IMG/VR virus record: IMGVR_UViG_3300025316_001101
Direction: 5' to 3' (one strand)
Length of the DNA: 64,000 bases
DNA from: a virus
Taxonomy: Duplodnaviria > Caudoviricetes
Shown: positions 1-64,000 of the stretch, in pieces
How the letters are laid out: every line of letters begins with the position of its first letter
How positions within the stretch are numbered: position 1 is the first letter of the stretch
Program-made: the position numbers and the translations under genes
Notes under the pieces: model-generated
Database searches by the model: none
Seen by the model: the letters and a program-made list of their open reading frames with translations, nothing else
What the model was told of the DNA's origin: nothing

Positions 1-121
1 CCGAATTTCCACTCGGGGAGTATCTTCTAACATTGGCAATACCTGGGCTACACACACATTAATGCTCCTGAATCCATCCTACAGATACATTATTGTAGTA
101 CAAACCCCGATCCATGTAAAC

Positions 122-155
122 AAAAAAAGCCCACCCGGCTCTGCCGGGTGGGCTT
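122..155 (-). terminator. Rho-independent terminator (GCCCACCCGGC family)
   Basis: 13-bp stem aagcccacccggc/gccgggtgggctt; A7 on + gives a U7 tail on -. Confidence 0.8.
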
Positions 156-355
156 CGTGTATTAAAGGTAGAGTCACAACTAGGAACTTGCTACTCAGTC
201 TCGGTTGCCCTTTGTTTTTGTTTTTTTCCCAAGCTATTGAACTTAATAATTTGAAGCTGGGATGAACATGTAACTTTCGGGGCCTATGAACTGAAGGCCG
301 ACATTAAAGTAATTGGTCAAATTGACCGGACTCTACCCCCCCCCATCCCTGTTGG

Positions 356-883
356 CTAAGCCAACAGTTCAGGATCGACCGGAAAACCGGTCTTGTTACC
401 TACTAGGACGCCCTTCAAATTGGCTTGGGCAATAGCGTTTTTGATGGCAGTTGTATAACTGCTGCTCGTCACCGCCCGCTTCATCGCCTCATTGATAGTA
501 ATCGTCCGTCGAGCATACTCTTGTTCTTTGCTTCGAGCCATCTCTCGTCTGGAATAACCGAATGGATCGTGCGTGTCGTTGGTCGCTTGTCGCCACATGT
601 TTTCGACTCGGCTCGCTCCGTCCTTCAACTTGATAGCCAAGGCCAACGTCATTTGCTTGCCCATGATAATAACCGGCACTTGCTGGTTGTACCATTCCTG
701 CAATGCTTGCAGGGTGCAAACTTTTTCATTCGCCTTCTCGTAGTTCTTCACCACTTCGTCTGGAGGCGATTTTTCTTCGCCCTCAAAAGCCGTCAAGCAA
801 TTGGTAAACTGTTGCTCTGCAACATGACGTTCGAGATTTGCCCGTGTCAGAGCATCTCTAAGTTGGTAACCATTTACTTCCAT
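356..883 (-). CDS. hypothetical protein (175 aa, helical)
   Basis: Long ORF with SD-like GGAG upstream and its own sigma70-type promoter. Confidence 0.75.
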   Translation of the reverse strand: MEVNGYQLRDALTRANLERHVAEQQFTNCLTAFEGEEKSPPDEVVKNYEKANEKVCTLQALQEWYNQQVPVIIMGKQMTLALAIKLKDGASRVENMWRQATNDTHDPFGYSRREMARSKEQEYARRTITINEAMKRAVTSSSYTTAIKNAIAQANLKGVLVGNKTGFPVDPELLA

Positions 884-916
884 AACTTCACTCCTGTGTG
901 TTTGGTAGCCATTAGG

Positions 917-944
917 ATTATACGGAGAAAATCCGAAAAGTCAA
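917..944 (-). promoter_or_regulatory. sigma70-type promoter TTGACT-N16-TATAAT
   Basis: attata 917-922 and agtcaa 939-944 on +, upstream of ORF 356-883. Confidence 0.7.
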
Positions 945-966
945 TGGCCATGATGATCAAAAAAAA

Positions 967-1037
967 TGCGGCCGACAAGGATATGGGGTAGTCTTTACGT
1001 CTTTACTTGATGTAGACCACTCCTGCATTCGGCCGCA
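967..1037 (-). ncRNA. Y-RNA-like unit A (short type)
   Basis: 9-bp terminal stem UGCGGCCGA/UCGGCCGCA; GAAUGC...GGUCUACAU...GACUAC...CUUGUC core. Confidence 0.75.
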
Positions 1038-1046
1038 ATACTGCTG

Positions 1047-1124
1047 CGTGGTAGACCTTTGATGGACCTTGCATCTATCCCATTGGATACGCCATCAGAG
1101 GTGGCCACTCCCACCCTATGGTGG
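1047..1124 (-). ncRNA. structured RNA J1 (array-associated)
   Basis: 10-bp hairpin 1056-1065/1092-1101; shares AUAGGGU and GGUCUAC with J2. Confidence 0.4.
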
Positions 1125-1132
1125 TTATATTT

Positions 1133-1192
1133 TGGCTCGACAAAGAGTGACAAGTCTTTGTTATTGATGTAGACCAGTCGGCATTCGAGCCA
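1133..1192 (-). ncRNA. Y-RNA-like unit B (short type)
   Basis: 8-bp stem UGGCUCGA/UCGAGCCA; GAAUGC, GGUCUACAUC, UUUGUC. Confidence 0.75.
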
Positions 1193-1205
1193 TTTGTATT
1201 TACTG

Positions 1206-1333
1206 TTTTGGATTTTAATCTTACCAGACAAAAATCGTAAAGTCTATTGTACTGGGAACATTTAACCCAGTATCTCCGATTGATGGTGGGGATGTAAACC
1301 TTACAAGCATTCTGGTAAGATTGAAATCCAAAA
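1206..1333 (-). ncRNA. Y-RNA-like unit C (long stem, expanded loop)
   Basis: 23-bp terminal stem with one G-U; GAAUGC, GGUUUACAUC, UUUGUC; internal hairpin UACUGGG/CCCAGUA. Confidence 0.7.
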
Positions 1334-1340
1334 TAAAAAG

Positions 1341-1499
1341 TGTGGGTGCCGGGAATTTCACCCAGACCAACGATTTGAAAATGTAGTCCCATCCTGCATT
1401 CGATCTAAACATTCTTTTGCAAGAACATTTGGATTGACAAGGGACGGCGAGACGAACAGCCTTTCGGCATTCGCTGTGCTGATGTTACACTACACCCAC
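1341..1499 (-). ncRNA. YrlA-type tRNA-mimic Y RNA, unit D
   Basis: Acceptor GUGGGUG/CACCCAC+A, D arm GUGU/GCAC, T arm CUGGG-UGAAAUU-CCCGG; anticodon arm replaced by a CUUGUC-hairpin-GAAUGC module. Confidence 0.8.
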
Positions 1500-1522
1500 A
1501 TAAATTTTCAAAAAACAAAAAA

Positions 1523-1597
1523 TAGAAACCTGACAAGAAAACGGCGTAGTCATTTTCATTAATAGTGATGTAGACCACTCCTGCATTCAGGTTTCTA
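1523..1597 (-). ncRNA. Y-RNA-like unit E (short type)
   Basis: 11-bp stem UAGAAACCUGA/UCAGGUUUCUA; core GAAUGCAGGAGUGGUCUACAUCA identical to unit A. Confidence 0.75.
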
Positions 1598-1599
1598 AG

Positions 1600-1767
1600 T
1601 GTCGAGGCCAGGAGTCGCACCTGGACTGGTACTTCCAAAAAGTAAATGTAGTCCCATCCTGCATTCAATCTAAACATTCTTTTGCAAGAATATTTAGATA
1701 GACAAGGGGCGGCGAGACGAACAGCCACCTTGCGGTGGCAAACCGTGCTTCTAAACACTCCCTCGAC
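1600..1767 (-). ncRNA. YrlA-type tRNA-mimic Y RNA, unit F
   Basis: Acceptor GUCGAGG/CCUCGAC+A, D arm, T arm CCAGG-UGCGACU-CCUGG; central module nearly identical to unit D. Confidence 0.8.
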
Positions 1768-1790
1768 AATAAAATTTCAAAGATCAAAAA

Positions 1791-1870
1791 TCAAAATTAA
1801 AACCAGACAAGGGTTCGATAGTCGTCATTTTTCCGATGTAGACCATCTGGCATTCTGGTTTTAATTTTGA
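1791..1870 (-). ncRNA. Y-RNA-like unit G (short type)
   Basis: Perfect 17-bp terminal stem; GAAUGCCAGAUGGUCUACAU...GACUAUCGAACCCUUGUC. Confidence 0.75.
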
Positions 1871-1935
1871 GTCCGACAAGGGTTCGATAGTCGTCACGTT
1901 TTTGATAATGTAGACCATCTGGCATTCGGACTCAA
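1867..1935 (-). ncRNA. Y-RNA-like unit H (short type)
   Basis: 10-bp stem UUGAGUCCGA/UCGGACUCAA; core shared with unit G but a different stem sequence. Confidence 0.75.
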
Positions 1936-1936
1936 G

Positions 1937-2065
1937 AGTTGAAGATGGGATTTGCACCCATAACCTACTGGTTGGATGTAGTTCCAACTACATTTGGGTT
2001 TTAAGGCCCAACAAGGAACGCTGAAACGTTTTGCCGGTCGCTCTATCTAATTGAGCTACTTCAAC
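1937..2065 (-). ncRNA. YrlA-type tRNA-mimic Y RNA, unit I
   Basis: Acceptor GUUGAAG/CUUCAAC, canonical D arm UAGCUCAAUUAGAUAGAGC, T arm AUGGG-UGCAAAU-CCCAU; divergent CUUGUU/AAAUGU module and ACUACAU. Confidence 0.75.
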
Positions 2066-2069
2066 TTAT

Positions 2070-2128
2070 TGTGTAGACCCGCTTCTAATTCCTTTCGGAA
2101 CTAGCCTACCCTATAGGCCGTCCACACA
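2070..2128 (-). ncRNA. structured RNA J2 (array-associated)
   Basis: Closing stem UGUGUGGAC/GUCUACACA; inner CUAGUUCC-GAAA-GGAAUUAG hairpin. Confidence 0.45.
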
Positions 2129-2185
2129 CAGGTTGCCAAGTTATCCCCAGTTCTTGGCTGTAAATTGCTGGGGCAATGTACTCTT

Positions 2186-2213
2186 GATCGCCCGGCCCTG
2201 CGGCCGGGCGATC
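2186..2213 (-). other. 12-bp GC hairpin without U-tract between Ro60 gene and RNA array
   Basis: gatcgcccggcc-ctgc-ggccgggcgatc; no U run on the minus strand. Confidence 0.6.
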
Positions 2214-2224
2214 CCACACTTTAT

Positions 2225-3934
2225 TTACTCGGCTGCCGATTCCTCGACAACTTCTTCTACAACCGGAGCCGCCGAAGCGTCGTCCAGGCTGACATTTTCA
2301 ATCACCTTGACCCAGTGATCCGCATCGTCGCCGCCTTCCATGAATCCGGCAATAACCTGGAACACTTGATCACTGAAGCCACCCACCTGGAGGATGTCCT
2401 GGTGCTGCTTCACTTGGCTGCTTCCCCTCGGGGTGAGGTCGATACAAACCAACTTTGCCCGTGGATTACGCTTCTTGAACGTCTGCCACTCGGTCATCAA
2501 GCCAGTTGCATTACCATAGGCATAACTGTAACCGCTGTCAACCCAACTTTCGTTGTCGCTGATGAAGACTACAAGGTCGCCCTTTGCCTTCTTTGCATTC
2601 AGTTCTGCCAATGGCAAGCTGCAATTCGTTCCACCACCACCATAACGAGCCAACTTTTGCGCATTCGTCATGATGCTGTCCCTCGAATTCAAGTCGTGCT
2701 TGTAGGTTCGAGTGTCGAACGGAATTACATTTGCCTGCTCGTTAGTACGCAACATGGTCACAGCGAACAGGGCCGCTACGTCCACGCACGAAACCGCCGA
2801 AGATGCACCCATTCGGTATCCCGTTGCCGGGCTACTCATTGAGCCTGAAGTATCGACGCAGACATACATTTCGCCGGAAATCTTCGGCACATTTTGTACC
2901 GCAATTTCCATTGCGTCCTGCAACGCCAAACTAATCTGAGTCGGTACGCCAGTCGCCGCCTTGAAAGCCATCAGCAGTTGGTACGGGAATACCCGTGCCC
3001 GCTCAATTTGCTTCTTGTCACGGAGACGTTCAGCAATAATCTGAACCAATTCCGGGTCACTCAATACGTCGTGTCGCTGGAAGGTGTTCAAATTCATTCT
3101 CGTCATCTGCCACGGGGCAGTACGAGCAATTTGCTTCCACTCGGCTGGGCCGATGCCCAACGAGTCCAACATACGGAAATCAACCCTCGGCACAGTGCCT
3201 TCCTTGGTCCGCTTGTAATTTTCGTAATCCTGCACCAACTGCGGAAGCAGGCTATAATCATGTTCGTAGCAAACGCCTTGAGCGTTTACATATACTTCGC
3301 CATTCTTAGCCAAAGTTACGAGCTTACCGTTGCGAACTTCCGCACCCTTGAGGTATGCGAACATCGCAGCCTTAGCTTCACTGGACGGACGTGGCCGTGC
3401 CATACGAAGAATGTCACGCATGGTCGGATCGTTACCGATAGACGCCTTGAACAAAGCTTCGCCGTTCATACGGTCGAACCAATCACGGATTGCGTGCTTG
3501 ATCGCCCACGAAGTCATATTGATCGGCTTACCGGTGATGGCACCACTACGGCCCATCTGAATAAAGTTTCGCAGCATCTTACCATTGTCGATTACTCGAC
3601 GGAAGACCTTACGGAACAACTTCGGATCGATCTGCGACAATACAACCGTCAAGAACGCTGGCATGTCCTTCATGTATGCCTTGTCACGGCAATAGACCGC
3701 AGTCTTCGCCAGGAACAACGGATCGTCAATCAATGCTTGCGCAGCATCCTTGGCAATCTTTAGATTGTCTTCGGCAGATACGTAGTAAGTGCCGTTGAAG
3801 CAGTTAGTCGCTGCAATTTGAGCCAGCGCATGCTTCGAGGAAAATGAATACGCCTTGCCACCAGCCGCATTAACGGTATCCGCTACCGGTGCAATCGGGG
3901 TACGCTGAGACGCAAAAAGGTTCTTGTTAGCCAT
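2225..3934 (-). CDS. rsr: Ro60/Rsr RNA-binding protein (TROVE + vWA)
   Basis: N-AGG-AY start, ARTAPWQMTRMNLNTF-RH, RVFPYQLL-A, vWA DTSGSM and GGGTNCS motifs; acidic tail. Confidence 0.95.
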   Translation of the reverse strand: MANKNLFASQRTPIAPVADTVNAAGGKAYSFSSKHALAQIAATNCFNGTYYVSAEDNLKIAKDAAQALIDDPLFLAKTAVYCRDKAYMKDMPAFLTVVLSQIDPKLFRKVFRRVIDNGKMLRNFIQMGRSGAITGKPINMTSWAIKHAIRDWFDRMNGEALFKASIGNDPTMRDILRMARPRPSSEAKAAMFAYLKGAEVRNGKLVTLAKNGEVYVNAQGVCYEHDYSLLPQLVQDYENYKRTKEGTVPRVDFRMLDSLGIGPAEWKQIARTAPWQMTRMNLNTFQRHDVLSDPELVQIIAERLRDKKQIERARVFPYQLLMAFKAATGVPTQISLALQDAMEIAVQNVPKISGEMYVCVDTSGSMSSPATGYRMGASSAVSCVDVAALFAVTMLRTNEQANVIPFDTRTYKHDLNSRDSIMTNAQKLARYGGGGTNCSLPLAELNAKKAKGDLVVFISDNESWVDSGYSYAYGNATGLMTEWQTFKKRNPRAKLVCIDLTPRGSSQVKQHQDILQVGGFSDQVFQVIAGFMEGGDDADHWVKVIENVSLDDASAAPVVEEVVEESAAE

Positions 3935-4021
3935 AATATAGCTCCTTTCATCACTTCGTTGTTATTTAAGGCTTCGTTGCCACGCTTGGACAAACGTGAC
4001 ATTTATTCCTTGGACTTAGGT

Positions 4022-4049
4022 ATTATACGTAGCCTTTTTAGAAAGTCAA
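4022..4049 (-). promoter_or_regulatory. sigma70-type promoter TTGACT-N16-TATAAT for rsr
   Basis: attata 4022-4027 and agtcaa 4044-4049 on +. Confidence 0.7.
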
Positions 4050-4092
4050 CACCCTAAACATTATTTTTCCGAAACTCATTCCTGATGACGTA

Positions 4093-4121
4093 ATTATACT
4101 CTGGCCTAAACCACTTGTAAA
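4093..4121 (-). promoter_or_regulatory. second sigma70-type promoter TTTACA-N17-TATAAT for rsr
   Basis: attata 4093-4098 and tgtaaa 4116-4121 on +. Confidence 0.6.
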
Positions 4122-4261
4122 CTACTCACTGAAATATTCCCTACAACGCTGCAAACTAGACCATGACCAACTATGCTGCCAAGCAATTTCCCAACATAGA
4201 CCAATAGAAAAATCCTTGGACATCATCGTGCTATTCATCAAAAAAGACCGTCTGACTATTT

Positions 4262-4453
4262 TCATTCAGTCGGCTTCGGCGGCTGTGTATCGTTCCGATG
4301 AATTGCATCGAAAACTTCACGACGATGGACAGGAACTTCCTTGGGGGCCTCAATGGCAAGACGCACCTTATCACCCCTGATATCTACAACCGTAACCATA
4401 ATGTCGTCATTGATAACAATACTTTCATTCATCTTTCTGCTCAATACCAACAT
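4262..4453 (-). CDS. csrA: carbon storage regulator CsrA
   Basis: MLVLSRK-NESIVI-DDI-VTVV-IRGDKVRL-IEAPKEV-VHRRE; start reassigned to ATG 4453 with GGAG SD. Confidence 0.95.
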   Translation of the reverse strand: MLVLSRKMNESIVINDDIMVTVVDIRGDKVRLAIEAPKEVPVHRREVFDAIHRNDTQPPKPTE

Positions 4454-4532
4454 GTCATTCTCCTCCTGATTAAGCTTGCCCATTTCCATACTTTTACCAT
4501 AAATGCATGGTTTTGGCAAGCGTGATTTTCGT

Positions 4533-4748
4533 CTACTCTATGGGCACAAAAATAACTGGTGGGGATTTCCGTGTAGATTCTGGAGCGTCCCCTTTGATAG
4601 AATTCCACAAAGCTGCTTCCAAATCGGGGACCGCCCGTACAGACGAACATCCAGGGCAGTCACAAATCCAAGGAGTGCCAGCATTGTAGGCATCCATCAT
4701 ATGCATAGCCGCTACAAGATGCATTGCTGCATTCATTTCAATATCCAT
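4533..4748 (-). CDS. hypothetical protein
   Basis: ORF tiles with neighbours; CxCxxC motif. Confidence 0.6.
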   Translation of the reverse strand: MDIEMNAAMHLVAAMHMMDAYNAGTPWICDCPGCSSVRAVPDLEAALWNSIKGDAPESTRKSPPVIFVPIE

Positions 4749-5247
4749 AATATGGGGTGTAGCAATTATTGAAAAATACGTTATACGCTCGATTGATAGC
4801 TGTTGCTTGAGCGTATCCTATCCAATCAGGATTTTGATTATAATAAGTAGGTCTACGACTCATACTCATTCGCTTTTGTCGGATCAAAATGTTTTGAAAA
4901 TCATCAATCCTCTTCCTGATTGTTCGGATCTCTTTCAAAATTTCCTTCTTTTGATCTGGATCTTCTGTTTCCGCCAATTCAATCAACTTGTCTTGAATCT
5001 GATCTCTCAAAGCAAAAACCATGTCCACTGTTACCGAACCCTGTTCGGCATTAAATTGCGGTGTAGTTGCCGTAGTGCCTGTTGATGATCCATCAACATA
5101 TCGCATATCCCCAACGCCACAACGACCAGTGGTACATTTGCCATTTGCACACTGAGAATTTTTAGGAGTCATCGGGGCATCTACATATTTCATATCATCG
5201 TCAACAGTTGCACCAAGCAAAACCAATGCTAGAAACATCGTATTCAT
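4738..5247 (-). CDS. hypothetical secreted protein
   Basis: Hydrophobic N-terminus, coiled-coil middle; overlaps neighbours. Confidence 0.65.
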   Translation of the reverse strand: MNTMFLALVLLGATVDDDMKYVDAPMTPKNSQCANGKCTTGRCGVGDMRYVDGSSTGTTATTPQFNAEQGSVTVDMVFALRDQIQDKLIELAETEDPDQKKEILKEIRTIRKRIDDFQNILIRQKRMSMSRRPTYYNQNPDWIGYAQATAINRAYNVFFNNCYTPYYGY

Positions 5248-5429
5248 TTTCGTCTTTCTGCATACTTGTTTGTCAACTCTATAATTTTTTCTTTTCGCCG
5301 TTTTCCGTTCAATTCTTCAAGCAACTCTTCGGGATACATAGAAAAATAATTACCCCACCATCTCTGCATTTTGGATTCAAAGATCCGCCATCCCTTTCCT
5401 GGTTCTGCTTTGGCTACGTATCTTCGCAT
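5244..5429 (-). CDS. hypothetical protein
   Basis: Start overlaps the ligA stop; ATGA overlap with the next gene. Confidence 0.65.
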   Translation of the reverse strand: MRRYVAKAEPGKGWRIFESKMQRWWGNYFSMYPEELLEELNGKRRKEKIIELTNKYAERRK

Positions 5430-7675
5430 TACAACATTTTCTTGAGGGCATCAACGTCGATAATCGGGATATTCAATTCCTTGGCCTTATCACTCTTAGC
5501 ACCGGAGCCATCGCCTGCTACCAAGAAACTAATCTTCTTACTCACACTGCTATGGCATTTGCCACCAAGAGCTTCGATCTGCTCCTCCCAGTGTCGCTTG
5601 CCTTCATCAAATCCACCCGACACACAGAAATTCTTGCCAGTCAACTTGCCAACCTTGGGAGACTCCAATTCCACATGTTCCAACAGAGCATCCAATTCCT
5701 TGTGGTGATCACCCAAATAATCGTAGACAATATGTGCTGTTTTCGCACCAACACCCTCCACGGCTTCCAACTCGGCTTCGGTCGCACTACGAATTTTATC
5801 AAAATTTCCGAAATGGTCAACCAAAGCCTTGCCTGCCGACTTTCCAGCAGTCTCAATCCCAAGTGCCGCAAAGAACAGAGCGGCAGAGATCTTCTTCTTG
5901 TGTTTACAAGCCGCAGCAATCTTGTCGGCCAATTCACCATCATCTTCGATCTTTTCCGGGTGATCAATTCCATGAATTGTGCCCACGATCAATAAAGCCT
6001 GCCGCAAACTAAGATCGGAACGATTTACAATCTCAGATTGACTAAGATTATAAAAATCAGCACGATTCTTTACACCTACCGCAATCAACTGTTCCATCTT
6101 GGATTCGCCAATACCAAGCACGCCAAGAGTAGCAAAATAGTGACAGAATCCAGTGATCTGTTTGGCCGGGCAATAATCACTGTAACAAAACAATTCCCAC
6201 ATTTCTTCTCGACCACCACTCGCTGGAGTGTGTTCAAGTGTAGTGATACCACCACAACTTGGACACGTCTTTGGATATTCCGGCGTGCCCTTACATTGAT
6301 CACTGACAACTCCAACCACCTTGGGAATAATATTTCCCGCCTTCAAAACTCTGATGGTTGTTCCAACATCAATTTTATTGCGGATCATATAACCCGCATT
6401 ATGCAATGTTGCACGACCAACATCTGTATCTGCCAACCGTACCTTGTCTTTGAAAATAGCAACAGGCTTAATCACCCCAGTGCGGCCAGTATTCCACTCC
6501 ACTGATTTGATAATCGGCTGCGCCTCTTCCTCGGCAAATTTCCAAGCAATTTTACCTTTGGGGTTTGCTGTGACTGCACTGCCATGCTTACCCAATTGTT
6601 CTTGAGCATCCAAATCGTTTACACAAATAACAATCCCATCAACCCGATAATCCAATTCAGAAACATGCTGTTCAAGCGTATCAAGCAGATAGAAGTTAAA
6701 AAGCGAAACACGAACGAATGGCACACCAAGCATTTGATTTACATACTTAGCCCGTTCAATCTCCGTTTTATACGAAGGCTGAGCAATACCTTCAATACCG
6801 TGGCCCATGAATGACAACCGATGATGTTCGGTCTTGGACGGATCAGTGATCTGTTTAATACCGCCCATCGCAGCAGCACGCTCATTAGCAAATTCTGGTT
6901 CGCCACATTTCTTCTTCCACGCCTGCACCTTCGGAAGATCGGCCCTTCTGATAATCAACTCGCCAGTAATACGACAAGTAATGGGCTCTTTTAATTGCTG
7001 AGGAATTGACTTAATGTATTTAACGTTCTCGGTCACGTCTTCCCCTTCAATGCCACGTCTCGGCCGCAGACCAGCCTTGACCAAAATCCCCTTCTCATAA
7101 TACAAACCAATTGCCACACCGTCCCATTTGTAAGACATGCAGAAATACTCACGGGGATATGTAAAAACTTTGCCGTTATATTTGCGCTCGGCAACATCCA
7201 CCTTCTTATCTTCTACTGGCTTAACCGTCACGGGATCAACCAAAACAATTTTCTTGGCAGACAAATCATAGACCGGACCCTTCTTGACGGCATCACTGGC
7301 CTCGGCTACACAGTCCTCCATCCATTTGAAAAGCATACCTTCCTTAACATCCAACTTTTCATGACTAGCCTTCTCAATAGAAGTCATGGGAGGATGATGC
7401 TTGACTTTCTTACCAACCGCATCGTCCTTACCGGCAGTAATATTGTCAAATACAGTAGAATTGGGCCGGTCGTCCTTCAACGCCTGCCGCATGAAATCAT
7501 AGCGAGGATCAGGAACAGGATGGACACGATCAAGCTTGAATTCTGTGACCAACCAATCCGGCGTACTGACAGGCAACATACAATCCTGCCCATCGTTGTA
7601 AAGTGAATCCAGGCAACCAATTACGGATTCCAATTCATCCAACTGATCGTTCGTATATTTCGTCTGTTTTGACAT
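5429..7675 (-). CDS. ligA: NAD-dependent DNA ligase
   Basis: KWDG adenylation motif, GEDVT-N, DGIV, AWKF, GRTG, ATLHN, C4 zinc finger, HhH repeats, BRCT. Confidence 0.95.
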   Translation of the reverse strand: MSKQTKYTNDQLDELESVIGCLDSLYNDGQDCMLPVSTPDWLVTEFKLDRVHPVPDPRYDFMRQALKDDRPNSTVFDNITAGKDDAVGKKVKHHPPMTSIEKASHEKLDVKEGMLFKWMEDCVAEASDAVKKGPVYDLSAKKIVLVDPVTVKPVEDKKVDVAERKYNGKVFTYPREYFCMSYKWDGVAIGLYYEKGILVKAGLRPRRGIEGEDVTENVKYIKSIPQQLKEPITCRITGELIIRRADLPKVQAWKKKCGEPEFANERAAAMGGIKQITDPSKTEHHRLSFMGHGIEGIAQPSYKTEIERAKYVNQMLGVPFVRVSLFNFYLLDTLEQHVSELDYRVDGIVICVNDLDAQEQLGKHGSAVTANPKGKIAWKFAEEEAQPIIKSVEWNTGRTGVIKPVAIFKDKVRLADTDVGRATLHNAGYMIRNKIDVGTTIRVLKAGNIIPKVVGVVSDQCKGTPEYPKTCPSCGGITTLEHTPASGGREEMWELFCYSDYCPAKQITGFCHYFATLGVLGIGESKMEQLIAVGVKNRADFYNLSQSEIVNRSDLSLRQALLIVGTIHGIDHPEKIEDDGELADKIAAACKHKKKISAALFFAALGIETAGKSAGKALVDHFGNFDKIRSATEAELEAVEGVGAKTAHIVYDYLGDHHKELDALLEHVELESPKVGKLTGKNFCVSGGFDEGKRHWEEQIEALGGKCHSSVSKKISFLVAGDGSGAKSDKAKELNIPIIDVDALKKML

Positions 7676-7696
7676 AGTTTCTCCCTTTCTGATAAC

Positions 7697-7725
7697 ATTA
7701 TACTATGATGATCGGCAGTTGTAAA
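7697..7725 (-). promoter_or_regulatory. sigma70-type promoter TTTACA-N17-TATAAT for ligA
   Basis: attata 7697-7702 and tgtaaa 7720-7725 on +. Confidence 0.65.
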
Positions 7726-7729
7726 CAAC

Positions 7730-8140
7730 CTATACGGGCGCATTCCCAATCGTAAGATGCAGATAATATTCAGGATGTCTTGAAAGACCCAATTCCATCC
7801 GAATGTCTAAGGCTCGTTCACATTGAACCGGTAACCAAAAATGTTTTCCGTTATCTTTTACTATTGGTTCATATGCAAATTCAATAGACTCACCATCATA
7901 TTTTTTCCATAAATTCTTTTTATGATCTAGCGGCTCTTCATTTCGTATGACCGAAACATGCTCTGCCCACGCTGGTCGAAGCAATTGATCACAATTAAAT
8001 GCCTGTAATTTATAAAGAGCACGATACAATTGACCAATACCGGGATCGGCATCTATTACCAACCACCAATTAACAGAACAGCCCTCACCTAAAAGCTGAG
8101 GGCTGTATCGAAAAATTCCAGATGACTTAATTATCGCCAT
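7730..8140 (-). CDS. 2H phosphoesterase-family protein
   Basis: Two Hx(S/T) motifs, EHVSV and LHLTI, about 67 aa apart; likely start ATG 8140. Confidence 0.65.
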   Translation of the reverse strand: MAIIKSSGIFRYSPQLLGEGCSVNWWLVIDADPGIGQLYRALYKLQAFNCDQLLRPAWAEHVSVIRNEEPLDHKKNLWKKYDGESIEFAYEPIVKDNGKHFWLPVQCERALDIRMELGLSRHPEYYLHLTIGNAPV

Positions 8141-8828
8141 GATGATAACCACGTTGACTCAATAAACCAAACCCTGTACGCTTAGCCATCATTGCTTTAA
8201 TCTCAGCAAATGTAAATGGCCGATAATCCCCAAGCAACTTGAACGCATTATCTACTCCCACGTCCAACGACCAGCGACCGGGCATAATCTCATCTAGCCA
8301 CTTTTCTGCATTTGAATGTGAGTGCCCATAAAGATTCCAGGCACCATGATGTCGCTTATCCCAAATGGCAAGAGCCTCATGATTCATTTGAATCTTTTGA
8401 CCTTGCACAACAGCCGTCGTCTTGTCCCAACATTTGCTGAACAAAACTCGTATTAAATTCCTAGCTGTTGAATCTTGCAATGGATCATGATTTCCCCAAA
8501 GCATCATCACATTCTTGCAATTGATCCTACGGCGATAGAAGGAATAGACTTTGAAAACATCATCATCCGTATCCCTCCTGCTACACATGTACCAATCACC
8601 CAGGAACCACAAGCGATCTTCTGGTTTTACTTGAGCGTTGATTTTGTCGATAAAATAGTCATTCATCCTATCTGAGGATTCACGACTAATTCGCAAATTT
8701 TGAATGTCTCGGTCTACCCCAGACTCCATTACTTTTCGTTCTTCCGGCGACATGAACATAAGCCGATGGCTATGCTTCAGAATATTTCCATGTCTGAAAT
8801 GCAAATCGCCAGTGAAATGATCTTCCAT
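8127..8828 (-). CDS. calcineurin-like metallophosphoesterase
   Basis: GDLH, LGDW, GNHD, GHSH motifs. Confidence 0.9.
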   Translation of the reverse strand: MEDHFTGDLHFRHGNILKHSHRLMFMSPEERKVMESGVDRDIQNLRISRESSDRMNDYFIDKINAQVKPEDRLWFLGDWYMCSRRDTDDDVFKVYSFYRRRINCKNVMMLWGNHDPLQDSTARNLIRVLFSKCWDKTTAVVQGQKIQMNHEALAIWDKRHHGAWNLYGHSHSNAEKWLDEIMPGRWSLDVGVDNAFKLLGDYRPFTFAEIKAMMAKRTGFGLLSQRGYHHGDN

Positions 8829-8838
8829 AATTACACCT

Positions 8839-8867
8839 ATTGTACCCCAGCAAACCAGGGTTGTAAA
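8839..8867 (-). promoter_or_regulatory. sigma70-type promoter TTTACA-N17-TACAAT
   Basis: attgta 8839-8844 and tgtaaa 8862-8867 on +. Confidence 0.55.
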
Positions 8868-9164
8868 CTACGCCCCCCTAATGGCGTCTTCTAATACTGC
8901 CTTCTTTTGAATACCTACAAATCGTTTCGTCTCACTTCCATTTTTGAAAACTATAAATGTGGGGATTGCACTGATGTTATGTTTGGCGGCAAGCTCGCTG
9001 TTTTCATCAATGTTTATTTTCGCCACATCAAATTCCTGAGATAGTTCTGCCATGACCGGAGACATGGCGTGACAAGGGCCACACCAAGGTGCCCACCAGT
9101 CTATCAGTACCGTTTTATTTGCTGTTTCGGCCGCAAAATTACCTTCATTTAATGACAATATCAT
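8868..9164 (-). CDS. trxA: thioredoxin
   Basis: WCGPC active site; KINID, IPT. Confidence 0.95.
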   Translation of the reverse strand: MILSLNEGNFAAETANKTVLIDWWAPWCGPCHAMSPVMAELSQEFDVAKINIDENSELAAKHNISAIPTFIVFKNGSETKRFVGIQKKAVLEDAIRGA

Positions 9165-9185
9165 AAATTTCTCCTTTTCATAAAA

Positions 9186-9758
9186 TTAGTAATGCACAAC
9201 TAAATCCGCTAGCCAATAGCAATAATCTCTTAAATATGGTCCCATTTCACAAATCCAAACTTCATACAAAGTAACAAAGTTTTTAGAAATGAAAACCAAA
9301 GATTCTTGCAATGCCATAAATCGCTCATCTACATTGAATGTAACATCTGTTGTATGGTTAAATTGGTTTTGGTATCCCTGTTGCTTTATTGCATCATCGC
9401 AACAATAAAGCAACATATCCCAAGCAGCAAGATGTGCCTTTTTTACACTAGAGGCTATCTGATTACCACTTAAACTTGCCGCCCATTTCATTATAAACGA
9501 TTCATATTCATCCCAATGAATAAACAAATCCTTAGATGTTGATTCAAACAAAGCCCGTCCACGATATCCATCGTGGACGGGCTTGACTGTCTTTATATGA
9601 TACGTCCCAGGATGAACCGATGGCAATTCCCAACGAATACTTAAAATTCTCCATGTAAAATCGTAGTCGGTTTTGAAAAATATCGCCCCACGATCTACAT
9701 GTCTGGCATATTGAACATTGATTCCATGCCTGTGAAAATACTCTTCACACAAATACAT
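9186..9758 (-). CDS. hypothetical protein
   Basis: 190-aa ORF whose start overlaps the upstream stop. Confidence 0.7.
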   Translation of the reverse strand: MYLCEEYFHRHGINVQYARHVDRGAIFFKTDYDFTWRILSIRWELPSVHPGTYHIKTVKPVHDGYRGRALFESTSKDLFIHWDEYESFIMKWAASLSGNQIASSVKKAHLAAWDMLLYCCDDAIKQQGYQNQFNHTTDVTFNVDERFMALQESLVFISKNFVTLYEVWICEMGPYLRDYCYWLADLVVHY

Positions 9759-10462
9759 CAGTTGTCAGATCCCTTGACTTCTGAAGGATGCTTTAGATCT
9801 AAATCCGGCGTAGGCACTACAATTGCTGGAGCCGAAAGCGTCTTCGCTGGAATTCGTTCTTCCAAAGCCTGCATTCTCGCCTGCAATTGATCAATTACTT
9901 GCATCTTCTTATCTACCATCTGTATCTTACTGTCTAATTCTTTGATCGCTTTCAGCAATTCATTATTATCAGACTGAATAACCTTAACATCAGTGGTTTT
10001 AATAGAAGCCGGTGACGTAGGCGTAGGAGGAACAAACACAGGCGTATTTGCAGTTTTTGTTGTAACAATTGTTTGCCTTGTAACCGCTACCATTCCGGCT
10101 TGATATTCAGCCATCTCTGCTTTGGTACGATATTTAATCGAACCATCAGATTCTAAAGCACATTCATTAAACGCAAACCCTTTTCCATAATCTAAAATGA
10201 TATGTGACACACGATTTTTATGGTCACGATAAATGGTGGGTCTCGGCAAAATGCCGTTAAGTACAGGGGTCTTAACCTTATAATCACTAGCAAACTGACA
10301 TGCCACGTATTCTTTAGACGTAACACCTGCGCAACTTTTGTATTCTACAGTCACAGTTGGAGGTTGATTATCTGCAACATAATTCCAACCAGAATCGTCA
10401 ACACAATAGTTACCATTACATTGCCCCACAAGGGCAAAAACAACCAATAATTGTCCTAACAT
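9758..10462 (-). CDS. hypothetical secreted protein
   Basis: Signal-like N-terminus, Pro/Thr linker, coiled coil. Confidence 0.7.
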   Translation of the reverse strand: MLGQLLVVFALVGQCNGNYCVDDSGWNYVADNQPPTVTVEYKSCAGVTSKEYVACQFASDYKVKTPVLNGILPRPTIYRDHKNRVSHIILDYGKGFAFNECALESDGSIKYRTKAEMAEYQAGMVAVTRQTIVTTKTANTPVFVPPTPTSPASIKTTDVKVIQSDNNELLKAIKELDSKIQMVDKKMQVIDQLQARMQALEERIPAKTLSAPAIVVPTPDLDLKHPSEVKGSDN

Positions 10463-10770
10463 TACAGTTCTCTCCCTTTGTAAAAGTTAAAACGGTCAGA
10501 CAACGACAAGTCATCACTTCCTTTCCAGCGATGTGAAGCTTCATCCCATGCAACAGGGTACTCCGCTGGAAATGTTTCTAAAATGGTAAACAAGGCAGCC
10601 ACGCTTTCTGCTCGCTCCACAGATCTATGAAACGCTAACGGGTGCATTGTCGGAAATAAAACACGTAATTTTTCTATGTTTTCTTGATCAATCATTATAT
10701 TCGGGCGGCAGTTTTTTCTGATTTTCTGCCAGTTGCCGCATCTTCTTGCTAACAATGCGACCCGCTTCAA
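10462..10770 (-). CDS. hypothetical protein
   Basis: ORF tiling; true start probably internal (MIDQE). Confidence 0.6.
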   Translation of the reverse strand: MKRVALLARRCGNWQKIRKNCRPNIMIDQENIEKLRVLFPTMHPLAFHRSVERAESVAALFTILETFPAEYPVAWDEASHRWKGSDDLSLSDRFNFYKGREL

Positions 10771-11005
10771 ATCTATTGTACAGCCAACACACTAAAACGC
10801 TTCCCAAGATTCCCATCACCAATCCTGATCGTGCAAGGAACTCGCCTCGACCCAACAGGAATTGTATGAATCCTCCAACATAGAATCCCGCTATGCCAAT
10901 CAAAATGGTTGGCAAACAACCTTGTGCTTCAGGCACCTTTATTACTGCCTTGGCAACTAATCCCACTATCATCGCACATGCTACAAAAAAAATCAACCAC
11001 AACAT
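10688..11005 (-). CDS. GlsB/YeaQ/YmgE-family membrane protein
   Basis: IVGLVAKAV...GCLPTILIGIAG-YVGG pattern, three TM segments. Confidence 0.8.
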   Translation of the reverse strand: MLWLIFFVACAMIVGLVAKAVIKVPEAQGCLPTILIGIAGFYVGGFIQFLLGRGEFLARSGLVMGILGSVLVCWLYNRFEAGRIVSKKMRQLAENQKKLPPEYND

Positions 11006-11895
11006 TATTTTCTCCTTGCTTCTACAGGTTGGTAAGCCGGTACTATCTCTAAATAATGATCCGGCGTCTTATTGGTAATAACATCATTCGACAAATTAGT
11101 CATATATCGCTTGAACACAATATCGAAACTTGCATAATTTTCAAAACCCAAAACATCACGTAATGCCCCATCGGAACCTCCAGCCATCAACAATTTATGA
11201 AAATTTTTCTGGCCAAACTCCTTGCGAAGCATCAAACAAACAATGGCTGCCTCTGTATCAAATAACTCCTTGGTAGCAGCGTCATACTTTTCGAACTTCA
11301 CTCGATCCATCGTAAAAATTGTTTTACTAAAAAACATCTTGTTGTCTTTAGCAATCCTGCTGGATAATGTAGAAAAACGGGCTCTTATTTGTGGCAAAGT
11401 CATGTTTAACACTGCCATTCCACGATATGCCCACAATCCAAATTTCACATTGTTCATTCGTTCAAAATCTGCCAAAGAAAATCGCAACAATGCTGCCGGT
11501 AACGACTCGGCAGCATTGCCATCTAACAGCAACCACACAACCCTATTCTTTTCTCTACCTGCTTGATCTAACTGTATTTCAATATGCGTATCATTTAATT
11601 GAAAGAGCTTCTGCATTAACTCTTTGTCAGGAACAACTTGAATACGACATTCTGTTTGATAAGAGTAATCAGGCAGCCCCCAACGACTAATGGACCACTG
11701 CTTGATTCTTGGAAGATCCCTTCGTAGAAATTCTCCTTGACGACGATCAAGGCTTAAAATCACAAAATTGTCTACCGTATATCGATTCCAAGTTTTCCCT
11801 GCGATTGCGGGATCAATAGAAGATTGTTGTGCTTCTAGCGGCATCGCCGCTAGAAGCACAACCACGAATACAAACTTTTTCAATAAATTTGCCAT
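11005..11895 (-). CDS. hypothetical exported protein
   Basis: Signal peptide ending in LEA; 296 aa. Confidence 0.75.
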   Translation of the reverse strand: MANLLKKFVFVVVLLAAMPLEAQQSSIDPAIAGKTWNRYTVDNFVILSLDRRQGEFLRRDLPRIKQWSISRWGLPDYSYQTECRIQVVPDKELMQKLFQLNDTHIEIQLDQAGREKNRVVWLLLDGNAAESLPAALLRFSLADFERMNNVKFGLWAYRGMAVLNMTLPQIRARFSTLSSRIAKDNKMFFSKTIFTMDRVKFEKYDAATKELFDTEAAIVCLMLRKEFGQKNFHKLLMAGGSDGALRDVLGFENYASFDIVFKRYMTNLSNDVITNKTPDHYLEIVPAYQPVEARRK

Positions 11896-11905
11896 CAGCC
11901 AAACC

Positions 11906-12397
11906 TTACGCTGCTAAATCGCATAGCGAGGCAGTATTCTCCTCTTTCGTTATCTTATCAGAAGAACAGTCGATTTGAAACCCCAAATATTCGCCCTGTT
12001 TTTCAACCGTATCTGCAAGACAGAAACCACTATCATTTAACGGTCTGTCTAACGATATGGGTGTAAAATAGTGATCACGTGCCCCCCAACTTGCCTCTCG
12101 GAGGTAGTCGATAATGGCACCATTGATTTTAATGATTGCATAAGCCTTAAAGCTTTCTAGACAGCCATTAAATTTATTGGCTGCATCTACTAAGCCCAAA
12201 TACGCCGCTGAAATCAATTCATCAGGCTGCACACTTCGGGGAACGCTTCTGCTCTTATGCAGAGCAATTCGTTCAGCTAATTTCATGTGTTCGTAAATCA
12301 GTTCGTCTCGTTCTTCAAGTAATGAAGTTCCCATAGTAAATCTCCTTTTGTAATAGTGATTATGGTAAACATTATTCGTATATTTCGTTAAGTACAT
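11906..12397 (-). CDS. FliA/WhiG-like sigma factor lacking region 4
   Basis: RDELI-EH--LAERIA...DELISAAYLGLVDAANKF...YA--KI-GAIIDYLR, then SLD; ends before any region-4 HTH. Confidence 0.75.
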   Translation of the reverse strand: MYLTKYTNNVYHNHYYKRRFTMGTSLLEERDELIYEHMKLAERIALHKSRSVPRSVQPDELISAAYLGLVDAANKFNGCLESFKAYAIIKINGAIIDYLREASWGARDHYFTPISLDRPLNDSGFCLADTVEKQGEYLGFQIDCSSDKITKEENTASLCDLAA

Positions 12398-12470
12398 ATC
12401 GTCAGACTATCGTTAAAATAGTTATACTATTTACACATTCTAACACACATTTTAGACGTTGCCAATGCCG

Positions 12471-12677
12471 TTATCTTTCTGCATTAGGATCAATTAAACC
12501 AGATGTCGGTCGCATAGCCACTTGCCTCATAAGAGCCGACATACTATCTTTAAGAACCTCAACGTCAAGTTGTGTTTCTTTTGACAAATTTGCCTGTTTT
12601 ACCAAGAAATTAGACATGGTGATGCAAAATGCCAAATTGATTAGCCCTACTATTAATATCACAATCTCAATAACCAT
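12471..12677 (-). CDS. small membrane protein
   Basis: N-terminal TM helix followed by coiled coil; SD upstream. Confidence 0.6.
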   Translation of the reverse strand: MVIEIVILIVGLINLAFCITMSNFLVKQANLSKETQLDVEVLKDSMSALMRQVAMRPTSGLIDPNAER

Positions 12678-12689
12678 ATACCATCCTTT

Positions 12690-13928
12690 CTAATACGATG
12701 CTGGAAAAATTGAATTAAATTCTACGCTTTTACTTGTTGTGTTTATCTTCACCTCTGCAATGTTCAATCTCAGCATGGGATTTGCTCTCCAAGCGGAATT
12801 AAACAGTCCTATTTCATCATAAATGATACTATAATCTACCACTAACTCACCAGCATTCATAGTGGCAAATCCTGTCAAGGTATTTACGCTAAAAGCCACA
12901 TCTGGTGTGACGCCCGCACAAACGGTGCCTTGCGGTGTAGCCAATATGATCTTAGAATGCTTGGATTCACCAGAAGTAACGCTTTTTTTCATAATTTGTA
13001 TGGTTAATTTCCATATCTTCTGACCCAATAACGCTCCTTCTAATTCATTAGTGTTTTGAAATTGGAATGTCCAAGTCCAAGTTTCTCTACCTCCTGTAGA
13101 AGATAGCCCATCCATATGAACCGTACTCTGCCATTGATTGGTAGAGGTTGTGTACAACATGTTTATTGGTTCGGTAAAGTTTATAGAGTTCTTCAACGCA
13201 AACTGCCTAAATATGTTTGTGCTATCGAAATTATGATCCATAGCCAACCTCAAAGGCCAATTATAATTATTGCAGTCACTTACGCCTCGCACCGTTTCTG
13301 TATTAATACTAAGAGGTGGAATTGTGCTATCGTCCCAGGTATCAATATCGGTAATATACTTCCAATCCCATGTTGGCAATGTAAGCCATGAGATGTCTGT
13401 AGCCTCTACGTCTGTAGTAATAGACTGTACATCAAATGATTGCGATTCAACATATGGATTGTTGATCGCTTGAAATGCACGATCTGTTAATCGCAATGCC
13501 ATTGAAGGAGCAGAAGGAACAAACTGCGCACATTCTGGAATGGATTCAAAATCCTGTTCTTCCAACTGCGTACAGCCAGACATTTTGCCACCCATATCTG
13601 ACAGTCTTTCTGTCAAATTATATTTCCTAATAGATTTAATCGCCCAAGTACCTAATGCGGGCACATAAAATGGTGGTTGTGGAGATTGCAGTAATTCACA
13701 TAAATGTGCCACACTTTTAGCTGGAATGACTTGCACATACTTTGCTCCGCAATTCAATGGCTGCCCTTGGATGGTTCCCTTACAACCACTGCACGACGGA
13801 TCTCCGGTGTCCAATCCTGTAGCGCACGATGGTGGCGTACATATACCTTCGATACGATACCAAGATCGCTTTTCACTTTCGATCTCCCAATCTAAATCAA
13901 CAGTTTGTTCTACCGAATAATCTGCCAT
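12690..13928 (-). CDS. hypothetical protein (possibly virion-associated)
   Basis: 412-aa ORF, Cys-containing N-terminus, beta-rich; no recognised motif. Confidence 0.7.
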   Translation of the reverse strand: MADYSVEQTVDLDWEIESEKRSWYRIEGICTPPSCATGLDTGDPSCSGCKGTIQGQPLNCGAKYVQVIPAKSVAHLCELLQSPQPPFYVPALGTWAIKSIRKYNLTERLSDMGGKMSGCTQLEEQDFESIPECAQFVPSAPSMALRLTDRAFQAINNPYVESQSFDVQSITTDVEATDISWLTLPTWDWKYITDIDTWDDSTIPPLSINTETVRGVSDCNNYNWPLRLAMDHNFDSTNIFRQFALKNSINFTEPINMLYTTSTNQWQSTVHMDGLSSTGGRETWTWTFQFQNTNELEGALLGQKIWKLTIQIMKKSVTSGESKHSKIILATPQGTVCAGVTPDVAFSVNTLTGFATMNAGELVVDYSIIYDEIGLFNSAWRANPMLRLNIAEVKINTTSKSVEFNSIFPASY

Positions 13929-13933
13929 CAGTG

Positions 13934-14605
13934 TTATTCCTCTAATCGCTCCAAAATAGCTGCTACCATAGGATGCCTAACGATAGAATCGCTACCAAAT
14001 TTAACTACTGCTAAACCCTGCACGCTTTCTAGACGAGCAATAACATCAATCAATTCTACATCTCGCAAATCGCTTTGTTTAATGTCTCCATTAACGATCA
14101 TCTTAGTGTTCTTGCCCATACGAGTCAAAAACAGCTTAATTTGCTTTTTAGAAGCATTTTGAGCCTCATCTAAAATACACACAGCATCGTTGAATGTTCT
14201 ACCTCTCATATAAGCAAGAGGAGCAATTTCAATTACACGATTAATAATTTCACGCTGCGGTGTGCCTTCTCCTATCATTCTCCCCATACAATCTACCAAT
14301 GGCATCAAGTATGGATTCACCTTTGCCTCCAAGTCTCCTGGCAAATAACCCAAACTCTCTCCCGCCTCTACTACAGGTCTAGTGAGAACAATTTTCTTCT
14401 TAGTCCGCTGCAATATCTCATAAATGGCAAATGCCATCGACAAGTGGGTTTTTGCTGTCCCAGCCGGTCCTGTCAAAAACAACACATCATGTTGTTGATA
14501 GGCCGCATACGCCAATTGTTGAGACGTATTCATAAATTCAATATGGAACTTATTGGGGGGTGGGGCAGTGGATGTAGAACTCTTAACTCGTTTGGTTTTA
14601 TTCAT
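13934..14605 (-). CDS. phoH: PhoH-family ATPase
   Basis: GPAGTAKT, LTRPVVEAGE-LGYLPGD, AYMRGRTF, DEAQN, LTR-G; start moved to ATG 14605 with GGAGG SD. Confidence 0.95.
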   Translation of the reverse strand: MNKTKRVKSSTSTAPPPNKFHIEFMNTSQQLAYAAYQQHDVLFLTGPAGTAKTHLSMAFAIYEILQRTKKKIVLTRPVVEAGESLGYLPGDLEAKVNPYLMPLVDCMGRMIGEGTPQREIINRVIEIAPLAYMRGRTFNDAVCILDEAQNASKKQIKLFLTRMGKNTKMIVNGDIKQSDLRDVELIDVIARLESVQGLAVVKFGSDSIVRHPMVAAILERLEE

Positions 14606-14663
14606 AATGGTATTTATCCTCCTCAATATAAAAGAAACTAACTTCAGAAATGCTAAATAAAGC

Positions 14664-15152
14664 ATGCGATTTACAGAGTGGCTAATATTGGAGAAATATA
14701 TGACGGATGAATCGGCCTTTTGCGGATATTGCAAAAAGCCACTCGTAGCCAATGTTATTAGCATAAACCCCAATGAAAAATCACCAGGGCAATTAATGCA
14801 ATGTAGTTGCAAAAAATCTAAAATATGGACCAATAGAATTCGTAATGTAGATAACCTTTTAAGATTTGCATCTGGACAAATGCCTAAATACACTAATGGC
14901 TTTTGCAATGATAAATGGTGTGCGTACTGCTTTACATGGCCCGCATCTATAGATTGTGTAAAGACTGGCATACCCAAGGCTGTTCTTAAACATCGACGAG
15001 ATTTAGATCAATACGCATGTAGAAACTGCGACCAAAACAACTTACTGTACATGGATACGTCATTAGAGGGTAGTGAGTTAGACACTAAACCGATACTTGA
15101 TTGGTATAAAAATCACCTAATAGAACTAAAACGAGTGCTTGGTCAAACCTGA
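14664..15152 (+). CDS. Cys-rich zinc-binding protein with capsid-targeting-like N-terminus
   Basis: MRFTEWLILE start; several CxxC motifs; TAAATA 4 nt upstream. Confidence 0.7.
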   Translation: MRFTEWLILEKYMTDESAFCGYCKKPLVANVISINPNEKSPGQLMQCSCKKSKIWTNRIRNVDNLLRFASGQMPKYTNGFCNDKWCAYCFTWPASIDCVKTGIPKAVLKHRRDLDQYACRNCDQNNLLYMDTSLEGSELDTKPILDWYKNHLIELKRVLGQT

Positions 15153-15160
15153 GGTATAAC

Positions 15161-15595
15161 ATGGATTTCAAAAATTTCTTATTAACTGAAGGTTATGAAC
15201 AAGACCTCAAGAAAACATTGGCAAAAATTCCTAAAAAACATAAGGCTCTCATCCGAGGTTATAAATTCAAATTCCAACCTGGGAATGAACTCAAAGGTGA
15301 ACACGACAGTATTGGTCTAATCAATCGAAATACAAAAGTAGTAACCGTAGCAGCCCCGTGGAACTATGGTCGTGAATATACCGTTCTACATGAAATTGCA
15401 CATCTAATTTGGGAAACCCTGAATGAAAAACAGCAAACAAGGTGGCGAGAAATTGTAAAGAAACATCCTAGTGAAGATAAGCCAAGACAATCGAACGAAG
15501 AATATTTTGCTATGGCATATGCCTCAGCCTATGCCCATAATCAAATTAAGAAGTTCTGTATACCTGCGTGGCACAAGTTTATTCAAGGCTTGTAA
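15161..15595 (+). CDS. zincin-like metallopeptidase with capsid-targeting-like N-terminus
   Basis: MDFKNFLLTE start; LHEIAH (HExxH) and downstream EEYFA. Confidence 0.75.
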   Translation: MDFKNFLLTEGYEQDLKKTLAKIPKKHKALIRGYKFKFQPGNELKGEHDSIGLINRNTKVVTVAAPWNYGREYTVLHEIAHLIWETLNEKQQTRWREIVKKHPSEDKPRQSNEEYFAMAYASAYAHNQIKKFCIPAWHKFIQGL

Positions 15596-16632
15596 TAGTA
15601 TAAATACCCCAGCCAGCTTTCGTCCGCATCTGAGTTCCATTCTTTTAGATGCTTTTTACAAGTATATCTCATCAACCGACCCATCCAACTAGTGGTAAAA
15701 TGCAATGCTTTAGCAATCTCTTCAGATGAGTTGGCACCAACTTGATATAATTGAGGCAACCAATCAATATCTTGCCCTCCAATAAAGGGTACATCATTAT
15801 CCACAAAATCAGCAGCTACAATATTGAATGATTCGCTATAACTGACTTGCATGCCTATATCCATTGTCCTCACAAGATGTACAAAATCATGATGTGGCAT
15901 CCAAGGATGTAGGATAAGTTCATGCTTATCTTGTCCTTCAAAAAACGCATCAACATTCTTAAATACCTGTTGTCCATTTTGTTCACATCGATTGCCATTC
16001 ATGTGAAACATTAAATTCTTTCCAAGGCTATTGGCATATTTAACAGCAGCAATTGCTTGTATCAATTGATTTTTCATTGGTCTAATAGCCCCAAAACACC
16101 CTATATCAATTGAATTATCTCCATGTTTCTTCTGAGTGTAATATCGATGATAAACAGGTGGACAGTACACGTTTGGAAGATAAACCGTTCGAACACCCAA
16201 AGTATCAGCAAGATCCACTGTTATTTCTTCTGCGTTGGGAGCAATAATCAAATTGTTAAACACTTCTTGCAACTCTTTGTATTGTAACAACCACTTGAAA
16301 GCAATACCCTCGTTAGCAAGAAATGGAACTTTACTGTGAAGTCTAATAGCCCACTGTCTATTCTGATGCCTCTTGAGATTCATTAATTCATATATCTTAG
16401 CTGGCGTTACCCATATTGCCTCTATGAATACATGCGTAGGATCATACTCAGTCACAAGTTTATCAATACAATTACCATCAACAGCCCTAGCAACACTAGC
16501 AGTGATATGATTTTTGCGTAACGCATTAGCCATAAATTCTGCCGAATTCATTAGACCGTATGATGGATTATAACAATCGTAAAAATCATTACGTAGCTTG
16601 CATATAAATAATACCTTTAATTTAGGAGACAT
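15583..16632 (-). CDS. GT-B (GT4-like) glycosyltransferase
   Basis: GCFGAIRPMKN, SYSESFNIVAADF. Confidence 0.7.
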   Translation of the reverse strand: MSPKLKVLFICKLRNDFYDCYNPSYGLMNSAEFMANALRKNHITASVARAVDGNCIDKLVTEYDPTHVFIEAIWVTPAKIYELMNLKRHQNRQWAIRLHSKVPFLANEGIAFKWLLQYKELQEVFNNLIIAPNAEEITVDLADTLGVRTVYLPNVYCPPVYHRYYTQKKHGDNSIDIGCFGAIRPMKNQLIQAIAAVKYANSLGKNLMFHMNGNRCEQNGQQVFKNVDAFFEGQDKHELILHPWMPHHDFVHLVRTMDIGMQVSYSESFNIVAADFVDNDVPFIGGQDIDWLPQLYQVGANSSEEIAKALHFTTSWMGRLMRYTCKKHLKEWNSDADESWLGYLYYYKP

Positions 16633-16738
16633 GATATCCTCGCATGTGTTGACGTGGAAGGCCCAACAAACTAACGAACCTTACCCTATATATTCATGTC
16701 TAAGAAATAACTATCCAAACTAGGAGTTCTATAGTACA

Positions 16739-18055
16739 ATGAGTTGTAATATATCTGCCAAATTGCACTTCAGGAGATTCCTAATGGAAATGGAAACGAC
16801 CCCAGATCAGAAGGACCGCATTCGAACCATCATACAAAAGCTTATGGCTGATGATAAAAATTGGTTCAATCAGCAAGAAATCGCAGTCGGAAACAAAGGT
16901 CCGTACTGGGTGCTGAACTATATGCAGGGCTCCCGCAATGAATATAATCAACTTGTCCGTGGTATGATTATTCGTAAGCCAAATGGACAAACTATTAATG
17001 ATCCACTCGACCTGATTGTTAGCTTCCCATTTATGCGGTTCTACAATAAAGGCGAAAAAGAAGCTGCCCCTGTTGATTTTTCAAAAGCAGACATGCTAGA
17101 AAAACTAGATGGGTCAATGGTGGGAGTGTTTTTCCCAGATGGCGATCCCTCTAAGCCACAATACCATACTAGAAAAATGGTATCTGCCCATAAACCCGAC
17201 ATGGATATGATGATTGGCGGCTTTGAAACAGCCAAATCCGGCCCACAGCCATTCATGAAAATCATCGGAGAATACGTGAATAAACTACACTTCACTAAAG
17301 AAGATGTAGCTATGACCTATGTTTTTGAATTTATCCATGAAATTAGCAAGGTTCTAACCAGCTACTCGCCAGAAAAATATGGATTACACCTATTAGGTGC
17401 AAGAAACATACGCACTCACCGTGAATTAACAGAAGATCAATTAGATGTAATAGCTCGTAGAATAGGTGCCCCACGTCCACGTCGTTGGAATACTACTGGC
17501 GACGAGGCAGAAATCCGTCAAATGATGGATGAAATTGGCAAAGATACCGAAAACTTTGAAGGGGCTGTGTTCCGAGACCCGGAAGGCAACCGAGTGAAAC
17601 TAAAACGTGATGATTATGTCAAGCTACACCATTTGCTTGACAAACTATCCTTCAAACATTTAATCCCCAAGGTCTTGGAAGGGGAATCCGAGGAAATCAC
17701 TGCTTACTTCCCATCAGCCAAAAAAACCATTGAAACTTTCCAAAAAGCATTTGACGATTATATCGACAAAGCAGTAGTGGCTGTACGTAAATATCATGAT
17801 CAGAAATTAGATCGTAAAACCCTAGCCATGAAGATATTTCATGGAACTGGGGAAGATCTAGACCAGTACATGCGATCCCTGGTGATGAAACATTACGAAA
17901 ATGGTGATGAAGATTCCGTCCGACAAATAATCACAAGAGATCTTAAAACGGTTGCCCTCGGTCGAAATGGCGTTGGCGGCAGTCCACAAAGATTAATGGA
18001 AATTATTGGTATCCATGATGACGAATCGGACGAGAAACAAGACAAAGAGCCTTAA
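16739..18055 (+). CDS. Rnl1-type ATP-dependent RNA ligase
   Basis: EKLDGS (motif I), HTR, YVFEF, EGAVF, VKLK nucleotidyltransferase motifs; PFMRFYN-GE. Confidence 0.85.
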   Translation: MSCNISAKLHFRRFLMEMETTPDQKDRIRTIIQKLMADDKNWFNQQEIAVGNKGPYWVLNYMQGSRNEYNQLVRGMIIRKPNGQTINDPLDLIVSFPFMRFYNKGEKEAAPVDFSKADMLEKLDGSMVGVFFPDGDPSKPQYHTRKMVSAHKPDMDMMIGGFETAKSGPQPFMKIIGEYVNKLHFTKEDVAMTYVFEFIHEISKVLTSYSPEKYGLHLLGARNIRTHRELTEDQLDVIARRIGAPRPRRWNTTGDEAEIRQMMDEIGKDTENFEGAVFRDPEGNRVKLKRDDYVKLHHLLDKLSFKHLIPKVLEGESEEITAYFPSAKKTIETFQKAFDDYIDKAVVAVRKYHDQKLDRKTLAMKIFHGTGEDLDQYMRSLVMKHYENGDEDSVRQIITRDLKTVALGRNGVGGSPQRLMEIIGIHDDESDEKQDKEP

Positions 18056-18234
18056 TCTCCAGTCAATCGTTGTTCTAGAATTTTTTGAAGCTCAAGAAGA
18101 ATATCTTTACAATCCTCTAATTCGGGTGGTTCCATGTTATAAATCATAACAATGGCATCTTCCAAACGCTCTCTAGCGTTTTCGGGATTGCGAATTACAT
18201 CCTGCTCTTTTAGATAATCTTGAAAACTCTTCAC
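18052..18234 (-). CDS. small protein with capsid-targeting-like N-terminus
   Basis: Likely GTG start 18234 giving MKSFQDYLKE; TATATA 4 nt upstream. Confidence 0.55.
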   Translation of the reverse strand: MKSFQDYLKEQDVIRNPENARERLEDAIVMIYNMEPPELEDCKDILLELQKILEQRLTGD

Positions 18235-18297
18235 AAAATATATAGTCCCTTTCGGCACAAATGTGCCGAAAGGGACTGTTTTATTATTACAAACGCT

Positions 18298-19050
18298 TTA
18301 TACGCTTGCACTAACTGCTTGTGCTTGAATTCCTCTAAGAATCTTAGGAATAGTAACCATAGCTTGTTCTGTTAGTCTTTCGTAATCATTAATATCTAAG
18401 GCAAAGATCCGATAGTGATGACAAATAGGATTTCTCATCACCTGAGGCTTATACCCTGCTTGCTGTGCTTTAAGCGTCATCATAAAGGCATGCCCCACTT
18501 GTGGCAATTCTTCTAGCCACGGACCACAATCTCTCCAACAATCTTTAGTCATCATCATGCAATATTCTTCTACGAAATCTACTTTTTGCTGTTGCATGTA
18601 ATAAGATTGCAAGCTAACCCCAACAAATCCCGTACCTTGTGCCTCAGACACATTCACCAACAAATCAATCCATGCTGGATTAGTAATGACTATATCATGA
18701 TGCAAGAAAATAAAATACTTCGAATTCTTGTCTGCTGCTTCCATTCCTTTATTACAAGCGGCCGACCAAAATATATTCTTCTCACATCTTACAACCTTTA
18801 CTTCCTTATCAATTTCATTTAAGAATTCTTGACTGTCTGGACCTGATCCGTTATCAACAACAATGATCTCATAATTGTTGTTGAAACTAGTAACAGCTAT
18901 AGACTGAAGACAAATATTAAGATATTCTGGCCTATCCTTATGCACCACAATAATAGACACTTGTTCTTCACTTCCGTCATGAAGATTGATGGTTAACTCT
19001 GGCTTTTCCCCCTCCAGAGGATTGTGGGGAGTGATAATTTTCTCTGCCAT
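18298..19050 (-). CDS. GT2 glycosyltransferase
   Basis: VSIIVV, EIIVVDNGS, ACNKG, FLHHD; start ATG 19050 with GGAG SD. Confidence 0.9.
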   Translation of the reverse strand: MAEKIITPHNPLEGEKPELTINLHDGSEEQVSIIVVHKDRPEYLNICLQSIAVTSFNNNYEIIVVDNGSGPDSQEFLNEIDKEVKVVRCEKNIFWSAACNKGMEAADKNSKYFIFLHHDIVITNPAWIDLLVNVSEAQGTGFVGVSLQSYYMQQQKVDFVEEYCMMMTKDCWRDCGPWLEELPQVGHAFMMTLKAQQAGYKPQVMRNPICHHYRIFALDINDYERLTEQAMVTIPKILRGIQAQAVSASV

Positions 19051-19058
19051 ATTTCTCC

Positions 19059-19337
19059 TTATTCTAAATCTAATGGTACTGGTACTGATACTATAATTTT
19101 GATTAAGCCCAGCCACTTAACCAATCCTTCTATATCGTTCTCTTCACTAAATTGAGGACAGCACGTAAGCACTTTGTTCAAAGCAGCAATAGGCGTGTCT
19201 GCCTCTACTATTTGTACTTCTGCAATCATAGTTTCCGTAGGAGTGTTGATTCCAAAATATGACATGTCATCTCCGAATCCAACGGAATACCCATGTGGCA
19301 CTTCACGAATTCTATTTACGGATACTGCATATTTCAT
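19059..19337 (-). CDS. hypothetical protein
   Basis: ATGA-coupled to the upstream ORF. Confidence 0.6.
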   Translation of the reverse strand: MKYAVSVNRIREVPHGYSVGFGDDMSYFGINTPTETMIAEVQIVEADTPIAALNKVLTCCPQFSEENDIEGLVKWLGLIKIIVSVPVPLDLE

Positions 19338-19603
19338 TCCACGATCTCCAACTCAAAAGCTCCAACTTCACAAAAACACTCTAAATCTCCTTGCGGAGTA
19401 GACACCTTAATAGGTCGTATCTTACCTTCCGGTGTTACGTATGTCGCCTTTAACTCCTTCAATAAAGCATCAGCTTGTGAAGCTTGAGAAAAAGCTTTTT
19501 CGGTTTTTATAGCAACATACTCACCAGCAATTTGACGAGCCACTGTAATGACGCAAAAAATCTTTTGATGGTGAATGCCCTCGTTTTTATCGTTTTCTGC
19601 CAT
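19334..19603 (-). CDS. hypothetical protein
   Basis: GAGG SD; TAAATA at 19628-19633. Confidence 0.7.
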   Translation of the reverse strand: MAENDKNEGIHHQKIFCVITVARQIAGEYVAIKTEKAFSQASQADALLKELKATYVTPEGKIRPIKVSTPQGDLECFCEVGAFELEIVE

Positions 19604-19639
19604 AATTTACCTCTACTTTAAGATAGTTATTTACCAATA

Positions 19640-20216
19640 TTATTTCGTGCGTTCGTACATCGAAATAGGTTTTGTCGAAATAACTGTCTTTTTCGCTGTC
19701 GCTATTTCTTCTACCGACCGTTTCTCGATATAAAAAATTACATAGACAATGCCATTTTCATCACAAAAAGTACGAGCATTGTCTTCCAGATTCATTTCGT
19801 GGTGTTTGAAGAAAGGATTGCTTGCTTCGGGTCCGTGATTCATGCAACCATTGACTGTTTTCCCTACAATTTTTCCAATAGCTGTTAGCATTTCTTGCGA
19901 TCTGCTTGGATAACAATTTTGTAATTCCTGCCACGCATCAAGATTATCAGATGAAACTACAGAATGGCTTTGATTGTTTACTTTGGCAATATGATGTTTT
20001 GAAGCATTTTTGGGAATAAATGCTGTCATTTTTAGATCAGGGTTTGTGCCTTCCTTAACCCGAACACTACTTATACGTTCGGCTAATTTCCCTTTATATT
20101 CGTCATATTGAATATCTTGGGCGGCGAGTTGAAATTCTGCCTTACCAGCATATACTCTTATTTTATGTCCAACAATTTTTTTTATCCGTTTCCGTAATCA
20201 CTGCGAATACTTTCAT
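19640..20216 (-). pseudogene. hypothetical gene interrupted by a frameshift at an A8 run
   Basis: ATG 20216 overlaps the upstream TGA; removing one A of 20176-20183 joins it in frame to ORF 19640-20029 (191 aa). Confidence 0.6.
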
Positions 20217-20764
20217 GGATTAATCCCTAGCATCTTTCCAAACTCAGTCAATGTGATCCACTCAAACGCATAAGATGGTTCTACCCACATCTGTGCAATC
20301 TTATCGCCATCATTAATGACTACAATTTCTTTGCCCACATTAGTTACTGTCACTTTAACTCTAGTGGTATTGTTAGGACCAATCATACTGGGACCATCTG
20401 TGATGATCAATCCTTTAGATGCCCAATCGGGTTGAGCTTTTACCAAAGCACGATAGCTAATGGGTAACTTGATACTAAATCCGCAATCTATTACTACGGT
20501 TGCTCTATGGCTTAATGCCAGTCTTTTACCGCCTGTGTGATCAGGTTCTAAATTAGCAATTAAATCCACCACTGATACATTTTTATCATTACTTACAGGG
20601 ATGTATTTAGGATCATCCGCAACGATCTCTGTTGCTACCTTTTTTAACTGTGGCATCTCTAGATCTTTTAACGGAGATCTTGGCATTACACTTCGTATGG
20701 TCCCTTTTTTCTTTGGTTCATCAGATTTGTTCTTAGGCATAATATTTCCAATCGTTGCGGCCAC
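20213..20764 (-). CDS. dUTPase-like protein with degenerate motifs
   Basis: IDCGFSIKLP, I--GDKIAQ fold signature; RSG, IDxDYRG and C-terminal RGxxGFGS motifs absent. Confidence 0.75.
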   Translation of the reverse strand: MAATIGNIMPKNKSDEPKKKGTIRSVMPRSPLKDLEMPQLKKVATEIVADDPKYIPVSNDKNVSVVDLIANLEPDHTGGKRLALSHRATVVIDCGFSIKLPISYRALVKAQPDWASKGLIITDGPSMIGPNNTTRVKVTVTNVGKEIVVINDGDKIAQMWVEPSYAFEWITLTEFGKMLGINP

Positions 20765-20803
20765 TGGCCGTCAGCACCATAACATAGTATGATTGAAAAT
20801 AAA

Positions 20804-21046
20804 TTAGTCTTTAACACTTACTGTGTTTTGTGCCTCTGCGATATGCCTTGTGATGTCTGCTAAAAATCTTGGTAGGGCTACTGTGGGATAAGACGAAGCT
20901 CTTCGAATAACCTCCGATTCCAGCCTTGGATGCAAACCATATGCATGTATGGCAGCCACAATACTTTTCATAGATGGGGAGCGTGGTCCCAATCTACTCA
21001 CGTCTCGACCGGGTACGTCTATCTTGAAATTAATTTGTTCTGGCAT
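20804..21046 (-). CDS. hypothetical protein
   Basis: 80-aa ORF with AAGGA SD. Confidence 0.6.
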   Translation of the reverse strand: MPEQINFKIDVPGRDVSRLGPRSPSMKSIVAAIHAYGLHPRLESEVIRRASSYPTVALPRFLADITRHIAEAQNTVSVKD

Positions 21047-21093
21047 TTTATTCCTTTGTTACGTAAATACAAGTATACTAATATAGCCTCCCT

Positions 21094-21504
21094 ATGATAA
21101 CTTTTAAGCAATTCATACAACTTTCGGAAGATAATACCATTGGGTATCATAACGACGGTCCAGGCAGTGGACTAGCGTATGGTAGCGGTGCGTTGCTTGG
21201 CAGCGATTTTACAGGAAGCGAAACTGCTGGCAAATTCTTGGGAAATCCCCTTCATTTACCAAGTTTAGACATGACGATTCCTCAGGTAGTTCGCTCTGGA
21301 GTAGTGCGACTCTTAGAAAAAAACAAAAATCCCATTCACATCTTGCTATCAGACGGAACAAGACTTCATTTAACCTGGGATCAATATAAAAGAATAGAAG
21401 GTACTGAACCGGCTATAGGCAAACTAATGCATGTGACATTTCAAAGAAACGTCAATAACGGCCCAGATGAAACATCTCAAATCACACAATGTCGTTGTGA
21501 TTAA
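21094..21504 (+). CDS. hypothetical protein with capsid-targeting-like N-terminus
   Basis: MITFKQFIQLSE start; isolated + strand gene; TAAATA about 25 nt upstream. Confidence 0.7.
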   Translation: MITFKQFIQLSEDNTIGYHNDGPGSGLAYGSGALLGSDFTGSETAGKFLGNPLHLPSLDMTIPQVVRSGVVRLLEKNKNPIHILLSDGTRLHLTWDQYKRIEGTEPAIGKLMHVTFQRNVNNGPDETSQITQCRCD

Positions 21505-21806
21505 TGTCTCTGTGATTCCCACACCTGTTCCCAAGTACGAGGCTGTTGAGGCTGTTCACCCGATTTCTTGATATATGGTAAATATGCTGCTGGTGGTCTT
21601 CTGGGATCGACCCGATCTGGATCAAATCCTGGATTGTACGGTCCTGGAGCATAATCCCTTTGCAATCTTTGCATAACCTTGTCGGCAGCCTTGTCGGCCG
21701 CTTTGTTGATCATTAAGGCCCCCACTCCAAACAAGAGAAAAATAGCCACGCTAACCGCCACCAACAAAACAGTAATCTTCTTTCCATCTATATTCATGAT
21801 TGGCAC
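21501..21806 (-). CDS. membrane-anchored hypothetical protein
   Basis: N-terminal TM helix, Pro-rich tail. Confidence 0.65.
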   Translation of the reverse strand: MPIMNIDGKKITVLLVAVSVAIFLLFGVGALMINKAADKAADKVMQRLQRDYAPGPYNPGFDPDRVDPRRPPAAYLPYIKKSGEQPQQPRTWEQVWESQRH

Positions 21807-21814
21807 CCTTTTTA

Positions 21815-22855
21815 CTACAATAGTTGATTGAAGTTTTTTCTTTTAGACCCATAACATGTTTTTTCTAAAGCCGCTAATTCTGACACCTTATTAGTATAAT
21901 CGTGTCCACCATTATCTGGCATATCTAAGTCTACTACTACCAATAAGTTGCCACGATTGTTCTCTCCCAAAAAAGGGAGACCCTGTTTAACCAATCTTAG
22001 CTTAGATCCCGGTGCCGTTTTAGATGGAATCCTTAGTTTAATTTTTCCACCATCAAGCGTTGGAATATCTAATTCTGTTCCAAACACAAGCTCAGAGAAT
22101 GTTAGAGGAATCGAACATAACAAATCTGTATTGCCTTGTCGTATAAAAAATTGATGAGGCTTTACGGTGACCATTACATAAAGATCTCCACGATCTCCAT
22201 TTTCCTCATCTCCTTGACCCTCTAATCTTAAATGCATGCCATCTACCACTCCAGGCGGAATATGAACAGATAAGGTTTCTTTTCTATTGGTTTTCCATCC
22301 CGCACCATTACAATCCGTACATTGTTTTCCTGGAAACTTTCCGCCGCCACGACATGTTGGACATGTAACCTCAAATCGCAATGGATTAACACTTAAAACC
22401 TTTCTTCCCGTCCCGCCACAAGCGTCACATGTTTTCCAATCAACTGCCCCTTGACCCATGCACATAACACATTTAGAGTGTCGATCTACAGATATGTCTT
22501 TTTTACATCCAGTAAGCACTTCTTGTAAATCAATAGCCACATCTACTTTAATGTCTCGTCCTTGTTTACGACGTACATTGTGGCCAAACCCAAACATATG
22601 GGCCATCATATCGTCGTATGCATAACGACCAACAGATGGCCCATGTCCCCCAACCTTACCATGAAGATCATATTCAGACCTTTTGGCAGGATTGTTCAAA
22701 ACTTCGAAAGCTTCATTTACCTTTTTGAACTGCTCTGTGGCGTCTTCACTAGGATTTACATCTGGATGGCATTCTCTGGCTCGCTTACGATATGCCTGTT
22801 GTATCTCTTCCAATGAAGCATCTTTTTTAACGCCTAAGGTCTCGTAATAATTCAT
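21815..22855 (-). CDS. dnaJ: DnaJ chaperone
   Basis: J domain with HPD, four CxxCxGxG repeats, C-terminal domain. Confidence 0.97.
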   Translation of the reverse strand: MNYYETLGVKKDASLEEIQQAYRKRARECHPDVNPSEDATEQFKKVNEAFEVLNNPAKRSEYDLHGKVGGHGPSVGRYAYDDMMAHMFGFGHNVRRKQGRDIKVDVAIDLQEVLTGCKKDISVDRHSKCVMCMGQGAVDWKTCDACGGTGRKVLSVNPLRFEVTCPTCRGGGKFPGKQCTDCNGAGWKTNRKETLSVHIPPGVVDGMHLRLEGQGDEENGDRGDLYVMVTVKPHQFFIRQGNTDLLCSIPLTFSELVFGTELDIPTLDGGKIKLRIPSKTAPGSKLRLVKQGLPFLGENNRGNLLVVVDLDMPDNGGHDYTNKVSELAALEKTCYGSKRKNFNQLL

Positions 22856-22888
22856 AGCTTGTTACAATACAAAGCCTTTATAATGGCA

Positions 22889-23209
22889 TTAAAGTTCTAG
22901 AGACGATTGTTCAAACAGAATAGCTTTCACAGCATGCAGTTCAACCAAACCTAATAATCGTTCGTTATCCCGTGGATAGTCTGGTACTGGCGTGTAATTT
23001 CCAGATAACAGTATTCGCTGCCCTACTTTAACCTGTCCCTCTTTACCTTCTCCGTATACATGTGGACCAATCTTCAACACATATGCCTGAGGAGCCCCCA
23101 CATTGCTTTTACCCTCTACATGCAGCCTTGTGCCCAAAGCCTCCTGTGAAGAAAGCATTTCTACCAAAATCTGCGAACCTACCGGTTCGACGCCTGCTAC
23201 CTTATTCAT
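22889..23209 (-). CDS. groES: GroES-like co-chaperonin
   Basis: VEPVGSQILVE...VLKIGP...VKVGQRIL pattern. Confidence 0.7.
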   Translation of the reverse strand: MNKVAGVEPVGSQILVEMLSSQEALGTRLHVEGKSNVGAPQAYVLKIGPHVYGEGKEGQVKVGQRILLSGNYTPVPDYPRDNERLLGLVELHAVKAILFEQSSLEL

Positions 23210-23262
23210 TATTATCTCCTTGTGATGATATAACGTCTATACAGAGATAATAGTGTGCTGTT

Positions 23263-23802
23263 TTATTTTTTACTTTTTCCAGGCTCTAAATGACACATCA
23301 TCATACGACCTTCTAATCTTGGTTTCTGAGTTGCTATACCTACGTCTTGTAAAGCCTCTAAGGCTTTATTAATCACTTCCAAACCTAGATTTTGATGCGC
23401 CATTTCTGCACCTGTAAACTTTAATTTTAAGCATACTTTATGCCCGTCCTCTAAGAACCCACGCATTAATCTAACCTTAGTTTCTAGATCATGCTCAGCA
23501 ATCTTAGGACTTAATCTCATCTCTTTAAGTTGAGACTGTTTAGTGTGTTGCTTCTTCTCCCGTACACTTTTTTCATACTTGAACTTTCCATAGTCCATAA
23601 TCTTACAAACTGGTGGACGAGCGTGGGCCACCACTTCTACCAAATCTAACCCCGCATCTTTTGCTCTCTGCAAAGCGTCCTTGGTTAGCATAACTCCCAA
23701 ATTATCATCTCCCTCTATCACTAAAATCGGAGACAGCTTAATCTGGTGATTTACCCTAGTAAAATCAGACTGGCCACTAGGTTTAGCATATTTATTTGCC
23801 AT
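23263..23802 (-). CDS. infC: translation initiation factor IF-3
   Basis: RVN-QI, AL-RA---GLDLVEV, PPVCKIMDYGKFKYE, KEMRLSP-I-EHDL-TK. Confidence 0.95.
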   Translation of the reverse strand: MANKYAKPSGQSDFTRVNHQIKLSPILVIEGDDNLGVMLTKDALQRAKDAGLDLVEVVAHARPPVCKIMDYGKFKYEKSVREKKQHTKQSQLKEMRLSPKIAEHDLETKVRLMRGFLEDGHKVCLKLKFTGAEMAHQNLGLEVINKALEALQDVGIATQKPRLEGRMMMCHLEPGKSKK

Positions 23803-25384
23803 GTGCCTCTATCATTCTCCTCAAAACCGGTGAAATATCGTCCTTCGGAACGACTACGTTAATTACAAATAGTTTACTACTTTTACACGCCTTTGTAAAT
23901 GCCTCTTCCAACTCCACTTCTGTCTCTACCTTTACTCCTTCACTGTGCGGAATCATCTGAACGATCTGCTCATAATTCCATTCTGCTGTTTGACAAAAAT
24001 CCACACCGGTCTGCTTTTTAACAGCAGATCCATGATTATTTAAGACCACTACTATTGGGTTTAATCCCATAGCGGCAATTGTCCCCAACTCTACACAAGA
24101 AAATTGAAATGCTCCATCTCCCACAATCACTATAGGCCGAACTTCTGGCTTAGCTAATTGCACCCCCAAAGCTGCCGGAATAGCAAATCCCTTGCTGCCG
24201 TGGTATAACGGTGAAAGAAAGTGGTTGTGTCGGTGAGTCACTAAATTTATAGACCCGAATAAACTATCCCCCGCATCAGCTATGATTGCCATTTGCGGAT
24301 CTAAAATGGAATTGATCTTGTCAAATAGTCTCTTCACAGTAATCTTAACATTGTCCTGTGGAAAATAATCTTCATGTTCATAAGACTTTGCCCAAGTAGA
24401 ATCATACTTCTTATGAGAAACTTCAAGCTTAGAAAGTCCTTTGATTACATCACTAAATGCAATGTATTTATACCAATGATGATTCACTCTAGCGTTATTT
24501 ACAGAAACCGATACTTCAGGGTGTGCTCCCTCAAATTCTACTGGCACCCTTCCCTCTGTGTCTGACATAGCATGTCCTAGAACCAGTACGCAATCAGAAT
24601 CCTCTACCATCTTTCGCATGAATTCAGAACTACCCTTGCCAGCATATACTCCCAAAGAGAGCGGATGGGTTTCACTAATAACCGATTTGCTCAATGGAGT
24701 TGTAGCGATTGGAATGTTTGCCTTCATGGCAAATTTCAATAATTCATTACCCAACCCAAATCTAGAAATCTGCACACCCGCAATGATCACAGGCCGCTGT
24801 GACTTTTCTAACAAGCATTTTATTTCACCAAGTAATTCGACCAACGGCCCTTCTTTTGTTTTAGGAGCCTCTGGCGTTCCCTGTTTGTACACATCGTATG
24901 TGACTGGTTTCTTGAGCAAGTCCCGTGGAACTTCGATATAAACAGGCAATTTATAAAAATTCAATTTTTCAAATGCATAGTCAATCATGTATCCTACTTC
25001 TGATTGATTCAACACAACATGACTACAAGTAATTTCCTCGATACTTTTCCAAGCATCGAAATCTAAAGCGTCTTCTTTTTCTCCAGGTGCTCCACCAATT
25101 ACTATCAATGGAGATCGTTCAGTGTATGCACACGCCACAGCATCGGCTAACTTCCATAGTCCAGTATTGAAGTCTATACAGACACAACCCGAACCAACCA
25201 CTCTGGCATAAGCATCTGCTGCAAATCCCGCATGTAATTCGCTAGTAGTACAAATAAAATTTATGTCGTTAGCAGCCGCAATTGCTCTACATAAATCTAC
25301 ATTATATCTACCAACAACTCCAAACACATGTTTGATGCCAGCGCCTCTAATTCTCTCGATGAGGAAGTCGGTAACTGTTGCCAT
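23792..25384 (-). CDS. thiamine-diphosphate enzyme, pyruvate/indolepyruvate decarboxylase family
   Basis: HVFGV-G, EL-AGFAADAYAR, GDGAFQ...NN ThDP-binding motif. Confidence 0.85.
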   Translation of the reverse strand: MATVTDFLIERIRGAGIKHVFGVVGRYNVDLCRAIAAANDINFICTTSELHAGFAADAYARVVGSGCVCIDFNTGLWKLADAVACAYTERSPLIVIGGAPGEKEDALDFDAWKSIEEITCSHVVLNQSEVGYMIDYAFEKLNFYKLPVYIEVPRDLLKKPVTYDVYKQGTPEAPKTKEGPLVELLGEIKCLLEKSQRPVIIAGVQISRFGLGNELLKFAMKANIPIATTPLSKSVISETHPLSLGVYAGKGSSEFMRKMVEDSDCVLVLGHAMSDTEGRVPVEFEGAHPEVSVSVNNARVNHHWYKYIAFSDVIKGLSKLEVSHKKYDSTWAKSYEHEDYFPQDNVKITVKRLFDKINSILDPQMAIIADAGDSLFGSINLVTHRHNHFLSPLYHGSKGFAIPAALGVQLAKPEVRPIVIVGDGAFQFSCVELGTIAAMGLNPIVVVLNNHGSAVKKQTGVDFCQTAEWNYEQIVQMIPHSEGVKVETEVELEEAFTKACKSSKLFVINVVVPKDDISPVLRRMIEAHGK

Positions 25385-25389
25385 TTATC

Positions 25390-26178
25390 TTATCCCGCCG
25401 TTGGTGAATCGATTACTTTAATTAGGAATCCTTCGCCATCAACAGGGAACCGTCTTACCCACTCCGCTCCTAAAGTCACACATCCAAAATCAGCAGTGCT
25501 TGGAGTAAAACTGGGTATAACACTTATATCAGAGCCAAGGGCTGTTAATGCCTGAAGCGATACCTTCAACACCTTAAATTCTAACATAAAACAACCAGCT
25601 AAGCAAGTGTCACTTGGCATCCAATTGTACACTAAGAATGTGTTCATTAATTGATCGGCTGTAGTGGTGCCATCTACATTTAGAATGTCTTCTTTTTGAA
25701 ATTCAATAGTGCCCGTAGAATTCCCTTCCCCCTTCAAGATTTTTAATGATGAACCTTTAGAATAACTACCAATTGGCGTACCGTGATATCCACGTTCCAC
25801 CTGAATGAAATAATTGTTTTCATCAAACCCTATAACCCGCATATGTTCTGGCAAGCGGGCACGATCCATAACAATTACATCACCAGCAAGAATTTGATTA
25901 AAGCCAATGTTATCAGCTAAAGCAAAATAATTGTCATCTATAGAAGCAGTTAAAGCTTTTTTCAGTTTGCCTTTAGCCCACATGTTGACTTCAACCACAA
26001 TATCTGGATCTGTCAAATCTAATGGTCCATCGCAATCCTCAACCGACACCTTAAAAGCAGGTACAGTGTCGTGTCGTTTAATAGTAAAATCTGGACAATT
26101 TGATCCGCATGGATCTAGACAATCAGAAGTTGTAATAGAACCACATGCTGCCCCGGTTTGTGCGCCATAAATAGTCAT
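25390..26178 (-). CDS. hypothetical protein, possibly baseplate/tail-associated (BppU-like N-terminus)
   Basis: FTIKRHDT-P-FKV-V-D pattern; TATATA 5 nt upstream of ATG. Confidence 0.5.
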   Translation of the reverse strand: MTIYGAQTGAACGSITTSDCLDPCGSNCPDFTIKRHDTVPAFKVSVEDCDGPLDLTDPDIVVEVNMWAKGKLKKALTASIDDNYFALADNIGFNQILAGDVIVMDRARLPEHMRVIGFDENNYFIQVERGYHGTPIGSYSKGSSLKILKGEGNSTGTIEFQKEDILNVDGTTTADQLMNTFLVYNWMPSDTCLAGCFMLEFKVLKVSLQALTALGSDISVIPSFTPSTADFGCVTLGAEWVRRFPVDGEGFLIKVIDSPTAG

Positions 26179-26220
26179 GTAATTATATATCTTACCTACA
26201 ATGTATTCCCGCTTGCAACG

Positions 26221-27144
26221 TCATAAATTTGTAAACACATCTGATGTCGAGCCATCTGAATACACTCTCCACCATATACAATGCAACTTCCGGTCCTTGT
26301 GTTCCCCGTATGTTACTTCCACATGATGTGTAGGACATAACGATGCAATGTCTTGAACCCTATTCAATGTTCGATCAGCACATATATGATGCAATTCAAT
26401 ATATCTATCATAATTACATAGGCAACACCTTCCTTTTGCTGATCCGCACGCTATAGCTCGCTTCAAAGATAAATAAAAATTATTACTATTGCGAAAATCA
26501 CTAAATAAAAGACAATCATTCCTAAACATTCTAAACTTGTTGGCCCTTAATCTAATTGCATTAGCACTTCTGTTCATTTTTTTTGCAATATCTTCCACCG
26601 ATAGTGCTTCAGCGTATAACAACCTCAATTCATTATCATCCTCTTCTTTCCAAAAATGTTGCGTCTTACGTTTCGATGGCAAACCAATTTGTTTAATTCT
26701 GTGCCGCACCGATTTTAGCGACCTGCCCAAATTATCAGCCAATTTAGTTAAACTCATATCTCTATTATCTTCTAGCCATTTGATTTCGTCAACAGTCCAT
26801 GATTTTGGATTAAATTTTCTCTTTGGATCAGATAATTCCAAGTTCTCAATACGATTATTTTTTTTATCACCATCTTTATGAGAAACTTCTTTGCCAGTAT
26901 TTACAAAACCATATTGCGACAACCATATGGCTCGACATACGTAAAAATGTCGTTGTGCTTTATCGCCAATTTTAATGCCAAACAAAAGATTGCCGTTCAA
27001 TTCCCATCCCCGAGCAATATGATTACCAATGGCGTCCTTTTTCCCAGAAAAAACCACTCCATTTTTAGCATCAACTATTATTTCTTTAGATCTGATTTTT
27101 AGTAAAACAACTTGATCATATTTTCCATTTTGAACCGATTCCAT
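26221..27144 (-). CDS. HNH homing endonuclease with HTH repeats
   Basis: VSHKDGDKKNNRIENLE; repeated W---E---L HTH units; C-terminal CxxC...ELHH...LCPTHH. Confidence 0.8.
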   Translation of the reverse strand: MESVQNGKYDQVVLLKIRSKEIIVDAKNGVVFSGKKDAIGNHIARGWELNGNLLFGIKIGDKAQRHFYVCRAIWLSQYGFVNTGKEVSHKDGDKKNNRIENLELSDPKRKFNPKSWTVDEIKWLEDNRDMSLTKLADNLGRSLKSVRHRIKQIGLPSKRKTQHFWKEEDDNELRLLYAEALSVEDIAKKMNRSANAIRLRANKFRMFRNDCLLFSDFRNSNNFYLSLKRAIACGSAKGRCCLCNYDRYIELHHICADRTLNRVQDIASLCPTHHVEVTYGEHKDRKLHCIWWRVYSDGSTSDVFTNL

Positions 27145-27197
27145 AAAATTACCTCCACTATTATATAGTTATGATAATTTTGTTTTTCCAGTAAAAA

Positions 27198-27758
27198 TTA
27201 TACTTGCTTGGAATTTGATCTAAACACACCCATATTTTCCAATTGTTTTATTCTATTTGACAACCAATCCAGATTTCCACTAAACGCCTCAACTATGACC
27301 CCACCCTTCTCAGCAATTTCATCTGCGTCCTCGAATATTTTTTTATCAAGCATCATAGATCCACCATCATAAACACGACCGCTAAAATACACTACTTTTG
27401 CGATTCCTGCTGCGACTATCTTCAGCATACATGCCGCACATGGTTTCCCAGTCACATAAATTATGGCTCCTGTCAATCTATTCCTATCCGAATGATCAAT
27501 AGCATTTATTTCACTGTGAATAATATTCTTATATTTATAAGGTCGAGACCAATCCATTTCTACATCATCATATTGCGCAGGAGGTCCATTATACCCCGAT
27601 CCTAATGGATAATTATCGCATGTCACTATTTGTGATCCATGTTGTGTATTAGGATCTTTAGAAAAAGAAGCATGAATGAACGCTAATCCCATATACTTCT
27701 CATCTCTTGTTGGCACCTGTCTAGGCGCTATTTCACTAGTATTTCCGCTAACTTGCAT
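27198..27758 (-). CDS. dCMP deaminase
   Basis: SKDPNTQHG, GYNG-P, HSEINAI, PCAAC. Confidence 0.92.
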   Translation of the reverse strand: MQVSGNTSEIAPRQVPTRDEKYMGLAFIHASFSKDPNTQHGSQIVTCDNYPLGSGYNGPPAQYDDVEMDWSRPYKYKNIIHSEINAIDHSDRNRLTGAIIYVTGKPCAACMLKIVAAGIAKVVYFSGRVYDGGSMMLDKKIFEDADEIAEKGGVIVEAFSGNLDWLSNRIKQLENMGVFRSNSKQV

Positions 27759-28255
27759 TTGTCTTCAACCTCTCTTGCTATTACTATTAAACGATTAGAT
27801 TCCAACCACGATTTGGCCGATTTGTCTGGACTAGCTATTAAGTGTGGCAAATGGAATTGAACCAATTTGTCGTCATATTGCGTTCTAGAAATATCAAAAA
27901 TATCCTTGCCCTTAAACCAAACTCCAAATCTCCTCATGCATCTTCGAAGCGCTATATCATTATAATGCTCTCCTGGCTGCGTTTGCTTCCTGTAATCCAG
28001 TCCAGAATCCAGATCATGCCTATTATAAACAAAAACGTCTAATTTTGCAACTAGCTCTTTTACCCGATTGATATCCTGGCGAAGGAATAGCCAATAAGCG
28101 TCCTCGTACAATTGCATTCCAAGCTCATATGCAAACAATTGTTTGCCAACCTTGAAAACCCAAAACCAATTACCTTTTCCGGCTTTTCTGTTTACCGAAC
28201 GTAAAAAGTCTTCACGATCTCTGTCTATGCCAAATGGGTTTATAAAATTTAACAT
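27728..28255 (-). CDS. hypothetical protein
   Basis: 175-aa ORF coupled to its neighbours. Confidence 0.7.
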   Translation of the reverse strand: MLNFINPFGIDRDREDFLRSVNRKAGKGNWFWVFKVGKQLFAYELGMQLYEDAYWLFLRQDINRVKELVAKLDVFVYNRHDLDSGLDYRKQTQPGEHYNDIALRRCMRRFGVWFKGKDIFDISRTQYDDKLVQFHLPHLIASPDKSAKSWLESNRLIVIAREVEDKCKLAEILVK

Positions 28256-28659
28256 TAATCCACCGATTGTAAATATTCTATTCTATAGCAATCGGCTTTA
28301 TATGCTGATTTGAAACGATTTAGATCCGCCAATTGATCTGTAGATAAATACCCCTTAATAACTACTTCTGGAAGTGGAATGTTGGCCGACCATCCCTCGG
28401 AGCTTTCCATATTTGCTTTACAAGTTATGGGGATAAAACCCAAACAAATATAATCTATACACCGTACTCCGAAGAAATCGCCAACCGTATCATAGATGTA
28501 TCCACCTATTGGCATTCCTTTCCCAACTGCAATCCGAAAGACTTTATTGCGATCCACATGTTGTGCATCTATGGCCATTGCTATCACATAGGTGCGAGCA
28601 GATAAAACATGTACTTGAAGATGGTGTTTGATATCTGCTACGTCGGTATTTGGCGTCAA
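28255..28659 (-). CDS. hypothetical protein
   Basis: 134-aa ORF in operon. Confidence 0.65.
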   Translation of the reverse strand: MTPNTDVADIKHHLQVHVLSARTYVIAMAIDAQHVDRNKVFRIAVGKGMPIGGYIYDTVGDFFGVRCIDYICLGFIPITCKANMESSEGWSANIPLPEVVIKGYLSTDQLADLNRFKSAYKADCYRIEYLQSVD

Positions 28660-28664
28660 ATCAA

Positions 28665-28895
28665 TTACTCACTCTTCTTGTGTTTCTTTTTTCGATGTGT
28701 TTTATGCTTTTTGTGCTTCTTGGGCTTGTCATCACCAGCTAGTTTATCTACTTGCCAAAACACTGCCGTACTATGTGCATTAACCCCAGCGGCCGGAATT
28801 GGTGGCATTAACCCCAAAGCTGCATTCCATCGTAATCTAGTAAATGGACTAGATTCTTGTGTTTGTAACCAATCTCTAAAACCTAATAGACTCAT
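28665..28895 (-). CDS. small basic protein with capsid-targeting-like N-terminus
   Basis: MSLLGFRDWLQTQE start; K/H-rich tail; TATATA 5 nt upstream. Confidence 0.7.
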   Translation of the reverse strand: MSLLGFRDWLQTQESSPFTRLRWNAALGLMPPIPAAGVNAHSTAVFWQVDKLAGDDKPKKHKKHKTHRKKKHKKSE

Positions 28896-28984
28896 ATTAA
28901 TATATATTACAATATATCAAATAAAAAACCCAACATGGACTTTGTAAAAAGTCTATGTTGGGTGCCAACTACAATCTAATCGCA

Positions 28985-29314
28985 TTACCGAACTTTATAC
29001 TTGCCAGACTTGATAATCGCCAAAGGTTGAAAATCACCTTGTAAGGCTGCCTCCTGGGCTGCCTCATGGGCTTTTTCAAGTCGCTGCAATTTTACTTTCA
29101 GCGTCCTAATCCATCGGTTACTGCAATAGTATCCAGTATGATCCGTAAAGTGTAAATAGCTTCGATAGGTAAGGTAATACTTGATAAATTGCCGCTGTAA
29201 TATACCTCGGAAATACTTCCAGAGGTATTCTTGATCTTTTGGCAATTCTAAATCAAATATTCGACCCGAAATGAATTCCAGTTCTGGGTCCAATTCAGGT
29301 TCTACCGATGACAT
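28985..29314 (-). CDS. hypothetical protein
   Basis: 109-aa ORF overlapping the upstream gene. Confidence 0.65.
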   Translation of the reverse strand: MSSVEPELDPELEFISGRIFDLELPKDQEYLWKYFRGILQRQFIKYYLTYRSYLHFTDHTGYYCSNRWIRTLKVKLQRLEKAHEAAQEAALQGDFQPLAIIKSGKYKVR

Positions 29315-29810
29315 TCACGCCCTCACAAATCTCAAGATACATCAACATCAATCCCGGTGCAAACACTTTGGGAATATCCAAAGTCTTGCAATGATTCAAA
29401 ATTGAAATTACGAATTTCACTTCACGGGGCACGGTCACCGCATCATCTGTTTCCCAAGTGACTTGGTGTTCTGCCCGCTGTAACGCAGCGTAGGCCGTCT
29501 TGGCACCATACTCTACATCAGTATTGAGTACCAATGTCATATAGTCTTCGGACTGTAGAAGCCGCTTGGGCACCGGCCCTCCACAATACATTGCCTTATC
29601 CTTAAAGAATACGCCAATGCATATGTGAACATAAGATTTTGCATCCCACATGCATTGCTTGTAATATTCCTCTTTCTTATGGCTTTCGCCAGTTTCCTCC
29701 GTTTCACAAAAGGCTTCAGAATCAAATTCTGAAACTTCAGGTTGAACTTCATCTTCCAAGTCGAAATCTTCCTGATACGACACGTCCTGCGCATTCAAAA
29801 CACTAGGCAT
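29295..29810 (-). CDS. hypothetical protein
   Basis: Acidic N-terminus; GGAG SD. Confidence 0.7.
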   Translation of the reverse strand: MPSVLNAQDVSYQEDFDLEDEVQPEVSEFDSEAFCETEETGESHKKEEYYKQCMWDAKSYVHICIGVFFKDKAMYCGGPVPKRLLQSEDYMTLVLNTDVEYGAKTAYAALQRAEHQVTWETDDAVTVPREVKFVISILNHCKTLDIPKVFAPGLMLMYLEICEGVNVIGRT

Positions 29811-29914
29811 GTAAATCTCCTACGATTTAGTTGTGGCATCCTGCGATAAATTATTAAGCAAATTCATTACCAACGTCAATACATATATCAGACACACTAT
29901 ATGGGAGGACTTTT

Positions 29915-30445
29915 ATGAAAAAATTCATCGCTCCGTTATTAATCGCTCTATTATTCCTTTCTGGTTGCAGTGGCAATCTTTCGCCACTTAGTCCAAATTC
30001 CAAGAAAAAAATTCAAAATCAAAATGGCAAAATCGAAGAACTAAAAGACAACCAAAACAGCGTAGCTGCTGAAATTGGAAAGTTGCGAAATGAAACCCAA
30101 GTTACTGCGGAAAAAATTAATAGTTTCCAGCAACAACAGGGCATGCTCAACAAAGAGAATTCAGGCATACAAATCCTCCAGGGCGATGGAGCCCTCATTG
30201 CCCTAATCGTTTTAACGACTCTTGGCATGGTATTGGTCTACTACTATCGAACGGAAGCATTAAAGGCTAAAAAGGTAAACGATATACTCGCTCACCAGAT
30301 CGTCCAAGCCAATAATCTTGACCTGGAGGACCAAGTTTTTCTAGCAGGCATGCATAGTGACGTAGAACCTGATCTGTATCATCTGATGGTGCAAAAGCAA
30401 ACCCAGTTGGGCGTAATACGACACCGTGGCCTAACAAGTCTCTAA
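29915..30445 (+). CDS. lipoprotein
   Basis: Lipobox LSGC after MKK + hydrophobic stretch; coiled coil; second TM; GGAGG SD. Confidence 0.8.
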   Translation: MKKFIAPLLIALLFLSGCSGNLSPLSPNSKKKIQNQNGKIEELKDNQNSVAAEIGKLRNETQVTAEKINSFQQQQGMLNKENSGIQILQGDGALIALIVLTTLGMVLVYYYRTEALKAKKVNDILAHQIVQANNLDLEDQVFLAGMHSDVEPDLYHLMVQKQTQLGVIRHRGLTSL

Positions 30446-30494
30446 CTCTGAATTTTCAAATTATACGACTTCTAACGGTTGTGTCAAGGTGACC

Positions 30495-30803
30495 TCATGG
30501 AGAATCCTTGTCGTACCCTTGCTCAACGTGTCTCAGCAGGGGATATCCGCTACAATTGTCTCCAATTGGCGAACCTTGAGAGAACGGATCGGTCCCTGCT
30601 TTTCTGCATTCTTCTCTATACTTTTCCACCGTAACATCAATTTTGTCTTTCTTGGACCGGATTAATTTCTGACAATACCACTTCTTCCAATCCACCTCAT
30701 CTTGTGCTAAATACCTGCACTGAGCAGATCCCCCAGAGTAACACAGACACACATCTTGCAACTGCTTGTTTGATAACATATCACATCCCCTTGCTAACAA
30801 CAA
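30495..30803 (-). CDS. Cys-rich hypothetical protein
   Basis: ORF in operon. Confidence 0.65.
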   Translation of the reverse strand: MLLARGCDMLSNKQLQDVCLCYSGGSAQCRYLAQDEVDWKKWYCQKLIRSKKDKIDVTVEKYREECRKAGTDPFSQGSPIGDNCSGYPLLRHVEQGYDKDSP

Positions 30804-31293
30804 TCTCTTCGCCTATATCTGAAATCAAAATGCCTTTTGCGTGATCAATTTCATGCTGATAAACGACGGCCATATAGCCGTCAATGATTTTATCAATAGG
30901 TTCTAAATGTAACCTATCATCCGCCAATAATTCCTGTCCAACCACTCTGATTTTTTCGTGCCTTTCCACCTTAAAGTGTCGTAATTTACCCATCGAAGTT
31001 CTTAATGACAAACACCCTTCTACCGACTGCCGCTTCACATCATCTACTGGTTCGTACTCGCAATCGATCATGAAGTGTAAATCCGTAGGCATCCGACAAA
31101 TTATGAAAAGTTTCCACGGAATACCAATTTGTACGGCAGCTAAACCAACGCCATCATTTTCACAGCATAGCTTAGACATTTCCACGCACAAATTATACAA
31201 TTTTACAAGATTGTCTTTAGGCGGAGCGACAACCTCTTCTTTTTTTGAAATTTTATCCACTAAGACAATGGAATATTCTGACATGGATTTCAT
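30781..31293 (-). CDS. def: peptide deformylase
   Basis: GVGLAAVQIG, EGCLSL, QHEIDH. Confidence 0.97.
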   Translation of the reverse strand: MKSMSEYSIVLVDKISKKEEVVAPPKDNLVKLYNLCVEMSKLCCENDGVGLAAVQIGIPWKLFIICRMPTDLHFMIDCEYEPVDDVKRQSVEGCLSLRTSMGKLRHFKVERHEKIRVVGQELLADDRLHLEPIDKIIDGYMAVVYQHEIDHAKGILISDIGEEIVVSKGM

Positions 31294-31580
31294 TGCTTCT
31301 CTGGGCAGGTAGATAAAGCTTTAGTAATGCCGTCAACCTTGTGCGACAACCATTCTTGAAGACCATCCGTATTACCCTTCAAGTTGCCGGGCACCCTCAA
31401 AATTACTGGAATGTCGTCCCCGTCATTAACTAATAAAGTCAGATGCTTAGTGATTAGTCTACGCAACAACTCTGAAACCGACCAGCCCATTTTCTTGGCG
31501 GCATTTTCCAGCATATCCTTCATCTCTGGCTCGACCGAAATGCTCATTACTTTATATTTTACATTTGACATATGATTCAT
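31290..31580 (-). CDS. ribbon-helix-helix DNA-binding protein
   Basis: VMSISVEPEMKDMLENAAKKMGWSVSELLRRLI. Confidence 0.75.
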   Translation of the reverse strand: MNHMSNVKYKVMSISVEPEMKDMLENAAKKMGWSVSELLRRLITKHLTLLVNDGDDIPVILRVPGNLKGNTDGLQEWLSHKVDGITKALSTCPEKQ

Positions 31581-31582
31581 CC

Positions 31583-31831
31583 TTACTCTTTGTTATAGGG
31601 TTTGCTGTACATCTCTTTCCGCTTTTTAATCCCGGCTTCTTTCTGCTTGCGACGACGCTTTTCACTATTGCTCTCATGGCGAGACTTAACCTTGTATTCC
31701 GTTAAAATACCGTAATCGTCTACCTTTCTTTTGAAAATACTCTTCAACACCTTGAAGCGATCATCCTCAGTTCGAAAATACTTTCCACCAAGATCTTTTT
31801 CATCTACTCTGGCACGCACTTTATGAGCCAT
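31583..31831 (-). CDS. rpsU: ribosomal protein bS21
   Basis: FKRKVDDYGILTEYK...ESNSEKRRRKQKEA pattern. Confidence 0.8.
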   Translation of the reverse strand: MAHKVRARVDEKDLGGKYFRTEDDRFKVLKSIFKRKVDDYGILTEYKVKSRHESNSEKRRRKQKEAGIKKRKEMYSKPYNKE

Positions 31832-31842
31832 TACATATTCTC

Positions 31843-33003
31843 CTAATCCCGTTCTATTTTTATGAATTTTGTGCCAATGCGTTGTACTTTTCTTTTTTTA
31901 ACATCGGCATAAGGCATTATTTTATTAAATTCTACTGTGGACGGCAAGCGATCCCGATCTGTGTCCCTTACCAACGCACGGCACTTTGCTATTATATTAT
32001 CAAATAAATTCACGTTCCACAAGTATTCATTTCCAGCTTTTATTATAGTAGCAAAATTGAAAATATATTCTCTAGGAAGCGATTTCTCACAACATAGTCC
32101 GTCCACTTCATATTCTTTCAAACCCACGTATCTAGCTCTTTCATCACAATAAACAAATGGAGATCTGGCCGCAATAGCTAATCGTGATATGCCAGAAAAT
32201 ACGTCTAATACGCAATCTACACTTCGCATTAAAGCTAATACTTTATTAATGTCTTTTTCAGCCACACAAAGACATCTGCCTAATACATCTTGCGAAATAT
32301 CGTGAGTGGAAAAATTTTGATAAACTACAGGCATAAACCCTTCATTTAATAACCTATTAACCAATTCCATCCAAAATCTTCTATCTGTCGCTAACCATTC
32401 CACGTGTCCATGTATCCACTGCTGCACATTACGAGTTGGATGAAGCAGTATCTTTGGTTGGGTTTTAGATGTCAATTCTTGTAAAAATCCATGCCCCATT
32501 ATAGACACTGAAGAAATAGATGGCAAGAACACCTTAACATGCTTAAATTTATCCCAAAACGCCTGTTGTATTCCTCTCTGATAAAACGATTCTAATGCCG
32601 TTGGTCCAACAACATCCTCAAAAAAATAATGCAACTGACGCACGTGAGATACAGCCTGCGAGGATTCATTTGCAAATTCAAACGCCTCACGATGTAATGC
32701 AAGTAATGATTCATCCTTGACCGACCAATATTCATCTACATTTGGAAACATAGATTCATATCCCGGCCAAGTACACAAAATAAAGTATTTGGAACCCTTC
32801 AACTGTTCTCTATATCTTCTTAAAAGCATAGAAGATAAAATGCAAAGAGAACGCACATCACCAAAAAACCACATCACACATACATCAGACATTGATATGG
32901 GCATACCATGAGTAGGCACTCTACTACGAACAAATCCAGATTTATCCGCAGCCCTCTTTAATATAGCATTTACATCAATATCACCGCTCATTATTTGCTC
33001 CAA
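31843..33003 (-). CDS. GT9-like (heptosyltransferase-like) protein
   Basis: GD-...ILSSMLLR, LHP, W-ELV--L, LALMRSVDCVL-V-SG--RLA-A GT9-type layout; paralog of the next gene. Confidence 0.55.
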   Translation of the reverse strand: MEQIMSGDIDVNAILKRAADKSGFVRSRVPTHGMPISMSDVCVMWFFGDVRSLCILSSMLLRRYREQLKGSKYFILCTWPGYESMFPNVDEYWSVKDESLLALHREAFEFANESSQAVSHVRQLHYFFEDVVGPTALESFYQRGIQQAFWDKFKHVKVFLPSISSVSIMGHGFLQELTSKTQPKILLHPTRNVQQWIHGHVEWLATDRRFWMELVNRLLNEGFMPVVYQNFSTHDISQDVLGRCLCVAEKDINKVLALMRSVDCVLDVFSGISRLAIAARSPFVYCDERARYVGLKEYEVDGLCCEKSLPREYIFNFATIIKAGNEYLWNVNLFDNIIAKCRALVRDTDRDRLPSTVEFNKIMPYADVKKRKVQRIGTKFIKIERD

Positions 33004-34168
33004 TTCTTATGGAGTTATCATTAATCATTGATTGAACTGCCATATCTGATTCTAACATACCAAGCACCTCAGCATAATCACCGTGCTGCATTTCTTCTAT
33101 ACATTTTTTAACCAAATTAATAGCAGTATCATTATCTTCATGCACGCTCTTAAAATGCGACAAACAAAGCTTTCTAGGACCAAAATCACATAGATTTCTT
33201 CTATACCCCTCTTGTCCATTACCATAAATCTGATCTGGACTTTCAAATAAAAGATAAGGTACGCCCAACATGCCCGCTAATCGTGTAGATGCCGTCCAAA
33301 ACTGAACTGTAAAACTTAATCTAGAAACAATAGCCAAAGTTAACTCTAAATCCTTCGCCTCTTCCATTCTAGAAAAATCAATAACGCCTTCTACAGGACA
33401 CGGTTGTGTTGTTTGTTTTTCTCCCAACCATACCGGACTATAACCCATTTCCTTCAGCAACCCAATCAACTTTACATAAAATTCTGGCTGTAAATTACGT
33501 CCATAACATTTTCTGCCTCTAGCGAAAATTCCAACTGAATTCGATTTCAAATAACTATCCGCCTTTTCTAGCTTCTCCCTAGAGGGCGCAGGTAATCGCA
33601 CTACCATTTTTTTACTTTCTTGCACATTGTCAAAAAGTGACCTCATAACATCCTTGCTTTGACATGCTGGACATTCCGCTTTATCCGCCTCTGCCCACAC
33701 GGAACGACATTTCTTACAAACATTGCCTACAGTATATTGTCCAAGCATTGCCGATTGCAACACGTGCCCATATACCTTAACTTTCTCCTCTACTTTTTTC
33801 AAATTACGAGAATCATGATGAAAGGCTCTGCAATACTCCCGCAACCATTGATGCTCCTCTTTTAACTCCCAAAATTCATCCGCTAAATGTCGATAGAAAT
33901 ATTCTCTTCCATACCAACCCATAACGATTATGTAATACCCCGGAAAATTTTGCGCAATTCTTGATATGCTGTACAATACCCCCAAGGTCTCACATCCGAA
34001 CTCAGAGAAACACGAAATAATTAACGTGTTTTTAGGATTCGGCCTAGCACGATTGTTAAACTTGTGAATATTAAATTGCACATCTTCTATGCGCTCATGT
34101 TCCATGCGTGTCTGTGTGCCTGGATTAATAGGTTGTGGCTTAATTAGAGAACGTGGCTTAATTATCAC
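32981..34168 (-). CDS. GT9-like (heptosyltransferase-like) protein
   Basis: FY-KLI-LL---GYSPVWLG, VIDFS, DLELTLAIVSR, LAGMLGVP. Confidence 0.6.
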   Translation of the reverse strand: MIIKPRSLIKPQPINPGTQTRMEHERIEDVQFNIHKFNNRARPNPKNTLIISCFSEFGCETLGVLYSISRIAQNFPGYYIIVMGWYGREYFYRHLADEFWELKEEHQWLREYCRAFHHDSRNLKKVEEKVKVYGHVLQSAMLGQYTVGNVCKKCRSVWAEADKAECPACQSKDVMRSLFDNVQESKKMVVRLPAPSREKLEKADSYLKSNSVGIFARGRKCYGRNLQPEFYVKLIGLLKEMGYSPVWLGEKQTTQPCPVEGVIDFSRMEEAKDLELTLAIVSRLSFTVQFWTASTRLAGMLGVPYLLFESPDQIYGNGQEGYRRNLCDFGPRKLCLSHFKSVHEDNDTAINLVKKCIEEMQHGDYAEVLGMLESDMAVQSMINDNSIRIGANNER

Positions 34169-34365
34169 TGTTGTTCCCCATTATATTTTATTTTCATCAT
34201 TTTGGCATTGCCGCCACACTTTAAGCACCTAAATTCCCTTGGCCTACCACAATGCGAACATTTCCTCACCTCGGTAAGACCCTTGAGATCATCGGCTGTG
34301 CCGTCACTTGTTCTACCCCAGCGACAACGAGGGCAGCGAATTATAAACGTCTTTGGTAAATCCAT
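34165..34365 (-). CDS. small zinc-finger protein
   Basis: Three CxxC pairs. Confidence 0.7.
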   Translation of the reverse strand: MDLPKTFIIRCPRCRWGRTSDGTADDLKGLTEVRKCSHCGRPREFRCLKCGGNAKMMKIKYNGEQQ

Positions 34366-34386
34366 ACCATAATGTAGTAATCAACG

Positions 34387-34420
34387 AAAAAAGCCCACCC
34401 GGCTGTGCCGGGTGGGCTTT
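34387..34420 (-). terminator. Rho-independent terminator (GCCCACCCGGC family)
   Basis: 11-bp GC stem with A6 on the left and T3 on the right. Confidence 0.8.
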
Positions 34421-34424
34421 GTGT

Positions 34425-34955
34425 TTAATCTTCACCAAGATCGGAAAACGGTTTTTCCAGTAATAATCCCAAAAACTCTTTCATCCATTTATAGATTTTA
34501 CCCTGACGAGGAATTCCGTACTTAGGCATAGCATCTTCTTTGATCCATTCCCAAACATTAGTTCCGAATTCTGTTGCTCTAGCATAAAAATCACAACACA
34601 TCTCAGCCACATACAACCTGGGCATATTACTTGCACTTCCCCAAAATTCGGGGTGGTGTTTATTCGTTCTCTGATGATGAGATACGGCCAATGCTAAGGC
34701 TCCATTGCCATTAGTACGAGAGCCAACTAGATAATCCCATTCAATGCCAGACCATTTAGAATGATCGTGAGTTTGTCCTGCGGCAATAAGATGAATGCCC
34801 AAATCGATCTCACCTTTATCAATGAGTCGTCTACCAAGCAACTGACAGGCTTCTTGGACATTAGATATGTGGCGAAGGAGGGCGTCCACTTTTTCCTTAG
34901 CCCTAACACACTCTTCAAGACTGGGTTCGCCCCCGTCTCCCTCTAATTCGTTCAA
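34425..34955 (-). CDS. DUF5662-like HD-superfamily protein
   Basis: RHI--V, HDHSK, HH---NKHHPEFW, MP--YVAEM-CD. Confidence 0.7.
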   Translation of the reverse strand: MNELEGDGGEPSLEECVRAKEKVDALLRHISNVQEACQLLGRRLIDKGEIDLGIHLIAAGQTHDHSKWSGIEWDYLVGSRTNGNGALALAVSHHQRTNKHHPEFWGSASNMPRLYVAEMCCDFYARATEFGTNVWEWIKEDAMPKYGIPRQGKIYKWMKEFLGLLLEKPFSDLGED

Positions 34956-34965
34956 GATTTTTCTC

Positions 34966-35403
34966 CTAATCCCAAGCCAATCGTTTGTCTCGCAACCATT
35001 GCGTTAAACTAATGGGGGAACAAGATTTATCATTGACACATAATACAAGTCGAATGTCAACTAGCCACACCCCGTCTTTCTTTTTTTCATAAAGCAACAC
35101 TTGTGGCAATTTAGATTGGTTGATCAATACAACCACTGCATCGTGTGATTCCTTAGGAGTTTTGACGGCCAACTCCCCTCGAATACGACGACCATCCTTC
35201 AACATAATATCAAATTCGCTTCCTGCTCCTTCCAATACCCCAATTGTAACAGCATCATGTGTACTGACAAGAGGTGGCAGAACTCTAGCTTTATGGCAAC
35301 CCGCCAAAAGAAGTAAACAAACAATAAATATACAAATTCTTTGCTTCATATCAATCGCCTTGTGGTAGCACCGTATTTGGGAAAGCACGACCCAGTGCAT
35401 CAC
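34966..35403 (-). CDS. putative lipoprotein
   Basis: LLLAGC lipobox after MKQR; true start probably internal. Confidence 0.55.
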   Translation of the reverse strand: MMHWVVLSQIRCYHKAIDMKQRICIFIVCLLLLAGCHKARVLPPLVSTHDAVTIGVLEGAGSEFDIMLKDGRRIRGELAVKTPKESHDAVVVLINQSKLPQVLLYEKKKDGVWLVDIRLVLCVNDKSCSPISLTQWLRDKRLAWD

Positions 35404-35932
35404 TCAACTCATCTATTTTACTACGCAAACTACTGATTGTAGACTCTACTTTTTTGTCGCCCTTACCTTCTCCGTCCAACGCTGCTATTTTGTCTTGCAG
35501 TCCATGCAATTTAATTTTCATCTCGGCCAATTCTTGAATTTGTTCTGGAGTGAATGTAACTCCCAACGGACCCGGTTCCATAGCCTGATCTTGCCCCACC
35601 GAAGCTGCCCGAATAGGGTTTGGTGATTGCGACATTGCTTTAGCGGTAGCCGCTGCTTGCTTTGCACTGTCTATTTTATTCTCATGCAATACAACATCTG
35701 GAGCGTCCCCAGCATTGCGAGACATATCATAGACTGTATTCCAATATTGAACATCGGCATCTTTAATGTCTTCGGTTGGGTGGGTATTGGCTGGACCGAA
35801 ATAACTCACATCTGCCGTTTGGCATGGAGTTGTCCTTTGTTTAGGTGCATCATCAAATGTTCCATTTGACATTGCTTTTTCCCACTTATCACACCATGTA
35901 TCAAACTGATCTTTCTGTGCTTCTATACTCAT
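35351..35932 (-). CDS. hypothetical protein with C-terminal coiled coil
   Basis: GAGG SD; TAAATA at 35970-35975. Confidence 0.75.
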   Translation of the reverse strand: MSIEAQKDQFDTWCDKWEKAMSNGTFDDAPKQRTTPCQTADVSYFGPANTHPTEDIKDADVQYWNTVYDMSRNAGDAPDVVLHENKIDSAKQAAATAKAMSQSPNPIRAASVGQDQAMEPGPLGVTFTPEQIQELAEMKIKLHGLQDKIAALDGEGKGDKKVESTISSLRSKIDELSDALGRAFPNTVLPQGD

Positions 35933-36017
35933 ACTATTATCCTCTATTCTTGACTGGCCTTCTTTAATCTATTTAGTGACCAGCGACAAAATAATATCGG
36001 CCTATAATAGGTATAGC

Positions 36018-36482
36018 TCAGTCCACGGTTTTCTCAGAGACAACATCGTCTTCTTTGATTTTCTGTGTTTTTTCGATAAACATATCAAGATTTAAGATAG
36101 AAATCGAAGTCCAATGCGGATCGTCTTTGGGGAAATATTCAGGTTTAGTGTAATAATAAATATGCACTGTATAAGGATATGGTTTTTCAAGAATTTCCTC
36201 ATCTGTCATACCAGCGAGCATATCTTTCAACATCATCTTTGGCACAGTATAAGCATCTCTTTCGCATGCATATAAAAGCTTTCGCATGACCTGTGTTGCA
36301 GCTTCCATTTTATTGGGCAGCTTTAACAAATGAATCATGTGCCGTTTTTCATTTCCGGTCACAAATTCTGCTGCGTTGGCATAACAAACCATGATCTCGC
36401 CCTTTTCGGGCTTGTATCTCCGCACATCCCTGAAATACTGGTCGAAATTTTTGTCATCAATTATTAGTTCTTCTGTTTCCAT
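36018..36482 (-). CDS. hypothetical protein
   Basis: 154-aa ORF downstream of dnaE-C. Confidence 0.7.
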   Translation of the reverse strand: METEELIIDDKNFDQYFRDVRRYKPEKGEIMVCYANAAEFVTGNEKRHMIHLLKLPNKMEAATQVMRKLLYACERDAYTVPKMMLKDMLAGMTDEEILEKPYPYTVHIYYYTKPEYFPKDDPHWTSISILNLDMFIEKTQKIKEDDVVSEKTVD

Positions 36483-36496
36483 ATTCTATCATAGTT

Positions 36497-39184
36497 TTAT
36501 TTGATAATTTCTATCGTTGGTGACGGCCTTTCCATAATTGTCAATCGCACATCGTCTTTCTTTTCTTTAGGAATCACCTTATGTCGATATGCTTTGGGCG
36601 GGCTTTCAAAGGTGTAATTCTTAAATGGTGGCTTTGGCCGTTCCAATCTGACTTTTAATAAATGTCCCTTTCGTGAATCGGATTCCCAATACTGCAATTC
36701 AGATTCGAACCGCTTGTAATCCTCATCCCACATTGTCACCCCTTCTGTCTGCCATTCAGCATCCTCGACCTTGAAAACATAATAGGGATTTCCCGTCTTG
36801 GATTTCTTTTCAACAGGCCGTTCTATAACTCTAACCTCCACCACCGTAATGGCAATATCCTCTAAATCAACCCGGCGACGAAATTCTCCAAAGGTATATC
36901 CCTCATAATCTGGACTCTTTTCCAGCATATGTTCCCAACCAAATCCATAAAATTTATCTTCTGCCTCAATAGGATCTGCACGGAAGATCTTTGCCAATTC
37001 CTCATCAATCTTGCCAGGAGGTTCAAACCCCTCTAAAACAATAGGCTTATCCTCAGCCTGTTTTTCCCGAATGGAGATTACATTCTTCTTGTATTTGCCG
37101 ACATACTTCTTCCACTGTTTGACATCAAATTTATCTAAACAATCCGCCATCCATTCATTTAATGCAATATTGCAACCATCATCATCTAACTCAACACATT
37201 TATCTAAATGGGCAGCCGCCTGTTCTCTTATTTCGGCAGATTGTTCTGCTGTGATAATGCCCTTCAAACCTCTAGCATCGACCGCCAAAAACACAAGATC
37301 ATCAACTATTTCATTACGGCTTTTGACGTTACGCTTATCTCTGTCCACACGCTTCTTCATCTGCTCTTTGTAATATTCGGCAAATTCATAAAGTGTAACA
37401 GCACTCATACCAGTATCTTTGAAAACTCGCAATCCAATCAGCGGCTTGATTACAGCAGCGTCCGTACCAAATCTTGTCAAGAAATCTTCAAAACTGGCAT
37501 ATGGTTGGCCAGCAACGATCCGCTTGGCTACTTCTTCTCCAATTCCTTTGATATTGGCAAAACCAATATAAATTGAATCGCCTACAATAGAAAATTTAAC
37601 CTTAGACTTATTCAAATCCACACGATTGACTGCAATGCCAAACTTTTCGGCTTCCAGTTTATATTCTTTAACCTTTTCTTCATCCTCTTCACAACTCAAA
37701 ATAGCCGTAAAGAATTCCAAAGGATAATGAGCTTTTAACCAAAGAAGACGTGAACTGATATAGGTATAAGCCACCGCATGGCTCATGTTAAATCCATAAT
37801 CTGCAAACGCTTCAATATAGTCCCAAAGCTTAACAACGTCCTCTAATGGCCATTCTAATCGCTTCTGTCCTTCTTCCAAGAATTTATTCTTGTACTTAAT
37901 AAACTTATCAACCTTCTTCTTGCTAATAGCCTTACGTACAAGCTCACAATCCTTTAATGGAATATCACCTACGATATTCAAAATCTTCATAACCTGCTCT
38001 TGATAAACAAGAACGCCAAAGGTCTTGCCAAGTACCGGCTCCAACAACGGATGAATTTCGTAATGTTCCAATCCGTTCTTTCGGTCGCAGTAGTTCGTGG
38101 CCATACCCGAACCTAACGGCCCAGGACGATACAACGCAGTATAGGCCGCAAGATCATCGAAACTATACACGCCACCACGTTTTACCAATTCCCGCATTCC
38201 GGCCGAATCAAATTGGAATATGCATCGCAATTTACCCTGATTGGCTAAAGCCAATGCCTTGGGATCGTTAAGATATGAAATATCTGACCAACTTTCCCGG
38301 CCGGGCAACGCACAGATATTTTCAATACCATGCCGAAGCTTAATTTCTTCCGCAATTGACTTAGTGGTATTATCTGCTCGTTCAAGAATGATTCTAGCCG
38401 CTTGCGCAAGCTGTTCTAAGTTCGTTAGGCCAAGCACGTCATATTTAACCAATCCCACAGGCTGCAAGTCTTGTGCATGTAACCCTTCAGTCCAAGCTGA
38501 TACTGGGTTGCCATCCGAATCTGTGCATAGAGGGACAAGATCGGCAATGGGGATTCTAGAAATAATCAATCCCCCGGCATGCTTGCCACGACTCCTAATA
38601 CGATTCAACATCCGCTTGGCAGCCTTGGCAATATCGGGATGTATTTTACAATACTCTGCAAGATCCTTGTTTAACTCTAATGCCCGTTCCCAAGTCAGCG
38701 TCTTGCCTTCATCGTCTTTCAAACCCAACTTGGTCGTCACATTCAATACTTCATCACGATCTGCACTAAACACCTTAGCCATATCAATCAAAGAACTTTT
38801 GATTCCAAATGTATTATAACTTCCAATGTTACACACATTCTCTGGGCCAAATGTCTTAGGTGCCCACTCATCCTTGAGATACATCCGCACGTCCTTCTTA
38901 AAATCTACGTCAATATCAGGAAATTCGCCGTAAATGTAGACGGGCTGCTGACTCTCATCCCAGTCTTCACAAATACCCAACAGCAATGCGATCAACAAGT
39001 TATTTTCATTCCTGTCAATCTTCACTCCACGGTCATGCAAGTCCAGAAAATAATCGTGCTCATTGAAGTCGTCAACCGCCTTCAATTCCAACTTCATTCG
39101 CTTTTCATGTTCTTCACCATATCCGGCCAATTGTGCTATCGTAGTTTCGCACAATTGGATCAATCGTTCTTTTGAATCCATCAT
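36497..39184 (-). CDS. dnaE: DNA polymerase III alpha, C-terminal part (palm/fingers/OB)
   Basis: PDIDVDF, GKHAGG-II, KYDVLGL, FQF-S-GM, ALYRPGP, YQEQVM, Y-FNMSHAVAY; no PHP domain. Confidence 0.95.
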   Translation of the reverse strand: MMDSKERLIQLCETTIAQLAGYGEEHEKRMKLELKAVDDFNEHDYFLDLHDRGVKIDRNENNLLIALLLGICEDWDESQQPVYIYGEFPDIDVDFKKDVRMYLKDEWAPKTFGPENVCNIGSYNTFGIKSSLIDMAKVFSADRDEVLNVTTKLGLKDDEGKTLTWERALELNKDLAEYCKIHPDIAKAAKRMLNRIRSRGKHAGGLIISRIPIADLVPLCTDSDGNPVSAWTEGLHAQDLQPVGLVKYDVLGLTNLEQLAQAARIILERADNTTKSIAEEIKLRHGIENICALPGRESWSDISYLNDPKALALANQGKLRCIFQFDSAGMRELVKRGGVYSFDDLAAYTALYRPGPLGSGMATNYCDRKNGLEHYEIHPLLEPVLGKTFGVLVYQEQVMKILNIVGDIPLKDCELVRKAISKKKVDKFIKYKNKFLEEGQKRLEWPLEDVVKLWDYIEAFADYGFNMSHAVAYTYISSRLLWLKAHYPLEFFTAILSCEEDEEKVKEYKLEAEKFGIAVNRVDLNKSKVKFSIVGDSIYIGFANIKGIGEEVAKRIVAGQPYASFEDFLTRFGTDAAVIKPLIGLRVFKDTGMSAVTLYEFAEYYKEQMKKRVDRDKRNVKSRNEIVDDLVFLAVDARGLKGIITAEQSAEIREQAAAHLDKCVELDDDGCNIALNEWMADCLDKFDVKQWKKYVGKYKKNVISIREKQAEDKPIVLEGFEPPGKIDEELAKIFRADPIEAEDKFYGFGWEHMLEKSPDYEGYTFGEFRRRVDLEDIAITVVEVRVIERPVEKKSKTGNPYYVFKVEDAEWQTEGVTMWDEDYKRFESELQYWESDSRKGHLLKVRLERPKPPFKNYTFESPPKAYRHKVIPKEKKDDVRLTIMERPSPTIEIIK

Positions 39185-39672
39185 TCATCCTCTTCGGTAT
39201 CTTCATCCTTCACAACAGCCTTAACCGCAGCCATCTCATCATCCTGCCAATTGCCGTAACGACGATTGATACAAAGGAATTCTTCCATGTCATGCGGCAC
39301 AACACGCTTCTTCACAGCATCTTCACTAGCATCACCCTCTTCATCAGCATCATATTCTACACCAATATGACAAAGTTCGTGATCCACCAAAGCCATCTTT
39401 CCCTTCTGAGAAAGAGCCGTCCAAATAATCTCGGGCACAATAATTGCATAAAATTCTTCGCCCTCTGGATTATCCGATGCTTGAGCGGCATTGAACCCCG
39501 ATACCTTGCGGCATAGGCCCCAAACTTCCTTACCGTTTCTTTTGGTCACTTTATCCGTAAACCAATAATCGACTCGAATCTTATAATCTGTAACTTCCGC
39601 ATGAAACTTGGGAATCAACTCTTCCGCAACTTCTTGTACTGAATCTGCTTTCCAAAACTTAGCTTTTGCCAT
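39181..39672 (-). CDS. putative phage metallopeptidase
   Basis: ALVDHELCHI (HExxH) and HDMEEF; start ATG 39672. Confidence 0.8.
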   Translation of the reverse strand: MAKAKFWKADSVQEVAEELIPKFHAEVTDYKIRVDYWFTDKVTKRNGKEVWGLCRKVSGFNAAQASDNPEGEEFYAIIVPEIIWTALSQKGKMALVDHELCHIGVEYDADEEGDASEDAVKKRVVPHDMEEFLCINRRYGNWQDDEMAAVKAVVKDEDTEEDE

Positions 39673-39717
39673 TGTTATACCTTTCTGTAAATGATTGTTT
39701 CCATACAAGACTATAGC

Positions 39718-39752
39718 AAAAAAGCCCCATCTCCGCAAGGCGGAGATGGGGC
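39718..39752 (-). terminator. Rho-independent terminator
   Basis: 13-bp stem gccccatctccgc/gcggagatggggc with U6 on -. Confidence 0.75.
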
Positions 39753-39776
39753 CAGGATTATGGCAATGGGCTTAGG

Positions 39777-40283
39777 TCACGTTACTGGTTGAAACCCCAT
39801 TGCCTCTAGCAACTTGGACATGTATTCGGTTACAAACTTGCCGATGCCCAAGCTTTTAGTTTCACGGTTCCCCGCTACATTTAATGTCTGAATGTTTTGA
39901 TCCTTAATCCAGGAAATCACCTCCTCAATAGGAATTGGATTTTTAACATCCACATCAATGATTGGTTTCCCGTATTCCCGCACTGCTTTCAACGTACATG
40001 TTTCCCCTGGAGACCGCCAATCTGAAGCAAATCGTATAGTACCATCAGAGTCTCTAGCGTTAGCCTTAGTCCTTAGTACATATGCTATATGGTCATTGAC
40101 TTTTCCAGCAACCGGTTTGTGTTCTTTCAATCCGTACTCTTGCTCGTATTCCGGCTTAGGTCCATTCTCTGTAATCCACCCCAGCGGCATCCATCCACCG
40201 GTTTCGACACCATACTTCTTGGCTGCAATCAAACCAGCAATGTCCGATCCACTCTGCCCACCACTGACTACACGACTTAACAT
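39777..40283 (-). CDS. SLOG-superfamily protein (MoCo-carrier/YpsA-like)
   Basis: VVSGGQSGSD-AGL, GGWMP-G, RT--NARDSDGT, LNVAGNRE. Confidence 0.85.
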   Translation of the reverse strand: MLSRVVSGGQSGSDIAGLIAAKKYGVETGGWMPLGWITENGPKPEYEQEYGLKEHKPVAGKVNDHIAYVLRTKANARDSDGTIRFASDWRSPGETCTLKAVREYGKPIIDVDVKNPIPIEEVISWIKDQNIQTLNVAGNRETKSLGIGKFVTEYMSKLLEAMGFQPVT

Positions 40284-41212
40284 ATCTCTTTCCTCAAAAT
40301 TTCCTCGATGTGATTATACTCAAAAAACGGTATTCGCAGAAGCCTAATCTTATTATCTGCACAAAATTTTGACTTTATCTCATCATGATGTTTGACTTTC
40401 TGTAAATATCCCCTGCCACCAAAACATGCTATCGGCCTATAGTGTTGTTCTCCATCATACTCTATGCATAAATTCCGTTCACTAAGATAGAAGTCAAACG
40501 ATAATTCTAATTTATTTATACAACCTTGGAACTTCTTTTCCGCCTCATACTGAAATCCATTAACTTGCAAAAACTTTTCTATCTTCAACTCGCCTTTAGA
40601 TGCATCGCATTTAGGACAGCCTTGTTCGTGATATAAATGCGCACCTGCCAACTGCATAAACACATAATCGTGTTTCTTACATCTAATCTTTATTTTAACA
40701 CGATTGCCTCTGTAATCTCCATAATACTCATACCGATCATCGTGTAATATTCTACATCTGTCCTCAAACACACTCACTAACATCGGAAGATTTTGCGGTA
40801 AACAACGATACTGACATTTTTTGCAACCGCATCCAGATAAGTGGCTACTAGCCCTTTGTTTGAATATGTCCCCGCATATATTACACTTTATACGAACCGG
40901 TGCGTGTACATTCTTGTACATTCCTACATATTCATATTTATCTCCATGCACCTTCTTGGCTGCTGCCACAAAATTTTCATGCCCTTGAGATTGGTTTTGT
41001 GACAATTTCTTGTATTGACATTTTTTACAACCATTGCCCTTCAAATGATTATGTGGTAAAATTTTCCATTTATGTCCACACTTATTACATTTTACTTTAA
41101 CCTTTACCGTAGATTTCACATATACGATTTCGGAATAATCATATGTATTTCCATGCACCGTCTTAGCTCGCTCTATGAACTTCTGTGTATTTAATCGTTC
41201 CCACTTTGCCAT
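40277..41212 (-). CDS. putative homing endonuclease (DUF723-like zinc-ribbon repeats + PD-(D/E)xK domain)
   Basis: Three F---AK-VHG--Y-Y...CxxC repeats; FDFYL...IEYDGEQHY. Confidence 0.8.
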   Translation of the reverse strand: MAKWERLNTQKFIERAKTVHGNTYDYSEIVYVKSTVKVKVKCNKCGHKWKILPHNHLKGNGCKKCQYKKLSQNQSQGHENFVAAAKKVHGDKYEYVGMYKNVHAPVRIKCNICGDIFKQRASSHLSGCGCKKCQYRCLPQNLPMLVSVFEDRCRILHDDRYEYYGDYRGNRVKIKIRCKKHDYVFMQLAGAHLYHEQGCPKCDASKGELKIEKFLQVNGFQYEAEKKFQGCINKLELSFDFYLSERNLCIEYDGEQHYRPIACFGGRGYLQKVKHHDEIKSKFCADNKIRLLRIPFFEYNHIEEILRKEIC

Positions 41213-41271
41213 ACGCCTCCCAATAATTTCTGGTTATCAAACATATGTATGCTTGTAAGCCGGAAATTATT

Positions 41272-41526
41272 TCATCTCCAATAGTGATAATAGTAAGGGC
41301 TGTAATAAGGACTGTAATACGATTGAATAAACGGTGACTGTCGATCTGAAAATGGCGTAGGATAACTAGGAAGAGCAGGATATGGATATGGCAAAGAGCC
41401 TGGAGTCACTCGCACAGCCCGATTCCTCTCCATATCTTGATAAACCGACTCTATCCTCATTGCAGGCGTGGGGTGCAAAGGAGGCGGCGAAGCCCCCAAT
41501 AAGGCACATAAAATAAATGCATACAT
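41272..41526 (-). CDS. small secreted Pro/Tyr-rich protein
   Basis: Signal-like N-terminus; GGAG SD. Confidence 0.55.
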   Translation of the reverse strand: MYAFILCALLGASPPPLHPTPAMRIESVYQDMERNRAVRVTPGSLPYPYPALPSYPTPFSDRQSPFIQSYYSPYYSPYYYHYWR

Positions 41527-41545
41527 ACATATCTCCTAATTTTAT

Positions 41546-42673
41546 TCATGATATCCAGTGTTTGTTTTGCATAGTCCATTTAATAATGCGATCTAAAGTT
41601 TCATCAAACGATATTGGTTGTCTCCAACCAAGACTTCTCAATTTACTTCCATCTAAAGCATAACGCCTATCATAACCTGGACGGGCAGATTCACTGGGTA
41701 TTAATTTATATAAAAGTTCCTTTCCCATAATTTTAGCAACTGCCCGTGCCAATTCCAAATTATTCAATTCGGTATCGCCACAAATATTATAGCGATCTGG
41801 TCGTTTTGCTCCTTGACTATAACGAGCAGGATGCAGGTTGGACGCAATAAATTTAATGGCATCAGCTTTATTTCTAGCATCCAAATAAATTCTAGAGCCA
41901 ATATACCAACCTTGGTTATTTTCAGCATGATTTCCACCGTGACCACTAAGATTAGTCAATGAAGGGCCATCGGTCTTATCGGCATACACAGGCATTTCTT
42001 TACCTGTAGCAACGTATTGAATAATCTTAGGCAAGAATTTTTCTGGATCTTGCCATTCCCCGATTATATTCATGCAATTTGTAATCACCACAGGCAGATC
42101 ATAAGTACGCCAATAAGCAATCGCTAAAGCTTCTTGGGCTGCTTTAGATGCCGCATATGGATTAGATGGGGCAATTGGCGACCATTCAAGATGCCCTAGA
42201 CTAGGAAGCGGTGGTGCTTCTCCATAAACCTCATCTGTACTAATATGAACAAATAGCTTTGGCTTTGCCTTTCTGGCAAACTCCAACATGTTAACCATCA
42301 ATTCATAATTGTTTCTTAAACAATGTGTGGGATCAGTGGTAGATCGCTCTACAGCAGAATCAGAAGCCATGTTAATAATATAATCAATTGGCTTTTCTGT
42401 AAGAACCCCCCGATCATCAAGACTCCTTCCCATGATTTGATTCTCTAACGGCCAATCAATCGGAACCGTCAAATCATGCATATAGATTCTAACCCGCTTT
42501 GAATTTCCATATCTTTTGAAAACCTCATTACATCGACTAACGATTCCTTTGTGACGGAAAGAATCTAAACCAATAATTTCCCAATCTGTGTTTTCTAACC
42601 AGTATTGGAGACAGTGCGACCCAATAAAACCACCCACACCTGTTAAAAGAACTCTTTTCATTATTACTCCCAC
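41546..42673 (-). CDS. NDP-sugar 4,6-dehydratase (RfbB-like extended SDR)
   Basis: TGVGGFIG, STDEVYG, PYAASK, RPG-DRRYALD. Confidence 0.92.
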   Translation of the reverse strand: MGVIMKRVLLTGVGGFIGSHCLQYWLENTDWEIIGLDSFRHKGIVSRCNEVFKRYGNSKRVRIYMHDLTVPIDWPLENQIMGRSLDDRGVLTEKPIDYIINMASDSAVERSTTDPTHCLRNNYELMVNMLEFARKAKPKLFVHISTDEVYGEAPPLPSLGHLEWSPIAPSNPYAASKAAQEALAIAYWRTYDLPVVITNCMNIIGEWQDPEKFLPKIIQYVATGKEMPVYADKTDGPSLTNLSGHGGNHAENNQGWYIGSRIYLDARNKADAIKFIASNLHPARYSQGAKRPDRYNICGDTELNNLELARAVAKIMGKELLYKLIPSESARPGYDRRYALDGSKLRSLGWRQPISFDETLDRIIKWTMQNKHWIS

Positions 42674-42942
42674 AAATGTATACTATATGGTTTTTTAATT
42701 AACGATTCAATTTTGTTAATCAAATCATGAACCGTTACAATTTCATGACAATCTTGTATCAGTAAATTTATTCTAAACTCATGTTGTAACAATAGCACTA
42801 TTTCCATGCCGTCTACAATAGAGCAACATCCAAGGTCATCAACAACTCTAGACTCAGGAACTATATGTTGCTTCCCTAATACCTTTTCAAGAATTGCAAT
42901 TATTTTTTGTTCAATCAATGATCGGCACCTTTCCAAAACCAA
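42664..42942 (-). CDS. acyl carrier protein-like
   Basis: DDLGCCSI-D-MEIV--L-HEF-I pattern; start uncertain. Confidence 0.6.
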   Translation of the reverse strand: MVLERCRSLIEQKIIAILEKVLGKQHIVPESRVVDDLGCCSIVDGMEIVLLLQHEFRINLLIQDCHEIVTVHDLINKIESLIKKPYSIHLWE

Positions 42943-43930
42943 TGCCCTTTTCTGGCTCCGCTTCTGAAGAATCTGGCGGATTCTCTACCATTGCTCGCAA
43001 AGTCTCTATAGCATCTCCATAAGAATCACCCTGAATACATACCGAAATAAACAACTCCTTTAGATGAGCAATGGACATCCCAGCCGTATCCTTAACCCAA
43101 CAACTTAAATCATACTTGCTGGGATCGGTAGCACCAAAACTAAAGAGATGATCAAAAAATATCTTCCTAGACTTGGCTCTCGGATGTGGCATCATGAATC
43201 GTTTATCAAATCGACTAGGCCGATTAATGATTCTGTCACCAAGTTTTTCTGGATAATTAGTGGTCGCCAAGAAAACCACATTTTCAATTTTCTCTACGCC
43301 GTCCAATATATTCAATACTTCTGACTCGCAATATTTTTCAAGAATTGAGTCCAAATCCTCCATCAACACCACCAACCGAGTTGTTGGTTGAATGACACGA
43401 AAATGACGCATACATTCAACAAACGTAGATGGATGATTATCAAACTTAAAGACAACGCCACCACGCTTCATAACATCCACTACGACCAATTGGATTGTGC
43501 ATGATTTACCAGATCCCGGTGGCCCCCACAGAATGATGCCTCTCTTATAGATCACCCGATTTAATCTGAACAGTTCCTCATTTTCCCAAAAATTCTGAAT
43601 TTCACTAATTACCTTTTCAGAATTTGTTTCAGGGAAACGAATCAAGCCATCTGTCTTGGTCTCTAATTTTTCAAAATAATGTCCCTGAGTAGGAATGTAT
43701 TTTGGTTCATAGACACCTGGAGGCAATTCCTTAACTGTTACGCCCGTAGGGAAAAATCTAACCCCATCACATGTGTTCCACTGGCACATCTTGCCATACT
43801 CTTTTTCTGGCCCTATTCCACAATCGCCCGCAAAAGATGGCGATTCTGATACGTATCCCTGCTTGGGTGGCCGAGTTGGCGTGCCAGTTAGAAGCTTGTT
43901 TAATTTTCTTTGTTCAGAAGCAGATGACAT
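42911..43930 (-). CDS. AAA+ ATPase
   Basis: GPPGSGKS, LMEDLD, ATTNYPE-L---I--RPSRFD. Confidence 0.92.
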   Translation of the reverse strand: MSSASEQRKLNKLLTGTPTRPPKQGYVSESPSFAGDCGIGPEKEYGKMCQWNTCDGVRFFPTGVTVKELPPGVYEPKYIPTQGHYFEKLETKTDGLIRFPETNSEKVISEIQNFWENEELFRLNRVIYKRGIILWGPPGSGKSCTIQLVVVDVMKRGGVVFKFDNHPSTFVECMRHFRVIQPTTRLVVLMEDLDSILEKYCESEVLNILDGVEKIENVVFLATTNYPEKLGDRIINRPSRFDKRFMMPHPRAKSRKIFFDHLFSFGATDPSKYDLSCWVKDTAGMSIAHLKELFISVCIQGDSYGDAIETLRAMVENPPDSSEAEPEKGIGFGKVPIID

Positions 43931-43992
43931 AAATTACACCCTGAAGTATCTTATGTCATGCAGTATAGCAGAAAAGAATTGTAAATAAAAGG

Positions 43993-44250
43993 CTAATTGG
44001 TCACAGGTTTGTATAACTGAGCACACTTTTCACAAGCATTGACTTCTTTGGCCGTTTCATGCCCAACACCACCATAATCGTCCATTTTATCACTACTGCG
44101 ATTACTTCTAAAATTACCGCCATCTCGACGGTCATATCCCTGATTAGCCTTTCTTCTGGCAGGATATTCTTTGTTTCTAGTCTCAAGGATAACCTTTCGA
44201 CACGCTGTTCCTTTTGGAACGATCTCTCCACATAGTTGGCATTTATACAT
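43993..44250 (-). CDS. small zinc-binding protein
   Basis: N- and C-terminal CxxC. Confidence 0.7.
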   Translation of the reverse strand: MYKCQLCGEIVPKGTACRKVILETRNKEYPARRKANQGYDRRDGGNFRSNRSSDKMDDYGGVGHETAKEVNACEKCAQLYKPVTN

Positions 44251-44264
44251 GCTTTAATATAGTA

Positions 44265-44576
44265 TTACTCTTGAGGATTCCTTTTTAACCATGCCGCAAT
44301 AACACCATCGGGATCTTCCGGTGCTTTATAATCAAAAATATTATCACAACACATCTTTCGTAATTTATCAAAAAATTTCGGATCAGAAGGATTGGCTGCA
44401 CGTGTTGGAATTACACCCATAATCTGCCGAAACAATTGATACATGTCACCTATTCGAGTGGTGTCTAACATGCCCTGTTGTGCAAGTTTTAATAGCCCAG
44501 ATAATCGTAGCTTTTGAGCAGCACCAGCAGCCTCTAACATATTATGTTCGGCAAGATATTCTTCAAATAATTGCAT
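44265..44576 (-). CDS. hypothetical protein with capsid-targeting-like N-terminus
   Basis: MQLFEEYLAE start; TATATA 4 nt upstream; no SD. Confidence 0.7.
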   Translation of the reverse strand: MQLFEEYLAEHNMLEAAGAAQKLRLSGLLKLAQQGMLDTTRIGDMYQLFRQIMGVIPTRAANPSDPKFFDKLRKMCCDNIFDYKAPEDPDGVIAAWLKRNPQE

Positions 44577-44599
44577 GTATTATATACGATCAGCGCACG

Positions 44600-44634
44600 A
44601 AAAAACCCACCCGGCCGAAAGGCCGGGTGGGTTT
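44600..44634 (-). terminator. Rho-independent terminator (CCCACCCGGC family)
   Basis: 11-bp stem, GAAA/UUUC loop, A6 on the left. Confidence 0.8.
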
Positions 44635-44658
44635 ATCACAATGCACAAGAAGTGCAAG

Positions 44659-45159
44659 TTACGACTGGCAACGGCAGCGATGAAGTCTACCGTGCTTCTT
44701 TTCTGCGCAACCACAATCGGCTGGCGCACAAGCCTGAGGTACAGGTGTTACCACCACCGCTGCACAAGCCTTGGGTGCATCGCAGCACTTGGGAGCCTCA
44801 CAGCGAACCTTACAACGGCAACGAATCTTCACCTTGCAGCACTTGTCGCATTTAGCAGGCTCGCAAGCCTTGGGTGCAACTGGAGCACATGCCGGAACGC
44901 AGGCCGCTGGGGTACATGCCTTACAGCAAGTAGAGCAACGGCACTCACGGTTGTGCCTTGCCTTCTCGACAATGCACCCAACCTTATTTACTACTGCCTT
45001 CGGCACTGCCACGATTGCATGCAAAACCGGATGCTGCACGCACGGACAGGTTGCCCCAGTGCTAGCCGCACATGGAGCCGGGATGGGTTCGACTGCGAAA
45101 GACATGCTGGCTACACAAACCAACGCAATCGCACACACCGAGATGATCAAACTCTTCAT
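44659..45159 (-). CDS. Cys-rich secreted protein
   Basis: Signal peptide MKSLII...SFA; many CC/CxxC/CAP units; start ATG 45159 with GAGG SD. Confidence 0.7.
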   Translation of the reverse strand: MKSLIISVCAIALVCVASMSFAVEPIPAPCAASTGATCPCVQHPVLHAIVAVPKAVVNKVGCIVEKARHNRECRCSTCCKACTPAACVPACAPVAPKACEPAKCDKCCKVKIRCRCKVRCEAPKCCDAPKACAAVVVTPVPQACAPADCGCAEKKHGRLHRCRCQS

Positions 45160-45279
45160 AACACTTCCTCCTTTGAAGGGGGTTAAAAAATGGGCCTGCT
45201 CATGCAAGCCTAAACAAACAAAAAACGAGTGTTAGGTTGGGGGATTACGAATCTCTCAGCTTCGCACTCGTTTTTAATC

Positions 45280-45804
45280 TCAAGCAGTATGTTCAACAAC
45301 CGCTTTACAAAAATCTATTACGTCTTCTCTATTCCAACCGTTCTTGGCAAACTGTACTATCATCGCCACAAATTCAATATTTCCTTTTTCGTAACCTTTA
45401 GAAGAATCAATTCTGTCTACACTTGCTCGATCAGGGGTCTTTGGCAATTGAAACTTTCGACTACCACAACTCATTTGCTTTAATTGCCAACCCGTATATG
45501 GGCATATCCCTTGTTGAGAATCCCATTGTAACTGCAAGTCTTCTAATGTTACCGTGCATTGTTTGTGCCGTCGTCTCATATTTCTCAGGTGCCATCTGAA
45601 CGGTGACAACTCATCAAACCGATTATCGGGTATTAAATTTTCAGGATGATATCGCCTGTCCTTTGGGAGATTATCCAGCGTTCCTTTTCCAGTGCATTCA
45701 AGAGAACAAAATACTCGTCTGTTAAGTTTCTTGTTCCTATTAACCTCCCCTGCATTCCTCTCAAACTTATTTCCACAAATCTCACATTGTAATTCAATTT
45801 TCAT
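45280..45804 (-). CDS. HNH-like homing endonuclease
   Basis: N-terminal CxxC...FCS--C; GICPYTG, SVDRIDSSKGY--GN motif; SD-supported start ATG 45804. Confidence 0.75.
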   Translation of the reverse strand: MKIELQCEICGNKFERNAGEVNRNKKLNRRVFCSLECTGKGTLDNLPKDRRYHPENLIPDNRFDELSPFRWHLRNMRRRHKQCTVTLEDLQLQWDSQQGICPYTGWQLKQMSCGSRKFQLPKTPDRASVDRIDSSKGYEKGNIEFVAMIVQFAKNGWNREDVIDFCKAVVEHTA

Positions 45805-45806
45805 AA

Positions 45807-45839
45807 ACGCCTCCATACCGTATAGTAGTATGGAGGCGT
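45807..45839 (-). promoter_or_regulatory. SD-sequestering hairpin of the endonuclease gene
   Basis: Perfect 12-bp stem ACGCCUCCAUAC/GUAUGGAGGCGU covering GGAGG. Confidence 0.6.
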
Positions 45840-45852
45840 CCAGAAATTTTAG

Positions 45853-46203
45853 TGGAGGCGGGCGTAATCGAAACGCCGTCCAGAGGTACTCTTGCTCCGA
45901 CCTCTACGTGTGTAGTTTGTTGTATTTATCTCATCGCATTGAACTACAGCTAACAAAAGCTCAAATTGACCAGCGACTTTTTTCTTGTTTTGATTCTTGT
46001 CGCCCGTACCAAAACATACCGACTATTACGGCGAGACTTCGGACTTCATCGGTTGGAATTCCTTGTCTCGGCTGCCCAATCTCTTAGGCCGCAACTGCAA
46101 AAGTGTTTGCAATTAGGTTTTGGTCTGCTTTTAACGTGGCCTGCTGACCAACCACGACACGCCATCTGAGTTCGACTTACCCTGTCGAAACCTTGTCGCC
46201 CCC
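45853..46203 (-). ncRNA. ssrA: tmRNA, tag (A)ANTFAVAA
   Basis: 5' GGGGGCGACAAGGTTTCGAC; acceptor GGGGGCG/CGCCUCC with G3-U70; T arm; tag ORF 46110-46084; CCA not encoded. Confidence 0.95.
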
Positions 46204-46314
46204 TCAAGTTGTCAAAGAACTTCAACATTGTAGTACAGGCCGTAACCCTTGTAAACCCCAGCCAAGTTAAGATGGGCAATTTACGACCGGATTGCGGCTA
46301 AACACTACTGAGGT

Positions 46315-46343
46315 ATTATACGCTCCACTAACCCAAATATCAA
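46315..46343 (-). promoter_or_regulatory. sigma70-type promoter TTGATA-N17-TATAAT for tmRNA
   Basis: attata 46315-46320 and tatcaa 46338-46343 on +. Confidence 0.65.
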
Positions 46344-46398
46344 CCCCTTTTCCAGAAGTTGTTTTGGAGAACGCACTTGCGCACACTAAAATAGGATT

Positions 46399-46653
46399 GT
46401 GAAGAAGAAACAACTATTCAAAAAACTAGACGGAAAATGTTATTTTTGCCCTGAAACAGAAGCTCTTGATGCCCATCGAATTCTACCTGGGGCCGAAGGT
46501 GGCAAATACAAAAGGCACAATGTCTTAACGGTTTGCCCCACGCATCATCGTAAATTACACATGGGGAAGATCGAGGTTCTTGGACGACATTATTCCACCG
46601 CTGGGGTGTATGTTTTGCACTACTTAGAGGATGGCGAAGATAAGTGGGGCTAA
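46399..46653 (+). CDS. minimal HNH endonuclease
   Basis: CYFC, DAHRI-PG--GG-Y---N-LTVCPTHH--LH. Confidence 0.8.
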   Translation: MKKKQLFKKLDGKCYFCPETEALDAHRILPGAEGGKYKRHNVLTVCPTHHRKLHMGKIEVLGRHYSTAGVYVLHYLEDGEDKWG

Positions 46654-46862
46654 TTCATTGAGATGGCACCTTTAGAACATGCCTCTACACATGCACCACA
46701 ATCTGTACAATGATCGGCATTGAACACCACAAGCAATTCTCGTTTCAATGCTCCCGTTGGACAAGCCTCAACACATCCCTTGCAACATTTTCCGCCGCCA
46801 CAAGAACATGAAGTGCATGCCCCATTCTTCCAACAGCATTTATCATAATCGATTGTTATCAT
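46650..46862 (-). CDS. 4Fe-4S dicluster ferredoxin
   Basis: CxxCxxxCP and CxxCxxCxxxC motifs. Confidence 0.9.
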   Translation of the reverse strand: MITIDYDKCCWKNGACTSCSCGGGKCCKGCVEACPTGALKRELLVVFNADHCTDCGACVEACSKGAISMN

Positions 46863-46864
46863 CC

Positions 46865-47743
46865 TTATCCTCTTCCTGGTAAAAGCACATAATCTTTAGC
46901 ATAGCGTCCTTGTGGATTATTTCTGTCTACCACGGGTATCTTTCTGGCTAATTGACCGGTTAAAACAAAAGTACAATCCTCTTCTTTCAAGAAACGATAG
47001 ATTTGTTTCAAAGAAGTCCAATAACCCATTTGTCCTCCACCTCTCGAACAAACTCCAATTAATTCCCCGTTTTCTGCAAACAAACCTCCTCCTGATCTAC
47101 CTCCCCGTGGGGCATTGTTTTGAGTAAGAATCTCGGTCACCCCTCCATTCATCTGTTCATGCACGCACGCTACCAAATAATGTGCGGTATCGCTCTTGTT
47201 ATCACAACCAGTGCTATGATACCAAGTGCCAGAGGTATATTGAAAATCTAATGGTGCAATGGGTGCGCACACTACACCCTTCCAATCCGGCTTAAATCTA
47301 ATTAAACTACAATCATATATCGAAGAACTGTCATCTCCCCACACGTGACACATCACCTCTCCCACGTATCGCTTGCCAGATTCTAATTTATATTGCCCTT
47401 TATAAAATACCTCTACATAAACTTGCTGTGGATTTTTGCGATAATATTCAATACTCCCCCGACCTCTGGAGAACAAATGCCCGCAAGATATAACATATGC
47501 ATAATTGTTCTGACTATCGTAATATACAATTGTGCCTGATCCGCTACGTACATTTGATACAAGCACAGTAGGGATTAACCACTTAGCTACAGACGGCCCT
47601 CGTTCCTCCCATCCTGCACCCGCTGATTGCCTATAACCATAAGGCAATTCTATTACAGGTTTTACTTCTTGAGCAATTGTTAAAGAAGAAAAGGAAAATA
47701 GCAGAGCTATACCAATAATAAGCGATTTTAGAAATGTTTGCAT
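46865..47743 (-). CDS. secreted trypsin-like serine protease
   Basis: Signal peptide; SCGH, YDCSLI, GGRSGGGL catalytic triad motifs. Confidence 0.85.
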   Translation of the reverse strand: MQTFLKSLIIGIALLFSFSSLTIAQEVKPVIELPYGYRQSAGAGWEERGPSVAKWLIPTVLVSNVRSGSGTIVYYDSQNNYAYVISCGHLFSRGRGSIEYYRKNPQQVYVEVFYKGQYKLESGKRYVGEVMCHVWGDDSSSIYDCSLIRFKPDWKGVVCAPIAPLDFQYTSGTWYHSTGCDNKSDTAHYLVACVHEQMNGGVTEILTQNNAPRGGRSGGGLFAENGELIGVCSRGGGQMGYWTSLKQIYRFLKEEDCTFVLTGQLARKIPVVDRNNPQGRYAKDYVLLPGRG

Positions 47744-47833
47744 TTATGCCTCTGATCGTAGAGGGATCTTAAATATCTAGGGATTGCGGATACATAAATG
47801 CAGACAGATTCCATAAATACTGTGGAGATTAAT

Positions 47834-48022
47834 ATGATCAAACGTAATATGTCAGATAAAATTATCGGTGGTGTTTGCTCTGGATTGGCAAAAGAAATAG
47901 GCGTTGATTCAACGTGGGTCAGATTGGCTTTTCTTTTTGCTTTTTTATGGGCGGGCGTTGGACCGCTAGTTTATCTTATAATGTGGTTATTAATGCCCCC
48001 TGATACCGAAACGAGGATATAA
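47834..48022 (+). CDS. pspC: PspC-domain membrane protein
   Basis: [23 protein letters not shown]; start ATG 47834 with GGAG SD; TAAATA at 47814-47819. Confidence 0.9.
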
Positions 48023-48025
48023 CAT

Positions 48026-49141
48026 ATGAAAAAGTTCCCTAAATTCTATGAATACCTAGACCAGAAAGGAAAGCTGGTAGAGAAGCCGAAAGAAGAGGAT
48101 GTGCCGGATTACCACGGAGCGACTGACGCCTCTCCTCCTAATCCTGTAACTAAGGGCAAAAAATGGGATGCTGAATATGCAGCACCTCTTAAAGATAGCC
48201 AAAAACCTTACAAAGCTCCTGGCAAAGACATGACTGCGCAGCAGAGTATGGGTAAAGATAATGAAGGTGGATTGCTTTCTCAAGGTGATAAACGATTGGT
48301 ATACAATCCAAGTCTGAAAGGCGGTACATCTAAAAACATCAATGGCGGAAAAGAAGTACATGGTTGGGACAAGAAAACCAAAACCGAACAATTCATTGAC
48401 AAGACCAAGAACATGTCTTTTCAAGAATTTACAGCTTACATAAAAAAACTAAATCGTTTAGATGAAGACGTAAGCGACATTCCAATGGTTACTGCCTATG
48501 CTCCTGGAAATTTTCATCCGCATCCAGTAGAAGCCATACAGTATATTGTAGCATTAGCTGCCAAGAATGATCGTATACTAGAGCAACTCATTCATGTCAT
48601 GAAAAAAGAAGGTGTGCTTGATAAGCTTATTAAAACCGTAATGGAACACCCTGAAGCCGCTGACGCACTAACTGGATTGTTAGGCGATGAACAGCATGGT
48701 CCAAGATTAAGCCGTTCTTTAGCTAGATCTATGCACAAGCAACATGCTGATTTCCTTGATAAACAAAAGGGCATGTATGAATCAGTAGCTCCACCATTTG
48801 GCGATGATGATGAAGATGAAAATTCACCAGAAGATGGTGAAGGAGAAGCTGGAGAATTAGATGATCAGCCCGGCGAAGGCGAAGAAGACGGCGGCGACGA
48901 AGGCCAAGAAGGTGATGAAAACCAAGAGGGCCAGCCAGATGATCAAGGTGGCGAAGAAGATCAAGAGGGCCAGCCAGATGATCAAGGTGGCGAAGAAGAC
49001 CAAGAGGGCCAACCAGATGATCAGCAACAACCTCCTCCGCAAGAAAAGCCAAGAAAACTAAAGAAGAAATTTGCACATCATAACATGTTAGATGCTCTAT
49101 CTAACTTTGAACATATGAGAGATGCAATGAGAGCATACTAA
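48026..49141 (+). CDS. acidic low-complexity protein (possible prohead core/scaffold)
   Basis: MKKFPKFYEYLD start; internal SFQEF motif; D/E/Q/G-rich C-terminal half. Confidence 0.7.
   Translation: MKKFPKFYEYLDQKGKLVEKPKEEDVPDYHGATDASPPNPVTKGKKWDAEYAAPLKDSQKPYKAPGKDMTAQQSMGKDNEGGLLSQGDKRLVYNPSLKGGTSKNINGGKEVHGWDKKTKTEQFIDKTKNMSFQEFTAYIKKLNRLDEDVSDIPMVTAYAPGNFHPHPVEAIQYIVALAAKNDRILEQLIHVMKKEGVLDKLIKTVMEHPEAADALTGLLGDEQHGPRLSRSLARSMHKQHADFLDKQKGMYESVAPPFGDDDEDENSPEDGEGEAGELDDQPGEGEEDGGDEGQEGDENQEGQPDDQGGEEDQEGQPDDQGGEEDQEGQPDDQQQPPPQEKPRKLKKKFAHHNMLDALSNFEHMRDAMRAY
48922..49023 (+). repeat. 39-bp coding tandem repeat (about 2.6 copies)
   Basis: caagagggccagccagatgatcaaggtggcgaagaaga unit encoding QEGQPDDQGGEED. 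Confidence 0.85.
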
Positions 49142-49152
49142 TAACGGAGAAC

Positions 49153-49184
49153 AAAAACGCCCGGCCATTGGCCGGGCGTTTTTT
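49153..49184. terminator. bidirectional terminator between convergent genes
   Basis: A5-cgcccggcc-att-ggccgggcg-T6. Confidence 0.85.
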
Positions 49185-49186
49185 AT

Positions 49187-49798
49187 TTACTGTGTCTTCA
49201 ATCTGTCATACATGTGTTCGGCATAGCCCACATCGGACAGTTTACGACTACTAAAGTCTCCTGTGTATTTTCTGGGCACAGCATGCAACAAATATCTCTG
49301 GATTAAATCTGGAATAAATAGAGGTTCCGCTTGTCCTTCTGGCATTTCGTGTTCGGCCTGTACAAAATAGCAACGACCATTTTCATCACGAAATAAATCT
49401 ATCTCCCACATATAATCAGTCCCATCTCTAGTGACATATAGAAAATGGCGGTCCTTAATCAAATGTTCGGTGGAAGTATCCCATAAATCCTTAAAATCTC
49501 TTTCTGGGATTTCTGCCTCTACTTCCACCGTTCGATCATTAAGCTTTTGTTTAAGCGTCAACGAGAAATGTTCAACGGCATGATAAACCCCACGGATGCG
49601 CACGCTTAAACTGGTATCTCCGTAAAGGTATGCTTGTTTAATAGGATCTGGTTCAGCCAGCAGTCGTTCCAACTCTGTGATCTGAACCTTTTTATCTTTT
49701 AGATCTTGCGCAAAACTAAGATCTAGAACGAATTTTAACTCATTTTCTGTTGGCATAATGTTCTTATTGTTCTTCCCAAGGGGCAATACTGTTATCAA
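49187..49798 (-). CDS. CYTH-domain protein
   Basis: ENELKF (ExExK), QAYL, RIR, LTLK, EVE, WEIDLF, EHE. Confidence 0.85.
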   Translation of the reverse strand: MITVLPLGKNNKNIMPTENELKFVLDLSFAQDLKDKKVQITELERLLAEPDPIKQAYLYGDTSLSVRIRGVYHAVEHFSLTLKQKLNDRTVEVEAEIPERDFKDLWDTSTEHLIKDRHFLYVTRDGTDYMWEIDLFRDENGRCYFVQAEHEMPEGQAEPLFIPDLIQRYLLHAVPRKYTGDFSSRKLSDVGYAEHMYDRLKTQ

Positions 49799-51188
49799 CT
49801 ATTTGTGCGGCTGGTTCAAACTCTGGCTCTTTAGGTTTTGGAGGATCATAATTTCCACTAAATCTTAGTCGAATTGATTTACCACCACGGGCAGGACTCA
49901 TAAACCGTGAAAACAACAAATCATGCAGGATTGGATTCACATCAGTAATTCCCAAAAGGTAATTGGTTAGTGCGCCCACTCCTGAACCACGACCAGGACC
50001 AACAGCTTCGGTCCCATCTGTACCGTACTTTTCGGCACAATATCTCCGAGCTTCATCAGTCATCATCTTTTCGATCAAGAAGTAGCTGGCAAATTCTTTA
50101 CTACAAATCAGACCTAGCTCTTCACGGATACGGTCCAAATACAATTGATTTGTGGGCAAACCACGCTTTTTGAATCCTTCCATCACATACTGCCGCAATT
50201 TATCATTAGCACAATCAATCACTGGCAATTTCAAGGAACGATCCAATTGTACGCCTTTTGCTTTTTCACAAATTCGTACTGTATTTCGTTTAGCCTCTTT
50301 GAACAGTTCGTAATCAATGACATCGCTATACTTCTCTTCCCACTTTTTATTGATCTCGTCCTCTGTTTTCATAAAGAGGTTCTGATCCTGCAACTCGAAA
50401 AGCTCTCCTGCTCGGCCCTCTGAAATCTGTTCCTGAATTTCCGCCAAAGTTTTGCCGGTCTGGATCATGAGCATGACCCGTTGCATAAAGCTATCTTCTT
50501 CTTTACAGTAATGGCAATCGTTTGTAAGAACGAGAGGAATGCCAAACTTCTTATGGGCTTCGACAAGAAATGCATTATAGGGCTTTTGTTTATCAAAGTC
50601 CAGCAGCATCATCTCCAAGTAAAAATGCTCGCCAAACATTTCATGGTACTTGCGTACCACGTCCATTGCTTCGTCTTTTTCCTTGGTGTCAAAAGTATAT
50701 CCAATTTCACAGTTGTAGCAACCACTGCAAAAAGTGATTCCTTCCTTATACTTCGTGAGTTGTTCGTAATTTACTCTAGGTTTATAATAAAATCCATGTA
50801 GCCATCCCCAAGAAGTAAGCTGCACCAAATTCTTGTACCCGACCTCATTATGAGCTATAGCAAGAAGGTGGCACGACTTTCGGAAGCGTTTTTTATCATC
50901 TTCGCCCATACCTTTAATGAACTCACCAGTCGATTGACCGATAGGTACATCTGGTTGCTGGGAATTGAGATATAATTCACATCCAAACAATGGAAATAGC
51001 CCATTATCTTCACAAGCTTGAATTTGGCGTGGGATGGCTCCCATCATGCCATGATCAGTTATGCAAAGATATTGCTGATTAGCGGCCTTAGAATACTCTG
51101 CATACTCTTCGACCATAGCATATCCATCAAGGACACTGAAATCAGTATGTCTATGAAGGTGCTCAAACCCCGTAATTTCATGCTGCAT
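49764..51188 (-). CDS. dnaE: DNA polymerase III alpha, N-terminal part (PHP + start of palm)
   Basis: HLHRHTDFSVLDG, ITDHG, GCELY, LTNDCHY, YFL, GPGRGSG, LGITDVNP, LLFSRFMSP-R, then terminates. Confidence 0.95.
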   Translation of the reverse strand: MQHEITGFEHLHRHTDFSVLDGYAMVEEYAEYSKAANQQYLCITDHGMMGAIPRQIQACEDNGLFPLFGCELYLNSQQPDVPIGQSTGEFIKGMGEDDKKRFRKSCHLLAIAHNEVGYKNLVQLTSWGWLHGFYYKPRVNYEQLTKYKEGITFCSGCYNCEIGYTFDTKEKDEAMDVVRKYHEMFGEHFYLEMMLLDFDKQKPYNAFLVEAHKKFGIPLVLTNDCHYCKEEDSFMQRVMLMIQTGKTLAEIQEQISEGRAGELFELQDQNLFMKTEDEINKKWEEKYSDVIDYELFKEAKRNTVRICEKAKGVQLDRSLKLPVIDCANDKLRQYVMEGFKKRGLPTNQLYLDRIREELGLICSKEFASYFLIEKMMTDEARRYCAEKYGTDGTEAVGPGRGSGVGALTNYLLGITDVNPILHDLLFSRFMSPARGGKSIRLRFSGNYDPPKPKEPEFEPAAQIVDNSIAPWEEQ

Positions 51189-51197
51189 TATTTCACC

Positions 51198-51422
51198 TTA
51201 TGATACTGGCTTGTCTTTCTTAGCCTTCTTGCCAAGATTTGCCTGCCAATCATCATAAAGTTTTTTGGCTTCTGCGTCTAGGGCAGCTACCTCTTGCTGA
51301 AATTTTGTATAAATTTCCTTGATCTCAGCAGCCTTCGCCTTTTTGATATCATGGATCTTTCTAATCTCATCAGCAAACCCTGCAAACTCATCAGTCAACA
51401 ATAGTTCGATTTCGCCTAACAT
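51198..51422 (-). CDS. small coiled-coil protein
   Basis: 74-aa helical ORF with GGAG SD. Confidence 0.65.
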   Translation of the reverse strand: MLGEIELLLTDEFAGFADEIRKIHDIKKAKAAEIKEIYTKFQQEVAALDAEAKKLYDDWQANLGKKAKKDKPVS

Positions 51423-51432
51423 TTTCTTTCTC

Positions 51433-52137
51433 CTATATGTTCGCTTTGTGTTTCCGACAAATCCGTATCTTGTCTAGATTTTCAAAGCCTTTTTCACCTA
51501 ATATACCATCGGCAAACCCGTAGTAAATTGCTTCATCAGGAGGTAGATACCAGTCACTTTTATCTCGAATTTTTCTATCCAAGAATCTGGAAATCTGCCC
51601 TTCCTTCCACTTTCGTTCTTTGAAGTATGGACCGATTATAGCTCGTCTGGCGAAAATTTGCAACATGCGTTTGCAAAGGCGTTCGTTGACATCAATCATT
51701 TGTTTAGCGGCAATTGAATTAGCATCAAAACTGATAGACCCATGATGGATCATGAAATCAGTATCCGGCATCAGAACCCGATTGTCAGCGGCTTGAAGTA
51801 CCACTCCACTCATTGAAGATGCAACAGTGTGAATCAACATCGTGACAGTAGATCTAGCAAACCGAATAGAATTAAAAATAGCCATACCATCATTCCATTC
51901 ACCACCGATGGTATGGCTATGCACTAAAATATTTGTATCTCGTTGACTATCAAGAACATGCATGTTCTTGACAAACCCTGAAGCCATTCTAAATTCAACT
52001 CCTGGCTCTGTTCCAACATCATCCATTGGAGCCGCACCATGCAAATACAATTCTCTGGAGTGGTAATTGATACCATAAGTGTGAATATCACTAATCAACT
52101 GTTCCAATTCTGACTTCTTACGCAATGAAGGGGCCAT
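51433..52137 (-). CDS. clpP: ClpP-family protease
   Basis: T-GG----GMAIFN-I, ASSM (catalytic Ser), FMIH, final D-YL---EAI-YGFAD-I. Confidence 0.88.
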   Translation of the reverse strand: MAPSLRKKSELEQLISDIHTYGINYHSRELYLHGAAPMDDVGTEPGVEFRMASGFVKNMHVLDSQRDTNILVHSHTIGGEWNDGMAIFNSIRFARSTVTMLIHTVASSMSGVVLQAADNRVLMPDTDFMIHHGSISFDANSIAAKQMIDVNERLCKRMLQIFARRAIIGPYFKERKWKEGQISRFLDRKIRDKSDWYLPPDEAIYYGFADGILGEKGFENLDKIRICRKHKANI

Positions 52138-52261
52138 GTTGATCTCCGTCGTAAATGATTACTGTGTAAATAGTTAGAGATTGACACCTCTGTTTAATTT
52201 GCACAATCACGACTCAAAAACACAACTCGTTACCCAGTCAAGACTTGGCGACAATTAATAA

Positions 52262-53869
52262 TTACTCTGGACCATACCCATCTTCGTATTTTTTACGAGG
52301 AATTACGTCAATGTCATCCTCATCCGGCCCATGACAATGGAATACTATTTCCTCCCCATCAGCCTTTTGAGTAGCCAAACATACGTCTCTACCCCACAAA
52401 ACATACAACGATTGCAGAGTAGCTGTAGTGTATGATGGATACAACATGCGGCCGTCGAACTCATGTTGTAAGAACAAATATCCCTTGCCCTTATGATTCG
52501 GATCGGTCAATCTGATGTTGGGCAATCCACCATTAGTATACATCTTTAACAACTTCTGCTTAATCCGTTTTGGATCTCTGTCTTCGATACGATACTCACC
52601 ATTAGGATATCTTTTCCAATCAAAGAATTCGTATTTATTACAAAATTCCGGCGTAAAGAACTCGCCCAGTGCAAGCATGTCACTATAGTAACGTCTTACA
52701 TCCAAAACCTTTTGGTGACCCAAACCCAACTTCTGATCCCAGTCCTCACGCTGCTTAATATCTTCACAAGCTTCCCATTCCGGCCCAAACTGACCTTTGT
52801 CCCATCGCTCTTCAATATCCAAGAACAAACAAAAGCCTAACTTGTAAGGATTGAGTGAATACTTGCCACCCAACACCCCCATCTTATGCTTGCAATATTC
52901 TATAATTCCACAATCTCCAGTCTTTTGTCCCAGACCTACCAATCCCCTTTTGGCAATGATGTTATAATCTACAAAACTAGCCCAACCCTCATTCAACATA
53001 TGGGTCATTCGCTGAGGAGCAAAATATACCGCCTCAGCATACAACATAGAAATAATATCAGCTTGCCACGGCTTAAAAGGAGCGTTGTCTCGTAAGAACC
53101 CCATAACGTCTTTCGTAGGATCACGAAAGACATCCATCTCTTCGGCCACTTCTTCCTCTCGCACTATTTGATTTTGTCTCTCCTTCCACTCCTTCGGATT
53201 TAGATAAGCATCCATGTACTCATGATCATCCTTTACAGGCAACCTATTGGGCTGATGATAGGTTCTAGTGTCTCTCACTATTGGATCTTTGATCTTTCTA
53301 ATATCCCATGCCTTCGTAGGATCAATCAACGTTTCTATTCTTAATACATGATCAATAAACTCTGTGACTTTTTCTTTGCCCCAACGAGCAATATAGCGAC
53401 GAATCCTAGTTCCATGATTAGCCAATTGGTTCATCATATTTTCGCTAGTCGGACTAAAAAATACATTGCTCTTAAAGAAATCATTATGCCCAATAGCGTG
53501 ACTGATAACCGTCACGTCATCTACTAGCGTATTAGAATCCAAGCAATAAATATAACAAGGATTAGTATTGATAACCATTTCGTATATTCTATGCTTTCCA
53601 TGTTCGTATCCCTTCTGTAATTCTCCATATTCCATTCCCCATTTCCAGTGCGGAAATCTTACAGGAAATCCTCCATAAGACGCTACTTCACTAATTTCAT
53701 CATATGTCAACTTTTGAACAACAATAGGATAAAAATCTAAATTAAAATCATGACACTCTTGAATAATCTTTGGTATTAATACTGATAAATCCTCTGGTAG
53801 CTTTAACCCAGGAACCGTATTATCTCCAATCAAAAGAGGCGTACCTCGCATGAACTTATTCGTCGCCAT
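52262..53869 (-). CDS. spoVR: SpoVR-family protein
   Basis: GFP-RFPHW-WG-EY, IYEMVINTNPC, HA-GHNDFFK-N, NEGWAS, NPY-LG. Confidence 0.95.
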   Translation of the reverse strand: MATNKFMRGTPLLIGDNTVPGLKLPEDLSVLIPKIIQECHDFNLDFYPIVVQKLTYDEISEVASYGGFPVRFPHWKWGMEYGELQKGYEHGKHRIYEMVINTNPCYIYCLDSNTLVDDVTVISHAIGHNDFFKSNVFFSPTSENMMNQLANHGTRIRRYIARWGKEKVTEFIDHVLRIETLIDPTKAWDIRKIKDPIVRDTRTYHQPNRLPVKDDHEYMDAYLNPKEWKERQNQIVREEEVAEEMDVFRDPTKDVMGFLRDNAPFKPWQADIISMLYAEAVYFAPQRMTHMLNEGWASFVDYNIIAKRGLVGLGQKTGDCGIIEYCKHKMGVLGGKYSLNPYKLGFCLFLDIEERWDKGQFGPEWEACEDIKQREDWDQKLGLGHQKVLDVRRYYSDMLALGEFFTPEFCNKYEFFDWKRYPNGEYRIEDRDPKRIKQKLLKMYTNGGLPNIRLTDPNHKGKGYLFLQHEFDGRMLYPSYTTATLQSLYVLWGRDVCLATQKADGEEIVFHCHGPDEDDIDVIPRKKYEDGYGPE

Positions 53870-55104
53870 TATCTTTTAGCTCCTGTCTTGCTTTTCTTTT
53901 TAGTGTTTTCTGCCACGCCTAGCAAATCTACAATCGCTCGCTTAATCTGCTTGTTTCTTTCTTCTTCCCCTAATTGAGGTGTATACCAACCCCAACCACC
54001 ACTATCAGGATCTTTACGATCTGGCTCGGCAATGCCAGTAGTTCTCACATTGGGCAAATGCCCAATGTTTTCATCTACATAATGTTGTAGACTTCCATCA
54101 TATGAATATGACAACACCTGCGTAATGCCAACGAAATTTGCAATTTCTGGCGGGAACTGTTTCTTGATTATATCACAAAACTTAGCATTATCTCCATCGT
54201 AGTTTTCTCCATCTGTAAAGTAAAATACATATACATTCCACTTTTCTGGAGGAAATCTATTTTCTAATTGTTTAGCAATTAGCTGTAATGCCGAAGAACA
54301 AGTTGTTCCGCCTCCATACCGATGACGATAGAATTTATTCTGATCCACTTCAGAAGCGATAGTGTCATGCCAAACATACATTTCTTCCACACGCTTATAA
54401 AATTTTCTAAGCCAAATGTCAATCCACCATGCCATATCACTTACAATGTCACATTTATATTGGTCCATACTTCCCGAGCCGTCTCTAGCAAAGAACACCA
54501 CTGCATTAGAAGCTGGTATCTTTATTTCACGATACTGACGGTATCTACGATCACTGTTGATCGGCGTGATCAATCTAATAGGATCTGCGAACCCTGGAAT
54601 CTTGTGAAGATTCATAATCTCTCCACTGGCACACATTCGTTTAAGAGCCTGCAACATAGTCCGTCTATTATGTCGTAATGATTCCGGTCCCTGCATAGAA
54701 ATGTCATTGTACTTAATCTTAATCTCTTCATAGGTTTGATTAGGCTTCGGTTTAAGATCGGGAAGTTTAAGTTCTTCTTGCAAGAACTTGAGAACTTCTT
54801 CCAAATCCACATCAATATCAATTCCATCACCTTCTTCCTGCCCCGCTCCTCTGCCCTGTCCTTTATCAGGATCTTTACCAACAACGTCACCCTTCTTTCC
54901 AGGACCACGACCAATACCCTGCCCTTCCTTGCCAAATACGAAATGTGGTATGTTTATTCGAGGGATGGTGATTCTAACTTTGTCGCCCTTACCCCTAGTT
55001 CTAAATATCGATCCATCTTCAATGAACTTTTTTAACGCCTTACGCCGTCTACCAGCGTAAATGTCCATGAAATCTTGATAATCTTCTTCGACCCTTCGAG
55101 GCAT
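53869..55104 (-). CDS. yeaH: DUF444 YeaH/YhbH vWA protein
   Basis: Gly-rich linker, RYRQY, RDGSGSM, GGT-CSS, WNVY-F--TDGEN; start ATG 55104. Confidence 0.92.
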   Translation of the reverse strand: MPRRVEEDYQDFMDIYAGRRRKALKKFIEDGSIFRTRGKGDKVRITIPRINIPHFVFGKEGQGIGRGPGKKGDVVGKDPDKGQGRGAGQEEGDGIDIDVDLEEVLKFLQEELKLPDLKPKPNQTYEEIKIKYNDISMQGPESLRHNRRTMLQALKRMCASGEIMNLHKIPGFADPIRLITPINSDRRYRQYREIKIPASNAVVFFARDGSGSMDQYKCDIVSDMAWWIDIWLRKFYKRVEEMYVWHDTIASEVDQNKFYRHRYGGGTTCSSALQLIAKQLENRFPPEKWNVYVFYFTDGENYDGDNAKFCDIIKKQFPPEIANFVGITQVLSYSYDGSLQHYVDENIGHLPNVRTTGIAEPDRKDPDSGGWGWYTPQLGEEERNKQIKRAIVDLLGVAENTKKKSKTGAKR

Positions 55105-55233
55105 GTTGTTTCTCCTTTTGTATATTTTATTATAGCTGCAATGTTCAGATTTACCAAACCCATTAATGAAAAAGGCTCGCCGGTACTTGTACCGGCGAGC
55201 CACAACCCAACCCATCCCAACAACAACTATCTA

Positions 55234-57342
55234 TTACTTATTATCTGCAATATCGCCTCGGGCAAATATTGACCCTACGTAATCAAGAATATCCGTAGCA
55301 CTTTGATCATTATAACCTTTATGCTTGATTAAGCGTTGTTTAATTGCATCGATCTTCTCTTGGATATCAGGATCAACTACGGCCGCACCACTAACGTGCA
55401 AAGCAGACAATTTAATATGATCTTTGGTATCTTCGAATAACTTGGCTTCCAAAGCCCGCTTTAACTCAGGATTTGAATCCCACTGGAACGTCTTCCCCTT
55501 GGTGGCCAAACTACCAATAAAGGCTGCCAAACTTCTACGGAAATCGTCCACACCCGTTTCTGGAATGTCAATCTTTTCTTCAATTGACCGCATAAGGCGT
55601 TCATCCGGCTGTTGATCCTTTTCGGTATATGGATTACGAACCTTAGCCTTATTGATATAAGCCATCATGTTGTCAATATAATTCGAACACAGCCTAATAA
55701 CTGCACCTTCGTCGCCCACCAAAGCCTCCTGAACTTCTTTCTTGAGGATTTCGTCCAATTCCTTCATGGCAAGATCAATGCAAGTAGAATACTTGCTAAT
55801 CTCATCCTTGTTAGTAATCAAACTGCTTTGGTCCAAACCCTCACGTAGTTCATTAAGAACCATGAAAGGATTGATATAATCCTGGTGTGAACTGAGGCAA
55901 TTCGATATCTTGTCCTGCACGTATCGGCAGCTTACTCCACCGAACATGCCTTCCATTGGATATTTATCCCTCAATTCCTTAACTGAATCTTCAGTTTTTC
56001 CGGGCAGACTCTTTCCGTCATATAGCTTAGCCTTGTCTACCAATGTTAATTCACCATCCTTATCATCTTGCAATCTGGTAAGAATAGCCCACAACCCGGC
56101 AATTTCCAATGTGTGTGGGGCCACATGCTGACGGACCTTTCCATTTCCGTAATAATGCTCCAGCACCTTCTTTTCATCGCCCCACCGCAATAAATACGGC
56201 ACATCGATTTTAACGGTACGATCACGAAGAGCTTCCATCGACTGGTTGTTCTTTAATTTTTCGTATTCTGGATTATTCGTGTGACCAATAAGCATCGTGT
56301 CTACACTAATCTGCGAGAACTTCTTCGGCTTTATCTGCTGTTCCTGACTTGCACCCAACAGATCATACAAGAACTCCTGAGCTAATTTGAGCATTTCAAT
56401 AAACTCAACAAGACCACGATTTCCAACACAAAACTCGCCATCGAAATTGAACGCTCTTGGATCACTATCCGAACCAAAGTGCGGCAACTGTGCAAAGTTA
56501 ATATCGCCTGTCAATTCCGTACTGTCTTGATTCTTTTCATCTTTAGGTTGGAATGTAGCGATTCCCATTCTATCTGCTTCAGAATAAACTTTACGAACAA
56601 CACGAATGTGCTTGTTCACTACAGTTAACCAATCGCCATTATTGATCAACATTAATTCTTCCATGAACTTCTTGCTACGAGGATCTAAGTCTCCATCGCA
56701 CTTTAGAGTATAAAGACTAATGCGATCCTTCTCTGGGGTCTGTTCTTGAAGAACATCATTCAACTCAGCAACAATCTTTTGTCGCACACTTCCTGCGATT
56801 AATTTAATCGGGTCTTCATGCATGGGGGAAAGATTTTCACTGTGAGTAAAAATGCCAGTTTGTCCAGTAGGCAAATCTACCCACTTGAATGTATACCACG
56901 ATCCCTCTGGAGTGCGAGAGTATCTTTCTAATCCCTTCTTTAACAAACGACAAATGGTAGATTTAGCTGATCCTACAGGGCCGTGCAGCAATAATACCCG
57001 CTTTTCCGTGCCATATCCACCCGCTGCACCTCTCATGAATTTCACAAGATTTTCCAATGTATCCTCAAGTCCAAAAATAGGAACTTCGAGATCATCAAAA
57101 AATGAATAATGCGTATAAGTCTTTCTGTACCGCTTAAATTTATTGCAACCCTTTGACATAATCATGTCGTAAGCTCGCTGATAAGCGGTGCGAATAAGCC
57201 GAGGATTTTGATACACTCGGTCTAAATATTCAGCAAATGACATTTCCTCATGAAGTGTTTGAAACTCTTCTTTATTGAAACATGCTGACAGTTTCTTTAG
57301 TCTATCAGGTCCAACTGCATTTTCCATATCATTAATCCTCAA
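55234..57342 (-). CDS. prkA: PrkA/YeaG AAA+ serine kinase
   Basis: LLHGPVGSAKST, NRGLVEFIEMLK, LLGASQE, EALRDR, DVPY-L, APHTLE. Confidence 0.95.
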   Translation of the reverse strand: MRINDMENAVGPDRLKKLSACFNKEEFQTLHEEMSFAEYLDRVYQNPRLIRTAYQRAYDMIMSKGCNKFKRYRKTYTHYSFFDDLEVPIFGLEDTLENLVKFMRGAAGGYGTEKRVLLLHGPVGSAKSTICRLLKKGLERYSRTPEGSWYTFKWVDLPTGQTGIFTHSENLSPMHEDPIKLIAGSVRQKIVAELNDVLQEQTPEKDRISLYTLKCDGDLDPRSKKFMEELMLINNGDWLTVVNKHIRVVRKVYSEADRMGIATFQPKDEKNQDSTELTGDINFAQLPHFGSDSDPRAFNFDGEFCVGNRGLVEFIEMLKLAQEFLYDLLGASQEQQIKPKKFSQISVDTMLIGHTNNPEYEKLKNNQSMEALRDRTVKIDVPYLLRWGDEKKVLEHYYGNGKVRQHVAPHTLEIAGLWAILTRLQDDKDGELTLVDKAKLYDGKSLPGKTEDSVKELRDKYPMEGMFGGVSCRYVQDKISNCLSSHQDYINPFMVLNELREGLDQSSLITNKDEISKYSTCIDLAMKELDEILKKEVQEALVGDEGAVIRLCSNYIDNMMAYINKAKVRNPYTEKDQQPDERLMRSIEEKIDIPETGVDDFRRSLAAFIGSLATKGKTFQWDSNPELKRALEAKLFEDTKDHIKLSALHVSGAAVVDPDIQEKIDAIKQRLIKHKGYNDQSATDILDYVGSIFARGDIADNK

Positions 57343-57398
57343 TGGGTTTATGGGTTTAAGTTAAGTATATCCAATCAAAACTTAGTATCCAAATGAAA

Positions 57399-57704
57399 TT
57401 ATTCAACGGCTCCAAAATGTTTTCCAGAACTAATATCATCAATCGGATTGTATGGTTGAGTCCCCATCTTAGAAGCTCTTTCGGCCATTTCACGTTCCTT
57501 CATGGCTTGAGGAAGTTTATTATTATATTGCCAATCATGAGAATCATGTGGCACTAGAACTGCGGTTAAACTCATTAACTTCTGTTTTTTGTCTGAACCG
57601 CACTTAGGGCAAATAACGCCTGGATATGCACCCGTTTCATCAAACTTTGTCAATTCAACAAATTCGGTATTGCACTCTTCACATTGAAAATCATATAAGG
57701 CCAT
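57399..57704 (-). CDS. FmdB-family zinc-ribbon protein
   Basis: M-LYDFQC-EC---F...CPKCGS----KLMS. Confidence 0.85.
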   Translation of the reverse strand: MALYDFQCEECNTEFVELTKFDETGAYPGVICPKCGSDKKQKLMSLTAVLVPHDSHDWQYNNKLPQAMKEREMAERASKMGTQPYNPIDDISSGKHFGAVE

Positions 57705-57709
57705 ATTAA

Positions 57710-58009
57710 CTACTCGTCATCTTCCTGAGCATCATCTTTTGGATGCATTAGCTGACTTAAAGTAGTATATGCCTGAGAAATCATTTGTAATTTTTTCTTT
57801 AATTGCATGGCACTCCATGCAGGAGAGTCTTTTGCTACCTCTATGGCCATGTTCATCAGATTTTGATCTAACGATTCAGACATTAAATCTGTCTGCATCA
57901 TTGCCACAAAAGCGGGATCTACACTGCCTTCCATTTCTTCGTCATCTTGACCGTAGAAGTTCGGCTCTTCACGTTCTTCATCTCCGCCGTAATTAAATCT
58001 TCTAGCCAT
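57710..58009 (-). CDS. acidic hypothetical protein
   Basis: GGAG SD; 99 aa. Confidence 0.7.
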   Translation of the reverse strand: MARRFNYGGDEEREEPNFYGQDDEEMEGSVDPAFVAMMQTDLMSESLDQNLMNMAIEVAKDSPAWSAMQLKKKLQMISQAYTTLSQLMHPKDDAQEDDE

Positions 58010-58018
58010 TGCTCCCCC

Positions 58019-58555
58019 TTAAAATGTGAATAACTGACCCGCCTTTTCCCAAAGTTCTAAAACTTTCATTTCGTTCAGTGTTGGATCAACATTTCCAAAC
58101 CTCCCTATCGCATTGTGAAAAGGATGTTCTACTCTATTTATCCACTCAGATAAGATAAACCCGCCACATCTATGCTCATAAGTGACCAATGTTGCCGGTT
58201 CATTCGACTGCACATCTACCGGTCCAGGAATATCTGGGTGATATGTCCTTAACGCCATCGTCTGTGGTGAAATTATTTTTACCAAATCCACTTTCTTGGA
58301 ATCAAACACTTTAGTGTTTGAAAACACAGCATTAGGATCTTTACTAGAATATGTAATAATGTCTACCCCACACGGATGTGCCCACTTAAACATATCCCAT
58401 TCCGCATGCATGCGATTGTATGCTAAAACTAATTTGGCATCAGGTAAATTTTTATGAAAAGAATACCAACACGCAAATGCTGACCAATTATCCGAAGTGT
58501 GCGGATAACAATTAATAATTATTCCTAATCCATCTCCGGTTTCATTAATTTCCAC
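58019..58555 (-). CDS. hypothetical protein
   Basis: ORF in operon (GTG start). Confidence 0.7.
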   Translation of the reverse strand: MEINETGDGLGIIINCYPHTSDNWSAFACWYSFHKNLPDAKLVLAYNRMHAEWDMFKWAHPCGVDIITYSSKDPNAVFSNTKVFDSKKVDLVKIISPQTMALRTYHPDIPGPVDVQSNEPATLVTYEHRCGGFILSEWINRVEHPFHNAIGRFGNVDPTLNEMKVLELWEKAGQLFTF

Positions 58556-58748
58556 TATCTACCTCTTCTCCCGTTTCCACATCAATAATAACAAAATCCC
58601 CAGCTATTGGTCCGTAAATCTCTGCACATTTTTTACAAGCTCTTAACATATCCGCTGCCTCTTCTATCGTTGGCGCACACCATAGGCCATAATGAGGATG
58701 AATCAATCTTTTATTGATGCGTTTGTTAAAAAGCGTATACACAATCAC
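58545..58748 (-). CDS. hypothetical protein
   Basis: GTGA-coupled small ORF. Confidence 0.6.
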   Translation of the reverse strand: MIVYTLFNKRINKRLIHPHYGLWCAPTIEEAADMLRACKKCAEIYGPIAGDFVIIDVETGEEVDSGN

Positions 58749-59140
58749 TTACCCTGTGGTTTCTGCGTAGGAGACTTTTTGCCCTGCTGTAGTTTAGTAG
58801 GGTTGTCAGCAAAACCAGATGGATTGTATTTCCCAGGTATGGGATTAGAAAGAGGACTAGGCGGTGGATTGTACACTGGTTTTATACCAGGAGAATATGG
58901 ACTAGCTGTTATAGGATGTGGATTTTTCTCTGCTGATGACATGGGACCAGCGGGCGGATTAGGAAGACCCTTCACACCAGGAGTCATTGTGCTTGGCGGT
59001 GGTGGATTAGGTGATGCTGCTTTCTTTTGAGGATTAACATGCCCTACAGGATTCATTCCAGCCATTCCCGAAGCCTGCGGACCACCTTGCGACCCACCAA
59101 GCTTTACTTCGGTTGCATAAAAGAATTCCCTAAACGTCAC
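58745..59140 (-). CDS. Pro-rich protein with capsid-targeting-like N-terminus
   Basis: MTFREFFYATE start; disordered P/S/G-rich body. Confidence 0.7.
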   Translation of the reverse strand: MTFREFFYATEVKLGGSQGGPQASGMAGMNPVGHVNPQKKAASPNPPPPSTMTPGVKGLPNPPAGPMSSAEKNPHPITASPYSPGIKPVYNPPPSPLSNPIPGKYNPSGFADNPTKLQQGKKSPTQKPQGK

Positions 59141-59379
59141 TGATCTTCTCCTAAATCCGATCTAAGTTTCTGACTGGCTGTAGCTATCTGTGCAACTACC
59201 TTAGGATCAGCATTGGGAGCAATTTTACCTGCTGCCGCATCTACTGCTTTTTCCATATCCACCTTAGGAGTTTTGTTATTCTTGTTTTGAATAGCCTTTT
59301 TGCCAGCCGCCACCACCTGCTGATTTAAGAGTTTAGCAGCGTCTTCTTCTAACCATGTTTTGAATGTTAATGTTCCCAT
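59137..59379 (-). CDS. Ala/Lys-rich protein with capsid-targeting-like N-terminus
   Basis: MGTLTFKTWLEE start; TATATA 5 nt upstream. Confidence 0.7.
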   Translation of the reverse strand: MGTLTFKTWLEEDAAKLLNQQVVAAGKKAIQNKNNKTPKVDMEKAVDAAAGKIAPNADPKVVAQIATASQKLRSDLGEDQ

Positions 59380-59402
59380 GAAAATATATAGCTATATAAA
59401 CG

Positions 59403-59436
59403 AAAAAAGCCCACCCGGCGTGCCGGGTGGGCTTTT
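59403..59436 (-). terminator. Rho-independent terminator (GCCCACCCGGC family)
   Basis: 11-bp stem flanked by A6 and T4. Confidence 0.8.
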
Positions 59437-59539
59437 GAAACAGTCTTCATTTTCGATGTCTTACTCTATAATCCCAAATCAGTGTCCAAATGGTTATGAT
59501 TAACGACAAAGACACTATTATTACAAAGCTCCACATGCG

Positions 59540-60580
59540 TCAATCCTTAAAATTAACGGCTGCATCGATACCTTTTTCTTCCACATACCGCTTAATTCCT
59601 GAAGATGCAAAATACTGATCTCCATAAATTTTGAAATCTGCCTGTAGCGGCTGTCCAGACTGCACATTCTCTTGCAGTACCTTTTCCATCATACCGTTTC
59701 TGCTGGAAATGTAGTCTAACCGACTAATAATTCCTGCTTCTAACGACTGGGGCTCCTTGATACTTCCCCATGCAACAGTCCCGTGATGAGCAGCTATGCA
59801 ATGCATTAATTCAATTACAAATTCTGGTTCCACTTGAATCTTACCTTCTTCAGCTATCGTTTGAACCAAGAACATTCCATAAGGAATGTGACCAATAATC
59901 TTCTCGGTAATCAATTGATGCGTAGTACCGATTGCATTGAATGAATATGTTTTCACCTTCCCAATATCATGCAAAATAGCTGCGGCGTACAAAACATCTT
60001 TATTGATGAAACCATATCTTGAAAAAGATACATCAACATATGCCCTACAAAGAGCTAACACCTCTGCTGAATGCACTAACAATCCACCATTGTAAGCATG
60101 ATGAATTAATACGGCTGCTGGACTCATTTTAAGCTTTTCTAAATCCAATTTGCCCAAACAAGCCATAACAAAACGATGATGCTCTGAGTTTTCCCAAAAA
60201 GAACTATCCTTCAACAAGGCAAAAGCTTCTCGCATTTCATCGTCTGAAGCCTTATAAACCTTAAAAATTGCACTATCTTCTTTTGGAACTGATTCTTTAG
60301 TAATATTATGCCAAGCATCAATAACGATATTCTGGTACTCCGCCATCTGATCCTTGAAAGCATCTAACTGGATTATGTCTCCAACGTGAGGATAATTAGG
60401 ATTGGTTTGTACGTCATTGGGCACTCCCCACATAAAGGATTTGACAACCCCAACCTTTGTTCGTAGCATCACTTGCCAATATAGCTTGTTTTGCTTTGTC
60501 GTGCGTAATTCTTGGTCGATCACAACCGCTCTAAGCGGATTCGGTAAACTCATTATGTATTTTCCTGTATTTTGGTTCAA
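59540..60580 (-). CDS. yhaM: YhaM-like OB-HD 3'-5' exoribonuclease
   Basis: OB-like N-terminus; HHAY-GGLL-H, LHDIGK, GHI, H---AHHG, EA-----LD. Confidence 0.85.
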   Translation of the reverse strand: MNQNTGKYIMSLPNPLRAVVIDQELRTTKQNKLYWQVMLRTKVGVVKSFMWGVPNDVQTNPNYPHVGDIIQLDAFKDQMAEYQNIVIDAWHNITKESVPKEDSAIFKVYKASDDEMREAFALLKDSSFWENSEHHRFVMACLGKLDLEKLKMSPAAVLIHHAYNGGLLVHSAEVLALCRAYVDVSFSRYGFINKDVLYAAAILHDIGKVKTYSFNAIGTTHQLITEKIIGHIPYGMFLVQTIAEEGKIQVEPEFVIELMHCIAAHHGTVAWGSIKEPQSLEAGIISRLDYISSRNGMMEKVLQENVQSGQPLQADFKIYGDQYFASSGIKRYVEEKGIDAAVNFKD

Positions 60581-61394
60581 ATGTTAAATAATCGTAATGC
60601 GGAAAATTAAGGTGACAATCACCAAACAACCTCAGTGAATGATAGTCAAAATTCTTTGCTGCGTCAATAGGATTATCAAAAGACCCCAAGTATAACTCCT
60701 TGCCATCAATTGCGATCCGTGCCTGCCATGTGTTCCCACGTTTTCTTACACCCTTATACATGGCTTTTGTTGGCTTCAATCTCATGGCTGCTTTTTGTTT
60801 TTCAATAGCTAAATCACTTTGCTTATGGCCCATCTTGGCTAACGACAATTTTGCCTTAGAATCTTCTGTCATATGTTTTCCAACATTTCCCAACCCTATC
60901 TTTCTTTTTATCTCATCTGTATGTTTCATACCCATGTGTGATGCACTCATTTGTTGTTTTGTTTGATTAGTAACCATTCGTTTACATTGCGATTCACTTA
61001 ATTTAGCTCTAGATTCCGCAGACCACACCCTTCTGCTGTTAGCCGCTCCTATTTTCCTTTTGGTTTCTTCCTTATGTTTTCTACCTCTTGGACTTCCACC
61101 AGATGTTGGTTGTATATTATAACACCACCCCCACACACAATCTATCCAATACTGTTCTTTACCATCCAAATTATTTTCATTACCCACCTCTTCCAATATA
61201 TAAAATTCAAAATTACATCCTCCATACTTATTCCAAGCATTCTGCAAATGATTGTTATAATGTTTATTCGATTTAAGTAATGATTTATGTTCACAAAATC
61301 TGCGATGTATTCCTTTTCTCAAACACGCCTGCCCGACATATATTTTACCGTCAATCTTGTTTTTTATCCCGTATATACCTTGAATCTTGTTCAT
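60531..61394 (-). CDS. GIY-YIG homing endonuclease with NUMOD3 repeats and AP2 domain
   Basis: GIYGIKN...YVGQA, R--EH, E--W; H-EETKRKI repeats; YKGV---GNTWQARI...YLG-F. Confidence 0.9.
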   Translation of the reverse strand: MNKIQGIYGIKNKIDGKIYVGQACLRKGIHRRFCEHKSLLKSNKHYNNHLQNAWNKYGGCNFEFYILEEVGNENNLDGKEQYWIDCVWGWCYNIQPTSGGSPRGRKHKEETKRKIGAANSRRVWSAESRAKLSESQCKRMVTNQTKQQMSASHMGMKHTDEIKRKIGLGNVGKHMTEDSKAKLSLAKMGHKQSDLAIEKQKAAMRLKPTKAMYKGVRKRGNTWQARIAIDGKELYLGSFDNPIDAAKNFDYHSLRLFGDCHLNFPHYDYLTFEPKYRKIHNEFTESA

Positions 61395-61548
61395 GTGTTA
61401 TCTTCTCGATATCTAAAAGACTATATCGTCTATGACCACCAAGCGTTCTAATTGGGCATAACTTTCCAGCAGCATCCCAATTTCTCAATGTCTTTGTTGT
61501 TACACCCAACAACTCTGCTGCTCGCTTAATGGTTATTAATCTTTGCAT
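61351..61548 (-). CDS. MerR-type HTH protein (IS607 TnpA N-terminus/excisionase-like)
   Basis: AAELLGVTTKTLRNWDAAGKL---RT-GGHRRY. Confidence 0.8.
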   Translation of the reverse strand: MQRLITIKRAAELLGVTTKTLRNWDAAGKLCPIRTLGGHRRYSLLDIEKITHEQDSRYIRDKKQD

Positions 61549-61551
61549 ATC

Positions 61552-62970
61552 TTATATATCGTCTTCATTACAAGTTTTTCTAAGTTTTTCTATTTTTTGT
61601 GTTGTGGAATCGCAAATAATGGTGCCAATAATCTGCACGGGCACAATGTCATGTCCAGCTATATCCTCAACCTTCCAGTCTCCACCCTTGACAAGCAGAT
61701 CAGGCATAATTTCTTTAATCAAATTATAAGGTGTATCTTCATTAAAAGAAACCACAAAATCTACACTCTCTAAACCAGCCACCACATCCATTCTGTCTTC
61801 TAATGTCATAACCGGTCTATCATGCCCCTTTAATCGCCTTACGCTTTCATCGCCATTAATTGCCACAATCAACCTGTCTCCAAGCTGTTTAGCTTTATCT
61901 AAATATCTTACGTGCCCTTTAGTTAAACCACAATCAAAACATCCATTTGTAAAAACTAACTTGTAATCCCGTTCCTTGGGTGGCATACACAACTTAGCCC
62001 GCACAGGGTCCACATGCCGCATCAATTCATAAGGTGTCACCGGCTTATTATGCATATTCTGCACATAAACAGCCCCAGCCTCGAATGCCACTTGAGCTAC
62101 GTCCACCACATCCATCCCATGTGCTAAACCCATAGCTAAGAAAGCCATAAAACAATCACCGGCTCCAATCACGCTATTGGCAACAACGCTTTTTCTTGGC
62201 CGATATTCAAAATATCTGCCTGCCACCTTGCCTACGACTCCATTGCCTCCTTGGGTAATGACTACTGCCATACATTTTGCACTATCTTGAATTAAATCAC
62301 ACTGTCTCTCCCAGTCCTTAATCCCTGTCATTAATTCGGCTTCTTTAGAATTTGGCTTAAAAACAGTACACCCTTCCCACTCCCCTATGTTCAAATTTTT
62401 AGAATCTACAATGGTAATGATATCTTCATCACGCATGCTTTTCAACCATCTCTGTTTGCCCCAAGGATATCCATTAAATACACCCTTTTGATAATCTGAA
62501 AAAATAACCACTTCTGGTTTGGGGGCCGCACTAAATTTTTCTTCCAACGCTTCTTGAGATGCAACAATACTTGACATGCCATAATCTGATTCTTCCACAT
62601 CCCAACGACACAAAGGAAATTCTCCCTGATAATAACGCTTCTTGATGGGTACGTGCCCATCAGGAATCGTATGACAATTTGCCGTACCAATCCTAGATTC
62701 CATCAAAACCCATCTGGCATAACTATCAATCATAGCAAACAATTGCACATCTATATCGAAATGTCTAAATTGACACGCAACATTACCAACGCCGCCTGGA
62801 ACTGCCACCTTGCATACATCACTAGCCGATTTCATTATGGGTACTGGAAATTCTGGGGATACTCGATTGGCATCCACCTCATAATATTGATCAATTAGCA
62901 TATCACCCACTAAGGCAATTTTTGGCTTGCGTTCTTTTGATCTTCTTAGAAATTCATGTATAGCTTCCAT
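61552..62970 (-). CDS. hldE: bifunctional heptose kinase/adenylyltransferase
   Basis: GD-LIDQY, R-SPE-PVPI, SDY-KG, FKPN--EA, GAGD; FTNGCFD, INGDESVRRLKG--RP, KGGDW. Confidence 0.92.
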   Translation of the reverse strand: MEAIHEFLRRSKERKPKIALVGDMLIDQYYEVDANRVSPEFPVPIMKSASDVCKVAVPGGVGNVACQFRHFDIDVQLFAMIDSYARWVLMESRIGTANCHTIPDGHVPIKKRYYQGEFPLCRWDVEESDYGMSSIVASQEALEEKFSAAPKPEVVIFSDYQKGVFNGYPWGKQRWLKSMRDEDIITIVDSKNLNIGEWEGCTVFKPNSKEAELMTGIKDWERQCDLIQDSAKCMAVVITQGGNGVVGKVAGRYFEYRPRKSVVANSVIGAGDCFMAFLAMGLAHGMDVVDVAQVAFEAGAVYVQNMHNKPVTPYELMRHVDPVRAKLCMPPKERDYKLVFTNGCFDCGLTKGHVRYLDKAKQLGDRLIVAINGDESVRRLKGHDRPVMTLEDRMDVVAGLESVDFVVSFNEDTPYNLIKEIMPDLLVKGGDWKVEDIAGHDIVPVQIIGTIICDSTTQKIEKLRKTCNEDDI

Positions 62971-62994
62971 GTAAATATTAGAGTGATAAAAAAG

Positions 62995-63026
62995 AAAACC
63001 TGCTCGGCCATCGGCCGAGCAGGTTT
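62995..63026. terminator. Rho-independent terminator
   Basis: aaacctgctcggcc/ggccgagcaggttt stem between folA and hldE. Confidence 0.7.
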
Positions 63027-63055
63027 AGGGGGACACACGACACTTTACAATAGTA

Positions 63056-63556
63056 TCATTTTGTGAATTCTACCACATCAAATTCCTGTCGTTGTTCTAA
63101 CACTGATTTCTTCCATTCTGGGCCTAATTCTGGGAAAAAGATATCCCCCTCATAATCACCATGTACCTCTGTAGCATATATTTTATCCACCACGCCATCC
63201 TTGAGTGCAGTTTCATAAATCTGCCTTCCTCCCACAATAAATGTTTCACTACTATTGGGACAATACCAAGTGGCAAATTTAATTGCTGATTTCAAATCTG
63301 GATGAAAATAGACAAATTGCGACAAATCATCCTCTATGAACAATTCCAAACTTTTCTTGGTTTGGCTAACAATAACGTTAAGTCTTCCTTTCAAAGGACG
63401 CTTTGGCAGACTATCCCAAGTTTTTCTACCTAAAATTACAGGATGCCCAAGCGTCCTAGCTTTGAATAGCTTTAGATCCTCTGGGATATGCCAGGGAAGA
63501 GCATTGTTAGAACCAATTAGACGATTTTTGTCAAATGCTACAATTATTGAAATCAT
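63056..63556 (-). CDS. folA: dihydrofolate reductase
   Basis: IVA----R-IG--N-LPWH-PEDL--FK, GRKTWDSL, L-GR-N-I, IVGG--IY, GD-FFP. Confidence 0.97.
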   Translation of the reverse strand: MISIIVAFDKNRLIGSNNALPWHIPEDLKLFKARTLGHPVILGRKTWDSLPKRPLKGRLNVIVSQTKKSLELFIEDDLSQFVYFHPDLKSAIKFATWYCPNSSETFIVGGRQIYETALKDGVVDKIYATEVHGDYEGDIFFPELGPEWKKSVLEQRQEFDVVEFTK

Positions 63557-63573
63557 GCCATTAGTATAGCACG

Positions 63574-63978
63574 TTATTGAAATAATGCAAGTTGCCCTGG
63601 AGCCGGGCCTCTTCTACGTCTTGGTCGCAAAGGCTGTAATCGACCGATATCTCTAAATCCTGGCGGTATGGTTATTCCGGGCCTGGGAGCATCGCTTGGA
63701 TCACCCATTACTTTGTTCAGAGTTTCTTTGGCGTTTGATGTATCCAAAAGAGCCCTATACTCTGGATATCGCAAAGGCATTTTCTCCACCAACTTCTTAA
63801 TTTTTACAGCATAATCCTGTAGTGTACCCATTGGAATTGGATCTATACTATGACTGTAAATATTCATCATCTCTAACGATTCACCAAGATTGATGACAAT
63901 CACTCTGTATTTATTATCCGAAGCAACACCAACTATTAAACCAATTGTATTTCCAGAGCTACCTCGATATATTCTCAT
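63574..63978 (-). CDS. hypothetical protein
   Basis: 134-aa ORF near the window end. Confidence 0.65.
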   Translation of the reverse strand: MRIYRGSSGNTIGLIVGVASDNKYRVIVINLGESLEMMNIYSHSIDPIPMGTLQDYAVKIKKLVEKMPLRYPEYRALLDTSNAKETLNKVMGDPSDAPRPGITIPPGFRDIGRLQPLRPRRRRGPAPGQLALFQ

Positions 63979-64000
63979 GATCTTACCGACATTAGCTCGT

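What the first reader, a model, noticed from the sequence alone, without database searches (positions are those of the whole stretch)
967..3934. Ro60/Rsr gene followed by a packed array of nine Y-RNA-like ncRNAs
Seen: the 1.2 kb after rsr has no credible ORF but holds nine abutting units. Eight carry GAAUGC on one strand and (C/U)UUGUC on the other (unit I has AAAUGU/CUUGUU). Each motif pair adjoins a 8-23 bp stem whose sequence differs in every unit while pairing is kept. A second helix covaries too (e.g. GUGGUC/GACUAC, GAUGGUC/GACUAUC, GUAAGGUU/GACUUUAC). Known: Ro60 proteins bind a bulged helix in Y RNAs, bacterial Y RNA genes lie beside rsr, and usually only one or two are described per locus. 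Inference: this phage encodes one Ro60 with a diversified repertoire of RNA partners, which could act as modular tethers or specificity subunits for RNA decay or repair, or as decoys against host tRNA-targeting defences.
Basis: partly seen in the sequence, partly recalled or inferred. Interest (0 to 1): 0.92.

Follow-up and report, generated by a model that had tools for sequence, protein, structure and literature searches.

The report
Phage Ro60 gene with nine Y RNAs
A large freshwater phage carries a gene for the RNA-binding ring protein Ro60 followed by nine small RNA genes that share the known bacterial Y-RNA "handle"; three are built like real tRNAs with the handle in place of the anticodon loop, a layout I found in no paper.

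Summary
On the minus strand, rsr/Ro60 (2225-3934) is followed by nine abutting structured units (2065-967). All nine carry the motifs of Rfam YrlA/YrlB: RAAUGY, a 7-10 bp helix with an invariant G.U, UACAU, and YUUGUY.

Six units are closed YrlB-like hairpins. Three (U1, U4, U6) are exact circular permutations of canonical YrlA. Their ends lie at a 7-bp acceptor stem, and the Ro60 handle is capped by a hairpin.

A covariance model built from the six hairpins finds 115 more units beside Ro60 homologues in related phage contigs and 291 in bacterial loci. Every hit is on the Ro60 strand, with strong covariation. A natural strain variant shows three compensatory pair changes in U4.

Multi-unit arrays are normal for this Ro60 clade: the bacterial median is about 4, and one phage locus has up to 12. 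Nine is therefore high but not unique. I found no paper describing such arrays or the tRNA-topology form. This scan has noted Ro60-like genes with RNA arrays on other DNA before.

Function is inferred, not shown. The likely model is one Ro60 with a repertoire of Y-RNA adaptors, matured partly by tRNA-processing enzymes.

The parts
4022..4121 (-). Two sigma-70-like promoters upstream of rsr (4121-4093 TTTACA-17-TATAAT; 4049-4022 TTGACT-16-TATAAT).
   Evidence: Consensus scan, 11 of 12 matches each. Consensus matches only; not shown to be active.
2225..3934 (-). rsr / Ro60 gene, 569 aa (TROVE ring plus vWA domain with a DTSGS MIDAS motif).
   Evidence: Pfam vWA_Ro60 1.7e-17 and TROVE 1.5e-06. 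phrog_850 at 3e-43. PDB Ro60 9nen 7.6e-16, Rsr 2nvo 8.5e-16, phage phiLo Ro60 9kop 1.8e-11.
2186..2213 (-). 12-bp GC-rich hairpin just after the rsr stop codon, with no U-run on the minus strand. Possibly a 3' stabiliser of the processed rsr mRNA.
   Evidence: Fold at -42.6 kcal/mol, z -4.45 for 2133-2224. The role is inferred.
2070..2128 (-). J1: three-way-junction RNA element lacking the full Y handle. Its 3' strand reads GGUCUACAC.
   Evidence: Fold z -3.85. Class unknown.
1937..2065 (-). U1: tRNA-topology Y RNA. It has a 7-bp acceptor stem, D arm and T arm, with the handle (CUUGUU-hairpin-AAAUGU, 8-bp helix 2, UACAU) in place of the anticodon loop.
   Evidence: Rfam tRNA 43.8 bits (GA 29) with a 61-nt insert. 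ARAGORN with introns calls it at default settings. Helix 2 pairs.
1867..1935 (-). U2: closed YrlB-like hairpin Y RNA.
   Evidence: CM R1 73.3 bits, R2 62.6 bits. Rfam YrlA 25.4 bits, E 0.0088, below GA.
1793..1867 (-). U3: closed Y RNA with a 15-bp outer stem.
   Evidence: CM 71.6 and 62.2 bits. Fold z -5.65.
1600..1767 (-). U4: tRNA-topology Y RNA. It has acceptor, D arm, GNRA hairpin and T arm; the handle is closed by a 14-bp hairpin with a GCAA loop.
   Evidence: Fold z -4.78. ARAGORN calls it at a relaxed threshold. A natural variant shows 3 compensatory pair changes in the acceptor and T stems.
1523..1597 (-). U5: closed YrlB-like Y RNA.
   Evidence: CM 74.9 and 63.7 bits. Rfam YrlB 29 bits, E 0.0022, full-length alignment.
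1341..1499 (-). U6: tRNA-topology Y RNA, a paralogue of U4 (75% identity).
   Evidence: Fold z -3.93. ARAGORN at relaxed threshold. Identity.
1206..1333 (-). U7: closed Y RNA with a 21-bp outer stem and a 52-nt branched apical module.
   Evidence: CM 60 and 54.4 bits. Fold z -6.97.
1133..1192 (-). U8: closed Y RNA, the smallest unit at 60 nt.
   Evidence: CM 64.2 and 59.2 bits.
1047..1124 (-). J2: structured spacer element containing GAUGC-AA-GGUC and GGUCUAC. Possibly a decayed unit.
   Evidence: Weak fold, z -1.71. No CM hit.
959..1037 (-). U9: closed Y RNA. Its GC-rich outer stem is followed by eight U (966-959), so it is the likely intrinsic terminator of the rsr-array operon.
   Evidence: CM 74.2 and 63.5 bits. 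U-run coordinates. The next promoter-like site is at 944-917.

Best explanation
This is a phage rsr (Ro60) operon whose 3' half encodes nine Y RNAs of the bacterial YrlA/YrlB kind.

All nine share one Ro60-binding handle. It consists of a closing stem, an internal loop formed by RAAUGY and YUUGUY, a 7-10 bp helix with an invariant G.U, and then UACAU. The units differ in what is attached to the handle.

Six units (U2, U3, U5, U7, U8, U9) are closed hairpins with A-rich or branched apical loops. Three (U1, U4, U6) are tRNA-shaped. The RNA ends sit at a 7-bp acceptor stem, and the handle caps the anticodon-side arm. This is the exact circular permutation of canonical YrlA.

Inferred mechanism: the operon is transcribed from promoters upstream of rsr through to the U9 terminator. 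The tRNA-shaped units are cut out by the tRNA 5' and 3' processing enzymes (RNase P, then RNase Z or exonucleases, then CCA addition). This also releases the hairpin units lying between them. Each mature RNA then loads onto the single phage Ro60. The result would be a family of RNPs with different effector modules that gate or tether Ro60 to host factors, for example PNPase for the loop-type units and tRNA-binding proteins for the tRNA-type units.

What is shown: the motifs, the structures, covariation, linkage to Ro60, and conservation in nature. What is inferred: transcription as one unit, processing, Ro60 binding and the downstream function.
For: (a) Ro60 identity: Pfam, PHROG and PDB matches.

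(b) The handle equals the Rfam YrlA/YrlB consensus. The alignments show GAAUGC, UACAU and UUGUC at the conserved model positions.

(c) Enrichment is about 200-fold and strand-specific.

(d) CM R1, built only from the six window hairpins, finds 15 units next to Ro60 homologues in 7 of the first 8 related viral contigs. R2 finds 121 hits in 74 sources (including the window's 6) and 291 in 80 bacterial loci. All are on the Ro60 strand.

(e) Covariation: 94.8% of 1538 cells are paired, against 34-54% when partners are slid. All 13 pairs show double changes. There is a conserved G.U.

(f) An independent metagenome strain (run X5) differs from the window in U4 by A-U to G-C and G-C to A-U in the acceptor stem, and G-C to A-U in the T stem. 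Both of its GCAA loops become GUAA. Its indels fall only in loops and spacers.

(g) Relatives carry canonical YrlA with the same order X-UACAU-T arm-acceptor-D arm-Y. U1, U4 and U6 are therefore true permutations of it. Unambiguous tRNA-topology units also occur in L005, L033 and the bacterial locus L109.

(h) U1, U4 and U6 lack an encoded CCA and are followed by CUU. The phage's four ARAGORN-called tRNA genes (one of undetermined anticodon) are alike: three are followed by CUU and one by CUA.

(i) In relatives, Y units abut real tRNA genes. 25 of 80 lie within 15 nt of a tRNA, and 340 of 341 tRNAs are on the Ro60 strand.

(j) Precedent from Chen et al. 2014 (PMC4201824): M. smegmatis YrlA and YrlB come from one precursor, and that YrlA is cut by RNase P and receives CCA.
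Against: There is no direct evidence here for transcription, processing or Ro60 binding.

Rfam YrlA and YrlB scores are far below gathering thresholds (25.4 vs 69; 29 vs 97).

The T loops of U1, U4 and U6 (UGCAAAU, UGCGACU, UGAAAUU) lack the canonical U55, and their D loops lack GG. The tRNA elbow recognised by RNase P may therefore be altered. U4 and U6 are called tRNA-like only at a relaxed ARAGORN threshold.

Spacers of 0-8 nt between hairpin units leave open how units such as U2/U3 or U7/U8 would be separated.

Alignments fitted to a model lean towards that model's structure, which affects.
Confidence: 0.78

Rival explanations
1. The array is one long multivalent RNA that is not cut into units. 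It would act as a scaffold or sponge carrying up to nine Ro60 rings, in the way CsrB carries many CsrA dimers.
For: Units abut with 0-8 nt spacers, and U3's extended stem overlaps U2's 3' strand. There is a single terminator at U9 and no strong internal promoter.
Against: Three units have complete acceptor stems with tRNA-like 5' and 3' contexts matching the phage's own tRNAs. In relatives the units are interleaved with genuine tRNA genes, which must be excised. M. smegmatis Y RNAs are processed from one precursor (PMC4201824).
Confidence: 0.1
2. The array's main role is as a decoy or counter-defence. The tRNA-shaped and hairpin units, with or without Ro60, would soak up or redirect host nucleases that attack tRNAs or phage RNA.
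For: The neighbourhood holds RNA-repair and translation-rescue genes: an Rnl1-like ORF, phosphoesterases, tmRNA and tRNA genes. A Ro60-like protein of phage Bas63 counters the ppl defence system (bioRxiv 10.1101/2024.10.10.617714). The authors of the phage phiLo Ro60/Yrl study proposed that it hijacks host PNPase (PMC12135203).
Against: The tRNA-shaped units have no anticodon loop, so they cannot mimic the usual target of anticodon nucleases. The same arrays are common in bacterial chromosomes, where an anti-defence role is not obvious. I found no complementarity between the unit loops and other phage sequences.
Confidence: 0.08
3. U1, U4 and U6 are real decoding tRNAs with inserts, and the hairpins are processing or spacer elements of a tRNA operon rather than Ro60 ligands.
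For: U1 exceeds the Rfam tRNA gathering score. Relatives place Ro60 inside tRNA operons.
Against: There is no 7-nt anticodon loop. The insert carries the same handle as the six hairpins and as YrlA/YrlB. No splicing system for such inserts is known in bacteria. The T and D loops are non-canonical. The hairpins are conserved next to Ro60 even where no tRNA genes are present (12 of 39 loci with hits).
Confidence: 0.02
4. The units are decaying duplicates with no function of their own, and only one or two are active.
For: U2/U3 (80% identical) and U4/U6 (75%) look like recent duplicates. J2 may be a decayed copy.
Against: All nine keep the complete handle and helix 2 despite only 29-80% overall identity. 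The array is identical or near-identical in metagenomes from several studies. The variant strain shows compensatory changes, not disruptive ones.
Confidence: 0.05

Closest known systems
YrlB (Rfam RF02565; Salmonella Typhimurium and M. smegmatis; Chen et al. 2013/2014, PMC4201824)
   Same: Both have a closed hairpin with an outer stem, GAAUGC, a helix, UACAU plus a small loop, the helix 3' strand, UUGUC and the outer stem. Both are encoded next to rsr on the same strand. U5 aligns end to end with the model.
   Different: The score is 29 bits against a gathering score of 97. There are six diverged copies in one operon instead of one. Outer stems reach 21 bp. The apical loops are A-rich, whereas the published hairpin-type Y RNAs have small pyrimidine-rich loops.
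YrlA (Rfam RF02553; crystal structure of the tRNA-like domain, PDB 6cu1, bioRxiv 10.1101/312249)
   Same: Both join a Ro60 handle to a tRNA-like body with T arm, D arm and acceptor stem. The order handle 5' strand-UACAU-variable region-T arm is kept. Relatives of this phage carry canonical YrlA.
   Different: In U1, U4 and U6 the RNA ends are at the acceptor stem, as in a real tRNA, and the handle is closed by a hairpin. This is the circular permutation of YrlA. The T loops and D loops deviate from the canonical elbow sequences. U4 and U6 carry extra hairpins.
[quoted passage not shown]
   Same: Both have an open 7-bp acceptor stem on a Ro60-bound tRNA mimic. Both are produced together with a second Y RNA from one precursor.
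   Different: In M. smegmatis the open acceptor arises by cutting a closed loop, which leaves a two-piece RNA. Here the open acceptor is encoded directly and the RNA stays in one piece.
Thermus phage phiLo Ro60 with Yrl1 and Yrl2 (PMC12135203)
   Same: Both are phage-encoded Ro60 proteins with adjacent Y-RNA-like genes. In phiLo, binding and a PNPase complex were shown in vitro.
   Different: phiLo has two RNAs upstream of the gene, and no tRNA-topology form is reported. Its Ro60 is only distantly related (E 1.8e-11 over a partial alignment).
Human Y1, Y3, Y4 and Y5
   Same: One Ro60 protein is served by several Y RNAs that share a binding helix and differ in their loops.
   Different: These are eukaryotic, dispersed or clustered Pol III genes, not a single operon. 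They lack a tRNA-like module. (This comparison rests on my own knowledge of the field.)

Membership tests
Ro60 / Rsr protein | TROVE (HEAT-repeat ring) domain | tested here: met
   Pfam PF05731 at 28.2 bits against a cut-off of 23. Residues 22-531 align with human Ro60 9nen residues 18-533.
Ro60 / Rsr protein | C-terminal vWA domain with a MIDAS (DxSxS) motif | tested here: met
   PF25045 vWA_Ro60 at 64.3 bits. VDTSGSM aligns with VDVSASM of human Ro60. D361, S363 and S365 are invariant among 9 phage homologues.
Bacterial Y RNA (YrlA/YrlB kind) | Encoded within about 4 kb of rsr on the same strand | tested here: met
   All nine units lie 160-1260 nt downstream of the rsr stop codon on the minus strand.
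Bacterial Y RNA (YrlA/YrlB kind) | Conserved 5' motif GNCGAAN0-1G in the Ro60-binding stem (Chen et al. 2014) | tested here: met
   CGAAUG occurs in U2, U6, U8 and U9, and NGAAUG in U3, U4, U5 and U7. U1 has a degenerate form, CAAAUG.
Bacterial Y RNA (YrlA/YrlB kind) | Binding to Ro60/Rsr | not testable with these tools
   This needs EMSA or co-immunoprecipitation.
YrlB (RF02565) | Score at or above the Rfam gathering threshold | tested here: not met
   The best hit is 29.0 bits (U5) against 97. The family model is built from enterobacterial sequences.
YrlA (RF02553) | Score at or above the Rfam gathering threshold | tested here: not met
   The best hit is 25.4 bits (U2) against 69.
YrlA (RF02553) | tRNA-like module (T arm, closed acceptor hairpin, D arm) enclosed by the 5'/3' Ro60-binding stem | tested here: not met
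   No unit in the window has this topology. U1, U4 and U6 have the same parts in circularly permuted order. Relatives L002, L004, L006, L007 and L076 do have the canonical form.
tRNA (RF00005) | Cloverleaf scoring above the gathering threshold | tested here: met
   This is met for U1 only, at 43.8 bits against 29. U4 and U6 are called only by ARAGORN at a relaxed threshold.
tRNA (RF00005) | 7-nt anticodon loop and canonical T-loop and D-loop elbow nucleotides | tested here: not met
   A 61-nt insert replaces the anticodon loop in U1. The T loops are UGCAAAU, UGCGACU and UGAAAUU, and the D loops lack GG.

The most novel reading that the evidence does not exclude
The tRNA-topology units are matured exactly like tRNAs: RNase P, RNase Z and CCA addition, possibly even charging. 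They would physically couple the phage Ro60 ring to the host's tRNA-handling or translation machinery, or serve as bait for it, while the six hairpin units couple Ro60 to other effectors. The array would then be a phage toolbox of interchangeable Ro60 adaptors used to reprogramme host RNA decay or repair, or to blunt RNA-targeting defence during infection. Comparable arrays, in relatives interleaved with tRNA genes, occur in many large phages and in several bacterial phyla.
Probability: 0.15. Interest if true: 0.8.

Novelty: new variant of a known kind. Interest (0 to 1): 0.55.

Why it matters
Ro60 and Y RNAs are a long-studied but poorly understood RNA-surveillance system. They are an autoantigen in humans and part of an RNA decay machine in Deinococcus. 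Bacterial work has dealt with two Y RNAs per species.

This locus and the survey made from it show three things. First, one clade of Ro60 genes in big phages and in Acidobacteriota, Verrucomicrobiota, Planctomycetota, Myxococcota and Hahella normally comes with arrays of 3-12 Y RNAs. Second, all of these share a sharply defined handle with an invariant G.U. Third, the tRNA-like Y RNA exists in two topologies, one of them with true tRNA ends.

This gives a large natural mutagenesis set for defining the Ro60 binding site. It also gives a clean test of whether tRNA-processing enzymes mature Y RNAs. Finally, it provides compact operons that could be expressed to find what the different modules recruit.

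Tried and rejected
- Rfam at gathering thresholds found only a tRNA (U1) and the distant tmRNA; there was no Y RNA hit.
- Expression data: no RNA run was listed for this stretch. This says nothing either way about expression.
- The closed-hairpin covariance models do not detect the three permuted units beyond weak partial hits of 8.7-12.4 bits. I could not score in-silico re-permuted sequences because Infernal accepts only stored sources.
- I searched the apical loops of the six hairpins for complementarity to the rest of the 102-kb phage record. Only chance-level 9-11-mers turned up (one search hit the locus itself and was discarded).
- A CsrB-like sponge idea, prompted by the CsrA-like gene next door, was dropped. 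By eye there are about 10 GGA in 1.1 kb, where about 17 would be expected by chance.
- A regex for '3' motif-hairpin-5' motif' could not separate permuted units from neighbouring closed units.
- ARAGORN-with-intron calls inside tandem canonical YrlA arrays of bacteria (L104, L112, L117, L129) are artefacts. They join the D arm of one unit to the T arm of the next.
- Mx1 phage (43% Ro60 identity) gave no CM hit with R1.
- Synteny beyond Ro60, Y RNAs and tRNAs is not conserved.
- Two reviews (PMC10870794, PMC6047535) and the supplementary tables of Chen et al. 2014 are not held. I could not check the largest number of Y RNAs per locus already tabulated.


Full report
**Where and what.** The window is part of a 102-kb IMG/VR virus record that CheckV estimates to be about 20% complete, so it is a fragment of a very large phage. 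On the minus strand, ORF 2225-3934 (569 aa) is a genuine Ro60/Rsr. It matches Pfam vWA_Ro60 (64.3 bits) and TROVE (28.2 bits) and phrog_850 'RNA-binding protein' at 3e-43. It aligns over its full length to human and Xenopus Ro60, and to D. radiodurans Rsr and phage phiLo Ro60, with the MIDAS motif kept. Two strong sigma-70-like promoters lie upstream (4121-4093 and 4049-4022). The next promoter-like site on this strand lies just past the array (944-917).

**The array.** Reading the minus strand downstream of rsr gives the following elements:
- A GC-rich hairpin (2213-2186).
- A three-way-junction element, J1 (2128-2070).
- Nine units: U1 2065-1937, U2 1935-1867, U3 1867-1793, U4 1767-1600, U5 1597-1523, U6 1499-1341, U7 1333-1206, U8 1192-1133 and U9 1037-967.
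- A further structured stretch, J2, between U8 and U9.

U9's GC-rich stem is followed by eight U, so it is the likely operon terminator.

GAATGC occurs nine times on this strand within 900 nt. The composite motif RRATGY-N4-16-TACAT occurs nine times here, against six times in the other ~127 kb of the window on both strands, which is the chance level.

Every unit has the same parts:
- A closing stem.
- The 5' motif (GAAUGC in eight units, AAAUGU in U1).
- A 2-4 nt spacer.
- A 7-10 bp helix whose fourth pair from the end is always G.U.
- UACAU.
- On the other strand, the helix partner, a 4-8 nt spacer and the 3' motif (CUUGUC x6, UUUGUC x2, CUUGUU in U1).

Outer stems of the six closed units are 7-21 bp, and no two are alike. 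Overall identity between units is 29-80%.

**These are Y RNAs of the YrlA/YrlB kind.** With permissive thresholds, Rfam aligns U5 end to end with YrlB (29 bits, E 0.0022) and U2 with YrlA (25.4 bits, E 0.0088). The printed alignments put GAAUGC, UACAU and UUGUC exactly on the conserved consensus positions of those families. The scores are well below the gathering thresholds, so by Rfam's criterion these are not members of the curated families. The architecture and motifs are nevertheless the same. CGAAUG also fits the GNCGAAN0-1G motif that Chen et al. 2014 (PMC4201824) proposed as the Rsr contact.

**Independent support from relatives.** A covariance model built only from the six closed window units (A1, R1) found 15 further units next to Ro60 homologues (42-57% identity) in 7 of the first 8 related viral contigs. 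A second model built from those 22 sequences (R2) found 121 hits across 74 sources and 291 hits in 80 bacterial loci that encode 47-52% identical Ro60 proteins. Those loci come from Acidobacteriota, Verrucomicrobiota, Planctomycetota, Myxococcota, Hahella and others. Every hit is on the Ro60 strand.

On 120 distinct sequences, 94.8% of cells pair, against 34-54% when partners are slid. All 13 modelled pairs show double changes, and one helix-2 pair is G.U in 94 of 120 sequences (the smaller set is). These alignments were fitted to the model, which favours the model's structure. The outer stems, however, differ completely in sequence between units, so the signal is not an alignment artefact.

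**Natural variation.** The array is present in freshwater and lake metagenomes from several studies. It is identical over 900-2142 in one of them, X2. A diverged strain in run X5 differs in U4 in these ways:
- 1763/1605 changes A-U to G-C, and 1762/1606 changes G-C to A-U, both in the acceptor stem.
- 1621/1611 changes G-C to A-U in the T stem.
- Both GCAA tetraloops become GUAA.
- Two changes in the distal hairpin are pair-preserving, U.G to U-A and A-U to G.U.

The indels in this strain fall in loops, spacers or the terminator U-run. They would frameshift three of the mechanical ORFs that overlap the array, the 105-aa, 63-aa and 67-aa ORFs. The five largest ORFs overlapping the array have no PHROG match.

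**Two topologies.** In U1, U4 and U6 the order is 3' motif-hairpin-5' motif, and the rest of the unit is tRNA-shaped. There is a 7-bp stem formed by the two ends, a D-arm-like hairpin after a 2-nt linker, and a 5-bp stem with a 7-nt loop directly before the 3' strand of the terminal stem. U1 exceeds the Rfam tRNA gathering score (43.8 vs 29), with 61 nt inserted in the anticodon loop. ARAGORN calls it at default settings when introns are allowed. U4 and U6 are called only at a relaxed threshold.

Relatives carry canonical YrlA, in the order closing stem-GAAUGC-helix-UACAU-T arm-closed acceptor hairpin-D arm-helix-CUUGUC-closing stem. Examples are L002 4327-4457, L004 5697-5818 and 5833-5969, L006 3679-3936, L007 3514-3649, and several in L076. 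The window's three units are the exact circular permutation of this layout, opened at the acceptor loop and closed at the outer stem.

The alternative 'canonical' reading across neighbouring units fails here. The distal hairpins are contiguous with tetraloops or short loops. The acceptor halves of U4 and U6 are not complementary to each other. And the compensatory changes in X5 pair the two ends of U4 itself.

Unambiguous units of the same topology exist in L005 (7700-7830), L033 (6682-6812) and the bacterial locus L109 (5808-5929). Similar ARAGORN calls inside tandem canonical arrays are artefacts.

Published work describes YrlA as resembling a circularly permuted tRNA with a closed acceptor. 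It also notes that M. smegmatis YrlA is opened by RNase P and receives CCA (PMC4201824; bioRxiv 10.1101/312249). I found no description of a Y RNA encoded with tRNA topology.

**Processing clues.** U1, U4 and U6 do not encode CCA. After the discriminator base they continue with CUU. The four tRNA genes that ARAGORN calls elsewhere in the record (one with an undetermined anticodon) likewise lack CCA; three continue with A-CUU and one with A-CUA. In related phages Ro60 sits inside tRNA operons. 340 of 341 tRNA genes in the loci are on the Ro60 strand, and 25 of 80 Y units lie within 15 nt of a tRNA gene. In L083, for example, seven Y units are spread through a 35-tRNA array.

This makes co-transcription and maturation by the tRNA-processing enzymes the most economical model. 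In the window, the three tRNA-shaped units could also punctuate the precursor. Against this, their T loops lack the usual U55 and their D loops lack GG, so the tRNA elbow may be atypical.

**How unusual is nine?** Among the related viral loci, CM hits per locus run from 0 to 8. The X-strand motif count reaches 12 in L076 and 7 in L089 and L083. In bacterial loci the motif count has a median of 4 and a maximum of 8. Hahella sp. NBU794 has 10 CM hits in 1.3 kb.

So multi-unit arrays are the rule in this Ro60 clade, and the window is near the top of the range rather than unique. The literature I could read speaks of 'at least two' Y RNAs per bacterium and two in phage phiLo (PMC4201824, PMC12135203). 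I could not see the supplementary tables of Chen et al. 2014. This scan has noted Ro60-like genes with multi-RNA arrays on other DNA before.

**Function.** Nothing here tests function. By analogy with D. radiodurans and Salmonella (PMC4201824 and the work it cites), the handle should bind the outer face of the Ro60 ring, and the variable module should gate the ring or tether it to partners such as PNPase. In vitro formation of a phage Ro60-Yrl-host PNPase complex has been reported for phiLo (PMC12135203). A Ro60-like protein of phage Bas63 counters the ppl defence system (bioRxiv 10.1101/2024.10.10.617714).

The neighbourhood fits an RNA-maintenance theme but proves nothing. It holds a CsrA-like gene, an NAD-dependent ligase, a phosphoesterase, an Rnl1-like ORF and a tmRNA. 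The apical loops show no meaningful complementarity to the rest of the record.

**Verdict.** The locus is a new variant of a known kind. The handle and the Ro60 linkage are those of YrlA/YrlB. The array size is high but typical of an under-described clade-wide pattern. The tRNA-topology Y RNA is the feature I could not find in print.

Noticed in passing
window 4262-4519 (-): An 85-aa CsrA-like regulator gene (phrog_9500, 2.8e-21) lies about 330 nt upstream of rsr on the same strand. GGA motifs are not enriched in the array, so a CsrB-like link looks unlikely.
   Followed up: partly
window 16739-18055 (+): A 438-aa ORF matches the C-terminal domain of T4 RNA ligase 1 (27.4 bits against a cut-off of 27). 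It may be a tRNA-repair ligase. A PhoH-like ATPase (13934-14977) and a sigma-70 region-2 protein (11906-12397) lie nearby.
   Followed up: no
window 45850-46203 (-): The phage encodes a tmRNA (Rfam 140.9 bits) with the tag peptide ANTFAVAA.
   Followed up: no
window 2070-2128 and 1047-1124 (-): Two structured elements (J1, J2) lie in the array region (J1 before U1, J2 between U8 and U9) but lack the full Y handle. Both contain GGUCUAC. J2 also has GAUGC-AA-GGUC and may be a decayed permuted unit.
   Followed up: partly
G000 record 100830-102031 (outside the window, same strand as rsr): ARAGORN calls four phage tRNA genes here, none with an encoded CCA. Each is followed by A-CUU or A-CUA. One 94-nt call has an unreadable 4-nt anticodon.
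   Followed up: partly
L083 1665-3888; L076 5755-8200; L089 3093-3911: In related large phages, 7-12 Y units are interleaved with, and often directly abut, genuine tRNA genes around the Ro60 gene.
   Followed up: partly
L164 5629-6933 (Hahella sp. NBU794 chromosome) and 79 other bacterial loci: Bacterial chromosomes encoding this Ro60 clade carry arrays of typically 3-6 and up to about 10 Y-RNA units on the Ro60 strand. That is far more than the two per species discussed in the papers I could read.
   Followed up: partly
L003 5632-5719: An 88-nt tRNA-Thr-like gene with an extra hairpin in the anticodon arm sits directly after the Ro60 stop codon and before two Y units. It has no Y handle.
   Followed up: no
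window 2174-2297: Contigs in two metagenome runs (X2, X3) replace 122 nt around the rsr 3' end with 94 other letters. This points to a co-existing strain with a different rsr terminus.
   Followed up: no
L009 5942 (Myxococcus phage Mx1, inside annotated CDS 5908-6153): A single X-strand-like motif lies downstream of the Mx1 Ro60 gene, inside an annotated hypothetical CDS. There was no CM hit, so its Y RNAs, if any, remain unidentified.
   Followed up: no

What the first reader, a model, noticed from the sequence alone, without database searches (positions are those of the whole stretch)
1341..2065. Three circularly permuted tRNA-mimic Y RNAs interleaved with short Y units
Seen: units D, F and I have 7-bp acceptor stems starting with G, a discriminator base, a D arm and a 5-bp T arm (loops UGAAAUU, UGCGACU, UGCAAAU), with no encoded CCA. 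The anticodon arm is replaced by the Ro-type module in reversed order (CUUGUC, hairpin, GAAUGC). D and F share a nearly identical module but have different acceptor stems. Known: this is the YrlA architecture. Inference: tRNA-like ends would let RNase P/Z cut a polycistronic transcript into single RNAs, and distinct acceptor stems could decoy different tRNA-directed enzymes such as anticodon nucleases, toxins or synthetases.
Basis: partly seen in the sequence, partly recalled or inferred. Interest (0 to 1): 0.72.

Follow-up and report, generated by a model that had tools for sequence, protein, structure and literature searches.

The report
tRNA-shaped Y RNAs beside phage Ro60
A giant freshwater phage encodes a Ro60 protein followed by ten small partner RNAs, and three of them are built like ordinary tRNAs with free ends whose anticodon arm is replaced by the Ro60-binding helix, the mirror-image layout of the known bacterial YrlA RNAs, so they can probably be cut out and finished by the cell's tRNA-processing enzymes.

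Summary
On the minus strand, downstream of a Ro60/Rsr gene (2225-3934), lie about ten Y-RNA units in a single promoter-to-terminator unit. Units D (1341-1499), F (1600-1767) and I (1937-2065) have a 7-bp acceptor stem, a discriminator, a D arm and a 5-bp T arm. A hairpin-closed Ro-binding helix (CUUGUY, hairpin, RAAUGY..CUACAU) replaces the anticodon arm. The fold is under selection. A natural strain variant carries 12 substitutions in F. None breaks a pair, and three are full compensatory doubles in the acceptor and T stems. Homologous units occur in two other huge-phage lineages.

These RNAs are related to YrlA but are not the YrlA architecture. YrlA has a closed acceptor loop and its ends at the Ro stem, whereas these units are its circular permutation back to the tRNA layout. 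After the discriminator all three read CUU, like the phage's true tRNAs (CUU or CUA), and the next Y RNA starts 3-8 nt further on. This points to maturation by RNase P, RNase Z and the CCA-adding enzyme, and to tRNA-style punctuation of the operon. That step is inferred, because no RNA data were available. The decoy idea is untested.

I rate this a new variant of a known kind. Other readers of this scan noted the same array on this same stretch. On other DNA, the eight scan notes returned described acceptor-closed forms.

The parts
4022..4121 (-). Two sigma-70-like promoters upstream of rsr (TTGACT-16-TATAAT at 4049-4022; TTTACA-17-TATAAT at 4121-4093)
   Evidence: Each matches 11 of 12 consensus positions. 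No comparable promoter lies between rsr and the array.
2225..3934 (-). rsr: Ro60 ortholog, 569 aa
   Evidence: Pfam vWA_Ro60 (1.7e-17) and TROVE (1.5e-6). It is 41-57% identical to Rsr of other huge phages and about 50% identical to bacterial Rsr.
2186..2213 (-). GC-rich hairpin just after the rsr stop codon, without a U tail
   Evidence: Read from the sequence; Rfam gives only chance-level hairpin matches. Its role as stabiliser, processing site or partial terminator is not determined.
2066..2185 (-). Structured leader element ('pre') ending in GGGUCUACAC; not a Y unit by the models used
   Evidence: fold. It has no R1 or Rfam hit. It supplies the 5' leader of unit I.
1937..2065 (-). Unit I: tRNA-topology Y RNA. 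Acceptor 2059-2065 / 1938-1944; discriminator U at 1937; CUUGUU 2010-2015; closing hairpin 1996-2009; AAAUGU 1990-1995; CUACAU 1976-1981; T arm 1945-1961.
   Evidence: Rfam tRNA 43.8 bits; fold z = -3.5; YrlA-half profile E = 1.9e-6; homolog at L009 7700-7829.
1867..1932 (-). Unit H: short Y RNA in the normal order (GAAUGC..UACAU..CUUGUC)
   Evidence: R1 81.4 bits; weak Rfam YrlA match of 25.4 bits. It starts 4 nt after the discriminator of unit I.
1795..1860 (-). Unit G: short Y RNA
   Evidence: R1 76.6 bits; terminal stem covaries with those of the other short units.
1600..1767 (-). Unit F: tRNA-topology Y RNA. Acceptor 1761-1767 / 1601-1607; discriminator A at 1600; CUUGUC 1701-1706; 34-nt closing hairpin 1667-1700; GAAUGC 1661-1666; CUACAU 1646-1651; T arm 1608-1624. 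It also has an extra GCAA-capped hairpin and a variable-arm hairpin.
   Evidence: Fold z = -4.95. Of 12 strain substitutions, none breaks a pair and 3 are compensatory doubles. YrlA-half profile E = 3.5e-6.
1524..1596 (-). Unit E: short Y RNA
   Evidence: R1 72.7 bits; Rfam YrlB 29 bits, below threshold. It starts 3 nt after the discriminator of unit F.
1341..1499 (-). Unit D: tRNA-topology Y RNA. Acceptor 1493-1499 / 1342-1348; discriminator A at 1341; CUUGUC 1436-1441; closing hairpin 1402-1435; GAAUGC 1396-1401; CUACAU 1381-1386; T arm 1349-1365. It also has an extra GAAA-capped hairpin.
   Evidence: Fold z = -3.7; YrlA-half profile E = 3.2e-7; frame descriptor hit.
1205..1335 (-). Unit C: long-stem Y RNA in the normal order, with a larger internal domain
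   Evidence: R1 30.7 bits; fold. Two of three strain substitutions fall in pairs and keep them.
1133..1190 (-). Unit B: short Y RNA
   Evidence: R1 67.6 bits.
1038..1132 (-). Element X: structured RNA of another kind, ending in GGUCUACCAC
   Evidence: Fold only; no model hit. It resembles the 'pre' element.
959..1037 (-). Unit A: short Y RNA whose terminal stem plus a run of 8 U doubles as the terminator of the operon
   Evidence: R1 73.8 bits; U run read from the sequence. The next promoter (944-917) belongs to the downstream gene.

Best explanation
D, F and I are partner RNAs (Y RNAs) of the phage Ro60/Rsr protein, built in the native tRNA topology. The acceptor stem is open, as in a tRNA. 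The helix that Ro60 binds is closed by a hairpin and stands where the anticodon arm would be. They are circular permutations of YrlA.

They are transcribed with rsr and seven other small RNAs as one roughly 3-kb transcript. The tRNA frame makes the tRNA end-processing enzymes cut them out: RNase P at the 5' side, then RNase Z or exonucleases plus the CCA-adding enzyme at the 3' side. The 3' cut also creates the 5' end of the short Y RNA that begins 3-8 nt downstream, so the three units act as tRNA-style punctuation for the array. The mature RNA then holds Ro60 on its closed helix and presents a tRNA-like domain with a free 3' end as the effector-binding module.

Shown: the structure, its selection, its homology to YrlA, its conservation in other huge phages, and the operon layout.
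Inferred: the cleavages, CCA addition, Ro60 binding and the effector.
For: Structure and selection:
- MFE folds recover the cloverleaf frame, with z from -3.5 to -4.95.
- In strain X5, unit F carries 12 substitutions. None breaks a pair. Three are full compensatory doubles: acceptor A5-U163 to G-C, acceptor G6-C162 to A-U, and T stem G147-C157 to A-U. The GNRA loop stays GNRA.
- Random placement of the substitutions gives P = 0.0025 for no broken pair and P = 2e-4 for three or more doubles.

Family:
- Rsr lies upstream.
- The motifs GAAUGC, UACAU and CUUGUC align to the Rfam YrlA/YrlB consensus.
- The profile of closed phage YrlA 5' halves hits the 3' halves of D, F and I.
- Their D stems, GCUC/GAGC and GUGU/GCAC, are two of the three commonest in closed phage YrlAs.

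Conservation:
- L009 7700-7829 scores 47.2 bits with Rfam tRNA and shares its D arm and module with unit I.
- L024 6046-6179 and 6184-6311 are also homologous.
- Both lie in arrays mixed with short Y units.

Processing:
- There is no promoter between rsr and the array, and unit A with its U run ends it.
- The trailer after the discriminator is CUU in D, F and I, CUU or CUA in all four true tRNAs of the same record, and CUA in the L009 and L024 units.
- Leaders are AU-rich, with U or A at position -1.
- The downstream unit starts 3-8 nt after each discriminator.

Precedent:
- M. smegmatis YrlA, which has a 7-bp acceptor, is cut by RNase P and receives CA in vivo (PMC4201824).
Against: - No RNA data exist for this phage, so no end is mapped.
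- The tRNA elbow is non-canonical in all three units. The T loop has G at position 55, and D has A at 56. The D loops lack the GG pair. This could weaken recognition by RNase P or other elbow readers.
- The tRNA covariance model does not score D or F.
- Binding of Ro60 to a hairpin-closed helix has not been shown for any Y RNA.
- The host and its RNase Z/CCA pathway are unknown.
Confidence: 0.6

Rival explanations
1. The tRNA shape is the function, not a processing handle. With different acceptor stems, D, F and I act as decoys or sponges for tRNA-directed host enzymes, such as anticodon nucleases, acceptor-end-modifying toxins or synthetases. Alternatively, they recruit tRNA-repair enzymes to Ro60. 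This is the first reader's second inference, and it is compatible with the processing model.
For: - Three units have three different acceptor stems but near-identical Ro modules in D and F.
- The genomic context includes a T4 Rnl1-like RNA ligase at 16739-18055 (T4_Rnl1_C at 27.4 bits), a phage tmRNA and tRNA clusters.
- A Ro60-like phage protein, Bas63 gp130, counters the ppl defence system experimentally (PMC11482910).
- Ro/TROVE in jumbo phages has been tied to RNA repair (PMC7824862).
Against: - None of the 349 tRNAs from rsr-encoding phage loci or this record has an acceptor stem equal to those of D, F or I; the nearest differ by 1-2 bases.
- F's acceptor sequence changes between strains by compensatory substitution, so pairing rather than sequence identity is what is kept.
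- There is no anticodon loop, so anticodon nucleases have nothing to cut.
- The elbow nucleotides are non-canonical.
Confidence: 0.2
2. They are real tRNA genes interrupted by a Y-RNA-like insert, which is removed to give decoding tRNAs.
For: - Unit I passes the Rfam tRNA threshold at 43.8 bits.
- The same record has a tRNA with a 21-nt insert in its anticodon loop.
Against: - D and F have no anticodon stem or loop at all.
- In unit I and L009u the residues flanking the insert give no U33 and no consistent anticodon.
- The insert carries the conserved Ro-binding motifs and is conserved across phages whose Rsr proteins are only 42-49% identical.
- The insert is far too small for a group I intron. 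To my knowledge bacteria have no other tRNA splicing route.
Confidence: 0.04
3. The open frames are an artefact of reading phase in a tandem array of ordinary closed YrlA units, as in bacterial rsr loci.
For: - In bacterial loci such as L234, L237 and L246, tandem closed YrlAs with repeated acceptor strands also satisfy the open-frame descriptor.
- The 3' acceptor strand of unit I can pair 6 of 7 positions with the 5' strand of unit F (hand count from the strand sequences).
Against: - In the window the units are separated by short Y units.
- No T arm precedes unit I and no D arm follows unit D, so no closed unit can be completed.
- Each acceptor pairs 7 of 7 positions with its own partner.
- The compensatory changes in F lie in F's own two strands.
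- The Ro helix of D and F is closed by a near-perfect hairpin of 13-14 base pairs that keeps pairing between strains, not by a U-rich spacer.
Confidence: 0.04

Closest known systems
YrlA (Rfam RF02553), the tRNA-like Y RNA bound by bacterial and mycobacteriophage Rsr (Chen et al. 2014, PMC4201824; Wang et al. 2018, 10.1101/312249)
   Same: - Encoded next to rsr on the same strand.
- Has the Ro-binding bulged helix with GAAUGC, UACAU and CUUGUC.
- Has a T arm, a D arm and an acceptor-like stem.
- The D stem sequences GCUC/GAGC and GUGU/GCAC are shared.
- The 5' half of closed phage YrlAs is sequence-similar to the 3' half of D, F and I.
   Different: - The topology is the reverse. In YrlA the acceptor is a closed loop and the RNA ends lie at the Ro stem. 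Here the acceptor is open and the Ro stem is hairpin-closed.
- The Rfam YrlA model does not match D, F or I.
- The T loops have G55, and the D loops lack GG.
- Three copies sit in one ten-unit array.
[quoted passage not shown]
   Same: It has a 7-bp acceptor stem that ends up open, the first C of the tail is encoded, and tRNA-processing enzymes act on a Y RNA.
   Different: In M. smegmatis the open acceptor arises by cutting a closed loop, which gives a two-piece RNA with both ends of the molecule open. Here the open acceptor is hard-wired in the gene and the RNA stays one chain.
One-piece and circularly permuted two-piece tmRNA; circularly permuted tRNA genes of red algae and archaea (cited in 10.1101/312249)
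   Same: They are a precedent that one tRNA-like RNA family exists in nature in both circular permutations.
   Different: They belong to different RNA families with different functions, and no Ro60 is involved.
tRNA punctuation of polycistronic transcripts (mitochondrial model; tRNA genes within bacterial rRNA operons). This comparison rests on my own knowledge.
   Same: tRNA-shaped elements between other RNAs give RNase P and RNase Z their cutting sites.
   Different: Here the punctuating elements are themselves non-decoding Ro60 partner RNAs.

Membership tests
YrlA / bacterial Y RNA (RF02553) | Encoded adjacent to rsr (Ro60) on the same strand | tested here: met
   rsr lies at 2225-3934 (-) and the array at 959-2065 (-). 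All 53 short-Y hits in 81 related loci are on the rsr strand.
YrlA / bacterial Y RNA (RF02553) | Ro-binding helix with the conserved 5'-strand motif (CGAAUG-like) and its partner strand | tested here: met
   GAAUGC..CUACAU and CUUGUC are present in D and F. Unit I has AAAUGU and CUUGUU, with a compensatory closing pair. The short units align to the Rfam YrlA/YrlB consensus.
YrlA / bacterial Y RNA (RF02553) | tRNA-like T arm and D arm with conserved stems | tested here: met
   T and D arms appear in the MFE folds. The D stems equal those of closed phage YrlAs. The profile of closed YrlA halves hits D, F and I. The loop nucleotides G18/G19 and U55 are not conserved.
YrlA / bacterial Y RNA (RF02553) | Acceptor-like stem closed by a loop, with RNA termini at the Ro stem | tested here: not met
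   The acceptor strands lie 128-167 nt apart at the two ends of each unit. The Ro stem is closed by a 14- or 34-nt hairpin.
YrlA / bacterial Y RNA (RF02553) | Score at or above the Rfam gathering threshold (69 bits) | tested here: not met
   D, F and I give no hit at E <= 10. Only short unit H matches, at 25.4 bits. This is expected for a permuted order.
YrlA / bacterial Y RNA (RF02553) | Bound by Rsr in vivo | not testable with these tools
   Needs immunoprecipitation or a gel-shift assay.
tRNA (RF00005) | Cloverleaf scoring above the gathering threshold | tested here: inconclusive
   Unit I scores 43.8 bits against a threshold of 29, but with a 61-nt insert. D and F give no hit. ARAGORN by default calls none of the three.
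tRNA (RF00005) | Anticodon stem with a 7-nt loop, U33 and an anticodon | tested here: not met
   D and F have no anticodon stem-loop. Unit I and L009u have a short stem but a 62-63-nt 'loop' without U33.
tRNA (RF00005) | Canonical elbow (G18, G19, U54, U55, C56, A58) | tested here: not met
   The T loops are UGAAAUU, UGCGACU and UGCAAAU, all with G55. The D loops are AACAUCA, UUAGAA and AAUUAGAUA, none with GG.

The most novel reading that the evidence does not exclude
The open-ended units receive CCA and behave as chargeable or EF-Tu/ribosome-competent tRNA ends tethered to Ro60. Alternatively, they serve as bait for defence toxins that act on the tRNA 3' end. In either case the phage would couple Ro60 directly to the translation or tRNA-repair machinery.

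A second novel reading concerns evolution. These units could be the missing monomeric form from which closed YrlAs arose by tandem duplication. At the L024 u1/u2 junction, the 3' acceptor strand of u1 pairs 6 of 7 positions with the 5' strand of u2, so the junction can also be drawn as a closed YrlA.
Probability: 0.2. Interest if true: 0.85.

Novelty: new variant of a known kind. Interest (0 to 1): 0.62.

Why it matters
Why the effector domain of bacterial Y RNAs mimics tRNA has been an open question since 2014. All described YrlAs lack a free acceptor end, which rules out most tRNA transactions.

A natural, selected version with a genuine tRNA-type 5' and 3' end in one covalent chain makes the question directly testable. 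One can ask about RNase P and RNase Z cleavage, CCA addition, charging, EF-Tu binding and toxin binding.

It also shows how a phage can pack ten Ro60 partner RNAs behind one promoter and still release them. It gives a concrete candidate for the ancestral form in the 'Y RNAs evolved from tRNAs' model.

Phage Ro60-like proteins have begun to appear as counter-defence factors (PMC11482910), so their RNA partners matter for phage-host conflict.

Tried and rejected
- RNA evidence: no RNA holder was listed for the array, so ends and expression could not be examined. Only DNA contigs were laid.
- A nucleotide search of the phage collection with the locus found no match.
- A covariance model of the open topology was not built. 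MAFFT misaligned the acceptor and D arms and the module of the six units. I used a position-defined descriptor with shuffled controls instead.
- The motif scan AATGY..TACAT..T-arm over viral contigs gave 41 closed units and 10 open frames. Of the ten, three were ordinary tRNAs and three were one intron-containing tRNA of a giant eukaryotic virus. These were set aside.
- The scan for D/F-type T loops gave coding-sequence chance hits plus one closed YrlA array (L214). It found no further open unit.
- Apparent open frames in bacterial rsr loci were rejected as phase artefacts of tandem closed YrlAs. The L234 array begins with a Ro 5' strand and ends with CUUGUC.
- Matching the acceptor stems to 349 tRNAs found no identical stem.
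- Rfam RNase P RNA was not found in the 102-kb record that holds the window.
- Myxococcus phage Mx1, the closest cultured phage by Rsr (43% identity), showed no Y RNA within 5 kb by R1 or Rfam.
- Literature searches found no description of open-acceptor Y RNAs. The library does not hold the two Sim and Wolin reviews.

Full report
**Where it lies.**
The window is the reverse strand of a 102-kb IMG/VR virus record. CheckV estimates the record is about 20% complete, so this is a huge phage. Freshwater and lake metagenomes from several studies hold the stretch. The finding lies on the minus strand.

A 569-aa ORF at 2225-3934 carries the Ro60 vWA domain and the TROVE domain. Two 11-of-12 sigma-70-type promoters precede it, at 4049-4022 and 4121-4093. 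No comparable promoter follows until 944-917, which belongs to the next gene.

Between these lie a GC-rich hairpin (2186-2213), a structured leader, and units I, H, G, F, E, D, C, B, X and A. Unit A ends in a stem plus eight U. rsr and the array are therefore one transcription unit, and the small RNAs must be cut out of it.

**The observation.**
Each has a 7-bp acceptor stem starting with G, two linker bases, a 4-bp D stem, a 5-bp T stem with a 7-nt loop, and a discriminator. None has an encoded CCA.

Where the anticodon arm should be, D and F have CUUGUC, a 34-nt hairpin, then GAAUGC..CUACAU. Unit I has CUUGUU, a 14-nt hairpin, then AAAUGU..CUACAU. The pair that closes the motif has changed from C-G to U-A.

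Unconstrained folding recovers the frames, with z-scores of -3.7, -4.95 and -3.5. Rfam's tRNA model hits unit I at 43.8 bits with a 61-nt insert. ARAGORN calls nothing unless introns are allowed.

The short units A, B, E, G and H share GAAUGC..UGGUCUACAU..GACUA..CUUGUC, and their terminal stems covary. A model built from them scores them at 68-81 bits and unit C at 31 bits.

**Is the fold selected?**
Contigs of a related strain (run X5) cover the whole array. Unit F differs from the window at 12 positions. Mapped on the reference MFE structure, none breaks a pair:
- Six substitutions form three fully compensatory doubles: acceptor A5-U163 to G-C, acceptor G6-C162 to A-U, and T stem G147-C157 to A-U.
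- Two keep pairs in the closing hairpin through G-U intermediates.
- One adds a pair to that hairpin.
- Three fall in loops, and the GCAA loop becomes GUAA.

Random placement of 12 substitutions gives no broken pair in 0.25% of trials and three or more doubles in 0.02% of trials. This is direct evidence that the acceptor stem, T stem and closing hairpin of the open form are maintained.

**Relatives.**
Rsr homologs were found in about 80 viral contigs, most of them 100-500 kb long. Short Y RNAs lie beside them in many loci, always on the rsr strand and at most three per locus. The window has six such hits plus the three tRNA-shaped units, the largest array in this sample.

A descriptor for a tRNA frame of 95-260 nt found 19 frames in 743 kb, against 1.8 in shuffles. 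Nine of them carried the permuted module, against 0.1 in shuffles. Besides the window, two lineages have such units:
- L009 7700-7829 (the same contig as L086 and L171). It scores 47.2 bits with Rfam tRNA and shares its D arm, variable region and GAACUACAU with unit I, but has a different acceptor stem.
- L024 6046-6179 and 6184-6311 (identical in L026). These have a GAAUAC variant of the motif and canonical GG and UUCGAAU loops.

In both lineages the units sit in a promoter-to-terminator array mixed with short Y units, as they do here.

**Relation to YrlA.**
Many relatives carry ordinary closed YrlAs. They score 39-62 bits with RF02553, below its gathering threshold of 69 bits. In a motif scan of viral contigs, 41 hits were closed. 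The only genuine open hits were the window, L009 and L024.

The order of elements in D, F and I is acceptor 5', D arm, CUUGUC, hairpin, GAAUGC..CUACAU, variable region, T arm, acceptor 3'. This is exactly YrlA cut open at its acceptor loop and closed at its Ro stem.

Several results support homology:
- A profile built from the 5' halves of 17 closed phage YrlAs (Ro 5' strand through T arm to acceptor 3' strand) matches the 3' halves of D, F and I over its full length, with E = 3e-7 to 3.5e-6. It matches the short units only over the Ro strand.
- The D stems GCUC/GAGC and GUGU/GCAC are two of the three commonest D stems in closed phage YrlAs.
- A G55 T loop also occurs in some closed units (L214).

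The units are therefore YrlA relatives in the opposite permutation. They fail the closed-acceptor criterion and the Rfam model, as expected.

**A caveat that was checked.**
Bacterial rsr loci, whose Rsr is about 50% identical and which come mostly from Acidobacteriota, Verrucomicrobiota, Myxococcota and Planctomycetota, also gave open frames. Those are tandem closed YrlAs whose repeated acceptor strands can be read in either phase. The L234 array begins with a Ro 5' strand and ends with CUUGUC.

In the window the phase is not ambiguous, for four reasons:
- The units are separated by short Y units.
- Nothing upstream of I or downstream of D could complete a closed unit.
- Each acceptor pairs 7 of 7 positions only with its own partner.
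- The compensatory changes lie in F's own two strands.

**How it probably works.**
The four true tRNAs of the record are followed, after the discriminator, by CUU or CUA. D, F and I are followed by CUU, and the L009 and L024 units by CUA. Across 349 tRNAs of the rsr-encoding phage loci and this record, CU-N is the commonest trailer at 23%, and CCA is not among the fifteen commonest trailers.

The leaders of D, F and I are AU-rich, with U or A at position -1. The next unit begins 3-8 nt after each discriminator.

M. smegmatis YrlA has a 7-bp acceptor, is cut by RNase P in vitro and in vivo, and receives CA (PMC4201824).

I therefore infer that D, F and I are matured like tRNAs and at the same time punctuate the transcript. 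Binding of Ro60 to the closed helix is inferred from the motif only.

The elbow is degenerate in all three units (G55; no GG in the D loop; A56 in D). This is the main structural doubt.

**What the tRNA end is for remains open.**
The neighbourhood holds a T4 Rnl1-like RNA ligase, a phage tmRNA and tRNA genes. A Ro60-like phage protein counters a defence system in E. coli phage Bas63 (PMC11482910). A decoy or repair-recruiting role is therefore plausible.

Two points argue for recognition of shape rather than of a particular tRNA identity. No tRNA with a matching acceptor was found, and F's acceptor sequence drifts between strains.

**Literature.**
I found no paper describing Y RNAs with an open acceptor and a closed Ro stem. 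Wang et al. [quoted passage not shown] They speculate that some might be processed towards the tRNA form. The units here are that form, encoded directly.

Noticed in passing
window 45850-46203 (-): Phage-encoded tmRNA with tag peptide ANTFAVAA (Rfam 140.9 bits; also called by ARAGORN).
   Followed up: no
window 16739-18055 (+): A 438-aa protein with the C-terminal, tRNA-specificity domain of T4 RNA ligase 1 (Pfam T4_Rnl1_C at 27.4 bits, just above the cut-off of 27). It is a possible tRNA-repair ligase, 13 kb from the Ro60 operon.
   Followed up: partly
window 2066-2185 and 1038-1132 (-): Two structured elements at either side of the array that are not Y units. Both end in GGUCUAC(A/C)C paired to an upstream G-rich strand. 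They may be a third RNA class or processing elements.
   Followed up: no
window 1445-1475 (-), inside unit D: The extra hairpin of unit D (GCGAAUGCC-GAAA-GGCUGUUCGU) carries a second CGAAUGC motif. It looks like a miniature Ro-type helix. Unit F has an unrelated GCAA-capped hairpin at the same place.
   Followed up: no
L009 about 7548-7620: At the head of the L009 Y array, just after its promoter, lies a tRNA-shaped RNA. It has a 7-bp acceptor (CGGGUCG/CGACUCG), a D arm and a UUCGAAU T arm, but only a 4-bp stem with a 5-nt loop in place of the anticodon arm. Rfam did not call it at gathering threshold.
   Followed up: no
L007 5632-5719: An 88-nt tRNA (Rfam 43.7 bits) with a 24-nt anticodon 'loop' containing a hairpin, directly upstream of two short Y RNAs next to rsr. 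It may belong to the hairpin mini-insert family noted elsewhere in this scan.
   Followed up: no
L024 6046-6311: Two open units lie in tandem. The 3' acceptor strand of the first pairs 6 of 7 positions with the 5' acceptor strand of the second across a 4-nt spacer. The junction can therefore also be drawn as a closed YrlA. This is a living example of the dimeric-tRNA model for the origin of YrlA.
   Followed up: partly
L024 5629-5759 and L091 5270-5366: Further hybrids with an acceptor stem, a T arm and Ro-type motifs but no D arm. L024 'a' has the permuted module. L091 has GAAUGC..UUACAU but no recognisable CUUGUC.
   Followed up: no
window 1378-1500, run X3 record 7: A 233-nt contig from another lake sample matches unit D with 8 substitutions and 15 gap positions, and continues into a T arm CCAGG-UGCAAUU-CCUGG. 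This is a further D/F-type variant, present either in a related phage or as an unseen paralog.
   Followed up: no
L093 (Myxococcus phage Mx1, OR576727.2 51915-63561): Mx1 has the closest Rsr of any cultured phage (43% identity), and the gene sits among tRNA genes. Neither the short-Y model nor Rfam found a Y RNA within 5 kb. Two small 'hypothetical protein' CDS directly downstream of rsr (6697-7153) deserve a check as possible RNAs.
   Followed up: partly

Follow-up and report, generated by a model that had tools for sequence, protein, structure and literature searches.

A shared N-terminal tag on unrelated proteins of an uncultured huge phage is probably a T4-type capsid targeting sequence

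RESULTS

One N-terminal tag on otherwise unrelated proteins

Our results indicate that a short peptide shared by the N termini of otherwise unrelated phage proteins is probably a capsid targeting sequence (CTS) of the T4 type, used on about 9% of the genes. The window, i.e., the whole stretch of 64,000 nucleotides that was analyzed, belongs to a 102-kb record that is itself a fragment, about 20% complete. An initial annotation of the window had listed ten such N termini, and all ten are present (10/10), with corrections to the start codon or position of three. The peptide LHFRRFLME, placed at 16739, does occur; the open reading frame at that position begins MSCNISAK, and the tag is read from a TTG at 16763. 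The tag at 18234 is also present and reads VKSFQDYLKE, with GTG as start codon, on the minus strand (open reading frame 18052-18234). The tag at 59140 likewise starts with GTG and reads VTFREFFYATE. Non-ATG starts (TTG or GTG) are thus found in 3 of the 10 tags.

The strict pattern F..[FWY][LIMF].{0,3}[ED] was scored as N terminal when it lay no more than 7 residues from a gene start. It has 26 matches in the 31,458 amino acids encoded by the 102-kb record, 13 of them at gene starts and 12 internal; the tag at 14664 is a fourteenth and stands outside the count of 13. The expected number for the 147 gene starts is 0.39 (Poisson P = 6e-16). A looser pattern was found at 17/147 gene starts versus 11/1,911 internal start codons, and the motif is enriched at least 30-fold at gene starts. 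The N-terminal enrichment that had been proposed as a check is clear. The proteins are also otherwise unrelated, as had been claimed, since no pair among the 13 tagged proteins is alike outside the tag (BLASTP E > 0.05 for all pairs). The statement that five of the eight plus-strand genes are tagged is true for the credible set of such genes (14664, 15161, 16739, 21094, 29915, 46399, 47798, and 48026).

At the conserved tag positions, the codons vary synonymously, with those for Phe, Leu, and Glu changing freely, and the first aromatic lies 2 to 6 residues from the start, depending on the tag. A Glu within 5 residues after the core is found in 71% of N-terminal core motifs versus 33% of internal ones (P = 0.0025). 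The tagged set of the record is not more basic than its other proteins. For 8 of the 10 tagged proteins, neither Pfam nor PHROGs yielded a family; at the nucleotide level, 8 kb of the window matched nothing in a phage collection, and we found no paper on such tags.

The tag coincides with mapped positions of the T4 signal

In T4 (NC_000866), the N termini are MKTYQEFIAE|A for ipII and ipIII and MKTFKEFT...ITE|A for ipI. Mutagenesis has shown that residues 4 and 7 of the T4 CTS act in targeting and residues 8 and 10 in processing, and a CTS ending in Asp permits targeting and blocks processing (PMC9026906). The CTS of T4 internal proteins is cut off by the gp21 prohead protease (Mullaney and Black 1996, as cited in PMC9026906, PMC9958956, and PMC3012670), and these proteins use lysines to contact DNA (PMC3012670). 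In the window, each of the ten tags has Phe at position 0 and Phe, Trp, or Tyr at +3, which are exactly residues 4 and 7 in four of them; the next conserved position, +4, is Leu, Ile, Met, or Phe, and Glu follows. Seven of the ten end in [LIM]-x-E at residues 9 to 12; of the remainder, two have Thr or Ala at P3 and one ends in Asp. The likeness to the MKTYQEFIAE-type signal that had been pointed out is real and specific, as the conserved tag positions are the T4 determinants.

Like the CTS that T4 internal proteins carry, the tag lies at the extreme N terminus, spans 9 to 15 residues, and has aromatics three apart near positions 4 and 7, with Leu, Ile, or Met next and Glu two residues on. In both systems the carriers are unrelated and often small and basic. 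In contrast to T4, the tag is found on about 9% of genes (13/147, and at least 38/1,067 in the relative LR756511.1), Trp is common as the second aromatic, and enzymes (an RNA ligase and a zincin-like peptidase) are among the candidate cargo. Many tagged genes also differ from those of T4 in being stand-alone units that lack a Shine-Dalgarno site and have a TA[ATG]ATA box 4 to 5 nucleotides (nt) before the start.

An RNA ligase and a zincin-like protein among the candidate cargo

The tagged gene at 16763..18055 (plus strand, 430 amino acids [aa], TTG start) encodes a T4 Rnl1-like RNA ligase, and the cargo name proposed for it earlier is upheld by PHROG, Pfam, and phmmer matches. These are to PHROG 562 (E = 1e-41, residues 22-389), PF20819 T4_Rnl1_C (27.4 bits, with a cut-off of 27), and T4 gp63 (phmmer, 1.3e-12). 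The tag LHFRRFLME is located directly 5' of the conserved METT... core. Among 86 homologues of the RNA ligase, at least 27 have the form ...F[RK]xFL[VI]E-METT..., and the tag is conserved 5' of the ATG in many homologues. The first residue of untagged orthologs is the Met of METT, which directly follows the last Glu of the tag, and a stop or a Shine-Dalgarno site is found upstream; one untagged ortholog has the same PhoH / ligase / glycosyltransferase neighbourhood. Judging from these N termini, the tag is optional in the RNA ligase family, and the boundary of the cargo is the putative cleavage site.

The name metalloprotease also proved apt for the product of 15161..15595 (plus strand, 144 aa, tag MDFKNFLLTE, Shine-Dalgarno GAGG upstream). 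Family conservation, a structural model, and fold matches identify it as a zincin-like HExxH+E protein. Residues H77, E78, H81, and E114 do not vary among 46 sequences, with a downstream Glu pair (E113/E114), and the tag is kept in 52 of 65 representatives with a mutual identity below 50%, F3 being invariant. The best PDB matches of the AF2 model (pLDDT 92) are Pro-Pro endopeptidases (PPEP), lethal-factor-type proteins, and minigluzincins, with TM scores of 0.5 to 0.6 and weak E values (E >= 0.02); Pfam ATLF scores 16 bits, below the cut-off. The protein is predicted to have a zincin-like metallopeptidase fold with HExxH plus a downstream Glu ligand. In the same model, the tag opens a long helix (residues 3-20) that continues into the domain and is not a free peptide.

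The other tagged genes of the window

The gene at 14664..15152 (plus strand) encodes a basic protein of 162 aa (pI 8.8) with the tag MRFTEWLILE, in which ILE occupies residues 8-10. A TAAATA box (14654-14659) lies 4 nt 5' of its ATG, and its codon score is positive. Its open reading frame was missing from the first gene set because the PhoH open reading frame on the opposite strand, whose true start is 14605, can be over-extended. The protein had been called a zinc-finger protein; it is indeed Cys-rich, and it matched neither a zinc-finger family nor any other family in Pfam or PHROGs, while an Atlas look-up gave no usable lead.

The 60-aa acidic protein encoded at 18052..18234 (minus strand) has a tag with the spacing of T4, i.e., aromatics at 4 and 7, L8, and E10. 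A terminator hairpin of 15 to 17 pairs (18244-18277) precedes the gene, as does a TATATA box (18239-18244) located 4 nt from the start. The product of 21094..21504 (plus strand, 136 aa) bears the tag MITFKQFIQLSE; its predicted structure has a low-confidence N-terminal third followed by a small beta domain, and an Atlas look-up for it gave no usable lead. The gene at 28665..28895 (minus strand) encodes a 76-aa protein of pI 10.5 with a Lys/His-rich tail and the tag MSLLGFRDWLQTQE, preceded by a TATATA box (28901-28906) 5 nt 5' of the ATG; its ortholog in LR756511.1 (589869-590045) has the N terminus MKTFIDWLKVKE. The 103-aa product of 44265..44576 (minus strand) begins with MQLFEEYLAE, again with T4 spacing (compare MKTYQEFIAE), and a hairpin with a T-run and a TATATA box (44581-44586), 4 nt before the ATG, lie upstream.

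The gene at 48026..49141 (plus strand, 371 aa) encodes a protein whose C-terminal half is acidic and of low complexity and whose tag, MKKFPKFYEYLD, ends in Asp, not Glu. It lies between a PspC-domain gene (47798-48022) and a strong terminator (49153-49183), and its ortholog in LR756511.1 has the N terminus MDLKSFSEFLRK. The gene at 58745..59140 (minus strand, 131 aa, Pro-rich, pI 10), with AGGAG upstream of its GTG start, overlaps the end of the tagged gene at 59137..59379 in the same operon. The latter (minus strand) encodes a basic protein of 80 aa with the tag MGTLTFKTWLEE; upstream of it are a terminator hairpin (59405-59436) and then a TATATA box (59385-59390) 5 nt before the ATG.

Layout of the tagged genes

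Tagged genes follow strong terminators and are enriched at strand switches and on the minority strand. Frequently, such a gene is a unit of its own, consisting of terminator, TA[ATG]ATA box, and start codon. In LR756511.1, the box 4 to 5 nt before the start is found at 29/73 tagged versus 50/994 untagged genes (P = 1.5e-16), and in the record itself at 6/17 tagged versus 5/130 untagged genes. The same layout occurs 5' of the genes for a virion structural protein and a gp13-like adaptor in LR756511.1. Many box-bearing genes are untagged, the PhoH gene among them, and four tagged genes (15161, 48026, 59140, and 64614) have ordinary Shine-Dalgarno sites. Many tagged genes seem to be leaderless. 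A scan for the sigma-70 consensus gave no enrichment (39 found versus 50 expected, and 43 versus 40). By analogy with T4, the box-start units resemble a late-type layout; the label "late" is an analogy because phmmer searches with all T4 proteins revealed no gp55, gp33, or gp45 homologue in the record or in LR756511.1.

A collinear relative encodes T4-type head genes

The 595-kb genome LR756511.1 shares 62 of 148 proteins with the record, in largely the same order, and its DnaE is only 49% identical to that of the record. Among its products are an S77 prohead protease (E = 7e-28) adjoining a Glu-rich scaffold-like protein, a Gp23 capsid protein (E = 5e-87) encoded next to the protease, and homologues of gp17, gp20, and gp13; the genome resembles T4 in having gp21-, gp22-like, and gp23-type head genes. 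At least 38 of its 1,067 genes are strictly tagged, where 3.3 are expected, and many read MKTFxEWLE. Three more tag-like N termini, one of them caught by the strict pattern, are found beside the capsid gene. Orthologs in LR756511.1 retain the tag while its letters drift, and the tagged proteins of LR756511.1 are more basic than its other proteins (median pI 8.4 versus 6.3, P = 9e-6). The capsid protein of the clade begins MNAN[AS][KR]FLNE|A and the LR756511.1 protease MREGVMLLNE|F; both thus have a 10-residue N-terminal peptide ending in phi-L-N-E, comparable to FIAE|A in T4 IPII and IPIII.

No head gene was found in the 102-kb record, and PF03420 is absent from this fragment, which is about 20% complete; the proposed link to a T4-type head comes from LR756511.1, not from the record. 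A search with the LR756511.1 capsid protein gave 7,832 matches at about 80% identity, none traceable to the 373.8-kb and 196.9-kb assemblies that bear the ligase of the window, the former being an assembly of the same phage. Two other candidates were set aside. The product of 78200-78868, downstream of the tagged gene at 77760, matches T4 gp4 (phmmer, 2.7e-9); it is a weak candidate for a gp4-type head completion protein, and Pfam assigns it to TnsA-like endonucleases. An origin of the tag as a copy of a scaffold repeat has just a loose echo in the LR756511.1 scaffold (KFVEVL at residue 3 and QFVEML at about residue 133).

DISCUSSION

We propose that the tag works as in T4. The two aromatics three apart (Phe, then Phe, Trp, or Tyr) would bind the newly made protein to the scaffolding core while the prohead is being assembled, and the following hydrophobic-x-Glu would be the cutting site for a gp21-type (S77) prohead protease, which would take off the propeptide of 9 to 15 residues after closure of the shell. 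The mature protein would then remain in the head with the DNA and could exit with it at infection. Packing of the tagged proteins into the virion is probable because the tag matches the loading and cutting positions of T4 residue for residue. The functional roles put forward in the initial annotation, namely packaging, cleavage following the Glu, and most of all injection to act at once in the host, are inferred from sequence.

The CTS reading is favored by several lines of evidence. The motif is concentrated at the N termini of unrelated proteins and varies in its synonymous codons, and its conserved positions coincide with positions 4, 7, 8, and 10 mapped in T4. The collinear LR756511.1 encodes T4-type protease, scaffold-like, and capsid proteins, and the clade capsid protein and the protease share the phi-L-N-E ending at residue 10. 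The tag is portable in the ligase family and conserved among orthologs, tagged genes share their layout with virion genes of LR756511.1, and the tagged proteins of that genome are more basic than its others; T4 internal proteins contact DNA via lysines. Other observations count against it. The record itself has no head gene, and the relative that supplies the link to a T4-type head has a DnaE of only 49% identity. T4 has just three or four CTS-tagged genes, and about 9% of genes as cargo is far above that handful. Three of the ten tags lack Leu, Ile, or Met at P3, one of the ten ends in Asp, the tagged set of the record is not unusually basic, and the box before PhoH weakens the argument from late layout. 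An RNA ligase would be an unusual thing to package, and in the predicted structure the tag is a helix that runs into the HExxH domain.

Some of these same observations could be accommodated if the tag were a docking helix for another partner of late proteins, such as a chaperone, an assembly factory, or a component of the tail or baseplate, and had come to resemble a CTS as a convergent amphipathic aromatic helix. The number of tagged genes, the modeled continuation of the helix, and the presence of enzymes with cytoplasmic jobs would fit, and T4 Rnl1 also aids tail-fibre attachment according to the name of PHROG 562. We consider this unlikely, as the match to T4 spans four functionally mapped positions in addition to the N-terminal location and the length of 9 to 15 residues, the relative has T4-type head genes, with phi-L-x-E at residue 10 in both the capsid protein and the protease, and untagged ligase orthologs begin exactly after the Glu. 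A short, portable N-terminal peptide on unrelated proteins could also be a degradation or timing signal of the ClpX N-motif type, read by a host or phage protease and limiting protein lifetime, and K-T-F-K loosely resembles the N-motif "polar-T/phi-phi-basic-phi". However, the most conserved tag positions (the aromatic at +3, Leu at +4, and Glu) are to our knowledge outside known Clp motifs, and the basic cargo and the virion-gene-like layout would be left without a reason, which makes this explanation quite improbable.

A little less credible still is a peptide that is the by-product of a requirement at the mRNA level. The strong association of the box-N4-5-start layout with the tag, in genes many of which are apparently leaderless, would suit it; the four tagged genes with Shine-Dalgarno sites, the freely varying codons, the variable distance to the first aromatic, and the many untagged genes with a box do not. 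Three of ten starts are non-ATG and two tags were skipped by public gene calls, which might raise the suspicion that the pattern reflects chance, misassigned starts, or unrecognized paralogs. The P value of 6e-16, the absence of pairwise similarity beyond the tag, and the conservation of the ligase tag upstream of the ATG refute these, and we regard their probability as negligible.

A bolder extension of the CTS reading is possible, if somewhat doubtful: in huge phages with T4-type heads, the CTS may have turned into a genome-wide sorting code, by which tens of unrelated proteins per genome, made from dedicated, probably leaderless, late-type units, would be loaded into the head, trimmed after Glu, and delivered along with the DNA as a starter proteome. 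In the present phage, this set would comprise the RNA-repair ligase, the small zincin peptidase, and several proteins that are basic or of low complexity. Sequence alone would then reveal which proteins uncultured phages package and inject. Should the tag act as it does in T4, the head-carried proteins of an uncultivated huge phage can be listed from its genome. They would rank high as candidates for functions in counter-defence and takeover; T4 IPI is an example, blocking a restriction enzyme. The CTS would also be an old feature of T4-type head assembly with far larger-scale use outside the T-even phages, and the tags would provide natural, ready-made variants for the T4 protein-packaging tool. 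If confirmed, the TA[ATG]ATA-N4-5-start layout would distinguish one class of late, leaderless transcripts of the lineage.

Cleavage of many internal head proteins after Glu is also known from the large phages phiKZ, 201phi2-1, and SPN3US, in which propeptides are cut from head and ejection proteins by gp21-related proteases after (S/A/G)-x-E or A-x-E, and these propeptides are thought to direct proteins into the prohead (PMC5694885). Those propeptides are mostly longer than 100 residues and have no common N-terminal consensus, whereas the tags here are short and T4-like, and of the window tags just that at 59140 (A-T-E) conforms to the A-x-E rule. A closer parallel is found in other T-even phages, where, according to section 3.1 of PMC9026906 (its ref. 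69), variable internal proteins have CTS-like N termini; as here, a conserved address peptide precedes fast-changing cargo. Those phages are close relatives of T4 of about 170 kb, in contrast to the present lineage, which is huge (595 kb in the relative) and comes from uncultured freshwater phages. The lineage has a DnaE-type polymerase, Ro60, and Y RNAs.

Occurrence and enrichment of the N-terminal tag

All ten N-termini that the initial annotation grouped by a shared F-x-x-aromatic-hydrophobic-x-E/D tag are real. Three of the starts were corrected: 16739 becomes a TTG start at 16763, 18234 is a GTG start on the minus strand, and 59140 begins with GTG. The strict pattern F..[FWY][LIMF].{0,3}[ED] gave 26 matches in 31,458 residues, 13 of them at most 7 residues from a gene start and 12 internal. 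Only 0.39 start matches were expected from the internal rate across the whole virus record (Poisson P = 6e-16); the tag of 14664, which lies outside the gene set behind this count, is a 14th. With a looser pattern, 17 of 147 gene starts matched, versus 11 of 1,911 internal ATG, GTG, or TTG codons. Past the window end, tagged genes are found at 64614 (MKCFQEWIE) and, in extended coordinates, at 77263-77727 on the minus strand (77727; tag MMNNLSFKNFME) and 77760-78203 on the plus strand (77760; tag MDTLSFKLFMKE).

As had been proposed, the tag sits on otherwise unrelated proteins (13 tagged proteins lack pairwise similarity outside it) and on five of the eight credible plus-strand genes. Tagged genes are over-represented on the minority strand, both in our record (5/14 versus 14/132) and in the collinear relative phage LR756511.1 (17/40 versus 206/1,025), and are also enriched beside strand switches. 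In LR756511.1, the tagged proteins have a markedly higher pI than the rest (median, 8.4 versus 6.3; P = 9e-6); this shift was absent in the small tagged set of our record, where several proteins are nonetheless basic (pI 9-10.5).

Resemblance to the T4 capsid targeting sequence

In T4 (NC_000866), ipII and ipIII start with MKTYQEFIAE|A and ipI with MKTFKEFTSTTTPVSTITE|A. The first ten residues of IPIII are enough for packaging; suppressor substitutions assign targeting mainly to residues 4 and 7 and processing to residues 8 and 10, and an Asp as residue 10 still permits targeting but blocks cleavage (PMC9026906, a review). The 90 loosely defined tags from our record and LR756511.1 gave the anchored consensus M-[KL]-[TSD]-F-[KR]-[EQD]-[FW]-[LFV]-E..., whose four conserved positions are exactly T4 residues 4, 7, 8, and 10. 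The full T4 spacing is seen in the window tags of 18234 (VKSFQDYLKE) and 44576 (MQLFEEYLAE). Seven of the ten window tags have [LIM]-x-E ending at residues 9-12; in two others P3 is T or A, and the 48026 tag has Asp as its last residue. When the acid requirement was removed from the pattern, a Glu followed the aromatic core within 5 residues in 71% of N-terminal and 33% of internal cases (P = 0.0025). At the sequence level, the tag has the position and the targeting residues that define the T4 capsid targeting sequence, and seven of the ten window tags also have candidate processing residues.

As a control, the same loose pattern applied to T4 retrieved IPII, IPIII, the hypothetical gp61.1, and seven matches unlike the T4 tag. 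The 54-residue gp61.1 (18966-19130 of NC_000866, adjoining the primase gene) has the start MKTFKEFIKE, similar to the targeting sequence.

Lineage of the phage and head machinery of its relative

The record comprises 102,185 bp, with a completeness of about 20% (CheckV). Its genes, almost all on the minus strand, include replication and nucleotide metabolism functions (NAD ligase, a split DnaE-type polymerase, Ro60, PhoH, dUTPase, and glycosyltransferases). In the phage collection it is closest to LR756511.1, the record of a 595-kb uncultured phage. Since 62 of 148 called proteins have homologues in that genome, with their order largely kept (293-380 kb), the phage belongs to this huge-phage lineage. 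A copy identical to the window RNA ligase lies on a 196.9-kb ENA contig, and a 373.8-kb contig has an entry in the protein index.

No Peptidase_S77 match was found in our record, an absence that means little at 20% completeness. The machinery that would read such a targeting sequence is present in LR756511.1, where adjacent genes at 523.5-526.6 kb encode an S77 protease (E = 7e-28), a 310-residue Glu-rich protein that has no family match and occupies the position of T4 scaffold gene 22, and a Gp23 capsid protein (E = 5e-87). Homologues of gp17, gp20, and gp13 were also detected with phmmer. The capsid protein of the clade is highly conserved (7,832 database matches; about 80% identity for the best 120) and starts with MNAN[AS][KR]FLNE|A...TGLLE|GI; the LR756511.1 protease starts with MREGVMLLNE|F. 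Both thus show phi-L-N-E ending at residue 10, as in the T4 tag (FIAE|A), and these sequences suggest that phi-L-N-E is likely the cleavage rule of the clade's prohead protease.

LR756511.1 has 38 strictly tagged genes versus 3.3 expected (P = 5e-27), many starting with MKTFxEWLE. Three tag-like peptides are encoded next to its capsid gene: MEFREWFRSAE on a 1,076-residue protein, which alone is picked up by the strict pattern, MLTWTEFLEARQ, and an internal ...DFKEWYFINE. Two proteins encoded in this position, a tagged 165-residue protein (521964-522461; phrog_1017, function unknown) and the 514-residue protein with the internal peptide (520504-522048), could be head cargo.

Tagged proteins and modularity of the tag

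Three functions had been suggested for tagged proteins. The RNA ligase is borne out: 16763 is T4 Rnl1-like, with the profile match beginning at residue 22, past the tag. The metalloprotease stands in part, in that 15161 has a zincin-like domain, predicted with high confidence (pLDDT 92), with an invariant HExxH and a downstream Glu; its best matches among solved structures, at weak scores, are Pro-Pro endopeptidases, lethal-factor-type domains, and minigluzincins. A putative small metallopeptidase is therefore a reasonable, unproven assignment. The supposed zinc-finger protein 14664 is Cys-rich, but no family matched. The other tagged proteins are small, basic, acidic, or of low complexity and have no known relatives.

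Orthologs in LR756511.1 retain the tag while its letters drift: MDFKNFLLTE of 15161 corresponds to MEGFRQFFEQTE, and the tags of 28895 and 48026 correspond to MKTFIDWLKVKE and MDLKSFSEFLRK, respectively. An exhaustive profile search for the HExxH protein found only 65 representatives (mutually below 50% identity), 52 of which begin with the tag; F3 does not vary across the alignment. Among 86 RNA ligase homologues, at least 27 carry ...F[RK]xFL[VI]E-METT..., a minimum because public gene calls often begin at an internal Met. Inspection of the DNA upstream of four untagged ligases showed that two start exactly at METT and that two more distant ones also have no tag. One METT-starting ligase is on a 279-kb contig, and the other is in a PhoH/ligase/small gene/glycosyltransferase neighborhood as here; upstream there is either an in-frame stop four codons away with a Shine-Dalgarno sequence or a frame without a tag. 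The existence of untagged orthologs indicates that the tag is an optional add-on. In the untagged ligases, the natural N-terminus falls on the boundary [LIV]-x-E|M, which is the pattern expected if the tag were a removable propeptide. Selection acts on the tag, and it is portable.

Gene layout and a promoter-like box

Several tagged genes are separate units: strong terminator hairpins lie immediately before 18234 and 59379 and after 48026, and T-run hairpins lie upstream of 28895 and 44576. A TA[ATG]ATA box, with 4-5 nt between it and the start codon and no Shine-Dalgarno sequence, is present at 14664 (box at 14654-14659), 18234 (18239-18244), 28895 (28901-28906), 44576 (44581-44586), and 59379 (59385-59390), as well as at the PhoH gene (14605, minus strand). 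This layout is found in 6 of 17 tagged versus 5 of 130 untagged genes in our record (P = 3e-4) and in 29 of 73 versus 50 of 994 in LR756511.1 (P = 1.5e-16), and the spacer is 4 or 5 nt almost without exception. The layout is shared by untagged LR756511.1 genes, among them one for a virion structural protein (phrog_1645; E = 3e-69), one for a head-tail adaptor like gp13, and one with a weak match to a tail lysin. The terminase, portal-region, and capsid genes have a TATATA/TAAATA box 20-35 nt upstream and then a Shine-Dalgarno sequence. Tagged genes look co-regulated with virion genes.

The T4 late promoter is TATAAATA, which the box resembles in sequence. With only 4-5 nt between the box and ATG, leaderless transcripts would result, and the layout suggests transcripts of a leaderless late type. 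Searches with phmmer found no T4 late factors in our record or LR756511.1.

A single 32-bp spacer separates the divergent tagged genes 77727 and 77760, and each of them has a box of its own. The latter gene shares 4 nt with a TnsA-like endonuclease gene (78200-78868, plus strand; phmmer link to T4 gp4, 2.7e-9), and this gene pair is retained in LR756511.1.

Function of the tag

We favor, with some reservation, T4-type capsid targeting combined with a propeptide function. A tag that forms the same helix and serves a different docking role appears unlikely. Synonymous codons alternate at the conserved positions (TTT/TTC, several for Leu, and GAA/GAG), so the constraint acts on the peptide. We give little weight to a degradation signal, an mRNA effect, or chance. 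Injection of the tagged proteins for immediate action, as the initial annotation envisaged, would go one step past targeting and processing, by analogy with T4 IPI only. Our literature search found no paper linking such tags to huge phages.

Additional features of the record

The tagged acidic-repeat gene 48026 is immediately preceded, on the minority strand (47798-48022, plus strand), by a gene for a small protein with a PspC domain (PF04024; E = 6e-21). The DnaE-type polymerase, a single 1,179-residue gene in LR756511.1, is split here into two genes 10.6 kb apart, at 36497-39184 and 49764-51188 (both minus strand), with an N part of 474 and a C part of 895 residues. The split point is ...LLFSRFMS|...PDIDVDF; additional tails are present on both halves, no obvious intein was seen, and about 14 genes, including two tagged ones, lie between them.
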